This document shows, in pieces, positions 1 to 64,000 of a DNA stretch of 64,000 nucleotides. The translations under genes were made by a program, and so were the position numbers. How positions within the stretch are numbered: position 1 is the stretch's first letter; each line of letters starts with the position of its first letter. The notes beneath the pieces are model-generated. The model saw only the letters and a program-made list of their open reading frames with translations. It was not told the DNA's origin and ran no database searches. The DNA lies in the NCBI GenBank assembly GCA_964016885.1, contig OZ024740.1:93868001-93932000 (forward strand). The letters run 5' to 3'. This stretch comes from Eledone cirrhosa. Lineage: Eukaryota.

Positions 1-1180
1 ACTGTGTGCCTCTAACACTTAATTTTTAATAAATTTATGAAAATATGTATATAGTAATATCACCTTCAAATTTTATTTTTCCTTTTCATTATTATTTTCC
101 TCCCCTTTTTCACTCCCCCTTTCATTCAACATGTGTATTTCTCATTTATCATCCGCCACCATTCTGTATTTACTTGTACATAACTATCTCAGTTTCACTA
201 ATGTATTTAATGTTGCATCTCTATTCACCCCTCTCTCTCAAATCATTATTTCGATGTATTCAGCCGCACTTTCTTTGTATTACTGTTTCTCACCATCATA
301 TACATTCATATATATCGAACACATATTTTCTCTACCGCTCCCCCTCATAATATTTCTGCTTTCTCATATTATGACTTCATAACCTGAATGATTAATGTTT
401 GGCCAGCCTGAAATGGAGAAAATACTTGTATTGCTATAGCACCTGCCCCTGGAAAAGATTTAATGAAATATTGAAAAATGTGTTATCTTCTTTTATTTTT
501 ATTCTGATTTTATTTTTTAAATGTCTAGCATTTTACTTCTCCTCCATTCTCTATTTATCTTAATGAGTTAGCAAACAAAAAAATGACGTATGGCGTTGTT
601 TACTGAATAACCCCTAGGCGAACACCAATGTATCTTTTCAGTGTGTTAATATGTAATGTGGAAATAAGTTCAATATTTAATTATACATACTGCACACATT
701 ACTTATGAAAATGTTGTATGTGAAAAAGCAAATACATCTGGAATAAGAAATGAAACTGTAGTAAAAATAACGACAATTGTATTAACCTCAACGATTAAAA
801 TAGTAATAGCAAATATAAATACATAAACGTCAATGAAGGCAACGTCAGCAACACCTGCAAAGAAAAATAATATGCTCGGCAGAATCATTTTTATCTTAAA
901 TTCTACTTGTAAAAACTCTCACAAAATATATAATATTGATGGTAATTTTGTTAAGTGCAGCACTAGAATGAATGTTTTCGTAATTTTGTTACATTCTATT
1001 ATGATTTATACTAATAATTTTTTTACTGAATCAACCGACTCCCTTCTGAAACAACAGGTATAAAAAGTAATTTTGTTTCTTATGGTAAAATATCGTATTT
1101 CAAGACTAACTTTAATGTTTATATTCAAGGATTGGTAAGTGACAAATGTAAAAGGGGTTATTTAGTAAAATATAAATAGG

Positions 1181-1251
<71 letters not shown>

Positions 1252-1417
1252 AATTAATATCTAGTAACATATATATACATACAGATGCATATCAATGCTA
1301 GCAAATATATAGGTTTTGTCTTAGTAACATTGTGGTTCAATGCATGGGATTGCAGAACAATAATATGAGAGACGTAAAATAAGAAAATTATAAAATTAAC
1401 TTACTTACTAAAATATC

Positions 1418-1499
1418 ACTTCCAACTAATTAGTTTCTGGAATGGAGTAAATATATTTTCAGATGAAGATAAATAGAAACATTCCGTCGTCAGGGAAGT
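1418..1499 (-). ncRNA. Type I minimal hammerhead ribozyme motif (Penelope pLTR/retrozyme type)
   Basis: Minus strand reads ACTTCC-CTGACGA-cGGAATG..(loop)..CATTCCa-GAAA-CTAATTAG-TT-GGAAGT. Stem I is ACTTCC/GGAAGT, the CUGANGA and GAAA cores are intact, stem II is GGAATG/CATTCC with a C.A mismatch at its base, stem III is the palindrome ACTAATTAGT, and the triplet is GUU. Confidence 0.7.
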
Positions 1500-1608
1500 C
1501 TATTCTCATCTAAGTTTCCAGGCAAAGCGAGGACTCTGGAAACTTATTAAAAAATAATTCAATGGATAGGAAATAGCAAAGCGTGGACTGAATTCCTAGC
1601 CATAACTG

Positions 1609-1640
<32 letters not shown>

Positions 1641-1642
1641 AC

Positions 1643-2135
1643 TGTAAATATATATACATCCAAAATCACCCCACATAGGCATACGCATATGGTACACGGA
1701 ACCAGACGGACATCCATTATTGTATACGTCGGGTCAGATCGATACAGATAGAGCCTTGAGCAGATCAAGAGCGAAACGCGCGTCGCCAATCAATAAACGT
1801 AATGAAGGGTTAACAAATCGTTCATGTATAAGTATATTGTTATATCACATTCTGTCTAGCTCTACACATTGCCACTGACGTGAACCTAAGGTTCACGTCA
1901 GTGGCAATGTCTAGAGCTAGACAGAATGTTATATAACACTATAATAATACACGAAAGATTTGTTAACCCTTCATTACGTTTATCGATTGGCGACGAGCGT
2001 TTCGCTCTTGATCAGCTCAAGGTTCTATATGTATCGATATGACCCGACGTATATAGTAATGGATGCCGGTCTGTTTCCGTGTACCATTTGCGTGTGCCTC
2101 TGTTAGATGATGCTGGACTGTATATATATTTACAT
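1643..2135. repeat. Long imperfect palindrome (about 245-bp arms, 1-nt spacer at 1888), probably an inverted Penelope pLTR pair
   Basis: Centre CACTGACGTGAACCT-A-AGGTTCACGTCAGTG. Arms match outward to the (TA)n tract. A third diverged direct copy of the arm lies at about 2860-2950, just upstream of Penelope coding remnants. Confidence 0.85.
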
Positions 2136-2964
2136 TGACGTATGTGCCGATCTGCATGCATATGCATATGTCCCTCGGTGCGTGTGTACACGTGTTTATT
2201 TATTTATTTTCCTGTTTATTATTTCACATAATATACACTGAAAAGGTATCTTGCCCCAAAGCGCAGTGTTGTAGCAACGCCTCCAAACAATGTTTTTTAT
2301 AAAATGTTTCTTCATTGACTTTACAAACAATAGCCTCATACCATAATTCCTCATTTATATATATCTTCATACACTAACCTCATACCATTCTCATCAACTC
2401 ATTAATTATTTATAGCGGAAATCCCAGTTAACGTTGTCTAGACATTTTAACCTACCTTCAATATATCCACTTGCACTTCCGTGACAAACTGATGACCAGC
2501 AGGAACCCCTACCCATAGTACAACATTGCTTCTTTCCATGTCCTATCCTGCATAGCCCTACCACATCCACACAGCACACATCAAATCTGCCTTATCACAT
2601 ACATGTCGACATGTCTGTGGTAAGCCAAAACACCACACCCCGAAACACAAATAGACCATGGCTCCCACCACCACCTCATCACTATCCTCAAAACCTCACC
2701 TATCACATGCCAACAATTTCCTCTTAGCTAAACTACCAATCAAAACAAGATAAATTGAGAAGCAAATAAACACGAAATGTTAGACATTTATAAGCCTGAT
2801 ATGTTCACTCTATCATTACAACAACAGAGGTCCGATGAGCCTTTGTTTCCAGAGTCGGCCCATATCGATACATATCGTACCTTGAGCTAACCAATAGCTA
2901 AACGTGCGTTACCAATCAATAATTGTAATGAAGGCTTAACAAAACGTCCTTGTATTATATTATA

Positions 2965-4130
2965 TATATAGCTAACTCCATACACCAGAATATAACTGTA
3001 ACTCTTGACGACCCCTCCAAACACCCTAACAATGGACTACCGGTACTTTGGATTAGCACTATAGACGGGAGTGACCAAATTGTCCTCTCACACAATGCTA
3101 AACCCCTGGCATCCAAATTTCGTAAACTCAGCAATGTCCAATAGTACTAAATATAATATTCTGTTCGCAGTCTTGGTAGGAATGATGAAGAATGTGTTCC
3201 GCATGTCCAACCCTACAGATTTGGAAATACACATCCAACACTTTATCAACTGCATGCAGTTCCCTGGCAGCATCAGTGTATACAAAGGAGCCACGGAGGA
3301 GTATGAGACCCTCACAGAAATGGACATGAAAGGAATGTGCCCATTATACAGGAGCAAATCATGGAAAAGCTTAGATAGGACTAAACGTAAGATAGAGAAG
3401 GTCACTTCATGGTGCCACAACAAGAGATAGCAGAATGTTATGATCGTGGATGCTTCCGCTGGAGGGAAATGAGCTAACCAATGTAGAAAGAAAGGCCCCA
3501 AGAAAGAGCGACTTAAAGATTAATCGGTAGAAAAGCCAGGAACTACCACAAAATCACTGATCAGCAAAACAAGCCCCTTTAAGAAAGCCCACTGTTTTAT
3601 ATATAAAATGAAGCCCCAGATAATCTGTAAAACTAGAAATGTGGTCTATAGCATAAGATGTACAGAGGTTACTTGCAGAAACTTAACAAGGACATACATA
3701 GGTGAGAAAGCTCGAAGCATAGGAGAAACGATAGAGCAACACTGGGGGGAATTAAAAGAACAAAAAAAAACGGTTCAGTAATATACGAGCAGGCCAGACA
3801 AAGACACGGCGGTATTATAGACAACATAGAAATTAAAATAATATCTAAACATAAAAACGACCAAAGTTAAACAGAAAGAATGAATGGAATAACAACAACC
3901 ACACCGAAATAAACAATACTGACTTAAGGGAAATATAAATAAATATATACACAAGTGCAATAACAACAAACACCCACTACTAATAAAGATAGAATACAAA
4001 AACAGAAACACATACACGCAAACGCGAACACACCAAACATTACACACTCACGCAAACGCATGCGCAGAGACGGATACCGGAAGAAATAAATAAATAGATA
4101 AATAAGCTAAATAAAAATACAAAATTACAA
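2965..4130 (+). mobile_element. Decayed Penelope-like element: RT C-terminal part, GIY-YIG endonuclease and A-rich 3' region
   Basis: Translated pieces IANSIHQNITVTLDDPSKHPNNGLPVL and CKTRNVVYSIRCTEVTCRNLTRTYIGEKARSIGE (about 3625-3730). Frameshifts and stops are present. Homologous to 7440-8930. Confidence 0.8.
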
Positions 4131-4147
4131 TACAATAGGCGGGAACT

Positions 4148-4341
4148 TAATAGTTGTTTCTACTTTTGGCACAAGGCCAGCAATTATTCCAGTGTATTGC
4201 TGGTACTTTATTTTATCGACCCCATAAGCATGAAAGGCAAAGTTAATCTCGGCGGGATTTGAATTCAGAATGGCAAGGGCCGTAGCTCATTGCGGCAAAG
4301 CAAGGCGTCAGACCGTCTAGCGATACAGCCATACACCGCCC
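4148..4341 (-). mobile_element. tRNA-derived SINE (Meta-domain-like core)
   Basis: Reverse complement has a B-box-like GAATTCAAATCCCGCCGAG, core TTTGCCTTTCATGCTTATGGGGTCGATAAAATAAAGTACC and tail GTGCCAAAAGTAGAAACAAC. Five related copies occur in the window. Confidence 0.8.
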
Positions 4342-4350
4342 TAAAAAAAA

Positions 4351-4527
4351 ACTTTTGGCACAAGACCAGCAATTACTCAGTGCATTACTGGTACTTTATT
4401 TTATCGACCATGTAAAGATGAAAGGCAAAGTTAACCCCGGCGGGATTTAGACTCAGGATGGCAAGGGCCGTAACTCTATACGTCAAAGCATGGCGTCCGA
4501 TCCTCTACCGATACTGCCATACCACCG
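4351..4527 (-). mobile_element. Second tandem copy of the same SINE
   Basis: Direct repeat of 4163-4341 (cttttggcacaag...ccagcaatta...ggtactttattttatcgacc...gaaaggcaaagttaa). Confidence 0.8.
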
Positions 4528-4580
4528 AATCATAGTATCATTGATAATGTTGCAGATGTCCAACGAAAGAACTTTGATCG

Positions 4581-4703
<123 letters not shown>

Positions 4704-4922
4704 TTATTTATATTTGTATTTTTAACCGTTGGTCAATCAATGATAAATATTGATTGCCAAATGAATTAGCTATGGAGATATAAAAGATACAGAAGCGAAG
4801 ATCAACGAAATAGTGAGTGTGTTCTGTTATTATTTCTGGCAATATTATTACAATATGACCCTCCCCAAGTATAACAATATATATATACATATACATATAT
4901 ATGTGCGTATGTATGTATATGC

Positions 4923-5001
<79 letters not shown>

Positions 5002-5016
5002 ATTTATATATAGAAG

Positions 5017-5120
<104 letters not shown>

Positions 5121-5223
5121 GGAGGTGAGTTTTATTGTTGTACAATAAAGCAATGCAGATATCGGATAAGAAGCACTCTACAGTTTGTAGGACTGGAGTA
5201 TACATAATATATACATAATATAT

Positions 5224-5279
<56 letters not shown>

Positions 5280-5405
5280 TTAGGGTAAATATTGGTGCAA
5301 TTCAAATCAAGCACTCACCGTACTTTTTCCACATAGGAGTGACGGAGTAAATATCGAATAAGTAAAAGCGAAGTAGTTTCAGATGTTCAAGTCCTTTAAT
5401 AATAA

Positions 5406-5590
5406 TTGTTTCTACTTTAGGTACAAGGCCATCAATAAACCAGTGCATTACTGGTACATTATTTTATCGACCCCGTAAGGATGAAAGGCAAAGTCAACCT
5501 CGGCGGGATTTGAAATCAGATCGTAAAGGAACGTAACTATGTTGGAAAGCATGGCGTCCGACCCTCTACCGAACTGCCAATCCACCGCCC
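5406..5590 (-). mobile_element. SINE copy with a 22-bp target-site duplication
   Basis: Same core. Flanked by TGTTCAAGTCCTTTAATAATAA (5384-5405) and TGTCCAAGTCCTTTAATAATAA (5591-5612). Confidence 0.85.
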
Positions 5591-6101
5591 TGTCCAAGTC
5601 CTTTAATAATAACACAGTTCTGTGTGCGAGTGTCGTGACATCATCAGACAGCTTGTTACATAATAAGGTTATGTTTTCGAGGCAATCCAAGTTGAATCGA
5701 CATATATATATATATATGTGTGAATGAAGTAATTCCATCGGAAAAGTCCAGGAAAAAAGAGTGCTCTATGTAAGCAACAGAGCTTAATTATTATTATTAT
5801 GTAATAAACAACATAAGGCAATTATTCCATTTACCAGTGGTTTCTTAAAAGCAAAAGGTTTTGCTTTCAATCCTCAGAATGAAAAATCCTGGTTTGTTTA
5901 TTGAATATGGATTCTAAAAACGAAAATGCAATCTATATGAAAGTGAGGCTGGAAAAGGGAGAAGGAAAGGAAAAATAAAATAAAATAAAACTACACATGC
6001 AAACACACACAAAAAAAAAAAAAAACCCAAAAGCATACTTACACACACACACATATATACACATATAATTTGCACGCATACACATATACACATACACATA
6101 C

Positions 6102-6148
<47 letters not shown>

Positions 6149-6255
6149 CACATACATACACATATATATATATATAAAAAGAGCGTACACCTACACACAC
6201 ATACACATATATATATACACACATATACACATACATATATTCATACATACACACG

Positions 6256-6289
<34 letters not shown>

Positions 6290-6315
6290 TACATATATAT
6301 ACACATGTACATATC

Positions 6316-6361
<46 letters not shown>

Positions 6362-6384
6362 CATATACACACATATACACATAT

Positions 6385-6422
<38 letters not shown>

Positions 6423-6562
6423 GTGTGTACAAGCCTACACATACACACACACATATATATACACACACATATACATACATTCACACAAACATACAACGTA
6501 CATACATACACATACATGAATGCACTCCACTACATATTAACACACGCAAATAAATATAAGAA

Positions 6563-6593
<31 letters not shown>

Positions 6594-6629
6594 TTTCATA
6601 TATATATATATATGTATACAGAAACTCAC

Positions 6630-6990
6630 TCAGATGGTGGATGGGTGTTACACGAGAATTTTGAGGATGGCTCTGAACATTAATCAGTATACACTGAGGT
6701 TGAAAATCTCAGGGCTGTATAGGATCATCCCAAAAGTCAGCTCAAATGTGACACAGAGGAGACTGAGGTTAGCTGGACATGCTCACCGACATCCAGAGTT
6801 GACATTTCACTCAGTGCTCCTTTGGGATCCCCTACATGGACACACTAGAAGAGGAAGACCAAGGTTAACGTATGTTGATGCCCTAAGGACAGACACTGGT
6901 CTGTTGGAGACGCAGGACATGGCAGCGATAATGATGGACTGAGACCGCTGGAGAGAACTCGTCCATGGATCTCGGGAATTTTACCCGCCT
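6630..6990 (+). mobile_element. 5'-truncated RTE-type LINE 3' end
   Basis: ORF 6634-6942 reads [42 protein letters not shown], the typical RTE-clade C-terminus (R.GRP..W/Y.D). Confidence 0.75.
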
Positions 6991-7181
6991 TAGATATATA
7001 CAGATTAGAGCAAACATCACGGGCGCTCTATCTCAAACTTATTTTTGAAAAGCTTTAGAAATGCTCAACCGGTAAAACTTAAAACCAAAACTGAATACTA
7101 ATTATTACTAATTTTACTTATTCCTAATTAAACTAATTTTCGCTGGGAACAATTTGTCAGCATTTTCTTTTCCGTTTACCA

Positions 7182-7287
<106 letters not shown>

Positions 7288-7439
7288 CGTTTCTGAATTT
7301 GTTTAGCAAGATTCTTTATCTGAAATCGTGTGTTGAAACCGATATTGTTATAATTTGGGGGGGGGGGGTCATGTTTCCAATAAGAAACACACGCACCACG
7401 TGCTTTCACACTTCAGTTTATTATATATTTTAAATTTAC

Positions 7440-8922
7440 AAATGTATATATAATTTTATAAATTTCTGGTTGGTTGGTTCCACAACCAGATAGTTGTTTA
7501 TATAGAGTCATAGTTCTTTCCTCACACACTCTGTGACCTCTTCAGTGAATGGGGATTTCTTTCTTTGTTCTGTGCCTCTCCTTTGTTCTGTCCTACGCCA
7601 TTTTGTTTCTGTGTGTGTGTGTTGTGTGCTCAGTCTGCGCATGCGCCACATCCGGGTGTCTGTGTGTGTTTATGTGTTTATTTACATGTTAGTGGTTGGT
7701 TGTTTGTTCTATGTGTGTGTGTGTTTTCATTTTGTCCTTAATTGTAAGTTGTGATGTTGCTGTTCCACTCATATTTTCTGTTTAATTTTGGTTGTAATTC
7801 TTTTATGTTTATTGCCTCTGTAATTTGTCTAAACATTGCGTCTTTTCTGTGTGTAGATTCTATTTTTATTTCTATGTTCTCTAATTTACCCTTGTGTTCT
7901 ATGTTAGCATGTTGGTAAGTACAGATGATTCTTTATTATCTTGAAGGTCTCGCCAGTGTTCATTTATCCGTTCCCCTACACTACGAGCTGTCTCACCTAT
8001 GTACACTATATTTTTGTCTCTACATTGTCCTTCAGTACATCTTATGCTATACACTACATTTCTAGTTTTACAGTTAATATGGGGGCTTATTTTACAGGTT
8101 ATACATTTCTTATCTATACATGAGGGTCTTTGAAATGGTTATGTCTTGCTAATAAGTGTTTTTTTACGGAGGTACCTGGTCTTTCTACTATCTTAATATT
8201 GAGTTTATGTTTATTTAGGGCCCTTCTAAATTTGTAAGCTAGTTCGCCTCTAGGGGTTGTATCGATGAACATTACACTCTTGTATTTATTGCTATCATAC
8301 CATTAGTTTATTCTATTATCCTTGTTGCTAGTTCTTTCTATTCTATTCCAAAATGTGCTCCTATGCAAGGGGCAGGTCCCATTTATGTCATTATTTACCA
8401 TTTTTTCCCATTTGGTTCTGGCTCCTCTATACACTCTGATTCTATCTCTCTGATTGTAGCCAGAGAACTGCATACGGTGGATGAAGTTTTGTATGTGCCT
8501 CTCTAGTTCTTCGGGGTTGCAACTGCGGGACACATTTCTCATCACCCGTACCAAATCCGCAGTCAGTATGTTGATTTTGGTATGGTCCGAAATGGCCGAG
8601 TTTCGCTGGATCAGATGTTTGGAAGTCATAGGTTTGGCATAATGGGAATGGAGGATTTGTTTTTTGTTGTTAATGGTATCTAACCAGAGCTCTGTGTCTA
8701 GTACAGGTAATCGATGGTTGGAGTGTTTACTTGGGTAGTCTATAGTAACTCTAATGCTCTGGTGGATGGAGTTTGCTATTTGCTGGATGCTTTCCATTGT
8801 GTTTTTCTCTAGTTCCTGACTGTTCTCTAGTGGGGGTGTCTTAACTACGATGTTTATATAATCTACGTAGCGGGAGTAGATTATCAGGGTTAAGGGGTCT
8901 TCTAATTGTTCTCCCAAAGTAT

Positions 8923-8930
<8 letters not shown>
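7440..8930 (-). mobile_element. 5'-truncated Penelope-like element (RT C-terminus + GIY-YIG + 3' region)
   Basis: ORF 8303-8986 has YSRYVDYI (YVDD-like), LPVLDTELW and HYAKP. Downstream, HINCKTRNVVYSIRCTEGQCRDKNIVYIGE lies at about 7990-8085. Confidence 0.85.
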
Positions 8931-8978
<48 letters not shown>

Positions 8979-9029
8979 ATATACATATATACATATGTAC
9001 ATATATATAATGTATATACATGTGTGTCT

Positions 9030-10010
9030 ATTTTTATAGTTCTGATAGGGTGATGCTGCTAATAGTAAGACACACACATGTTCGTTATGACACCTGTTTA
9101 TTATAAGTTTCCAGTTGATTATTTTAATAATAGTTTGTTTGATTATTGTTGTATTCTCAAAGCTCTTTCTGCACACATTGTGTAACTTTTTAGTGATAAA
9201 TTTGTTATATTGTGCTGCCCTACACCATCGTGTTTATTTTCTGCTGTGTGTTGTGTACTTAGGTGTGCGCATGTCTTATATCTATGCGCGTGTTTTCTTT
9301 TATTCATTTATACGTTTACAAACTTGTAACTAGTTATATGTTTGTTCTATCGGTGTGCGTCTACTTTGTTATATTAGCTTTGTTTTTTTGTGTATCACTG
9401 TGTGTCTTTATCTTCTCCCTAGTTACGAGTTGTGATGTTGTTCCTATTCGATTCATGGTTTCTCTTAATTTTCGTTTAATCGTGTATGTTTGTCACAGCT
9501 ACCATGTGCCTGATCATTGCGTCTATTCTGTGTGTGGATATGTTATTATTTTTTTTGTCTTTATGTTCTCAAGTGTTCCCACATATTCAATTTTGGCATG
9601 TTGCTTGAGTACTGCTGATTTTCTTGCTATCTTGGAATTCTCCAGAGTGTTCATTTACCATTTATCTTATGCTATGGGCCATCTTACTTACGTAAGTTTT
9701 GTTTATATTCCTTCCTTGTCACTCTGTACATCTTATGCTATATACTAAATTCCTGGTTTTGCCGTTAATTTTATGACTCAAACTGCAGACTATACATTAC
9801 CTATTTTGCAGGCTCCTTTTTTTTCAAGTATATATGTTCGTCTAATTAGGGTTTTTATGGGGATATTGGTTTTACAACTATTTTAATCTTAAATTTTAGT
9901 TTGACTAGATACATTCTATATCTTCAAGCTAATTCCCATCTTGGGGTTTTAATAACGTACATTACAATCTCGTATTTATTGTTGACATACCACAAGTTGA
10001 CTTTATCATA
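9030..10010 (-). mobile_element. Second, more decayed tandem 3' copy of the same Penelope family
   Basis: Minus-strand KTRNLVYSIRCTE*QGRNINKTYV at about 9690-9770. Sequence is similar to 7900-8310. Confidence 0.7.
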
Positions 10011-10836
10011 ATCTATAAAGCTCAGTGTATTGTCACATTTCTTTGTTATAGAAATCTACGTTATAGAATTTCTACAATTGAAATTTACAATTCAGTATTC
10101 GAAATAGCTTCTATTGGGTCATGGCACATATGTTTTTTCAATTTCACCAACAATTACGCAAAAACTCGATAAAACTAAATATTTTACGATTTTACCTCTC
10201 TCATTTCAACTGCTAAAACTTTCCATTATCCTTCAACATCTATACAACTTCATACTTTCTGCTACTTTCTTTTTCCAAGCTGAAACAACTATTCTTTTCA
10301 TTTTACATTGTTCATGTTGATGGTGATATTCTCTCACTCATACACTTTACAGACAAAACATTAGCCACATTAACGTACAATTTCTTTTATTCTAAATGTG
10401 AGTCTTCAAACTGATTTATTTATTTGCAAACACATACAAACACACACTCACATCAAATGAATAATTAAACTTTAAATCAATTGAACCACGTGCCGGATTT
10501 CTAACTCCACATACACACTTCATTAACAAATAAAAATTCTAATTTGCGACAATTATTTTCTTTCAATCGTAAAATCAAACGACATATTTATTTTCATTTT
10601 CGGTTGTTAATCTTCATCGCGATAATACTACCCTTCCATTTCACATTATGTGAGTTAACAAATAATTGTTTAAAACACTATTCGCAGACTTCCTTAAACA
10701 ACAAGATCAATTGCGTAGCCGGTATTCATTATGTAGCCGTTAAAGCTATGTAGCAGGTAAAAGGCTATGTAGTCTGTACGATGTTATATAGCTTGTACAG
10801 TTTATATAACCGGTAAATGTTATGTCACCGTTAGTA

Positions 10837-10837
<1 letters not shown>

Positions 10838-10874
<37 letters not shown>

Positions 10875-10955
10875 TGTGTGTGTATGTGTGTGTGTGTATG
10901 TGTGTATGTGTGTGTGTGTGTATGTGTCTGTGTGTGTGTGTGTATGTGTGTGTGT

Positions 10956-10998
<43 letters not shown>

Positions 10999-11000
10999 TA
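10838..11000. repeat. (TG)n microsatellite
   Basis: Direct inspection. Confidence 0.95.
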
Positions 11001-11382
11001 TTACCGTAAATACACACGTGTGTGTGTGCGTGTTTCAATTTAGTTTTCGTTAACAATGACGAGAGTACAATTGCGCCAGAAACAATTCAATTTCTTTTTC
11101 TTAACTGCTAGGGACGTTCACAGGTTCATTAAGTACTTTCAGTGAGGAATAAAAAAGTTAGGAATTGAACAAAAAAAACACGACATAAACAGGCACCACC
11201 AAACGTTTTCTTTGTCCTGTCAAAAAGTCATTCATCCTATCCCTTTCACCTACGACCTCAGTTAGGTCAGGCGAACGTCAAATAGACAGGGGATCTCCTA
11301 TGTAGGTACAAACCCTGCTGCGGTATGTCTATTTTTCTAGCTGCAACCAGATTATATATGCAGTAGTTAACAGAGACCATGA

Positions 11383-11895
11383 CACACCAGGCCTGCAAAC
11401 CAAACGAGATGGAATATTCATTATAATACACAGCATATTAACCGACAGACTAACACCCAGAATAATTGTAACTGTAGATCAAATAGAACATGCCCTTTAG
11501 ATAAAAATTGATTAACCAAGGATATCATATACTCATGTACAGTCACAACTAACAACGCTTCTGAAACCTATATAGGCTCTACTTCTATCTGCTTCAAAAC
11601 TAGATACAATTCGCACCTCCACTCTTTCAAAAAACACAGTCTAGCCAACACCACTTCACTATCTAGCTACATACACTATCTAAAAACTAAAAATAAAATA
11701 TATACACTTAAATGGGAAGTGGTAGGAGGTGCAACATCGTACAAACCACCTAATAAATTATGTAACCTATGTCTACTAGAGACCCATACTATCATCTTCT
11801 CTAACCATAATCTCCTTAATAAAAAATTAGAAGTGTTCGCATCTTACCAACACCGCTTCCGACACTCTTTCCAAAACTTTAAACCCTATATATAA
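11383..11895 (+). pseudogene. Penelope-like (Naiad-type) GIY-YIG endonuclease frame with one in-frame TGA; not in the ORF track
   Basis: From 11461: NNCNCRSNRTCPLDKN*LTKDIIYSCTVTTNNASETYIGSTSICFKTRYNSHLHSF..TSLSSYIHYLK..LKWEVV..CNLCLLE..LLNKKLE..SYQH. No RT is visible upstream. Confidence 0.8.
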
Positions 11896-12251
11896 CAATG
11901 TCAGACTGGACCCGTCACCACCCCTAGCAATTAGCATCAGTAGCACACCTTACACCTCATCTCCACACCCATTTATATACTCTAAAGGTAATAGTGGCAG
12001 CATTATAGTACCATCTACCCTGGGGATACCCCCATATACTTCTAATTCTGATATCTCGGCCGTGGTTTACTTAAACTGCATTGCACACATATATGATTAA
12101 TATAAACTGTAGACACGGTATTGGCTGTGCTAACATAATCCTGTGCATGGAGTGCCACCATGAGATAGATTGATGATTAAGTAAGTAATCTTATTATTAT
12201 GTGACTATATATTCTATACGATGAGTACAATGAATTATGCACAGGTGATAC

Positions 12252-12900
12252 ATGAGTTAGGAGTTTCTGTGTTGCTTGATGACCTGATTAGTATCTTTTG
12301 ATGAGAGAACTGGTCCCCGGACCACCCTGGTGATATTTTAATTTACCGGGGATGCAGTCATACAATGACCCGAAACTTGCCGGGAGTCTTGCATGAAAAT
12401 ATGACCATTATTAGTAATAAGACCCTTATTAGTAGTGAGACCCATATAATTAATTTTGTAGTCTGACTATTCTTATAGATTGTCCAGGTGTGGCATTCTA
12501 TATTAGATTGTAATCATCATGATATGAACTCGTTTAGTACTTATTAATGGACTCCACTCTAATTTGTAGATAAGATACCTAATTTAATTTATATATGAGA
12601 TGGGAGTTTATGTATTGCTTGATGGCCAGACTGGTGTCTTTATATGAGAGATTTGATCTCCAGACCAGCCTGGAGATATTCAAATTTGCCAAGGATTCAG
12701 ACATACAATGACCCAGAGCTTACCGGGAGTCATATATAATAATAGGACCATGCCACGTCCTGCGGGTGGAATTACACTTACAAAGAACATTGATTTGGAG
12801 GTCTGACTCTTATAAAATGTTCAGATATGACACCCCTTAATAGAAGGTAATCATCCTGATATATACATCTCAATAGACAACACTGTAACATATAGATAAG
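12252..12900. repeat. Diverged direct duplication (about 343-bp period) downstream of the GIY-YIG remnant
   Basis: ggagttt.tgt.ttgcttgatg..catacaatgaccc..ctt.ccgggagtc occurs at about 12260-12390 and 12603-12731. Confidence 0.75.
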
Positions 12901-13968
12901 TAACATAATCTAGAAATTAGTTATAACTTCATATGATAGGCATTTATTTGAAACACCATTAATGTAATTTAGGATAATAAATTTAACTAAGAAAACTAGC
13001 TAGTTACCTCCCCTTACGCATTAACTCCCCTTGGACACACACACACTTCCGGAATATAATATCATCACACAAAACTAAACAACATGATCTATTAATTAAG
13101 AATCGACAATATACGGTTTATAACTTGGTTATATGCTGAACCATCGTGGATTATATGATAGACCCGTGGTCTATATATGCGTCTCATGGATTATGTGAGT
13201 GGTGGTGTGCGCGAAGACAGTGGTACTGTTTTGCCTACGATATAATATGTTTTATAATATGTTTGATATTTTTGATATTTTGGTGTTTCTCTACATTCGG
13301 GATTGTATATCATACAGGTGTATGCGAATAAATGTTTTAATAATTCAGCCCACATAATAATATCGATTGCTTGCTTCAACTGCCTGACCCAGCAAGTAAC
13401 AATCTGACGCACTCTAATCCTGTATAAACAATACACGCGTTCATGCTACACGTGAGATTGTTTCATACACTGACTACTCTAAACTTTCCTCTTGCTTTAT
13501 CTTCATAAACTGCCAATGCTTCATTTTTATTTTTATTTTTATTTTTATTTTTATTTTTATTTCTATTTTTATCCTTTAACCTTTATATTTAAATTGCCAT
13601 GCTATATCATTTTGATGGATGTCATCCCACTGTGGGTTAATATGTGCATATGTTTTTATATGTCTCTTGTGTTCAAAAGGAGGTCAAGTATATTATAGAT
13701 CACTAAATAGTTGCTCCGAATAATCCAAACCTCGGTTTGGAGGAAACAATTGTAAGGAAATAAATTATTTAAACTGAACTTTGATTATTGTAATCTCTAT
13801 ATAACTGCTCTGTAAAACAACCGATGTTATTACATTGAGCTATTTATCTTACTGGTAATAAGATAGTAATTAATGACTATCTTTCACTATTTAGGGTTTG
13901 TATAAAAAATATATAACCATAAAAGGTTTTATTACATACATAACCATAAATAGTATCCTTAATATTAA

Positions 13969-14056
<88 letters not shown>

Positions 14057-14609
14057 CTGTGTGTGTGTGTGTGTTTGTATGTGTGAGTGTTTGTGCGTGT
14101 GTGTGTGTGTCTATGACTCTCGCTTTGCATATGTGCCTGTTTATTTTACCCACTAGTTGAAACTGCAAGTGTGAATGTATTTGTTTTCTTAAAAAATATA
14201 TATATACTCTAATTTCTAATTATTTCTGCACGTGTTACTCCCAAATTGAAGAGAGAATCAATTTAGAATATTACACATTACAAAAGACTACGTATCAACA
14301 TTGCTAAAAATATTGATGGAAGAAATTGAAAAATAAATTTCACGTGTATGCATTATCAAGGGAATAAAATAATTTTACTAATAATATCATTATTGCATTT
14401 TTCGTTAATTTTCGTTTTGATAATTCGTTTCTGTGTCCTGGAGAAAGGTTGAAGCTCATTTCATATTTAATTGTATTTCAATGGAAGTTTTTATGAATAA
14501 TTTCCAGCAGGGTTTGACGCAATTCAATAAAATAAAATATAAATCACTCTGTTATGTTTCTCAATTAAATTCATGAAAATAAACTCTAATACATGGAGGA
14601 GACACTGAC

Positions 14610-14746
14610 TAACTTTCATAGAGTTACGGGCCTTGCCATTCTGAGTTCAAATCCCGCCGAGTTTAACTTTGCCTTTCATCCTTACGAGGTCGAAAAAATA
14701 AAGTACCACTAATTGTTGGCCGTGTGCCAAAAGTAGAAACAATTAT
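14610..14746 (+). mobile_element. 5'-truncated SINE copy
   Basis: GAGTTCAAATCCCGCCGAG..TTTGCCTTTCATCCTTACGAGGTCG..GTGCCAAAAGTAGAAACAATTAT. Confidence 0.8.
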
Positions 14747-15049
14747 ATAAATATATATATACATATATTTGTATTACAAATTATATCATTCTGAGTTACG
14801 TTTGGAAAATATTCTTCTTTATTTTTTGTCTCTAAGCAATTAAATTATGATACCCAATATTTGGTTGGCTGATGATGTCCAAGTGTATTATATTACAATA
14901 CCCTGTCACGAAGTACGACACATAAACACGTACGTGCAAATACATAATGTCTTTAAAGTATTGCAGTAATATGAGCTACGGTATATTTTAAGACTAAGAA
15001 TGTTAGTGTAACTATTTGATATAATAATTACAATATAGCAACTAAAAAA

Positions 15050-15556
15050 AATTGTGGGACAAATGATCCTGTACTGGATACAATCCAAGTGCGAAGATTC
15101 TGAAAAAATAATCCCTTTTAAAAAAATTGGCTAACTGAAAGACGGCAAGATCAAAAGTTCGGCACCATGCCAGCGAATCACTGACTGCGGTGCTATGCTT
15201 AGGAGAAAGAGTGCTAACACGAAAAAAAAGAATGTACATTATAAATGTGTCTTCTATTTTTCAAAATATTCTCCGTGAAACTGGACAGATTATTCGTGCA
15301 AAACAAACCCTCAGGAGAACCACAGTAAGACTCCGAATAATTTGGATAACATCAATGATCTTCGTTCGTCTCACTTCAGGATCCAATCGGATTAGTTGGA
15401 GATGGTTGCTTATGACAGGACCCACTGGAAGACTCTGAGCCCACCACATTCTTAATTATAGGGGGTCGAAGAAAAAGGTCTCATGGCGCAGCCTCCATAA
15501 TCCTCCTAGATTTGTCCATAGAAGAAGAAGAAGAAGAAGAAGAAGAAGAAGAAGAA

Positions 15557-15588
<32 letters not shown>

Positions 15589-15596
15589 AGAAGAAG
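15050..15596 (+). mobile_element. Decayed LINE (RTE-like) 3' end with (GAA)n tail
   Basis: Ends in (GAA)n at 15520-15596. Shares gtt.gagatggttgc...gacag and tctcactt.aggatcc with the inverted copy at 23781-24095. Confidence 0.5.
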
Positions 15597-15863
15597 CTAC
15601 CATATGTTCATTATAACTAAAGATCTATATGATACAATATATCAAATGTGTATGTTTCTTTTATATTCAATTATAATATGATAGAATATAGAAATGTATA
15701 CGTATATCTATAAATATAGACATCCATTTAACTATTCTGCGTTGATATCCCAATGTATGCGCCTATATGCATGTGTATGTATATGTGTTACTGTTAAAGT
15801 TTTGAATCAAGAAATACATACTCGGAAAAAGGTTGATACACAATATAATAGAGGTGTCGACAT

Positions 15864-15951
<88 letters not shown>

Positions 15952-16066
15952 ATCTCTCTCTTTCTCTTCTCTCTCTCTCTCTTTCACACACAGGGACACA
16001 CATATTTGCATGTAAATATATATATATATACAAATGCATACTATATAAATACATATACATTTATAT

Positions 16067-17018
16067 GTATCATATATTGAGTTATAAACTCGAAATAGTC
16101 TTTTATAATTAAATAGCTCAAAGAAGGGAATATTTCCGAGCCGTGTAATACAAATGAATATATGACAGGGATGAACACTGATACAATTATACATGTGTTC
16201 GAATTGCAGATGACCAAGTTAGCTAGGTTGAAAAATACTAATTTAAAATAATATGGTTTACCTGTCTCGATTTAAAATAATAAATCAAGAAAAATAACAA
16301 ACCTATACTGCCAATGGCCGTGATACACGGACAAATTCTAAATTTGTTTCGCAACAAGATTTAAGTGAAAATCACTATCCCTGTGCTCTTCTGCGGGTAT
16401 CCAGGAAAATTCGTACCTTTCACTTCAAAATACTTAAGAAGACTGAGAAATATGTGTTGCTTAACGCATATGTGTCACAGCGCCTAACTCGTCTCATACT
16501 CGTGGCCCTAAAAATAGCAGCCGGTTTTACGGAACTAATTAGCTCTACGTATGGAGCCGATAATATCATATATTGAGTTATAAACACGAAATAGTATTTT
16601 ACATTTAAATAGCACAAAGAAGAGAATATTAATACAAATGAATATATGAAAGGGATGAACACTGATACAAGTATACATGTGTTCGAATTGCAAATGACCA
16701 AGTTAGCTAGGTTGAAAAATACCAATTTAAAATAATATGGTTTGCCTGTCTCGATTTAAAATAATAAATCAATAAAAATAACACATCTATATTGGCAATG
16801 GCCGTGATACCCGGACAAATTCTAAATTTGTTTCGTAACAAATTTAGAATTTGTCCGGGTATCACGGCCATTGCCAATATAGATGTGTTATTTTTATTGA
16901 TTTATTATTTTAAATCGAGACAGGCAAACCATATTATTTTAAATTAGTATTTTTCAACCTAGCTAACTTGGTCATTTGCAATTCGAACACATGTATACTT
17001 GTATCAGTGTTCATCCCT
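16067..17018. repeat. Two tandem units (about 500-bp period); the second folds back into a near-perfect palindrome with 182-bp arms
   Basis: Arms 16651-16832 and 16837-17018 with loop TCGT and one mismatch seen. The unit 16067-16360 recurs at 16565-16840. Confidence 0.9.
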
Positions 17019-17098
17019 CTCTTATATTAATTTGTTATTACATTTTTATGTATATATGTATATATGTATATGTGTGTCTGTGTGTGTATATGTATATA

Positions 17099-17160
<62 letters not shown>

Positions 17161-18229
17161 TGTGTGTGGTGTGTCTGTGTGCGGGGGTGGTGGGTCTGTT
17201 TTGGTGTGTGTGTCTGTGTGTGTGTACGTAAAAATCGCACATACACCTACATCATTTCATTTAGCTTTATATTTAAACATATAGATATATATAAATAAAT
17301 CTATGTGGCCGGTGTTCTGCTTTTAATGTGCGCATAGAAGCAGACTCTACGACATGAACATTTAATCACATGAACATACACACGAATGTAGCCACGCGTA
17401 TACCTCAATTCATGATAACAGTTGAATTGTTTTCTATTGCATTTTTGCTTCATTTCGTTTCAAGTTTAATGTTGCAGCTGAAAGTGAGTTTTTAGTTCTG
17501 ACAGGTTGCTTTTCAGTGGAAAACAATGACTGGCACACCTACAAATGAGATCTGGCTTTACGTCTTGAAGCAGCCCAACCTTAACAGTTTGGCATTTGGT
17601 TTTAATGTCCATCCGTTTTATTTGATAGCAAATTTAATGCCGTATGTGTCATAGTGTCAAATTTAGTGTAAACTAATAAACCTGCTTCTGCCAAAGAATT
17701 GTGTATAAAACTTTTATTAATATATTCATGGAATAGAATAACCGGAAATGCCAACGAAATAATACGTGAATTATTATTAGACATGTATGTATATTGGGAT
17801 GATTTTTGTTATACACATGGTAGCCACTAATAACGAGTTATGTAAACATACTATTCAAAATATGTGTAGTCATTTTGTAAATACCTTTGTCTCCGATGCA
17901 TAGTTGATATATATTTTAGTGACCGAGGAGGGTGAACTGTCAAGCATTGCTCGAGAGGTTGTGAAATCATAATGCACATAGTCGTACCTATTTTGATGCA
18001 AAGCAAAATACACACAGACATGGACATTAAAGATTAAAGAGAAAGAATATGAAAGACAATGCTCTTAATCCTAAAGGAAATACGAAAAAGAACAAAACTA
18101 AAAATAGGAAAAAAAGATAAAAATACTAAATAAATATAATATAAGTGAAAGGGTAACGCAGAGACTACTGAATGCGAAAAAAACAAATACTTGCACAAAG
18201 TTTCCGGACATATAAAACTCACTAAATTT

Positions 18230-20105
18230 TTTTTTTAAACAAAAACAGTTATTTCAATTCAAAGCATATCGGTTCAACCAGTAACTAAATAGGAACAAAT
18301 AGATCTAAATGTGCCATTAAAGTAAAGTAAGTGGAAGAGATCTGGAGAAGATTATGGTCAGAATGAGAAGAGAAATGATCAAGAATAATATAAAAGAGCC
18401 GCTGAAAAATTACTGAAAGTTATTTTAAAATAATGTAACTGATAGTCACAAGAACATGTCAAGAACTCCAACATTCGTTTGAAATATTGGATATTGACAT
18501 GTGGTATACCTTCAAAAACATTAATGAAATTCTGATAAGAATCTGATATAGCACCTGAGCAGCACACTATGAATATAAACACCCTGAACCCCAATAATAG
18601 TTACGTGGCAGCAAATATGGTCTGGACTGAAGACAGCGAAGGTGTTCAGCGATGATATGATGATGGAGTGTGGACTGGAAAAATGCTCAAAAGCAAGTTC
18701 AAGAAAGCCAAATTGACAAGCACAAACTCAATGGTAATATATATGAATAAAGTAATTATGGAACTAGAAAATAAACAAGCCTGCATATATCTAGGGATCA
18801 ATGAAGGACAAGGTATTCACCACGACAGCATTAAAGAGACAACCAGGATGAAATACAACCTGAGATTACGGGGTGTCAACAAAACGGAAAATAACTAGAG
18901 AAATAAATGATGTCATAAATGCGATTGCAATCACAAATATTACCTACAGTTTCAAAATTATACATTGGAACGCTAAAGAAATTAAGAGAATCGACAACAA
19001 CATCAAGAAAGCTGTTGTCCTGTATTAGAATACATCATCCAAAATCATATGTAAATCAGCTCTATCTCCGTAGACTAAATGGAGTTTGAGGAATGATCCA
19101 GCTAGAGCTTTGGTACAGGATATCGAACATTGAACTCATTCAGTAAATTAAAACCACAAACGACTGGGTGATGAAAATAGTCGCTGTTAAGAAAAGGAAG
19201 TGGTTAAAGTCAGGCTCACAGAAAATTTGAGTTTCCGGTTGAATCTTTAATACAGTCTGAAATTAATGACAATCCTGCAATTAAAGCTGCAAATAATATG
19301 GAAGTGCTGGAAAGAGATGAATGCCAAGAGTGACTATGCACTAAACTGGAGAAAAAAATCGCTGCATGGGCAGTAAGATCTCAGTAGCAAAGAACATCAT
19401 GTAGATCAAGCTGTCACCTACCAGTGGCTGGTGGGTTCTGGGCTAAATGCAGAGAGTGGGGGCTTCATTTTGCCTGTATGAAACAATATCTCCAAATGCG
19501 CAAATTTTAAGCCATTGTTATCAGAAATGGAATTGACCAAAATTTCGATTCTGTGATGATATGTTGAGATATGTTACCAGTCGGATTCAGGCTGCACATT
19601 ATTAGATGCCCATTAATAAACAACGAAGCATTATAGAGTGAGACAATATTCATATTTGGGTAGTATACATGATTCGTGGTCTGAAAACAGAGGGAAAATG
19701 GTACAGCCATTACCCAGATTCTGTAACATGAGGGGAGAACGTAACAATCCTGTATGATTTCCCTGTGGAAATTGACAGAAAGATCATCGACAACAGACCT
19801 GAAGATAATTTGAAGGATCATAGATGAGATATTATATTTTTTAATTGATATAACAATTCCATCATATCGTAACAACTCCTCCAGTGTTTTCGGGAATCTC
19901 TGTAAGAAAACAAGATGTATCAATTGAAATTAAGATAGTTTGCAAATTAAGGCCTGTACACACAGCTCACTTGTAATGATAAATAATTGTGCTTAAAAAA
20001 TATACGGACCAGCTACATGGAAGGCCATTTCTAGCTTTCCAGAGATAGAGAAATAATGGTCACTGGCACAATTAATGTCCTGAGAAAAGCATTATCAATT
20101 TAAAA
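18230..20105 (+). mobile_element. Old, heavily decayed R4/Dong-clade LINE (RT C-terminus + RLE)
   Basis: Remnants IYLGINEG, HHPKS, DQAVTYQWLVGSGLNAESGGF and LIDITIP are colinear with ORF 40327-41568. Confidence 0.7.
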
Positions 20106-23100
20106 AAATGTGCAAATATACTTACTATTGTTTTTACCCTTGTTGCATCATTGCTATGACAATTGATTGTAAAATGTGTGTATTATCACATGTTCCTGGT
20201 TGACTCTCGGCATGATTTGGGAAAGAAACATTTTGTTTGTTTTTATTGTGAGAGAATGTTGTATAAAGTGCTCTTAAAATCAAACATTTCAAATGAAAAC
20301 ATAACTAATTCCTCAAACGTTGTTATACTTCCGAGAACCACTTGAGAAAACCCAAATCACACGGTAGACTTGACACTAAGACACGTGCCCTCCAATTTAC
20401 TCAGACCATATCCATTCACTCGGACCATGATCGCTCTCTCACCTAACTTTCAACAAACTTGTTTGTAGGCTTTATTTCCCTCTCCCCACTGAATACTTTC
20501 TTCGGGTCGGTGAATACTTACATTTTCTATCATTCTCACTAATATATTTGATTTATGTGCTTCATATTAATATATTATTATTTATTAATCACGATACTTA
20601 CAATCTAAAACCAATTTAGTAGATTCATTTTAAACATACACACCCATAACTGATTCATAATTTGTACCAAACCTAGCAATTTTCTCGATCGCACGCTGAG
20701 GGTAGTTGCTTTTCATATACAAAGAGGTATCATGTCATCTGTCCGAAATACAAATCTCTAAACATACTTAGATTATATACTACGTAAATTCAATACATGA
20801 TTCAACGTCGTTCCTTTACATTGGAGCTTAAATATGTTTCATGCTATACGTTATCTTAAAATGTTAGCTCAATAAATGCCTGATGTAATATTTCTATGAA
20901 TTTATTTATTTATTTATGTTTTATTTTTTTATTTGTTGCTGAGTATGAATACATTATTATTACATCTACGTTAATGCAATACATGTGTACCTGTGATCAC
21001 AACAATAGCGCGAAATGTGATTTTGACATCAGCAGTGAAAAGACCAAATTAAATAAAATTGATGTCACATTTTTACAGTAGTAACCATCGAGCTTGATGC
21101 CCAGACTGTCATTAGAGCAAAACTCACACTAAAGATGGCAAATAATTAACTATTGGAGGAAGATGATCCAGAAGATATGCAGTTGTCTTTCTGCTACTGA
21201 ATACTGCATGGTAAAATCTCACGATTACCCAAATTACAAAGAGCCGCTGTATACGTCAATCGTTAACCTAAAGGCGATACATTTTCCAGACTATAGAAAA
21301 GTATCATGTAGAATCGAAAGAAATGCAAATATATTACATAGAGCTTGTGTTAGAAATATACGAAAGATTTATTTGTGTGACGACAATAAATATGAGTGGA
21401 TGGCATGCAAAGAGAGTAAACTGCGGGATACCAACAAAATCCATACATGGCAACGCATAACTTGGCTGTTGTATCTACGAAAAGACTCAGAATACATAGG
21501 CCTGACTTGGCAGCAGGACCGTGTCAGGTTTTGTATAAACGCTGAATTAAGATGTCTTGTTAATAAATATTCCATATGAACTAATTGACCTGAAGTAGAA
21601 AATTGCTTCTTTTTTTGCATACTGCTCATTTGTGTTGCGAATGTTTATAGAGATTAGCACATTTGAAAATGTATGCATTCTGTTATTGAAATAGGTTATC
21701 TTGTTTTTTCTTGTTTTTTTTTTTGTTTTCTATTTATCGTGTATATGATTCTCTTCAATAGTATGCTGTATATTTTCCTCACATCTTCATTGAAGTTAAA
21801 CACATGTTTTCCTATACCACTCAGTAAACTTTTCCAGTGTTTTAAACCAAACACTATAATTACATATTCCGAGTTCGGATACACATAATGGAACATAATA
21901 TATTAAAAATGCTTACTTTAATCAAGTTATTTTATGCTCAGACAATATATCGAAATATAATATACTTTAGGGAATAAAGGGATATATTTTTAACATTATA
22001 TTGACTGCAATGTCTGAAATTCTTTCGAAACTTGTTTAACTATATCCTATCCTGCTAATATTTCGGAAACTTTTATTATTTATCCCTACGCATGTTACTT
22101 GCCCTCATATTTCACATAAACTGACCATTCTTTCAATGTCCATTCGGGAATTATTTTAGACAGGCAGAAATTATATTGTAATTTTTACTTTCATACATTT
22201 TGATTTGCGTCTTAAATGTTTATTATTGCATTTCGTCTTTTCAGTGAGTTTATCTGCTTTAATATTTGTACGCTTATTTTCGAACATAGAACATGCAGTT
22301 GAGTTTATTTTGAAAACTTGACTTGTTATACGTATCTGCTTAAATTTGATTGTTTCCCCACTAAATTTTAATAGTAGGCTATTCGTGTTAACACTATACT
22401 TCATAGAACGAAAGTCAGAGGAGCAGATTATAGAAATATATTAAATATTGATTGGAGTATTTTGCATTGAGTCTGTCCTATGAGATGTTGTCTCTTAAGT
22501 GTTGCACTGAAGTCAATTAGAGAGAATTGCGTTTGGTACCCAGTACTGATATTCTCATTTGGTGTTTTCTTCACTTCATTGTGTTTCTCAAATATAAAAT
22601 GTTTAGTGCATAAAGGTCCTAGAATTTTAATAAAGGCTTTTATACACTACAATAGTTTGAATTATTCTATCACATATATCATTATATATACAATGTTTGA
22701 TTTCGGCTAAACAAATATAGTTATCATTGCATGGGGGACATTTTTCTATATTTTAACGATTTAACTGTAGTTATATATGTTAATGTTTGCCTAGTTTTCG
22801 AAATTTAGTATTTCACGTTTTAATATATTCATTGGTATGTTGGGGGATTGTCCAGGTTTAATCTCTTTTTCCAAAGTCTAAAATTCACATATTTAGATTC
22901 CATAAATCGGTGTTTCCTACATGAACCGTCAACAAAAATGTGCCACCCAATATAAATATTAGCAACATTATTGCCTTGTTTTATTTCATAAGTCGCACAT
23001 ATTTCTCCTTTGAATTCAGAACATTATTTACAGAAATCAGCCATATACTGATGTAATAATAACACCGAATAATTTATCCATATGGTTTTTTTCTTCTTTC

Positions 23101-23780
23101 CAGATTTTATCATATCCTGATATTGCTAGGTTACATTTAAACTGATTCAAAATTACGGACAGATTGCATGAATGATATTAAACAGTGCACTTTCCGTCAT
23201 AAAATATTTGCAACATGTAAATATGTGTAGCTGCTTTTTCGTGTAAAATTATGCCATATTTCTTCGTTATCCGTTAGAGACATTTTGCAGTCAAATAAAT
23301 ATATTCTACATTTTCGGTAGATATTATACAGCGGAAATATGGAAAGCATCTTAGAGTATGAATTCCACGGTTGTTTGTGCAATTGACAGTTTATCAGTTT
23401 AAAATACATTTTTTTTTTTGTAGTAGTTAACTTCGATTAACATATCGTGCAGAATATTAGCTACTTTAGTATTAATTGTCTTTCTGATTCTAGAGTAAAT
23501 TTTGATGCGGCTATATATTTATAATTTTAAGTAAATTATCCAGAATATTCAGATTTTATTAATTCTAAGTGTTTTCAATCGAATGCAAGTCTTGATTGGT
23601 ATCGCCAATTTATTTGCGTGTAATAATGCGATATTCTTGTAGGTTTAATATAATTTAAAACATCTCTGTGTGCTCTTCTAATCTAGTCCTGCATATATTC
23701 ATTATGTTTGTTCATCCAAAGAAAGGTGTGAGTAAAAATTGCTTAGGATTATTTAATGGCCAGATATTTGAAGGTAGACA

Positions 23781-24095
23781 TTCTTCTTCTTCTTCTTCTT
23801 CTTCTTCTTGGTGGCAACAGTGTTCTCAATCACTCAATGAAGTTGGTCTGTCAGGTGCAACCATCTCTAACTGATGTGGCTGGATCCTCAAGTGAGACAA
23901 GCCAGGCTCATGTATGTTATCCAACCTTCTAACTTCTCGTCTAGCCCAGGTTATCCTATCGGTTCGATTTGCCCGTTAAATGAGGCCATTGATTGATTTC
24001 TGAAACATCGAAACCACATACCAATAGAGCTCCGATTCACAGAAGTAGCTGCTCAAAATGGACTGGCACACTGATCTACAAATTGTCCACTTAAA
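23781..24095 (-). mobile_element. Decayed LINE 3' end with (GAA)n tail, related to 15050-15596
   Basis: (TTC)n at 23781-23809 is followed by reverse-complement similarity to 15340-15430. Confidence 0.5.
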
Positions 24096-24176
24096 TTAGT
24101 AACTTTAGTCCAAAGATTCTTATATATAAATATATATATAATATATATATATATGTCTATATATATATATATATAT

Positions 24177-24590
24177 AATTAAGTTAAAGTGTACATTCAT
24201 AGAAAAAGCATATAACGATATGTGCTTTTACAATTCTCCAGAGAAGCCGGAAGATGGGTAATTATTTCTGATGAGATCTAATAACATCGAAACTAGTCCA
24301 ATATTCCTGTCTGGCACTCTGGAGAATAGAGGAAGTGTGTTTCCTTGAAAACTCGTATGACTTTAAAACCCGGTTCGTCTGTTTGTTTACATACAGACTA
24401 GCTGGACACTCACTGTAAAGTGTCTAGTGAAAAACTCGGTACATGTACATATGTATACATGTGTGTATTTATATGCATACTAGTACTTCCGTATACATAT
24501 GTAGATGTACACTTTAACTTAATTGTTTAAGCGTCAGTCATACAAAAGTGAGTTAGAAGCGAAACGAAATTTAATTTCGTTTCGTTATTT
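24177..24590 (+). mobile_element. Small hammerhead-bearing element (Penelope pLTR-like) with a 20-bp inverted repeat
   Basis: AATTAAGTTAAAGTGTACAT (24177-24196) and its exact reverse complement (24505-24524). Shares ctgtttgtttaca and atttcgtttc motifs with the 26.2-27.0 kb units. Confidence 0.65.
24234..24326 (+). ncRNA. Minimal hammerhead ribozyme motif
   Basis: CTGATGA (24268)-GAT ctaataac ATC-GAAA-CTAG-TC-caata. Distal stem I is TTCTCCAGAG/CTCTGGAGAA. The first stem I pair is mismatched. Confidence 0.7.
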
Positions 24591-25360
24591 GTTTTTATAT
24601 ATATATATACATACATGGGCAAGCAGGTGTTTGTGCGCACGTACATAAAAACGTGTTGGTTAGTTTGTGTGTGAGGTGTTTATTTATGAAAGTACAATTA
24701 ATGTAGACATAGCTCCGGCTTTTATTTGCAGTATTAGATGTATATACGTTATTCCATTCTAATTTAAAGATGTTTGCGTCATCACAGAAATAAATTCTAA
24801 TTCTAGTCTGTTCATGCTGAAACACAATCTCACATATGATTATTTACACACACACACACACACCCGCGTGTGTGTGTGTGTGTACAATATACTATTCTAT
24901 TCTATATCGCTTTATCATGTTCTCTCTATAACTCACTTTTCTTTACTTAAGAATAAATAGCTGTATTATGAACTATAGTGGCGAAGGTTTCCACTAGCTT
25001 TAAACCACATATCCAGGAAACAACATATGTCACTACAACTCCATCAAGTGTTATCGGTTCATAAATATATGGATATATGTATCCTGCTCACATCCTTGTT
25101 CTGGTCCACGCAATAATTGTCCCTTCATGTTCACCCGCACCACTCTCACAGTCCCTAAGGGTCTTTCCATATCCGCCACTCTTTCACATCCCCGTGCACC
25201 CACGTTATCTATGTCCTCCGGTATTCCCTTTGTGGTTTCTATACATCGGAAAAATGGGACGCCGATAGGCGGACCGTTTCGCTGAATATTTGAGGGTCAT
25301 ACGACTCGCTTTGTATACTCCTGTCGCCCGTCATTTTTGTTCTCCTAGTCATTTCGTTCG

Positions 25361-25400
<40 letters not shown>

Positions 25401-25403
<3 letters not shown>

Positions 25404-25541
25404 AACAAGTAAGACCCCGACGGCTGAGCTCAAGCCGTTTCGACGGGGTCTTACTTGTTCCTATTACCCACTCTACTACCCTAAGTATTGAGTACTTTGG
25501 TGCGTCATGGTCCACCTGGTTCCTTACCACATTTCCTTCGT

Positions 25542-25545
<4 letters not shown>
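25401..25545 (-). mobile_element. About 145-bp element inside (TA)n, with a hairpin and hammerhead remnant
   Basis: 18-bp stem AGGAACAAGTAAGACCCC/GGGGTCTTACTTGTTCCT. The right half is nearly identical to 30769-30855. Confidence 0.6.
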
Positions 25546-25611
<66 letters not shown>

Positions 25612-25675
25612 CACCGACATACACACACATATATATCTATATATATGTACATATATATACACACACAAACACACA

Positions 25676-25752
<77 letters not shown>

Positions 25753-25883
25753 GGAAGAGAATGAAACGAAATTTAATTTCTCACTCTTAGAACGGAACTT
25801 ACTTAAATGTAAGTATGTATGTATACGTACATACATATATGTATACAGATGTACAGTAGAATGTATATATATATAGATACATG

Positions 25884-25961
<78 letters not shown>

Positions 25962-26325
25962 TGCACGTATCGGTTTACCGAACATTTATTATAATGCTCG
26001 GTTTGTTTGTTTGTAAACACACAAATATCCCGAATTACGCCGTACAGTGTTTAGGCAACCACGTCACGTTTTTGTATCGTCAGCATCGTATAACTTCCTG
26101 CCAGATGGTTGAACGTCTGAAAGTATATACTTTCCTTATGCATATTAACGGCTCAGCCGTACTAAAAGTGTGAAATGAAATTTCGTTTCATTCTATTTCA
26201 TTTATGGTTTTCGGTGCGCCCAGCCGACTGAACTCACTCGATATGAATATTAGGCTGCTGAGCCGTTGATATGCATGAGGAAAATATACATTTTCAGACG
26301 TTCGACCATCTTGCATGAAGCTATA

Positions 26326-26366
26326 CGATGCTGACTATAGCTAATAAGCTTGAAACTAGTACATCG
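26326..26366 (+). ncRNA. Minimal hammerhead, core-mutated copy
   Basis: CGATG-CTGACTA(G8>T)-tAGCT aata AGCTt-GAAA-CTAG-TA-CATCG. Confidence 0.6.
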
Positions 26367-26768
26367 TTCCTGTGTCAGTGTTGAACAAAAAGGTGACGAG
26401 GTTGCCTAAACACTGTACGGCGTAATTCGGGCTGTTTGTTTACAAACAAAGAAACCGAGCATTATAACAAATGTTCGGTAAACCGATATTGCATATATAT
26501 ATATGTGTGCATGTATGTATATATATATACATACTACTGTACATCTGTATAAATATATGTATGTACGTATACATACATACATACTTACATTTAAGTAAGT
26601 GCCGGTATGAGTGAGAGATTACATTTCGTTTCATTCTATTCAATTTATCGTTTTCGGTGCGCCCAGCCGACTCAACTCACTCGATATGCATATTAGGTTG
26701 CTCAGCCGTTAATATGTATAAGGAAAGTATAAACTTTCAGACGTTCAACCATCTGGCAGCAAGGTATA

Positions 26769-26809
26769 CGATGCTGACGACAGCTAATAAGCTTGAAACT
26801 AGTACATCG
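26769..26809 (+). ncRNA. Minimal hammerhead ribozyme, intact core, GUA triplet
   Basis: CGATG-CTGACGA-cAGCT aata AGCTt-GAAA-CTAG-TA-CATCG. Stem I is CGATG/CATCG, stem III is the palindrome ACTAGT, and there is a C.U mismatch at the base of stem II. Confidence 0.75.
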
Positions 26810-27083
26810 TTCCTGTGTCAGTGTTGAACAAAAAGGTGACGTAGTTGCCTAAACACTGTACGGCGTAATTCAGGCTGTTTGTTTGTTTACAAGCAAACAA
26901 ACCGTGCATTATAATAAATGTGCGGTAAACCGATACGTGCATATATATATGTGTGCATTTATGTATAAATATATATATATATATACATACTACTGTACGT
27001 ATGTATACATATATGTATGTACGTATACATACATACCTATATATGAATATATATATATATATGTGTTTTTATGCGTGTGTGTG

Positions 27084-27114
<31 letters not shown>

Positions 27115-27142
27115 GTGTGTATATATATATATGTGTGTGTGA

Positions 27143-27229
<87 letters not shown>

Positions 27230-27828
27230 AGTACCCGTTTGTGTACATGAGTATGTATATAATATATATACTGTTCTATTTCTGATAGGGCGATCGTTTT
27301 GCTTCACAATACTAAACGACATGTCAATGTTAGGACCTTCACTGGATATTGTATTAAGCTTCAGTGGATGTGGGCATACATGCACACGAATTAACAGATG
27401 AACCTCAAAATGGCCTTTCTTCCTACCGGATATATCCGTAAATTATATTGCTAATTACATGACACCTGAGTGTAAATTCGCATGAATCATTATCTCTCTA
27501 GATATTTACAGTGAAAGAGCACATATTCTGATCATAGTCTTGCTTGGAAGGTGCGGAGCTGGAATGACACAGTTAAAATAAACTATATGAATTCAATATG
27601 GTTCCTAATTTAAAGTAAATGCTACGATGTATGTTGTAAACTGACATTTACAGCGACATTGAAGTAATGTTCGAAATTGTGCGTAGTGGTTAACTGAATA
27701 ATTACAAGAATATGCTTGTGTTTGTGTGATGTAGACTTTTGCCATGTGGACACGACAACCGATATAATTCTAAATACATATTAGATATATATTTACTTAT
27801 AGTGTGCAACAATATCCATATAATTGCT

Positions 27829-28006
27829 CCTACTTCTGGCACAGAGTCAGCAATTATCCTAGTACATTATTGGTACTTTATTTTATAAACCCCGTAAGGA
27901 AGAAGGCAAAGGGAACCTCGGCGGGATTTGAAATTAGACTATAAAGGATCGTAACTCTATGCTGTGAAATGGCGGTCGACCTTCTACCGATACTGCCAAT
28001 GCCCCG
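27829..28006 (-). mobile_element. SINE copy with an approximately 19-bp target-site duplication
   Basis: Same SINE core. Flanks are CAATATCCATATAATTGCT (27810-27828) and CAATACCCATATAATGGCT (28007-28025). Confidence 0.8.
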
Positions 28007-28586
28007 CAATACCCATATAATGGCTATGGAATATGTGAAGGAGTAGGGGACATTATCAAATGTACCTCCTCACTTGTGTTGTGGTGAAATAATTTAAAAA
28101 AACACGCTTATATGTCAATTTATTAAGAAATGATGTATAACATAACCACTGTATACAGCATTATATACTCATGAATCTCTTCTACAGAGATAGGTTAAGA
28201 AATATATAATATGTGTGAAGAAAGGAAATGTTTTTCACTATACACCTTTACATCTTTCATCATATAGTCTTGAGGTTTATCCTTATTTTGGTTTTGATTA
28301 AGTAGTAATAAATGTTCTCTTTGTATGTTGTTTCATTGTCCATAATTAATTTGTTTTTTAAAAAATTACAGAATTATACATGGAAATCACAAGTGATCAA
28401 TAATTAAACAGCTAGGAAAATTGCAAGCTTTTTCCCACATAAATATCAAATACCCATCATGTTTTGCCTAATTGAGATTCAAGAAATTGTAAACATGATG
28501 ACTAAAATTGCATCTTTAAATGTTGAAACTTCATTTACAATGAAGCTTTAGTTAAAGTATACAATTTCCTGTTTCAAATCAATTAG

Positions 28587-28639
<53 letters not shown>

Positions 28640-29079
28640 TTAGATATTCAATTATACGATTTGTGATAGAAACAAGACGCCGTAATAAATATAATACAAA
28701 TTAAGGTTAAAAGAAGCTGTAAGACATATCAGTCTAGATATGAGTATAATAGAGAAAATCTCTGCTGTTTCGGAGCTTATCAAAGTGGTAAAAATCAACC
28801 TCATACTGAAAACACATACAGTGGTCATTGAATTCCAGATTAAGATTTTACTTTTTTTTCTTTAACGAATATACAATTGAATAATTTGAATAAGTAATCT
28901 CTGAATGTAAACATAACTTCTGTGATTTATCTTTCCAAAGAATCATGACATCTTAAAATACCACACAGTTTAATTCGTTAGGAGGAATTGAACATTAGAT
29001 AAAGAAAAATATGTGTGAGCTTTATGTAATTCACACTCTCACGCACGTACAATCCCACAACCATCTACACGGTCAAACA

Positions 29080-30970
<1,891 letters not shown>

Positions 30971-31783
30971 ATACATGTGTGTATGTATGAGTGGTCCCGT
31001 AACTCCTACCAAAGACGTAGAGGCGCCGTATTGACATACACTGTTTATTTCTGCATTTTATGACTCTCCAGCCTGTGTACAGCAGATATCTTCCTGAGAA
31101 ATGTAGAAAGTGAGATAGAGGAAATGAGAAAGAGATTTCGAAGAAGAATAGATGCAAGAACTACAGGGTTACTTTTGTTAACGACCTTTGCCAGAGTGTG
31201 GAGGGGGAGTTCTATGTTGGTGGGGCGCAAGCGTGCTATTGTAGCTATTAACGTTGAGATGTTCAAAAGTTCCTTTTATCTGAGTCACTATATCTATTTG
31301 TACATTTTTTTTATTTCTAGTCTTACTGCTACCTTCCCACGCTTTCTTAGAATATTTGATGTCGACTGTTCGTAAGTTGACAGGTGTTAGAGGAGTCGGA
31401 GTGGTGGCGATAACGCAGTGGTGTAGACGAGATGGGGTATGCTACTGTAGTGATGGGATGTAGTGGTGATGGCGATGAGGGATTGGTGGTGTTTGCTATA
31501 GATTGGTGGTACTGTATTGATTGGGAGTTGTAGTGCCAATGGAGTAATATTGGCGGTGGAGATTGGGTAGTGGTAGTAATGGTGTTGTTGATGCTTTGTT
31601 TCGTCTAAATTTTGCAGCCATTATATACAGATTGACAATCTTCCATATTATTTGAACTAAACCTTTTGAGAAAACTGTAGTTAATATAGAATTGCCATTA
31701 TTTGGCTGTTCTATTGAGTGTACGTAAATGGTTTTTTTTCTTCCATTTGTTTACATTGTCTTTATTAAATATAACATTTCTAA

Positions 31784-32767
31784 TCTATATATATAAAACT
31801 GTGGTTGTCTGTCTGTCTATCGATTTTGAAACGCATCTCCTCTTAGAATCTCTGACGGAATTGCACTGAAATTGCTATACTTGTACATTGAGCCCCAGCG
31901 AAGACATCGGGAAAAAAATATTTCAAATTGACCCACCCTATGTGACGAAATCGAATATAATGTATCGATTTTTGAGCGTAAGTTATCAGTTATTTCCCTT
32001 TGTTCTGTTTACATTGAGCGTCTTACGTAAAAAATTACGCTGGCTTTCTCAGCGTTTAAAATGACATTAACACAATACACGAACAGTTGTCGAGCCAGCA
32101 AAATATAGACCTGCAAAATTCATCCGTTCTAACACTAAGTTTCCGTTTTGCTTCATTTCCATTTAAAAGCATGTTAACACAATATTTTTACTTGAAAACA
32201 AGTCTATTTAAAGACTACGTAAAACAAGCAAATATTTCGTCGTTAGGCGTGCAGACAGACAGTCGTGCAGACAGACAGTCGTGCAGAGAGGTGATATACG
32301 CGTGCAGACAGATAGTCGTGCAGAGAGGTGATATAGGCGTGCAGACAGACAGTCATGCAGAGAGGTGATATAGGCGTGCAGACAGACAGTCGTGCAGAGA
32401 GGTGATATAGGCGTGCAGACAGACAGTCGTGCAGAGAGGTGATATAGGCGTGCAGACAGACATAACTGATAATTTGGTTACGCTAATGTTTTTCTCTGCG
32501 TTGCAGTGTTTACATTTTCGATCTTTGTTAATAAATAACCAGTGCAGTTTCTATCCCCAGCATCCTCTTTTGTTATAACATTCGGGTTATCGTTATGTTT
32601 TCTTAACTTCATAAGGCATATTGTTGGTTGAGGGAATATTAATCAAAAACACTACATGCAAGTCTGCACAGTAGACACTACAGTATTTAAGCCAAAAAAG
32701 AAACTTAACATTGTAACTTTAACACAGCTACTGAGCGACCCCGAGCAACGCCGGGCTTTACTGCTAG
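31784..32767 (+). mobile_element. Non-autonomous Helitron, copy 1
   Basis: 5' end A|TCTATATATATAAA. 3' GC-rich hairpin-like CCCGAGCAACGCCGGG, then CTTTACTGCTAG. Confidence 0.85.
32246..32460. repeat. 37-bp minisatellite inside Helitron copy 1
   Basis: GGCGTGCAGACAGACAGTCGTGCAGAGAGGTGATATA starts at 32336, 32373, 32410 and 32447 (last partial), with variant units upstream. Confidence 0.9.
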
Positions 32768-33427
32768 TCTATATATATAAAGCTGTGGTTGTCTGTCTGT
32801 CTATCGATTTTTGGCACACATCTCCTCTTAGAATCTCTGACGGAATCGCACCGAAATTGCTATACTTGTACATTGAGCTCTAGCGGAGACATCGGAAAAA
32901 AAGAATTTCAAATTGACCCACCCTATGTGACGAAATCGAATCTAATGTATCGATTTTTGAGCGTAAGTGACGAGTTATTTCCCTTTGTTCTGTTTACATT
33001 GAGCGTCTTCCGTTCTGTTTACATTTTCTGCGTGCAAACATTAAAAAAATTACGCTGGCTTTCTCAGCGTTTAAAATGACATTAACACAATACACGAACA
33101 GTTGTCGAGCCAGCAAAATTTTGACCTGCAAAATTCATCAGTTCGAACACTAAGCTTCCGTTTTGCTTCATTTCCATTTAAAAGCCTTTTAAAACAATAT
33201 TTTTACTTGAAAACAAGTCTATTTAAAGACTACGTAAAACAAGCAAATATTTCGTAAAAAAAAGCAAAAATTATATAAGTTTATTTAAAATATATGTATC
33301 TGTAAATTTCGTTAGGCGTGCAGACAGACAGTCGTGCAGACAGACTTTAAGCCAAAAAAGAAACTTAACACTGTAACTTTAACACAGCTACTGAGCGACC
33401 CCGAGCAACGCCGGGCTTTACTGCTAG
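32768..33427 (+). mobile_element. Non-autonomous Helitron, copy 2 (internally deleted), head-to-tail with copy 1
   Basis: Junction CTAG|TCTATATATATAAA at 32767/32768. Ends CTAG|T at 33427. No TSD. Confidence 0.85.
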
Positions 33428-33639
33428 TACCAAATAAAATATTGGAGGTATTTCCAAGGGTATTATGTCATCTTACTTCCTGGGGGCTAAAAAAACTGAT
33501 GCCTTATGTTTCATTTGCAATACAAAATAGTATATCAACATTAATTTAAATATTCAAAAAATCAAAACATTACGGGAGCGAATATATAGCAAAGTAACCA
33601 CCACGTGCTTTTTCTGTGATTATCATTATTACTATCATT

Positions 33640-33865
33640 CTTGGCGTCTCCGTCATTGTTGTTGTTCCACTCGAAAGTTTGTTCAAATGAACATTGAGCC
33701 GCTACCTTCAGCCTAAGATATTCAGGATGTATCGCAGGGTTTCTACTGTTCGTAGACAGCATGCTTTGCAAGTGTTCTAAAGAGGCGGCTGGGTTAATGT
33801 TTTTTAACCATTATTGAAAACTCCTGGAGATAGTACCTAGTGCTCCTAGGAAAATCGGAACGACA
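33640..33865 (-). mobile_element. Short old Dong family-A 3' fragment between TTA-rich tracts
   Basis: Similar to 55951-56175 (cagcct.agatattcagga.gtatcg). Confidence 0.7.
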
Positions 33866-33901
33866 TTTTTATCATTATTATTGTTATTATTATAATAATT
33901 T

Positions 33902-36025
33902 CTTCAGTCTCAGTCACTGGAAAGTTTGCTAAAATGAATATCGATCCACTACCTGCAGCCTCAGACATTCAGGACGTATATGAGGGTCGTTGCTGTTCCC
34001 AGCAAGCATGACTTTTGAAGTGTTACAAAAAAAGGGGCTCTTTGAGATGGTACCTATAGCTGATATGACAATCGGGACGACCTTGATCTCATGGCAGTTA
34101 CAAATCCTTTTTAACCCCCTCTTTAATTCCTGGTATCGGTTGATTTTCTCCCTCTCCTTTTCTTGCACTCTCGTGTCAAATGGGCAGGCTACATCTACAA
34201 TCAGGCACGATCTTTTTTCCTTGTCCAAAACCACCAGGTCAGGACTATTTTCTTCTAATTTCTTATGCGTCTGTATCCTAAAATCCCATAACACCTTCAC
34301 TTGACCGTTTTCCGTCACCAACTCTGGCTTATACTCATACCACTTCTCAGAATGTGGTAAATTGTTTACTTTGCATAGATGCCAGTGAATCAATTTTCCT
34401 ATCATATCATGTCTCCAGACTTTATAATGGGTCTGAGCTAGGTGTTTCCACACGGATACAATGTGAGCCACAATCTTCTCTCTCTCCACAGATCCTACAC
34501 AATGAGCTAGCCTCCTCCTTGTCAATATGGTGTTTCACTCACTTCGTTCTGGGGGCTTGCTCTTGCACAGCCATTAGCATTCCTTCTGTCACCTTTTAAA
34601 GGTCTCTTCTTTTTAACCAGTTCCATGTCTGTGGATCTCTAAATTCAGTTTTCTTAAAGAAGGTGCTACGAGGGGATATTTCATGAAGGAAGGCTGCTCT
34701 TCCTCCTTGTAGTTACTTCTTTCTTGGACATCCCCAGGTCTATTGTCTTCTCCTTCAGTACAATTTTGAGCATTGGCTCCCTACTGTCAGACAAATATTT
34801 GTGCAGACTGCTATTATCCATCTGAACACAGTCCTCTATGCTGATGAGAGCTCTTCCACCTTCAGATCTCCTTAAGTAGAGTATATCAACAGCATTCCTA
34901 TTATGGAACATGTTGTAGATAGTCATTAGCTTCCTAGTCTTCCCATCCATTTCTTTTTGTTCAGCAACATTCTATTTCAGAATTCCCATAATAGACACAT
35001 ATCAGGAATTTACTGCACTTATGACATTCCTACTATTTAGATGTGAATTTAGTACGTTCTTTAATCTCCTTATGTATTCAGATCTTATCAACTCCTTCAT
35101 TTTTTATTTCTAGATGTTATCTGACTCCAGAACGCCTATATATGTGTATCCTTCTTCAGTGTCAATTTCCTTTATCATCTCACCTGTTGGTACCTGGATT
35201 CCGTAGCTTCTGTTCAATTTACCCCTCCTCATCACTGGACTCCACACGTATTAACACCAAATTCCATAATATATCATTGCTGAAAATACGGACAGTGTCA
35301 ACAAGTGCATCAAATTCCTTCTCTCTCTTCCCAAAGAGTTTAAATTCGCCCATGAAGCGGACCTGGCTGATGGTAAGCTCTGCTATTCCCAGCTTGTATC
35401 CTGCGCTCACCTTTCGCAATATAAGGGACAAGGGTATGAGGGTAAGGCCACACAACAAAGGAGACAAACTATATCCCTGGAAGATCTTCACGCCTCCCAA
35501 GGATTCTCCACCTGATATTATCTCTGTTTCCCAGGACTTCATACGTTTACTTAATAGCTGTCTGTTGTTGTCTGCCACATTGAAGATCTCAGTGATTTTG
35601 GTCATCCAAGAATGAGATACCATCTCGAATGCCTTTTTGTAATATATCCATCCCACGACAAGACCAGTATGCGACGTCTTGCAATTCCTCACTACCATCT
35701 TATCAATAAGTAACTGGTCTTTTGTACCACGGGACTTCTTTTGGCATTCGTTCTGTTCATCCGGTAACAAGTTGCTTATGTGGAGGTGAATAGCAGATTT
35801 CCTCAGACACAATGATTGTTAACAGTTTCCACATTACCGACAGTCATGTGATAGGCCTATAGTTGGTAACCTCATTACCCGTGATTCGGTCTTTCATTAC
35901 CAGAACTGTGATACTTTTTTGTCAACCGCTCTGGTACTTCACACGACATCAAGCAGTCATTGAACATGGCTGTCAGTTTTAGGTGGAGGAATGTTATATC
36001 GTTTATCCTATATCCGTGAACATAT
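33902..36025 (-). mobile_element. Decayed 5'-truncated Dong/R4 family-A copy
   Basis: ORF pieces 35219-35812, 34681-34950 and 33929-34525 are homologous to the 1130-aa ORF (GTKDQLLIDK, WRHD, PDLVVLD, VDVACPFD). Confidence 0.9.
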
Positions 36026-36029
36026 CCTC

Positions 36030-38312
36030 GCACAGTGGGGAACTAGAACGTTATCTATATGCACGCTGGCATTATATTGGGCTAGTAGACAGTGGAGAAG
36101 GCTTTAAAAAGCTTCAAAAACCTAATCAGTCGTTTCGGGTATTCTGTAGGGAATCAGATAAGGCTAGTGAAGGTTGTCCACAATTTAAAATATTCGATTA
36201 CACGGAAAACAAAATTGTGATCTGTCAAGTTGACTCAGATAGAATCCTTATACAAGGATATCGGAAGTTCAACGCGTCGTTCCCGGCGCGCAAAGCTTAC
36301 AGAGACCGGATTAGCGAATTAGTTAATCGTTCGTTGACGGGTACAATCGTCAACAACAGGTGGTTGTTTACGTCGGAAATTGCAATTAGATTAGAATAGA
36401 TGAGGTTCTGCAAAGGAATAGTGATAGAGGAAAACAGAGTAGAAGGAAAGCTAGTTAGAAAGTTGAGGAGGCATTTAGGACCGGCATCGCAACCGCCGTG
36501 CTTGCGGTGAGATTGAGACCTGACCAATTCTTCAACGCAAAGCATGAAGTCTTCGTTGTCAGAGCTAGAGCGCTTGCTCTGAGACGCGAAAGGGCGAAAG
36601 CCGTTCCATGTGCAGGATGATGGAGGCGCGACGACGCAACAAATCCGCAATTCGGTCCAAATTCGGGAAGATGTGTGCGACATTTCACCTGCTCTTTTGC
36701 TCAATAGTTCGGGACAAGCGGCGGGCCGGATTGGAGTATGGACTTTGGTTCATACCACGACGGACTGCCGCGGCTTTCGACGACCGAAGCGCAGTTAACC
36801 CAAAAGCCGATAACAGCATGTGAAATACTGGAAGCAAGGTCTGACTGCTCGAGGTTTGGATGGTCTGCCCTGCTAACTTCAAGTTTACATATCAGATATG
36901 TTCTGCGACCTCTTGGCAAAGGTCTACTACAACAGGCAGCATAAGGGAGCATTCCCACTGTTGTGGGCCAGAAGCAGTGGTGCTGCTGATAAAAGAACCA
37001 AAGAAGGGGGACGATATAGACAACCTCAATCCCATAAATCTGCTAAACACAGAGTTCAAGAATTTGGCAAAGGTGTTAGCAAAGACATTGGAGATTGTCT
37101 TCGGTGAACTGGTGCGAGAAGCGCAGACATACGCCATACTGGACAGATCCATTCGCGAAAATCTCCACGTTATGCGTTACACCATAGAGAGGGTGGTTAA
37201 GGAAAATGGAGCGGGGAGAGGGTGCTGATGAACTTGGATCAATCTAAAGCATTTGATGGGATCGATCATCGGTACCTGGCTGCGGTCCTCGAAGCGGCCG
37301 GCTTCTGGCCCATTTTCAAGGTATGGATCACTGCGAAGCATATCGATTGTGAGGGTGAAAGTTACTCTGTCGCAGCCGTTCAGAAGCATGCGCTCAGTCC
37401 ACCAGTGTTGTCCCCTCTCATTCCTCTTGTACGTATTGTCCCTCAAGCTGTTACTGCACACATTGGAAACGATGAGGGAGGTCGCACGCGAAGTAGGATG
37501 TGGGAGATCCGTGTCGGTATTCGGCGACAAGGTCACCGTGGCGGTGTCGATCACCAGACACGTTCAGATGCATAGCACCGCTCTCAATTAATACGAAGCG
37601 GTGACAGGAGCAAAGTTAAACCAGGAAAAGATGATGGGCTAGCAACGCGGCACCTGCAGAGGGAAGTTCATGCCCTGTAACAGCTTTGTGGGGCGCTGGA
37701 TTGAAGGTCTGGTTAAATTGCTCGGGAGCTGGTACGGTATGGACCTCGAGATGTAGAAAAACTGGAGCGAAGTGACGAGCAGGGTCACCTATCACCCTTA
37801 AATGGGCCGCGATGAAGCTGTCTATGAAAGGTCGGACGGAGGTGGCGAATGCGTACATCGTGTGCGTTATTTACTACCGCCTGACTGTCGTACCTTGCCC
37901 TGACCCAAATCTGAGCAAAGTGGTGCGTCTACTATTCCGCTTTTTGTGGAAGGTTTGGGCTCCCATGGTCAGACGATCCATCTGCTGTCAATACTCGTTT
38001 CATGGAGGAGTGGGCATGCCATGGCTGATGACGCTCAAACATGCGCTGAAACTGCGACATCTCTAGTCCTTCCTTGACGGTGAACAGGTCTTTTCCCCAG
38101 CTCGTCTCATTAACGGACTGCAGTCATGGATCATGAAAAGACCGAGGATTAGCGCTTCGGAGCTGGAATGTCTCCAAGCGCACACCGCCTTCTACCAGCT
38201 GGACACTAGTATTCGTAGAACTCTACCTCGGCGCTTTATAGAGGACTATTGGAGGGGAAGGGCGACGATTTTCTCGGAGATACCGTGTGCGTCGAAGACG
38301 ATCAACTGTTCG
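36030..38312 (+). mobile_element. Decayed Tx1/L1-clade ORF2 fragment (APE end, RT), lacking its 3' end
   Basis: NPINLLNTEFKNLAKVLA, NLDQSKAFD and KLSMKGRTEVAN. Colinear with 47170-49590. Confidence 0.85.
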
Positions 38313-38314
38313 TC

Positions 38315-40110
38315 AACTGTGGTGAGAGTGAACGGTCAACATTCGGAACCGTTCAACATCATGCGCTCGGTCCGCAAGAATGTCCCCTCTCGTCCCTCTT
38401 GTACGTATTGACTCTCGAGCCATTACTGCACAAACTGGAGAGGTTGAGGGGGTCCCGCGCGAACTAGGACGCGGAAGATCCGTGTCAGCATATGCGGACG
38501 ATGTCACCGTAGTGGTGTCGCACGCCAAACAGATAGAGGCGATCGGCACTACACTAAGATAATACGAAGCGGTGACAGGAGCAATGATAGACCAAGAAAA
38601 GTCAGTGGGCCTGCAGCTCGGCACCTGGAGAGGCAGGTCCATGCCGTTCAAGAGCGTCGTCAGGCGCTGGACGGCCGGATCAGTTAAATTGCTCGGAGTC
38701 TGGTTCGGTCCGGATCTCCAGACGGACAAAAACTAGGACGAAGTCACGAGCAGGGTGGCTTCTCTCACCCAGAAATCGGCCGAGAGGAAGCTATCCCTGA
38801 AAGGTCGAGCGGAGGTGACCAACGCGTATACCGCATCCGTCATCTACTACCGCCTGACCGTCGTACCTTGTCCTAAGCCCCGCCTGACTGCGTTGGAGCG
38901 TTTGCTCTTTCGCTTTTTGAGGAAGGGACGCGCTCCGATGATCAGCCGATCCATCTGCTGTCAACACCCGCTACGTGGAGGGCTGGGAATGACGTGGCTG
39001 ATGATGCGCAGACACGCGCTCAGGCTACGACATCCCACCTCTTCCTCGACGGTGGTCAGGTGTGGTCTCCGTTTGTTAGACACGTCTTTCCCCAGCTCGC
39101 CTCCTTGACAGAGCTGCAGTCCTGGGTCAAGCGAAGACCGATCGGGAGCGCTTGGAAAATGGAATGTCTTCAGGCGCTCACAGCCCTCGACCAATCGGGC
39201 AATGTGATCGGTTAAACTCTACCTTGGCTTTCTATAGAGGATTAGTGGACGGGGAAGGGCGACGAAGTACTTGGGGAAAATCTAGGCGTCAACGAAAATC
39301 AACTAGCCAATCTCTTCGGAAGGACTTTCGGGCCGGGGCCTATGGACAACTTCCAGAAATCCCTGGCCTGGCAGTGCTACAGAGGAGCTTTGCCAGTTCG
39401 GGATAAACTCTACAGGCATGGAGGTGCCGTAAGCCGGGCATGTCCGAGATGCTCGCAGGGCGACGAAACCGTCTTGCACACATTCGTCCAGTGTCCGAGC
39501 ATTGCTGACTTGTGGGTTTATGTCGAACACCTGCTGTCGCGTGTGGGACGGATCCAGCTATCAGCTGAGTCCATCGTGAGGATTGCCCCGCCCTCTCCCT
39601 TTAGCCGGGAAGGGCAGGCAGTTTTTATATGTCTGGTGGCCATGGCGAAAAAGATAGTATGGTGGACACGTTTGAAAGGGCTGAAGACGAGCACTTACCT
39701 CTTCGGTGATGCCCTGATTAACTTTTTCAAATTTCATTTGAAAAGGAAAATCAGGGTAGAAAGGGAAGTGCTCTCTTTCCAGCATTTTGTTGAAAGATGG
39801 GTGAGAGAGGCAAGGATGGCCCGAGTGAATGGCCCTACGCTGAGTATGTGTCTGTAAATTAAAGGTGGAAAACTGGGAGAGGGAACTTGCCCTGGTGGCC
39901 AGGGTCACTGTGGATTTTTAATGGGCTTTCTCCATCAATGTCCCTCGGAAGTCTCCCCCCTATTGGGGAGTTTTTTCATTGTTCTATTATTACATCCTCT
40001 GTTTCTTGTTTTTTTTACACGCAGAAATGCCCATTTGTACCGTCCTGTATTGTCATGTACTGTCCTTAATGTCTACTTTATTTAAACCCTTGTGGTTGAT
40101 AAAGAAATCA
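38315..40110 (+). mobile_element. 5'-truncated Tx1-like copy (younger subfamily a) ending at (TTA)n
   Basis: CPLSSLLYVL, SAYADDVT, and C-terminal zinc finger CPRC..ETVLH..C. 3' end GATAAAGAAATC is followed by (ATT)n to 40130. Confidence 0.9.
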
Positions 40111-40130
40111 TTATTATTATTATTATTATT

Positions 40131-42598
40131 ACAGTTGCATTTATCTTGCTTTATGTTCATACGAGTTATCACCAAGTCACAACGAGTGACCTCAAGAGAC
40201 AACAAGTTCCGCCATGTTCAAGAAAGAACACACATATTCACACATGTATCTTTATTGTTTAGACTTGTGATGAACTTATATTGACAGAATCTTCCTTAGT
40301 ATATGGGCAGTTCCCATTAGTACTATCTATTGTATATCTCCTATACGCGGGTTTCCTGGGATTTGCGATATGTAATCATTAGACCCCTTAGGTATCATTC
40401 CTAGAGCGCCTACAACCACTGGTATTGTTTTAGTTCTCAATTTCCACATTTTTCCAATTTCTATCTCCAGGTCCTTATACTTGCTCAATTTTTCAAATGT
40501 TTTTATAGATACAGTCTTGTCTATTGGAACAGACATATCAATTAGCAGGCATACCCTCATTTGAAAGTCTTTCAATATTATATCAGGTCTGTTTGCATCT
40601 ATTTTTCGGTATGTTTGGATGCTAAAGTTCCACAAGATTGAGATGTAATCTTTTTCAAGTATGGGAGGTGGTTGATGCTCCCACCAATTCTTTTGATGGG
40701 GCAGGTCAAAATGCTTACACATTATCCAATGTATGTATTGTGCAGCTCTGTCATGCCTGTTTAGGTATTCGGTTGGAGCTATAGGACTGCACATTGAAAT
40801 TATATGGTCAATGGTCTCTGGTTGTTTTTTGCATACACGGCATAATGGGCTGCACCCATTTTTTATTATGTTGGCTTGGTAATTATTTGTTGGCAGACAC
40901 TGATCTTGTGCCGATATAATCAGTCCTTCAGTCTCCGATTTCAGTCCAGAGGATGCCAACCACTGATGTGTTAAAGTTTTGTCAACATCAGGAATGTTAG
41001 CTCGCTCTGGGTATTTTCCATACAGAGGCATTTCTTGCCATTTTTTAGCCAGTTTCTGTAGCAGTTCATTCTTTGCAGCTACTTTTACCTGCTTTGCTTT
41101 TTCTGTGTTTTCCATTTCAGCAGTAAATGGGACTTCTGAAATGTGTAGTCCATTACTGTAACTTTGTGCATCTTTTGTAATGGAATATGATCTTTTGATG
41201 ATTTCGTGTTTCAAAACGAGTTTGATCATCCAATCATGTGATTCCCTTAGATATGTAGATAATCCAATTGTTGCAGTTTTCAACGCAATGTCTAACTGGA
41301 TTAACTCACGTCCTCGTTCTTTCCTAGGGAGATATGTTCTATCTATATCTGTCTTAGGGTGATGCATTCTGTGCATGGTTAAGAATTTTCGAATTTTTGT
41401 ATCGAGCTTACGGTTCTCTGTGCTTGACCAGTTGATGACATTGTAACTGTAGGTTACTACTGGTATGGCAAGCGTGTTTATGGCATCGATCCTATTCCTT
41501 GCATTCAATTCCGTTCTTAAGATTGCTCTTACTCTGCGGTAAGATTCCTTCCTTATCCTTTCCCTCATTGTCGAGGGCTTGATTCCGTCTCCTTCACAAA
41601 CACCTAGATATTTGTAAGTTTTTTCTTGTCAAGTTCTCTTAGCACGTTTCCCCGATCAAGATTAATGTCTGAACTCTTCAGCAGCTTTCCTCTGGTGCAT
41701 TTATCTAGTCCAAACTCCATTTTAATGTCATCACTGAACTGCTTCACAGTGGATAATAGCACTTGCAATTGTTCATCATTTTTTGCAAATAGTTTCAGGT
41801 CATCCATGTAGAACAGGTGATTAATGGTTTTGTTATAGACTTTATATCCATGTTTTGTTTCATTGAGCATTTTACTTAATGGTATAAGTGCGATGCAGAA
41901 TAAAAGCTGTGATAAAGGGTCACCCTGAAAAATTCCACAATTAATATTAACTTCTCCAGCTTCCAGTGATTTTGTTTCACTATTCAAAAGGAGTGTCGTT
42001 TTCCATGTCTTCATACTGAATGACAAAAACTTCCTGACAACGGGGGATACTTTGAAAATCTCTAAACATTTTTCAATCCAACTGTGTGGCAAACTATCGA
42101 ATGCTTTTTTATAATCTATCCAAGCAATCGATAGATTTATGTGCTGGTTTTTCTTAGAGCCAAGCGCATCTGTTCAACTGTTATATTTTCCAATGTTTGT
42201 TCCTCAAGGTGAGCTGTATATTTCATTTGTCTGTCTATCCATGGGGCATGTATGTTATGAACTTTTTCTTCGGCCCACATCTTTTCCCAGAATTCTTGCA
42301 CTTCCTCCTTGGGTGGTATTGATTTAGCAGTTATTGTTGACTTACCAATTTTTCTGTACAAGTTTCTTTGGTTGTTTTTGAACATATTATTGTCCTTATA
42401 GAATCTAGATCGTTTTTCAAAGCGCCTTATACGAGCAGCTTTGGCCGACACTTTTTGCTTGATTATTTCTATCAGCATGTCTATGTCACATGTTGATTTT
42501 ATACTGTACTTTTTTTTCAATTTTCTAAGTTTAGTTTGTTTAACATGTTCACCTACTTTATAGTTTGTTAAAATTTCTATGTCAGATCGGAGAAGGTT
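40131..42598 (-). mobile_element. Dong/R4 family-B copy, disrupted
   Basis: ORFs 42137-42520, 41604-42092 (GIFQGD, LFYMDDLKLF) and 40327-41568 (CRVC..ETIDHIISMC, RHD, NRPDII, IDMSVP, KLSKY). Confidence 0.92.
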
Positions 42599-42651
42599 TT
42601 TATTATTATTATTATTAGAAGGTTATTATTATTATTATTATTGTTATTGTT

Positions 42652-44486
42652 ATTCCTTGAATCTCAGTCATTGATGTTGGTTAACTGGAAAGTCCGTTGG
42701 ATTGAATATCAAGCCATTACCTGCAGCCTCAGATATTCAGGACGTATCGGAGGGTTCTTGCTGTTCCAAGCAAGCATGCCTTTTGAAGCGTTCCAAAAAG
42801 CGTGAAGGGGCCGATTTTCTTTAACCATCCCTGGAAACTTTTGGAGATAGTCCCCAGTGCGCCTATGACAATCGGGATCACTTTGACTTCATGGCAGTTC
42901 CAAATCCTTTTCACCTCCCACTTTAGGTCCTGGTATCGGTTAATTTTCTCCCTCTCCTTCTCTTGCACTCTCGTGTCGAACGGGCAGGCCACATCCACAA
43001 TCAGGCACGATCTTTTTTCTTTGTCCACAACCACCAGGTCAGGTCTATTGTGTTCCAGTTTTTTGTCCGTCTGTATCCTAAAATCCCACAGCACCTTCAC
43101 CTGATTGTTCTCCATCACCGCCTCTGGCCTATGCTCATACCATTTCTCAGAATGTGGTAAATTGTTTACTTTGCACAGGTGCCAGTGGATCACCCTGCCC
43201 ATCACATCGTGTCTCCAGCCCTTATAGTGGGTCTGGGCTAGGTGTTTACACTCGGACACAATGTGAGCCACAGTCTCCTCTCTCTCTCCACAGATCCTGC
43301 ACAGTGGCCTAGCCTCCTCCTTGTAGATATGGTGCTTCAACCACTTCGCTTTGAGGGCCTGCTCCTGCGCAGCCATTAGCATTCCTTCTGTAGCCTTTTT
43401 GAGGTCTCCTCTTCTCAACCAGTTCCATGTCTGTGGATCTCTAAATTCAGTTTTCTCAAAGAAGGTACTATGAAGGGATTTTCCCTTAAGGCTGCTCTTC
43501 CTCCTTGATGTTATTTCCTCCTTGGACATCCCCTGGCCTACTGTCCCCTCCTTCAGTACAGCTCTGAGCATTGGCTCCTTACTATAGGTCACGTATTTGT
43601 ATAGGTTGTTTTTCTCCATCTGAACACAGTCCTCTATGCTGATAAGACCTCTTCCACCCTCAGATCTCCTTAGGTAGAGTCTATCGACATCACTCCTCTT
43701 GTGGAACATGTTGTAGATAGTCAATAGCTTCCTAGTCTTCCTATCCATTTCTTTTTGTTCAGCAACATTCCATCTCAGAATTCCCGCACTGTACCTAATA
43801 ATAGACACAGCTCGGGAATTTACTGCGCTATTGGCATTTCTGCTGTTCAGATGTGACTTCAATACGCTCCTTACTCTCCGAATGTATTCAGTTCTTAACA
43901 ATTCCTTCATTTTTTTGTTCTTTATGCCATCAGCCTCCAGAACGCCCAAATACTTGTATTCTTCCTCAGAGTCAATTTCCTTTATCATCTCACCTGTTGG
44001 TATCTGGATCCCGTTACTTCTGCTCAACCTGCCCCTCTTCATCACAATGACTCCACATTTACCAATACCAAACTGCATACATATATCACTGCTGAAAATA
44101 CGGACAGTGTCAACAAGCACATCCAACACCTTCTCACTTTTCCCGAAGAGCTTAAGATCGTCCATGAAGAGGAGGTGATTGATGGTAAGCTCTCCCCTTC
44201 CCAACTTGTATCCTGCTCTCACTTTTCGCAGCATAATGGTCAAGGGCATCAGGGCAAGGACAAACAACAGAGGGGACAGGCTATCTCCCTGGAAGATACC
44301 TCTCTTGATCTTCACGCTTCCCAAGGATACTCCAGTTGATGTCAACTCTGTCTCCCAGGACCCCATACTCCTGCCTAGCAACTGTCTGATGTTATCTGCC
44401 ACCCTGAAGATCTCCAGGCTTTTGGTGATCCAGGAATGAGGCACCATGTCAAATGCCTTTCTGTAGTCTATCCATCCCATGGCAAG

Positions 44487-44487
<1 letters not shown>
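42652..44487 (-). mobile_element. Young 5'-truncated Dong family-A copy flanked on both sides by (TTA)n
   Basis: Nearly identical to 55951-57786. TTA tracts at 42600-42651 and 44488-44525. Confidence 0.95.
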
Positions 44488-44526
<39 letters not shown>

Positions 44527-44549
44527 GTAGTAGTAGTAGTAGTAGTACT

Positions 44550-47500
44550 ATTGTTATCGGTCTGTTCGGACGCTTTTTCCTCGCTCCCAGTTAGTCGATT
44601 TATTTGCCTGTTAAAATTATTTGCTGTTAAATAGATCTTTTTGTGTAAGGGATATAAGTCCTTAGACTTTGCCCTGTGGAGGGGAGAGTATAATATTTGG
44701 GCCTTTTGGCCCAAATATTTGAAGATTTTACACAAAAAAAAGAAATAAAAAAAAAAACAAAAAAAAACATGGCTGAGCCATGCCCCCAACAATATCTCTG
44801 CTGTCATCTGGCAACGGTGTGAAAGTGGAGAGGAGGGCTACAAAAGGTGTTACAACAGACACCACCAGAAACAACGTGAACAAAACAACACTGAGAACAC
44901 TAATTTTGAAAAAGATTACCACACCAACTACAACAATAACAGCGTCAATCAAAATACAGACAACAAAGAAAAATGACAACAAATGCAACAACGATATTAA
45001 CACCACTAACAAGAAAAAAACAACGACAACACCAACAGCAACAATACAAATTGTACCGAAAACAACAAACACGATGGCACCAAAAACACAACCTACTACA
45101 ACAGTGATAACAAAAAACAGCACCATCAACACCGTTTGTAGCAGTAGAAGTAGAAACAGCATCAACAACAAGACCAGTAGCGGCAGCAATAATAGTGCCA
45201 CTGAAAAAGGGGCCACTTCATTCGCACGTGTGGCCCGAAATAGAGAAACAGTGCTTGTCACGGAGGAGGAGATTGCTGTGTCAAGAGCCATGGTGTGGAG
45301 AAACGACAAAAGAGTTTCCCTGAAACCTCCACCCGATTTCTTCAAAGACCAGCAACTGCGCATGGTGATTAACCACACCGTAAGCAAAATGTCACATCGA
45401 GTGGAGAGAGCCACGGAGGCTCAAATACAAAAGGCCTTGAGGTACGTCTGGGCGCGCAAAACCCACATCACCCCAGGCAAAAAGTACGCCACAGAAGACG
45501 TACATTTCGCCACCCCCAAGATGCGAAGTGTCACTCTTTGGAAACCCTAAAGAGTGAGGAAACAGTCTTGGTGCCCTCCCACTGTGGGCAGAAATGTGTG
45601 AGGGTCAAAGTGACCCAGGTCCCGCCCGACGTGCCCATACATTGGCTGCCCGCGTCTATACTGGGTGGAATCGAGGAGAGGATCACCATACTGCAAATAC
45701 AGAGAATGGGAAGCTAGAACTGGTCAGAAATACTAATGCAAATGCTAATACTGACTGACAAGGAGTGCATCGAGGCCTCCCCATACATCATAGACCTCGA
45801 AGAAGGGCTGCAACTCCCTATAAGCGTGGAAGGAAGGCGCCCAAAGTGCTATCGCTGTGGGCAGAAGTGTCACCTCAGGGCCGTCTACCCGCGGAAGACA
45901 GCGAAGAATAGCGCGCTCTTCCTTCCGAAGCCTGATCCACTGCTACGAAGAGCAAGGCAGGCAACAGAGGCAGAAGACCATTCCATGGTGAGTAGCAGGC
46001 CAACGTCCGTGGCACCCATACCAAGGCCACAGACAAATAAACCAGCGAAAGCAGTGGCGGCAACACTAACAGTCGCAGTAGCTACGCCGGCGGTATAATA
46101 GCCGGAGCCGGATCCACTACCATCACCATCAGCAGTAGGGCTCATGCCCTTCCCGGACGCCGCAGGGTCCGACATGGATTGTGAGGCGGGACGGAGTTGG
46201 CAAACGTTCTTCAACATGAAATTATAAAAAAAAAAAACCTTAGCTCCACCCTCCAAAATCGAAGACAGACAAAGTGGTTAAAGGCTGCAAGGAGACTTGC
46301 AGCAACACCACCACCATCACGACCACCATCACCATCATCACCACAAGGATCACCACCAAGAACAACCACACCACCACCAGCATCACCGAAAACACCAACA
46401 TCGTAAACACAGCAGAATACACACATCCAACAGCAACAACAAGAAAACAGCAACAAAATCCAGAATTACACAGCCATAAATATGGCAAATAAAGAACTCC
46501 TACAACATATAATGCAGCGCACAGATATCACATTAAAAAACTACTACACCCCACCAACACCAAGAACTCCCACGAAAAACATAAGCATCATTGAAATCTC
46601 AATAGAACATTACAAACTTTTAAAGCGAAAATTCCCCAACGCAGTTGGAGACTTCAGAGGGTGGGTTACCAAGAGGGTATACACCGACATCTTCTTGGAA
46701 ACACGCATCAAGGTAAGTGATCCTTTCTCACCTACCCCGTTTCTCATCCAACATGGCCGTACTTAGAATAGGCAATATAAATGTACGTGGCCTGGGGTCA
46801 TCTTGGAAGCAGGGTCACCTGAACAACGACCTCAGGTCACTAAACAGAGATGTGGTGGCCATCAGTGAGACCAGAATCTTCGAAGCGCGAGCCTTCGCAC
46901 CGATGTTCGGCGGCTACGATGTATTCGCATCTTCCAGACGTCCAAGATTGGGGGGTGGGGGCGGCAGTACTTTTTCGGAGAGGCTTGGATCTCGCCATAC
47001 GAGCCATCTTCCTGGACCGAGAAGCTAAGTCGGTGGTGGTGGACGTGACCGGCAGCGAAAGCAATGCTTTCAGGCTAGTTGCCGTCTACGCACCATCATG
47101 GGCATAACGGCAGGGTTTCTTCAGACGTCTAGAGACCTTTCTTGGAACGTTCCGCTCTTTAGTGTTAGTGGGCGACTGGAACGGTATCTTAGATGCACGC
47201 TGGGATTATGTAGGGCTAGTCGACAGGGCAGAAGGGTGAAAAAGCCTCAACAACCTGCTCAGACGTTTTGAACTCACTGACAGGTATAGACTAGATTATC
47301 CGAATGTGCCAATATGGACATGGGCAAACGGCATCGGATCATCGAGATCGTATTTAGATAGGGTATTATGTAGGGAAACAGATAAGGCGAGTTTAGGTTA
47401 TCGACAATTTAAAGTAGTCGACATCACGGACTACAAATTTGTGATCTGTGAAATTGACTTAGATAGACTCCATAGCCAAGGGCCCAGCTACTGGAAGCTG

Positions 47501-50392
47501 AACGCGTCGTTCCCGGCGCGCAAAGTTTACAGGGACCAGATTAGCGAATTAGTTACGCGTGTGTTGACAGGTGAGATCGTCACCAACAGGTGGTGGTTCA
47601 ACCTGAAAAGGGCTATTAGAGTAGAATCGATAAGATTTAGCAAAGGAATAGTGAATAGGAAGATAAAGTAGAGGGAGAGTTAGTTACAAAGCTAGAAGAG
47701 GCGTTTAGGACAGGCATATCAACCGACGTACTTGCGGCGAGTTTGGCACTCGACCAATTCTTCAACGCAAAGCATGAAGTCTGCGTTGTCAGAGCTAAAA
47801 AGCGTTTAAGACACGAGGGGACGAAAGCCGTTCAATGGACCCGGGTGGTGGAAGCGCGACGTGGCAACAAGTCCATGATTCGGACTTTGCCTGATCAAAA
47901 CGGGCGCATGTTGCTCGAACCCGAGCAGATGTATGCGGCTTTTCAACAGCACTTTGCTCACTTTTTCGGGAGCGGCGGCGGGCCGGATCACAGTATGGAC
48001 TTCGGTGCATACCTCGACCGACTGCCGCGCGGCTCTTGACGGCCGCAGCGTAGTGCTGTGAAAAGCCGATAACAGCATGTGACATACGGGGCGCGATGTC
48101 TGACTGCACGAGGAATCAATCGCCAGGTATGGATGGCCTCCCCTACGAGTTTTATGCGTATATGCAAGACTTGTTCGGCGACCTCTTGGCAGATGTCTAC
48201 TGCTACTGGCAGCAGAACGGGAGTATTCCCAGTTTTGTGAGCCGGGGAGCGGTGACGCTGCTAAGAAAAGACCCGAACATGGTGGACGTTATAAATAACT
48301 TCAGGCCCATAACTCTGCTAATCGCAGAGTTTAAGATTTTGGACAAGTTGTTAGCTGAGATTGGCGCTAGTCGTGGGTGATCTGGTGGGAGAGGCGCAGA
48401 TATGCGCTATGCTGGACTGATCCATACACGACAACTTCTATCTCGTGCGATATATCATAGAGAGGGTGGTTAAGGAAACTGGCATGGGTGGGGCCCTTAT
48501 CAACTTGGATCAATCTAAAGCATTTGATAGGGTCGACAATCGGTGCATGGCTGCGGTCCTCGAGGCGGCTTGCTTCAGGCCCGTTTTTAGGGGCTGGATC
48601 GCTGCGATGCACAGCGACATCTACTTGATTGTGAGGGGGATTGGGCACCTGTCTCAGCCTTTCAGCATCATGCGCTCGGTTCACCAGGATTGCCCCCTCT
48701 TTTTCCTCTTGTACCTACTGTCCCAAGAGCCCTTACTACACAAATTGGAGACGATGATGGCGGTCCCACGCAAACTGGGATGCAGGAGATCCGTGGCAGC
48801 TTACACCGACGACGTCACCGTGGTGGTGACGAGCACCAAACACGTCCAGATGCCCGGCACCGCTCTTAAGGAATACGAAACGGTGACAGGAGCAAAGATA
48901 AACCAGGAAAAATCGGTGGGCTTGCAGCTCGGCACCTGAAGAGGCAAGTCCAGGCCATCCAACAACGTCGTAGTGGGCTGGACGGAAGGAGCGGTAAAAT
49001 TGCTACGGGTCTTGTTCGGTCCGGACCTCCAGATGGAGAAAAACTGGAGTGAGGTGACGAGCAATGTGGCTTCTCTCACCCAAAAATGGGCCGAGTGGAG
49101 GCGGTCTCTGAAAGGTCGGGTGGAGGTGGCGAATGCGTCATAGAGACCCTCATCTGCTACCGCCCAACTTTGACCATCATGGAGCCCTTTCGCTTCCTCT
49201 TTATGGGGAAAGGATGTGTTCCCATTGTCAGACGATCCATTTGCTGTCAACTCCCGTTGCGTGGAGGACTAGGCATGCCGTGGCTGATGATGCGTAAACA
49301 TGCGCTGAGGCTGCGACATCTCTGGGGCTTCCTTGACGGTGAACAGGTGGTAGCCGTTTGCCCGACGCGCTTTTCTCCTGCTTGTCTCCTTGACGGAGCT
49401 GCAGTCCTGGATCAGGAAAAGACCGAGGGATAGCGCTTGGAATATGGAATGTATGCAAATGCTCACCGGCTGGGCACTAGCATCGGTGGAACATCCACCT
49501 CGGTGTTCTATGGAAGGCTAGTGGGGGGAAAGAGAGACGACGATCTTGGGGAGACCCTGGGCGTCGAGGACTATCTGCTGTTCACTCTCTTCAACATAAC
49601 TGTCAGACCGGGGCCTACGGACAACTACCAGAATTCCCTGGCCAGGCAGTGCTACGCGGAGCGTTAGCGGTTCGGGATAAGCTTTACAGGCACAGAGGTG
49701 CTGTCAGCCGAGTCTGTCCGAGATGCGCGCAGGGCGACGAAACCGTCCTGTACGCATTCGTTCAGTGCCCTAGGATTGCTGACTTGTGGAGCTTTGTCGA
49801 ACAGCTGCTTTCGCGTATAGGACGGATCCTGTTATCAACTGAGTCCATTGCGCAGATAGCTCCGCCATCCTCCTTTAAAGAGGAGGAAGGGCAGCTAGTT
49901 TTCATCTGCCTTGTGGCCATGACGAAACATTATGTGGTGGACACGGTTAAAAGGGTTCAAGACGGACACTTTACTCTCCGGCTAATCCCTGTTTAACCAT
50001 TTTATGTTTCACTTGAAATGGAATATCAGGGTGGAGAGGCAAGTGCTGTCTTCTAGTAAGTTTGTGGAAGGTGGGTGAAAGTGGGGAGTCTGGTCCGAAT
50101 GAACTGGACCGCTCTGAGTATATTCCTGTAGACTAAGGAGTGGGAAGAGTGAGAGAGGGCGCTTGCACTGTTGGTCAGGGTGGCCGTTCTCTTTTGTGTG
50201 GTTTTCACCACGAGTAACCCATGGAGGGTTCCCCCTTCTTGTGGAATTTTTTTTGTTTGAATATTTTGGGATTTCTAGCCTGGTTTTGTTATAACCTGTT
50301 TACACGACCTAAACCCCTTTGTATCCTCCTGTACTCTTATGTGCCTTCTGTAATGTTTTACTTCGTGTCAGCCCTTGTGGCCAATAAGTAAA
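44550..50392 (+). mobile_element. Near full-length decayed Tx1/L1-clade element (subfamily b): 5' UTR, ORF1, ORF2, 3' UTR
   Basis: ORF1 remnants at 44769-46766 (TSFARVA, knuckle KCYRCGQKCH). ORF2 from ATG 46753: MAVLRIGNINVRGL, LVAVYAP, GDWN, SYLDR, YWKLN, SPGMDGLPYEFY, NFRPITLL, LDQSKAFDRV, AYTDD, CPRC. Many stops. Confidence 0.92.
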
Positions 50393-50394
50393 AC

Positions 50395-50877
50395 CAGTAT
50401 TTATCTGTATGGAGGCCATGGCGAAAGAGATATTATGGTGGACGCGTCTGAAAGGGCTGAAGACGAACACTTACCCCTTCGGTGATGCCCTGATTAACTT
50501 TTTCAAATTTCATTTGAAAAGGAAAAACAGGGTAGAGAGGGAAGTGCTCTTCCCAGCAGTTTGTTGAAAGATGGGTGATAGAGGCAAGAATGGCCCGAGT
50601 GAATGGGCCTACTCTGAGTGTGTGTCTGCAAATTAAAGGTGGAAAACTGGGAGAGGGCACCTGCCCTTGTTTGTCAGGGTCACTGTGGCCTAATGGGCTT
50701 TCTCCACAAATGTCCCTCCGAAGTCTCCTCCTATAGGGGAATTTTTCATTGTTATTTTTATTACCTCCTCTGTTTTTGTTTTTCACACGCAGAAATGCCC
50801 ATTGCACCGTCATGTATTGTCCTTTACTATCCTTAATGTCTGCTTTATGTAAACCCTTGTGGTTAATAAAGAAAGCA
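50395..50877 (+). mobile_element. Short Tx1 subfamily-a 3' fragment followed by (TTA)n
   Basis: Matches 39618-40110. Ends AATAAAGAAAGC then (ATT)n at 50878-50894. Confidence 0.9.
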
Positions 50878-50894
50878 TTATTATTATTATTATT

Positions 50895-53478
50895 GAATGT
50901 ATATAAGTACACATACATTGTTATCTGAAAAGGACACCCAAAAAGAGTGGTGCCTTGACCCAAAATCTAAACCTTTTATAATTATCAAAAAAAAAAAGTT
51001 TTCTCTGAAAAATCATGGCCGACTCAGTAGATCAGATCCTTCATCACAAAATAACACCTCACACCGACACCACCGTTGTAAATATTACTACGTTTGCGAA
51101 CACTAAATATATAAGCAGTAGCAACATTTTAAATTCGTCTCAGGCAGACATTCATTTCCCGACGTTACCAATGACAGCAGGTGTTAAAGCCGCCACCACC
51201 GCCACAACCGCGACAACCACCACCCACACCAGCACCTCGACAACAGAAACAAAAGAAAAAAATTAATTAACTCGTGATATTGAAATGAGTTCAACCAAAA
51301 TGAACTCTTCCACACCGAACACCACTGACGCCACCACCACCACAACTGAAACTAAAATTAATAACAAAAATAACGATAACAAAAACAGCAACAATGACAT
51401 GAAGAAAACCACCCTGAGTTTTGCCAGAGTAGCAAAACAGTGCGAAGCATTACAGGTAACTCAGGAGGAATTAGAAGAAGCCACACAAATGGTAAAGAGA
51501 AAATGGGTACAGGGTCAGCCTCAAAGCCCCCCACCCCCCACCCCACACCCCACACCCCACACACACCTAACCAAATGGAGCATCGGCGCCTATGCACCGT
51601 GTTTATGGAACAATTAATATAAAATCGCGCCGAGTGGAACAGGCATCTGAGTCCCAAATCCAAAAACTTTGGGACATGTCTAGGCTAGAAAAACCCAAAT
51701 CAGACGTGGGCAGAAGTATAGAACCGTGGACGTGTTCTTTGAAACACTAGAGGAGGCTCGAGAACACCCCATGGCCCCATTAAGAAGTGACGACTTCACA
51801 CTCGTCCCAAGATATTGTGGCCAGAGACCCGTAAAGGACTAGGTGTGTCGTTTGTTGTGAAGGAACCCAACTAAGGGCTTTCTATCCTCAGGCTAAAAGG
51901 TTGAGGCCACCTCTCCTACCCACCCCAGTGACTCAACCATCAACACCACCAGCAGCAGAGATGGCAGCTACAACTGTAGCAGCAACAACAGAAGCAAATA
52001 TAACAGCAACAACCCCAGCAACAGTAGCAAAACCAACACCACCACCTACCAACCCGCCAGAGCTAGCACCAGCGCCTACACCATCCACCACGCCACAAAC
52101 AAAACTAACGCCTGTGGAGGATTTTCCACTCCCCGGCCTATCACAACTGGAGACAGATTGTGACGACGAGGAGTGGGAAACGGTATCAGGAAAAAAGAAA
52201 AGAAGCAACCCAAAAAGAAAACAAATTATCTTCCTTCCCCCTCCAAAAACAAAATACAGAGGGAAACACATAAACTATCAAACAAAAAAGTTAGGTCAGA
52301 TATGCCACAATCCACACCAGCATCACCAACCCCATCACAAACACCAACACTATCACCATCATTAACCCCAACACCACCTACACCACAAACGTCACCAAAA
52401 AGCGAAACAGAAACAAACCCACAACAAGCGCAAACAAAACAAAACAACCAAAACGATACACACTACACAGCATTAAATGTGAACAACAACCAATTATTAC
52501 ACTACATCCAACACAACACCAGCATCACAGAAAATGACTACACAACAACACAAAAGTTCACACAACGTCCACACATACAAATCACTCGCATCACACAGAA
52601 AACGTACATGACACTAAAACAAAAATTCCCCAAAGACATCGGAGACTTCCGACAAGCACTCTCCAGGGGGATTTATAAGGACATCCTTCCTGAGGAGGCC
52701 AGAGGCAGTGAAAAGAATTGAGAAACCGTCCTTCCTCTACGAGAAGTAAGGTAAGTGGTCTTTCCCCGGGGACTACAGACTACTTCCAGAAATCTGTGGC
52801 CTGGCAGTGCTACCGAGGAGCCTTGCAATTTCAGGATAAACTGTACAGGCATGGACGTGCCGCCAGCCGGGCATGTTCGAGATGCGCGCAGTATGACGAA
52901 ACCGTCCTGCACGCACTCGTCAAGTGTCCGAAAATTGCTGACTTGTGGGTTCATGTCGAACACCTGCTGTCGCGTGTAGGACGGATCGGGCTATCATCTG
53001 AGACAATCGTGAGGATTGCCTCTCCTTCTTCCTTTAGCCGGGAAGGGCAGACAGTTTTTATCTGTCTGGTGGCCATGGCGAAAGAGATAGTATGGTGGAC
53101 ACGTTTGAAAGGGCTGAAGACGAGCACTTACCTCTTCGGTGATGCCCTGATTGACTTTTTCAAATTTGATTTGAAAGGGAAAATCAGAGTAGAGAGGGAA
53201 GTGCTCTCTTCCCAGCATTTTGTTGAAAGATGGGTGAGAGAAGCAAGTATGGCCCGAGTGAATGGGCCTACTTTGAGTATGTATCTGTAAATTAAAGGTG
53301 GAAAACTGGGAGAGGGCACTTGGTTTCGTGGTCAGGGTCACTGTGGCCTTTTACTGGGCTTTCTCCACAAATGTCCCTCCGAAGTCCCCCCCCCTCTATT
53401 GGGGATATTTTCATTGTTATTTTTGTTGTTACATCCTCTGTTTTTGTTTTTACACGCAGAAATGCCCATTTATACCGT
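50895..53478 (+). mobile_element. Tx1-like element retaining ORF1 and the 3' end but lacking APE and RT
   Basis: ORF1 remnants (LSFARVA; C-terminal QLLHYIQ..LKQKFPKDIGDFR) join at about 52765 to the ORF2 C-terminal zinc-finger segment (FQKSVAWQCYRGAL). Confidence 0.85.
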
Positions 53479-54972
53479 TATCACCAAGACACAACCAGTG
53501 ACCTCAAGAGACAACAATGTCCGCCATGTTGAAGAAAGAACATACACACTCACACATGAAATCTTTAGGTGTTTTGACTTGTGATGTACTTATATTGTCA
53601 GAATCTTCCTTACTATATGGGCAGTTCCCATTAGTACTATCTTTTGTATTTCTCCTATACGCAGGTTTCCTGGGATTTGCGATAAGTAATCATTAGAACC
53701 CCTAGGTATCATTCCTAGAGCGCCTACAACCACTGGTATTGTTATAGTTCTCAATGTCCACACTTTTCCAATTTCTATCTCCAGGTCCTTATACTTGCTC
53801 AATTTTTCAAATCTTTTTAGAGATACATTCTTGTCTATTGGAACGGACATATCAATTAGCAGGCATACCCTCTTTTTAAAGTCCTTCAGTATAATATCAG
53901 GTCTATTTGCATATATTTTTCGGTCGGTTTGGATGATAAAGTTCCAAAAGATTGAGATGTGATATTTTTCAAGTATGTGAGGTGGTTGATGCTCCCACCA
54001 ATTCTTTTGATGGAGCCGGTCAAAATGCTTACACTTTGTCCAATGTATGTATTATGCAGCTCTGTCATGCCTGTTTAGGTATTCGCTTGGAACTATGGGA
54101 CTGCACATTGAAATTATATGGTCAATGGTCTCTGGTTGTTTTTTACATACACTGCATAATGGGCTGCATCCATTTTTTATTATGTTGGCTAGGTAATTTG
54201 TTGTTGGCAGACACTGATCTTGTGCTGATATAATCAGTCCTTCAGTCTCCGATTTCAGTCCAGAGGATGCCAACCACTGATGGGTTAAAGTTTTGTCAAC
54301 ATCAGGATTGTTAGCTCGTTCTGGGTATTTTCCATACAGAGGCTTTTCTTGCCATTTCTCAGCCAGTTTCTGTAGCAGTTCTTTCTTTGCAGTTACTTTT
54401 ACCTGCTTTGTTTTTTCTGTGTTTTCCATTTCAGCAGTAAATTTTCATCCATTCGCTCATAATTTCATCCTTCAAGTTGGCAATTTCATTCACATACATT
54501 TCTTTATCATTTACGATCTCATTGCTTTCATTTTGAGTTTCATCTTGAGCATGCACTCCCTCCACATTTTCGATCATTTCTTTAATTTGTTTTGTTGTCA
54601 GTGATTCCGCCCCAACCCTGGGATTCGAAGTGTTACAATTTACCTCGTTTTCACTGACACATGTTTCATTTTCCCTTCGCTGACTTTGTGCAAATAGCTT
54701 GATCTGATCAATTTCTATATCAGTTAGTAACTTTTTTTTTACAATATTTCTTCGTATGTTGGCTAGTTTGTTACTGTCAATATAGCCTCTGTTTTCGGAA
54801 TGTTTCTTTTTCCAGTTGATATATGTCTGTTCTGTATTCGATGTATTTGATGGGTAGTATATGGCAGTGTAGAAAGCCTCAATGACTTCTTTATTATCTT
54901 CCCTTGACCATTTTTCTCTTTTTTTTTTTGATTTCTTGGTGGTGAGCATGGAGGGCCAACAGTAGGAATATT
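53479..54972 (-). mobile_element. Dong family-B copy with internal deletion of the RT
   Basis: The N-terminal block (KWSREDNKEVIEAFY..KLANIRRNI, 54431-54949) abuts the post-RT block (MENTEK..) at about 54440. Confidence 0.88.
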
Positions 54973-54974
54973 CC

Positions 54975-55900
54975 GATCGGGCAATGTGATCGGTGGAAAC
55001 TCCACCTCGGCGTTCTATAGAGGATTAGTGGAGGGGAAGAGCGATGACGTACTTGGGGAAACTCTAGGCGTCGACGAAAATCAACTAGCCAATCTCTTCG
55101 GAAGAACTTTCGGGCCAGGGCCTATGGACAACTTCCAGAAATCTCTGGCCTGGCAGTGCTACCGAGGAGCCTTGCCAGTTCGGGATAAACTCTACAGGCA
55201 TGGAGGTGCCGTCAGCCGGGCATGTCCGAGATGCGCGCAAGGCGACGAAACCGTCCTGCACGCACTCGTCCAGTGTCCGAAAATTGCTGACTTGTGGGTT
55301 AATGTCGAACACCTGCTGTCGCGTTTAGGACGGATCGGGCTATCATCTGAGTCCATCGTGATGATTGCCCCGCCCTCCTCCTTTAGCCGGGAAGGGCAGG
55401 CAGTTTTTATCTGGCTGGTGGCCATGGTGAAAGAGATAGTATGGTGGACACGTTTGAAAGGGCTGAAGACGAGCACTTACCTGTTCGGTGATGCTCTGAT
55501 TGACTTTTTCAAATTTCATTTGAAAAGGAAAATCAGAGTAGAGAGGGAAGTGCTCTATTCCCAGCATTTTGTTGAAAGATGGGTGTGAGAAGCAAGAATG
55601 GCCCGAGTGAATGGGCCTACTCTGAGTATATATCTGTAAATTAAAGGTGGAAAACTGGGAGAGGGCACTTGCCTTGGTGGTCAGGGTCATTGTGGCTTTT
55701 TACTGGGCTTTCACCACAAATGTCCCTCCGAAGTCTCCTCCCTATTGGGGAATTTTTCATTGTTATTTTCATTGTTATTTTTGTTACATCCTCTGTTTTT
55801 GTTTTTTACACGCAGAAATGCCCATTTGTACCGTCCTGCATTGTCCTGCACTGTCCTTAATGTCTACTTTATGTAAACCCTTGTGGTTAATAAAGAAATC
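54975..55900 (+). mobile_element. 5'-truncated Tx1 subfamily-a copy ending at (TTA)n
   Basis: ORF 54986-55588 (zinc-finger C-terminus). Ends AATAAAGAAATC then (ATT)n at 55901-55950. Confidence 0.92.
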
Positions 55901-55950
55901 ATTATTATTATTATTTTTATTATTATTATTATTATTATTGTTATTGTTAT

Positions 55951-58900
55951 TCCTTGAATCTCAGTCATTGATGTTGGTTAACTGGAGAGTCCGTTGGATT
56001 GAATATCAAGCCACTACCTGCAGCCTCAGATATTCAGGACGTATCGGAGGGTTCTTGCCGTTCCAAGCAAGCATGCCTTTTGAAGCGTTCCAAAAAGCGT
56101 GAAGGGGCCGATTTTCTTTAACCATCCCTGGAAACCTTTGGAGATAGTCCCCAGTGCGCCTATGACAATCGGGATCACTTTGACTTCATGGCAGTTCCAA
56201 ATCCTTTTCACCTCCCACTTTAGGTCCTGGTATCGGTTAATTTTCTCCCTCTCCTTCTCTTGCACTCTCGTGTCGAACGGGCAGGCCACATCCACAATCA
56301 GGCACGATCTTTTTTCTTTGTCCACAACCACCAGGTCAGGTCTATTGTGTTCCAGTTTTTTGTCCGTCTGTATCCTAAAATCCCACAGCACCTTCACCTG
56401 ACTGTTCTCCATCACCGCCTCTGGCCTATGCTCATACCATTTCTCAGAATGTGGTAGATTGTTTACTTTGCACAGGTGCCAGTGGATCACCCTGCCCATC
56501 ACATCGTGTCTCCAGCCCTTATAGTGGGTCTGGGCTAGGTGTTTACACTCGGACACAATGTGAGCCACAGTCTCCTCTCTCTCTCCACAGATCCTGCACA
56601 GTGGGCTAGCCTCCTCCTTGTAGATATGGTGCTTCAACCACTTCGTTTTGAGGGCCTGCTCCTGCGCAGCCATTAGCATTCCTTCTGTAGCCTTTTTGAG
56701 GTCTCCTCTTCTCAACCAGTTCCATGTCTGTGGATCTCTAAATTCAGTTTTCTCAAAGAAGGTACTATGAAGGGATTTTCCCTTAAGGCTGCTCTTCCTC
56801 CTTGATGTTATTTCCTCCTTGGGTATCCCCTGGCCTACTCTCCCCTCCTTCAGTACAGCTCTGAGCATTGGCTCCTTACTATAGGTCACGTATTTGTATA
56901 GGTTGTTTTTCTCCATCTGAACACAGTCCTCTATGCTGATAAGACCTCTTCCACCCTCAGATCTCCTTAGGTAGAGTCTATCGACATCACTCCTCTTGTG
57001 GAACATGTTGTAGATAGTCAATAGCTTCCTAGTCTTCCTATCCATTTCTTTTTGTTCAGCAACATTCCATCTCAGAATTCCCGCACTGTACCTAATAATA
57101 GACACAGCTCGGGAATTTACTGCGCTTATGGCATTTCTGCTGTTCAGATGTGACTTCAATACGCTCCTTACTCTCCGAATGTATTCAGTTCTTAACAATT
57201 CCTTCATTTTTTTGTTCTTTATGCCATCAGCCTCCAGAACGCCCAAATACTTGTATCCTTCCTCAGAGTCAATTTCCTTTATCATCTCACCTGTTGGTAT
57301 CTGGATCCCGTTACTTCTGCTCAACCTACCCCTCCTCATCACAATGACTCCACATTTACCAATACCAAACTGCATACATATATCACTGCTGAAAATACGG
57401 ACAGTGTCAACAAGCACATCCAACTCCTTCTCACTTTTCCCGAAGAGCTTAAGATCGTCCATGAAGAGGAGGTGATTGATGGTAAGCTCTCCCCTTCCCA
57501 ACTTGTATCCTGCTCTCACTTTTCGCAGCATAATGGTCAAGGGCATCAGGGCAAGGACAAACAACAGAGGGGACAGGCTATCTCCCTGGAAGATACCTCT
57601 CTTGATCTTCACGCTTCCCAAGGATACTCCAGTTGATGTCAACTCTGTCTCCCAGGACCCCATACTCCTGCCCAGCAACTCTCTGATGTTATCTGCCACC
57701 CTGAAGATCTCCAGGCTTTTGGTGATCCAGGAATGAGGCACCATGTCAAATGCCTTTCTGTAGTCTATCCATCCCATGGCAAGATCAGTGTGTCTCCTCC
57801 TGCAATTCCCCATTACCATCTTATCAATAAGCAACTGGTCCTTTGTACCACGTGACTTCTTTCGGCATCCTTTCTGTTCGTCCGGCAACAAGTTGTTTGT
57901 GTGGAGGTGATGGTAGATTTCCTCAGACACAATGCTCGTCAACAGTTTCCACATTACGGGCAGACATGTGATAGGTCTATAGTTGGTAACATCATTACCC
58001 TTGATTCGGTCTTTCATTATCAGAACTGTGGTACCTTTTGTCAACCACTCTGGCACCTCACCCGACACCAAGCAGTCATTGAACATGGCCGTCAGCTTCG
58101 GGTGGAGGGATGTTAAATGTTTAATCCAATACCCCTGCACACCATCTGGGCCTGGTGATTTCCAGTTGGTTAGTTTTTTGGCTTGCCCCTTAAGAGTTTC
58201 AACTGTGATACTCAAATCAGTCTGTTGCTGTGCCTGCTCACCGATCTCCCTCTGTACTGTCTCAATCCACCCTGCCTGGGCATTGTGTCTAACATCCTGC
58301 TCCCATATTCCTCTCCAGAATGTTTTAGCTTGTTCCGCCCCAGGGATCAAGTCGGTGCCTCTTTCTTTCCCCTCAAGCTGTCCAAACAGCATCTTCTGGT
58401 TGTTGTCGAACATGCGGTTCTGTTTATACTGACTGACTCTGTTCTCGTATCGCCTGATTTTGGCACTCTTTGCTACAATGCGTTGCTTCAATTCCTCTAT
58501 GATAATATTTAGCTTTTTACTCCTAGTTTTGTATTTTATTTCCAGTCTATTTTTAGTGCCTATGTTTTTTAGTGTCCCATTCAGTAGTGACTCAAGCTTT
58601 CCTATGTCATTTCTCATTTCCCCGATTTGCCCACTCAGTCGCTTCTTCCACCACGGCTCTGCTCTTTCTTGTCTGTTGTTTCCTCTCGCTTTTATACCAA
58701 GTAGTTTCCTCACCGTATTTGCTGTTGCTTTGAGGATATTGTTGCACTGGTGAAGACTCCTCGCCTCAAGGTATGGGATGACTTTGTTTACCTTAGCTGT
58801 TGTTTCTTTTAACTTTTTCCTGTCTACAAATCTTAGGTTCATAGGTCTCCCACTATCATTGTTCAACTCATCTACCACTAAATTTAGGATGTCAACCGAA

Positions 58901-60458
58901 TCTTGTCCTAGCCCGTCAGCATTCATCTCCTCAGTGGCCGTATCTCTGTTCCAGGTATTATTTATCTCAGTATTCAGATCATTGTCTGCTTCGGGTGGTT
59001 CCTCCGCTCTCAGGACCTCCTCACCTTCATTTCCCGCCGGCTCGCTTGTCTGGCATACTACACCCGCCATCTCCAAGCCATTCTCTCTGCTCAGTTCCTC
59101 CAGTTCCAGCTCGCTTATCCACCCATTAGTTCTTATTACCCGAGCCTGCCCGGCCAATTTTTGTTCATCTAATTTAAATAAACCAATCTCGTTCCAGATG
59201 TTATGCATCCGTCTCCTGTAGCCCCTCTCCTTGGGGTTACTTTTCAGGTAGCATTGCATAACAGTTCTATTCAATTCTTTCGTCCAGTTGGTTCTGGCCC
59301 CTTTCCTTCTTCTTCTTCCTCCAACATCAGCAGTATTTCGTTGACAGTCAGGTTCCTGCTGCTGAGCCAGGGGGCACCTGTTGGGTGAGAGTCTGTCACA
59401 TGACGTTCTAGTCTCCATTTCACCGTTATTCGAACTGTTTATGTTCGATATTTAAACACTCTTATCGAGGATTGGCGAATGTATGTTTACATAGCCATCT
59501 GTGGATCCGCCATCCCACTTGGCCCTTGTGTGGCATCATCACCACGCTGTATACGGACACACATAAACAAACAAACACACGGGCAGAAAGGGCCCCAAAA
59601 ATGAATAAGCATAAGTTTCATTGTAATGTAGTATTCGAATGTCTGACTTAGTTTTTGTTTTTTAAGTTTTACTTTTTCCCCCCTCTTCTCTGTCCGTCCG
59701 CCTGCCTCTCTCTTCATTCTTATTTTCTTTACGTTTTGGGGGTTTCTTTTTTTGTTTTTGTTTTTCTCTGTTTTTCTCGTTTTTTACTGTTGTTGCTGTG
59801 CTGCTTTTGTTGTTTATTTTTTCTTTTTTCTTTTGAGTCTATCTATATATTTTGATGCCTTCCTCTTTTTTAGCAGTAGGGATTCTATAATGTGGTGGCA
59901 GCAGCCAGCTAAAAGAAGAAGTGGGAGACTGGCGGCGGTAGCGATACTGAGACAGTGGTGGTGGTGATGTCGATACCGAGGCAGTGGTGGCGGTGATGTG
60001 ACCGTATTACTGTAGCGATGGTGCTGTAGCGGTGGCAGCAGTGAAGGAGTGAAGGGGTGGTGGCGGCGGTGATGGGATAATGGTTGTAATGATGGCCGTA
60101 GTGATCGGTGGTGGTTTAGTGTACACAGGTGATAGGGTGGGTGGTGTATCTAGTTTCTGGTGTTGGTGAGTTTGGCTGTTCTATATAGTGTATACAGAGG
60201 AGGAGGGGGGGGGGGTTCTTCTTCCATTTATAGCCATTTTCTTTTTTGGATATACAGTGTACAATACAAAGTTGAATATTTGAATATTTGAGCCTTATAA
60301 CAATATATTTTGGGTCCGAATTTTTTGGGGCTCAAGCCGGGTGCTTTACGTAGCATTTGTACTAAGAGTTGTTATTTCACAAATGGTTTAAATATGTTAA
60401 AAATTCAAAACTTACGGGAGCGATTTCATGACCTCCGTCACCTCGTGCGTCTTCTTCC
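55951..60458 (-). mobile_element. Apparently full-length Dong/R4 family-A retrotransposon (5' boundary uncertain)
   Basis: Intact ORF, about 75-bp 3' UTR ending in (TAA)n, and about 1 kb of upstream sequence bounded by the next (TTA)n tract at 60460-60520. Confidence 0.8.
56026..59418 (-). CDS. Intact 1130-aa R4/Dong-clade polyprotein: N-terminal domain, reverse transcriptase, CCHC knuckle, restriction-like endonuclease
   Basis: KSPGPDGV, YRPITCL, QKGCR, WIDYRKAFDMVPH, GIFQGDSLSPLLF, LLFMDDLKLF, YKYLG; CRICGEREETVAHIVSEC; RHD..RPDLVVVD..VDVACP..KINRY. No stops or frameshifts. Confidence 0.96.
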   Translation of the reverse strand: METRTSCDRLSPNRCPLAQQQEPDCQRNTADVGGRRRRKGARTNWTKELNRTVMQCYLKSNPKERGYRRRMHNIWNEIGLFKLDEQKLAGQARVIRTNGWISELELEELSRENGLEMAGVVCQTSEPAGNEGEEVLRAEEPPEADNDLNTEINNTWNRDTATEEMNADGLGQDSVDILNLVVDELNNDSGRPMNLRFVDRKKLKETTAKVNKVIPYLEARSLHQCNNILKATANTVRKLLGIKARGNNRQERAEPWWKKRLSGQIGEMRNDIGKLESLLNGTLKNIGTKNRLEIKYKTRSKKLNIIIEELKQRIVAKSAKIRRYENRVSQYKQNRMFDNNQKMLFGQLEGKERGTDLIPGAEQAKTFWRGIWEQDVRHNAQAGWIETVQREIGEQAQQQTDLSITVETLKGQAKKLTNWKSPGPDGVQGYWIKHLTSLHPKLTAMFNDCLVSGEVPEWLTKGTTVLIMKDRIKGNDVTNYRPITCLPVMWKLLTSIVSEEIYHHLHTNNLLPDEQKGCRKKSRGTKDQLLIDKMVMGNCRRRHTDLAMGWIDYRKAFDMVPHSWITKSLEIFRVADNIRELLGRSMGSWETELTSTGVSLGSVKIKRGIFQGDSLSPLLFVLALMPLTIMLRKVRAGYKLGRGELTINHLLFMDDLKLFGKSEKELDVLVDTVRIFSSDICMQFGIGKCGVIVMRRGRLSRSNGIQIPTGEMIKEIDSEEGYKYLGVLEADGIKNKKMKELLRTEYIRRVRSVLKSHLNSRNAISAVNSRAVSIIRYSAGILRWNVAEQKEMDRKTRKLLTIYNMFHKRSDVDRLYLRRSEGGRGLISIEDCVQMEKNNLYKYVTYSKEPMLRAVLKEGRVGQGIPKEEITSRRKSSLKGKSLHSTFFEKTEFRDPQTWNWLRRGDLKKATEGMLMAAQEQALKTKWLKHHIYKEEASPLCRICGEREETVAHIVSECKHLAQTHYKGWRHDVMGRVIHWHLCKVNNLPHSEKWYEHRPEAVMENSQVKVLWDFRIQTDKKLEHNRPDLVVVDKEKRSCLIVDVACPFDTRVQEKEREKINRYQDLKWEVKRIWNCHEVKVIPIVIGALGTISKGFQGWLKKIGPFTLFGTLQKACLLGTARTLRYVLNI

Positions 60459-60459
60459 C

Positions 60460-60522
<63 letters not shown>

Positions 60523-60524
60523 TT

Positions 60525-63500
60525 TTCTTTGAGTCTCTGTCATTGATGTTGGTTAACTGGAAAGTTTGTTGAAATGAATATCAAGTCACTACCTGCAGCC
60601 TCAGTTATTCAGGATGTATCGGAGGGTTCTTGCTGTTCCCAGCAAGCATGCCTTTTGAAGTGTTCCAAAAAGCAGGGCGGGGCCAATTTTCTTTAACCAT
60701 CCCTGGAAACTCTTTCAGATAGTACCTAGTGCGCTTATGACAATCGGGACTACTTTGACGTCATGGTAGTTCCAAATCCTTTTTACCTCCAACTGTAAGA
60801 CCTGGTATCGGTTAATTTTCTCCCTCTCCTTCTCTTGCACTCGCGTGTCGAATGGGCAGGCCACATCCACAATCAGGCACGATCTTTTTTCCTTGTCCAA
60901 AACCACCTGGTCAGGTTTATAGTGTTCCAGTTTCTTGTCCGTCTGTATACTAAAATCCCTCTGCACCTTCACCTGATCGTTTTCTCTCACCGACTCTGGC
61001 TCATACTCATACCACTTCTCAGAATGTGGTAAATTGTTTACTTTACATAGGTGGCAGTGGATAACGTTGCCCCTCGCATCATATCTCCATCCCTTATAGT
61101 AAGTCTGGGCTAGGTATTTACACTCGGATACTATGTGAGCCACAGTCCCCTCTCTCTCTCCACAGATCCTGCAAAGTGGGCTAGCCTACTCCTTGTAAAT
61201 ATGGTGTTTCACCCACTTCGTTTTGAGGGCCTGCTCTTGCGCAGCCATTAGCATTCCTTCTGTAGCCTTTTTAAGTTCACTTCTTTTCAACCAGCTACAT
61301 GTCTGTGGATCTCTGAAATCAGTATTCTCAAAGAGGGTACTATGAACTCATTTTTCATGTAGGTTGCTCATTCTCCTTATTGTTATTTCCTCCTTGGCCA
61401 TCCCCTGGTATATTGTCATTTCCTTCAGTACAATTCTGAGCATTGGCTCCCTACTATCAGTCACGTATTTGTGGAGTTTGTTTTTCTCCATCTGAACACA
61501 GTCCTCTATGCTGATAAGTCCTCTTCCACCTTCAGATCTCCTTAAGTAGAGTCTATCGACATCACTCTTCTTGTGGAACATGTTGTAGATAGTCAATAGC
61601 TTCCTAGTTTTCCTATCCATTTCTTTTTGTTCAGCAACATTCCATCTCAGAATTCCCGCACTGTACCTAATAATAGACACAGCTAGGGAATTTACTGCAC
61701 TTATGGCATTCCTACTGTTCAGATGTGAGTTTAATACGCTCCTTACTCTCCGAATATATTCAGATCTTATCAATTCCTTCATTTTATTTCTTCTTCATGT
61801 CATCAGCCTCCAGAAAACACAAATACTTGTATCCTTCTTCAGTGTCAATTTCCTTTATCATCTCACCTGTTGTTACCTGGATTCCGTTACTTCTGCTCAA
61901 TTTACCCCCTCTTCATCACAAGGACTCCACATTTACTAATACCAAATTGCATACATATATCATTGCCGAAAATACGGACAGTGTTAACAAGAACATCCAA
62001 CTCCTTCTCACTCTTCCATTAGAGCTTAAGATCGTCCATGAAGAGGATGTGATTGATGGTAAGCTCTCCCTTTCCCAACTTATATCCTGCTCTCACTAAT
62101 CGAAGTATAATGGTCAGAGGCATCAGGGCAAGGACAAACAACAGAGGGGACAGACTATCTCCCTGGGAGATACCTCTCTTGATTTTCACGCCCCCTAAGG
62201 ATTCTCCAGCTGATGTTAACTCTGTTTTCCAGGACTTCATACTTTTGCTCAACAACTGTCTGATATTATCTGCCACCTTGAAGATCTCTGGACTTTTGGT
62301 GATCCAAGAATGAGGCACCATGTCAAATGCCTTTTTGTAGTCTAACCATCCCATGGAAAGACCAGTGTGTCTCCTCTTGCAATTCCTCATTACCATCTTA
62401 TCGGTAAGTAACTGGTCTTGTGTACCACTGGACTTCTTTCGGCATCCTTTCTCTTCGTCCGGTAACAAGTTGTTTGTGTGGAGGTGATGGTAGATTTCCT
62501 CAGACACAATGCTCGTCAACAGTTTCCACATTACGGACAGACATGTGATAGGTCTATAGTTGGTAACATCATTACCCTTGCTTCGGGTTTTCATTACCAG
62601 AACTGTGGTACCTTTTGTCAACTACTCTGGTACCTGACCTGACATCAAGCAGTCATTGAACATGGTTGTCAGTTTCGGGTGGAGGGATGTTATATTTTTA
62701 ATCCAATACCCCTGCATACCATGGGCCTGGTGATTTCCAGTTGGTTATTTTGTTGGCCTGCCCCTTAAGATTTTCAACTGTGATTCTCAAATAAGTTTTG
62801 TGTGTGCCTGTTCACTAATATCCTTTTGTACTGTCTCAATTCACACTGCCTGGTCATTATGTTTAACACCCTGCTCCCATATTCCTCTCCAGAATGTCTT
62901 AGTTTGTTCCGCCTCAGGGATCAAGTCGTTGCTTCTTTCTTTCCCTTCAAGCTGTCCAAACAACATCCTCTGGTTGTTGTCAAACATGCAGTTCTGTCTG
63001 TACTGACTGACTCTGCTCTCGTATTGCCGGATTTTTGCACTCTTTTCTACAATGCGTTGCTTCAGTTACTCTATGATAATATTTAGACTTTTCCTCCTAG
63101 TTTTGTACTTTATTTCCAGTCTATTTTTAGTGTATATGTTTTTTAGTGTCCAATTAAGTAGGGACTCAAGCTTTCCAATGTCATTTCTCATTTCCCTGAT
63201 TTGACCATTCAGTCGTTTCTTCCACCAATATTCTGATCTTTCTTGTTTGCTGTTTCCTCTCGCTTTCATGCCAAGTAATATCCTCACCGCATTTGCTGTT
63301 GCTTTGAGGATACTGTTGCACTGGTGAAGGCTTATCGCCTCAAAGTATGGGCTGACTTTGTTTACCTTAGCTGTTGTTTCTTTTAACTTTTTCATGTCTA
63401 CAAATCTTAGGTTCATAGGTTTCCCACTATCATTGTTCATTTCATCTACCACTAAGTTTAAGATATCAACCAAATATTGTCCGAGCTCGTCAGCATTCAT

Positions 63501-64000
63501 CTCCTCAATGGCCGTATGTCTGTTCCAGGTATTTTTTATTTCAGCATTCAGATCATTCTCTATTTCGGATGGTTCCTCCGTTCTCTCAACCTCTTCACCT
63601 TCATTTCCCACTGGCTCGTTTGCCTGTCATACTCCACTCTCCATTTCCAACCTAATCTCTCTGCTCAGTTCCTCCAGTTCCAGCTCGCTTATCCACCCAT
63701 TAGTTCATATTACCCGATCCTGCCCGGCCAAATTTTGGTTAAATAGACCAATCTCGTTCCATATGTTATGCATCCGTTTTCTATAGCCTTTTTCCTTGGG
63801 GTTACTCTTCAGGTAACATTGCATAACAGTTCTATTCAATTCTTTCGTCTAGTTGGTTCTGGTCCCTTTCTTTCTTCTTCTTCTGACACCAGCAGTATTT
63901 AGTTGACAGCCAGGTCCCTGCTGCTGAGCCAGGGAGCACCAGCTTTGTGAGAGTCTATCACATGACATTCCAGTCTCCACTTCACCGTTATTCGAACTGT
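60525..64000 (-). mobile_element. Diverged, disrupted near full-length Dong family-A copy running off the window end
   Basis: ORF pieces 63066-63611, 62019-62621, 61348-61782 and 60715-61143 are colinear with the intact ORF. The window end matches 59400-59438. Confidence 0.93.

Follow-up and report, generated by a model that had tools for sequence, protein, structure and literature searches.

Dong-type and Tx1-type LINEs in a polarised, probably self-growing array on (TTA)n tracts of Eledone cirrhosa

In a stretch of 64,000 nt from Eledone cirrhosa (GCA_964016885.1, OZ024740.1, 93,868,001 to 93,932,000 of the forward strand; hereafter the window), two classes of LINE lie on opposite strands, with (TTA)n tracts at many of their junctions. 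How could copies from two classes come to obey one polarity over tens of kilobases? We put a probability of about 80% on the reading that Dong-type and Tx1-type LINEs, accompanied by a SINE, inserted here independently of one another and form a polarised array, which likely grows by itself: the two enzymes would nick opposite strands of one ATT/AAT duplex, and every copy would leave a fresh tail.

Layout and polarity of the array

Mapping with a LINE library covered 29968 of the 30401 bases (99%) between 33600 and 64000 (Table 1). The earlier note had described seven Dong/R4-type copies of two families, all on the minus strand, and six Tx1-like copies, all on the plus strand. Both descriptions were borne out, the latter copies being L1-group, Tx1-type elements with APE plus RT; such a strand pattern would arise by chance with a probability of 2.4e-4 if the copies were independent. 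Beyond these seven, an eighth Dong piece was recognised, a 5'-end remnant behind a degenerate tract (33430-33615). The word nest used for the locus fits as far as an array of copies is meant; the copies lie mostly end to end and not one inside another.

All seven (TTA)n sites that had been claimed were located (33884, 40111, 42600/42623, 44488, 50878, 55902/55917 and 60460), the one at 33884 being a mere (TTA)3 within a degenerate run. Counted by eye, a tract occurs at 8 of the 13 inter-element junctions in the window, two of the eight degenerate, and is absent from the other five (36025, 38312, 50392, 53473 and 54974). ATT-phase 8-mers numbered 167 in T-rich vs 4 in A-rich orientation at 33600-64000, and 40 vs 18 at 1-33600. 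The array extends beyond the window up to 75.7 kb and, past a 7-kb stretch free of such elements, resumes from 82.7 to 109.2 kb, keeping its polarity, with 11 Dong copies (minus), 11 Tx1 copies (plus) and two SINEs (plus). Exceptions to perfect polarity are a (TAA)5 run at 104062 and a minus-strand Tx1 fragment of 65% identity that lies at 111560, past the end of the array by 2 kb. The window itself is interstitial, at 93.9 of 442.9 Mb.

Table 1. Elements and tracts of the array, in window positions.
Positions	Strand	Feature	Remarks
33430..33615	-	Diverged Dong-type 5'-end remnant, degenerate tract before it	Aligns with DongA and DongB 5' ends
33647..33858	-	Old DongA-like 3' fragment, 74% to intact copy	
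33865..33900	.	Degenerate (TTA)n, tail of next Dong copy	
33916..36022	-	Old DongA-like copy, 5'-truncated, 82%, broken frames	
36034..38311	+	Old Tx1-type fragment, 74-81% to T1, tract at neither end	
38317..40109	+	Tx1-type copy, family T2, 5'-truncated	zf-RVT match
40110..40131	.	(TTA)7, tail common to Tx1 and DongB, tail to tail	
40135..42599	-	DongB copy, 5'-truncated, internal deletion	RVT_1 match
42600..42645	.	Two (TTA)6 runs, five bases of DongB junction sequence between	
42648..44488	-	Young DongA copy, 5'-truncated, 99% to intact copy	
44488..44551	.	(TTA)13 (GTA)7; Dong 5' junction head to head with Tx1 5' end	
44552..50390	+	Tx1-type T1 copy, full-length but decayed, tail missing	ORF1 region; APE-RT ORF2 broken; longest frame 257 aa
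50395..50874	+	Short T2 3' fragment, at T1 tail position	
50877..50894	.	(TTA)5, Tx1 head to tail	
50895..53477	+	T2 copy with 5' region plus ORF1, 2.9 kb deleted internally at 52766	3' UTR fused to DongB, both tails lost
53469..54975	-	DongB copy, 2.1-kb internal deletion at 54442	
54973..55900	+	Young T2 copy, 5'-truncated, 99% to copies on other chromosomes	
55901..55944	.	(TTA)n tail common to T2 and DongA, tail to tail	
55945..60459	-	Full-length DongA, ~1-kb 5' UTR	5' end fixed by 1141 exact genome-wide matches
56026-59451	-	Intact 1141-aa DongA frame	RT, CCHC, RHD, PD..D nuclease
60460..60519	.	(TTA)20, Dong head to tail	
60522..64000	-	DongA-like copy, 88-89%	Runs on to 65000, past window

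Element classes and their junctions

The single long DongA frame of 1141 aa encodes a non-LTR RT (RVT_1, E 9e-23), and DongB, 36% identical in protein, has an intact 1216-aa frame at another locus (L151). At the DongA C-terminus the CCHC, RHD and PD..D columns are conserved; the nuclease region aligns weakly with that of R2, the best sequence match, and the seven best folds for a predicted model (pLDDT 85) were all R2 proteins (TM 0.51-0.59). A domain search found no Exo_endo_phos (APE) in the Dong frame, and none of the 120 homologues listed for it carries a family name. Judged by sequence and predicted fold, these copies are classed as LINEs with RT plus restriction-like nuclease, of the Dong/R4 type. 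DongA and DongB share a conserved 5' block of 150 nt. An HDV-like ribozyme has been shown at the 5' end of Bombyx mori Dong (PMC3774820); at the Dong 5' end here, Rfam gave no match, no fold signal was found and a descriptor search was empty in three of four copies.

The T2 ORF2 combines APE and RT (Exo_endo_phos, E 8e-14; RVT_1, E 3e-29), with zf-RVT in a second copy, and its best match is L1 ORF2p (E 6e-54, vs 5e-21 for R2). One copy of the Tx1-type ORF1 gave a zf-CCHC match (E 0.005, below the curated cut-off), and the broken ORF1 frames of the window gave no domain match. No named Tx1 stood among the 109 homologues listed for T2 ORF2; a fish protein with ZCCHC-type Pfam labels, scoring 280 bits vs 186 bits for human L1, is a hint only. 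These APE-RT copies are closer to L1 than to R2, and their label as Tx1-type is a putative one from domains and similarity.

A third partner, absent from the earlier note, is a SINE, abundant and Tx1-like at its 3' end. Over ~22 nt its 3' ends agree with that of T1 (p 0.0045 and <0.0005), and they showed no match to Dong; this comparison with T1 and Dong suggests that the SINE likely uses Tx1 machinery. A B-box-like word is visible in its sequence, and in four loci ARAGORN gave no tRNA for the SINE copies mapped there.

In their own reading direction, Tx1-type copies and the SINE follow the T-rich strand and have (ATT)n as their tail, and Dong-type copies follow the A-rich strand with a (TAA)n tail, present on the element strand at 28 of 29 Dong 3' ends. 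By their 5' junctions both classes also lie at such tracts, truncated copies included, and in many cases the tract is one that an earlier element had brought as its tail. Across the genome, an 11-base ATT repeat precedes 1546 of 1687 exact T2 5' ends and 31 of 35 exact T1 5' ends, although ATT units possibly stand at the start of the full-length Tx1 RNA itself and would then inflate the 92% figure. Random Tx1 flanks, which the earlier note had named as evidence against its reading, were thus not found. For DongA, TAA repeat in one fixed phase fills the 11 bases before 473 of 1141 exact 5' ends genome-wide, which is a minimum figure. Truncated 5' junctions stand at a tract of the element's own polarity in 13 of 24 Tx1 cases (23 distinct breakpoints; background 0.7%) and 40 of 57 Dong cases (50 distinct breakpoints; background 0.9%); 17 of the 57 Dong junctions lack a perfect tract, and at none of the 24 and 57 was there a tract of opposite polarity only. 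With no perfect tract at 11 of the 24 Tx1 junctions, targeting by Tx1 is strongly preferential but not strict.

Directly upstream of 29 full-length T1 copies we found a SINE tail 13 times, a Tx1 tail four times, an inverted Dong twice and unrecognised sequence 10 times. Target duplications, recovered for 31 of 140 SINEs, start with at least 4 bases in ATT phase in 28 of the 31 (null 0.9%), so that the smallest sufficient target seems to be a short ATTA(T) word and not a long microsatellite. Those of LINEs were almost never found because they are located inside the tract; one truncated T2 piece inside a SINE (L208) has a 12-13 bp duplication at a site without tract. No allele with an empty site was observed.

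Growth of the array and rival explanations

By the logic of target-primed reverse transcription, the Tx1 APE nuclease would nick the A-rich strand, and the freed ...ATAAT-3' end would pair with the (AUU)n RNA tail; the Dong restriction-like nuclease would nick the T-rich strand and prime on (UAA)n. L1 follows the same priming logic, using a T-tract with poly(A). The first tract of a locus would then set the direction of all later arrivals, with one class running head to tail and Dong inverted against Tx1 or SINE. At the five tract-less window junctions, the tract may have been lost through later deletions and recombination.

This polarity rule was kept in 178 of 186 pairs of neighbours on a common tract and in 35 of 67 distant control pairs (at least 500 bp apart), in counts to which both targeting and a survival bias towards harmless arrays may contribute. 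Both tract polarities meet at four of the eight rule-breaking pairs. Among SINE-Tx1 pairs sharing a tract, 35 of 36 had the same polarity, and 50 of 52 Dong-Tx1 pairs were opposite, which supports the earlier proposal that two unrelated clades, RLE vs APE, use the same microsatellite in opposite directions. In 60 evenly spaced control regions, 16 of 17 tract-sharing pairs kept the rule; 25 of 53 (TTA)n tracts there adjoin Dong, Tx1 or SINE, and 28 have no recognised element beside them. From coordinates alone, 7 of 53 DongA 5' ends in 94 Mb of chromosome 1 have a T2 5' end no more than 12 kb away (null 2.2, p 0.007), and the orientation is opposite in each of the seven. The excess of tail-to-tail Tx1/Dong pairs, for which a search had been proposed, is present as well: an inverted Dong adjoins 5 of 29 young Tx1 3' ends against ~0.08% expected, and one subfamily pair forms 145 exact tail-to-tail junctions (control 0).

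Could Dong alone target the repeat? Tx1 and the SINE would then carry an (ATT)n tail, perhaps also an ATT head, and insert with little preference, and Dong would land inverted in their tails. The Dong specificity described in PMC3812793 fully accounts for the tail-to-tail pairs, about half of the truncated Tx1 junctions have no tract, and the 5' ATT run is possibly element-borne. However, 17 of the 29 full-length T1 copies stand directly behind a same-direction SINE or Tx1 tail, where SINE 3' ends are expected at <1% of sites, 13 of the 24 truncated Tx1 junctions adjoin the T-rich tract, some in non-element DNA, and the pre-existing copy of the SINE target duplications already opens in ATT phase, which makes this account improbable. 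We give marginally less credit to a weak insertion preference for a 4-5 base ATTA(T) word, with arrays built mainly because insertions that land in existing repeat arrays are spared by purifying selection or deletion. Long elements do more harm than SINEs, and SINEs, likely served by the same enzyme, lie beside a full tract at only 21 of 67 5' ends in the control regions vs ~90% for full-length Tx1; yet selection does not predict the strand polarity (178/186), and the youngest T2 copies have the same neighbours.

It seems very unlikely that the nest and its pairs were copied in blocks, whether through segmental duplication, tandem duplication or the read-through transduction of one founding Tx1/Dong pair. 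Two window DongA copies are 99% alike, one tail-to-tail junction type recurs 145 times, and local duplication does occur, since two tandem DongA copies elsewhere (L202) have the same breakpoint. But breakpoints are nearly all different, tract lengths vary, and so do the partners across the tract (DongA, DongB, four Tx1 5' types and two SINE types). A segmental duplication, which the earlier note had set against its own reading, is also argued against here because each of the 12 window pieces tested had a nearer match elsewhere than among the window copies. That collapsed or mis-joined repeats produced the array during assembly is scarcely credible: short-read contigs do break at the tracts, leaving junctions not bridged by reads, but the copies differ by 1-26% with private deletions, and the same junction types recur on all large chromosomes and in the evenly spaced control regions.

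Meaning and closest known systems

Independent insertion of both classes, on opposite strands of one repeat, is the reading that we carry further. At slightly less than even odds, the APE LINE, its SINE and the restriction-like-nuclease LINE would form a three-member self-niching guild that converged on the two strands of one trinucleotide. Their tails would supply most of one another's landing sites, building one-way arrays of tens of kilobases; the guild would make up ~9% of the genome (Dong 3.2%, Tx1 4.0% and one SINE reference 1.8% of 600 kb evenly sampled), be a main source of its (TTA)n microsatellites and repeat hotspots, and also underlie the Dong-R4, L1-Tx1 and SINE expansions described in octopus genomes. 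The main reading by itself gives a layout rule for a large share of the Eledone cirrhosa genome, would extend the targets of Tx1-type nucleases to (ATT)n, and points to the Tx1-type LINE as the likely motor of the abundant SINE. Using their own tails as target would be a safe-haven strategy that, in contrast to the targeting of rDNA or telomeres, does without an array of host genes. With two unrelated nucleases probably working on opposite strands of one repeat, the system is a natural experiment that could tell nuclease specificity from RNA-tail pairing as the determinant of the site, and such a test is feasible because intact Dong frames and very young Tx1 copies exist. The individual parts are already known, so the surprise for specialists is moderate.

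Dong (R4 clade, PMC3774820) of B. mori, Anopheles and Biomphalaria is described as targeting (TAA)n on the element strand (PMC3812793), and Dong-R4 is listed among the recently active LINEs of Octopus vulgaris (PMC13282606). The copies here are likened to it by features, a single RT plus restriction-like nuclease frame and a (TAA)n target; for this half, novelty lies only in the abundance (~3% of the 600 kb) and in the Tx1 and SINE tails as sites. Kibi, Koshi and crocodilian Tx1 families are APE elements on the pyrimidine-rich reading of (TC)n, (TTC)n, (TTCC)n and (TTTC)n (PMC4494074). By contrast, the unit here is (TTA)n, the repeat is common with a Dong element and the host is an invertebrate; an ATT-targeting Tx1 was not found in the literature searched. 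In the crocodilian SINEU/Tx1-Mar system, a SINE was assigned to a Tx1 partner by common target preference, the target being a Mariner transposon, and tandem insertions occur (PMC4494074). Unlike that pair, SINE and LINE here also have ~22 nt of 3' end in common, and the SINE tail is itself a target.

R1 and R2 bring an APE element and a restriction-like-nuclease element to one repeated locus, the 28S rDNA. They differ from the present case in using separate fixed sites in a host gene, in the same orientation, and in making no new target. When L1 and Alu insert in poly(A) tails, the tail equals the target, a 10-20 bp duplication opens with tail sequence, and head-to-tail clusters arise. Here, the tail is a trinucleotide instead of poly(A), clustering is much stronger and a second enzyme class uses the other strand. 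Tails as seeds of microsatellite birth are described in PMC3812793. A close parallel is TRAS/SART of B. mori, two LINE families in one short tandem repeat, in opposite orientations and each with its own strand, for which a few repeat units are enough and priming is helped by RNA-target pairing (PMC7265360). As there, Dong and Tx1 families share one repeat in opposite orientations (50/52 pairs). However, TRAS and SART belong to a single clade (R1), carry APE nucleases in both cases and occupy the host-maintained telomeric (TTAGG)n, and SART ends in poly(A), whereas here the nuclease classes differ, insertions lie at interstitial sites on all the large chromosomes and the target repeat also serves as the tail. 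By analogy, the Eledone array would work in a manner similar to silkworm TRAS/SART, with the differences that two nuclease classes take part and that the sites are not telomeric.

Strand polarity in the window and across the genome

The earlier note had described the region to the right of 33600 as a nest in which seven Dong-type LINE copies lie on the minus strand and six Tx1-type copies on the plus strand, sharing (TTA)n of one polarity. The window covers 93868001-93932000 of chromosome 1 in a 3.0-Gb assembly. Self-comparison and mapping to single genomic copies resolved these thirteen copies and one additional Dong 5' remnant. All perfect runs of at least three units to the right of 33600 were T-rich on the plus strand, and ATT-phase 8-mers in this part of the window numbered 167 T-rich versus 4 A-rich. 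A tract was present at 8 of the 13 junctions within the array (two of them degenerate) and missing from 5. With 70 kb of adjacent sequence included, the array comprised 11 Dong copies, all minus, and 11 Tx1 copies, all plus, in two blocks; the 7-kb gap between the blocks may be fortuitous, or it may be DNA inserted into what was a single array. Short-read contigs from public runs broke at the tract, and none bridged a junction. Near-identical pieces at depth 3-8 in two runs labelled as other organisms may be contamination, and we did not take them to show that the elements occur more widely or were transferred.

We quantified strand polarity over 1.36 Mb in 177 non-redundant regions. Of 116 small loci, 57 duplicated larger regions and had been removed beforehand. 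The expected arrangement, i.e., the same strand within a class and for the Tx1-type elements and a short SINE, and opposite strands for Dong versus either of them, was kept in 178 of 186 neighbour pairs sharing a tract, and Dong-Tx1 pairs of this kind were opposite in 50 of 52. Sixty evenly spaced 10-kb control regions gave 16 of 17 pairs; at distances of at least 500 bp, 35 of 67 pairs followed the rule. The excess of tail-to-tail pairs anticipated in the earlier note was evident: an inverted Dong adjoined 5 of 29 young tails of the Tx1-type family T2, and an inverted Tx1 adjoined 7 of 29 tails of the family DongA, with <0.1% expected from end densities in each case. For one subfamily pair alone, 145 exact tail-to-tail junctions with gaps of up to 30 bases were found, and the reversed-pattern control gave 0. 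Based on coordinates only, 7 of the 53 DongA 5' ends in the initial 94 Mb of chromosome 1 lay within 12 kb of one of the 100 T2 5' ends considered (null 2.2, p 0.007), all 7 in opposite orientation. Neighbours of one family that were at most 20 kb apart had the same orientation in 12 of 14 and in 8 of 8 cases.

The earlier note had named segmental duplication of one original pair as a rival origin of the nest. For each of the 12 window pieces compared, the most similar copy lay outside the window; for the two young DongA copies the margin was small (99.2-99.8% elsewhere versus 99.0% within the window), and breakpoints of truncated copies were nearly all distinct. Local duplication does occur, as at locus L202, but it is not the rule.

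The elements and their ends

The names Dong and Tx1 are provisional, assigned by architecture and target, and none of the homologues listed in protein searches was named Dong, R4 or Tx1. DongA retains an intact frame with RT, CCHC, RHD and PD..D motifs, whose best solved relatives, both by sequence and by the fold of a confident model, are R2 proteins. The protein of DongB, intact in a copy at L151, is 36% identical to that of DongA. The DNA search for DongA scored 40 of 53 candidates and exact patterns find >1100 copies, so DNA-search matches are to be read as samples, not counts. A 150-nt 5' block is conserved between the two families and includes GCTCCC; in the 5' primer used for B. mori Dong, GCTCCC comes after the TAA run (PMC3774820). 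A promoter or a degenerate ribozyme are candidate roles for this block. An HDV-like ribozyme descriptor gave no match in three of four copies, Rfam returned only AT-repeat matches on four loci, all under cut-offs, and folding of 5' and 3' ends gave no signal (z +0.8 to -1.7).

The plus-strand Tx1-type frames in the window are broken, the longest being 127-257 aa. At L121, a 996-aa frame with APE and RT domains matched L1 ORF2p far better than R2. There are at least four 5'-end/ORF1 types, and the 5' end of type T3 is joined to an ORF2 91-96% identical to that of T2, which suggests that 5' ends have been swapped.

One reading frame of the tracts is free of stops, so that translation as poly-Asn or poly-Ile links the frames on either side of a junction, and gene callers may report false fusion proteins there. 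It is common for a tract to grade, without a change of strand, into (GTA)n, (TTC)n or (TTG)n. As (TTC)n is the target of Koshi, graded tracts may have arisen by mutation of the tail or may reflect an older specificity of a related kind.

Coordinates of features (window coordinates, extended past the window, or sampled loci L### elsewhere in the genome)
Position	Strand	Feature	Remark
4154-4527		SINE copy, left half	scattered
5404-5591	-	SINE copy, left half	scattered; (TAA)3 on both sides, agrees with polarity rule
14617-14744		SINE copy, left half	scattered
27822-28000		SINE copy, left half	scattered
31780-33428		local duplication, 88%	directly left of array
32264-32462		37-bp tandem repeat	left of array
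33430-33615	-	conserved Dong 5' block	additional Dong 5' remnant beyond the seven copies
33.6-75.7 kb		array block
42729-44837	-	fused frame, 702 aa
44526-44546		graded tract
53473		junction	Tx1 3' UTR fused to DongB 3' UTR, both tails lost
56026-59451		DongA frame, 1141 aa	intact
60310-60459	-	conserved Dong 5' block
75.7-82.7 kb		stretch without these elements	just past window, between same-polarity blocks
82.7-109.2 kb		array block
82723-88590		Tx1 5'-end/ORF1 type
98184-104062		Tx1 5'-end/ORF1 type
L143, L226		Tx1 5'-end/ORF1 types
108956; L096, L107		SINE in ATTA site of T2 ORF1	hot spot
L034, L035, L039, L046, L173, L191, L204		graded tracts
L094:2747-5929	-	fused frame, 1061 aa
L098:3166-5055	-	630-aa frame of other element, presumably RTE-like	splits a T2 copy
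L102, L132, L205		300-bp tandem duplication in 5' UTR	DongA subfamily mark
L151:900-1100		conserved Dong 5' block
L199:3024-4164		T1 copy, 5' junction joins inverted Tx1 sequence	resembles L1 twin priming
L202:2377-6669		two tandem DongA copies, identical 5' breakpoint	local duplication or template jump

Target or tail

Using a query without the tail, 28 of 29 T2 3' ends carried (ATT)n by rule; an earlier count of 30/30 was left out because its query contained the tail. (ATT)n at the Tx1 3' end alone proves nothing, and the 5' side is decisive. Exact patterns across the whole genome placed 1546 of 1687 T2 5' ends, and 31 of 35 of the family T1, directly after 11 bases of ATT repeat. Because a Tx1 RNA might itself begin with ATT units, we checked the sequence further upstream of 29 other T1 copies: a SINE tail was found in 13, a Tx1 tail in 4 and an inverted truncated Dong in 2, with nothing from the repeat library in 10.

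Truncated copies cannot bring their own 5' repeat. A tract of the element's own polarity adjoined 13 of 24 truncation junctions of Tx1 and 40 of 57 of Dong, and the opposite polarity alone was never seen; the filtered set behind these counts still includes a few deletion junctions and omits three tract-less window junctions. Random 38-bp windows contained such a tract in 0.7% (Tx1 polarity) and 0.9% (Dong) of cases. The filter dropped matches starting in the variable 5' kilobase or with a collinear piece upstream, since the unfiltered count (Tx1 9/26, Dong 33/51) included internal deletions and divergent 5' regions. The proposal that both classes use one microsatellite in opposite directions is supported, and the Tx1 preference for the tract is strong rather than strict.

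The SINE (~200 nt) lies on the Tx1 strand and ends in (ATT)n. About 22 nt of its 3' end are common to T1 and none to Dong; it is probably mobilised by Tx1. Because many SINE insertions fall outside long tracts, their target duplications can be recognised, and 31 of 140 tailed copies showed one. The pre-existing copy of the duplication started with at least 4 ATT-phase bases in 28 of these 31 (null 0.9%) and in 10 of 11 in the control regions. In addition, three copies whose 5' ends differ carry the SINE at the same ATTA site in T2 ORF1. These data point to a short ATTA(T) word, opening a 10-20 bp duplication, as the probable minimal target. Such duplication geometry is known for L1 with poly(A).

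Proposed mechanism and comparison with known systems

Strand polarity, a tract at either end, the use of tails from earlier copies and independent insertion are all observed. The mechanism is inferred from target-primed reverse transcription: the Tx1 APE would nick the A-rich strand and prime on (AUU)n, and the Dong nuclease would nick the T-rich strand and prime on (UAA)n. Each insertion would split the tract and bring a new tail; targets would thereby become more numerous, and later arrivals would keep the direction of the array. Tail pairing may have a role, and survival bias may add to the pattern. We put the probability of this mechanism as a whole, opposite-strand nicking with tail renewal, at roughly 80%.

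The array phenomenon is real and general in this genome, and represents a variant of microsatellite-targeted retrotransposition. Published targets are (TAA)n for Dong (PMC3812793) and, for Tx1 families, (TC)n, (TTC)n, (TTCC)n and (TTTC)n (PMC4494074). In octopus, Dong-R4 and L1-Tx1 are listed as abundant and recently active, and the sections consulted leave repeat hotspots unexplained and do not mention targets (PMC13282606; PMC8967140). The papers covered by full-text searches described neither a Tx1 with an ATT target nor a pairing of Tx1 with Dong. Relative to those papers, the additions are (ATT)n as the unit used by a Tx1-type element, the placement of two nuclease classes on opposite strands, and a SINE as both user and supplier of the target. 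TRAS and SART face opposite ways within a single telomeric repeat (PMC7265360); the Eledone arrays work like TRAS/SART but are not a member of that system.
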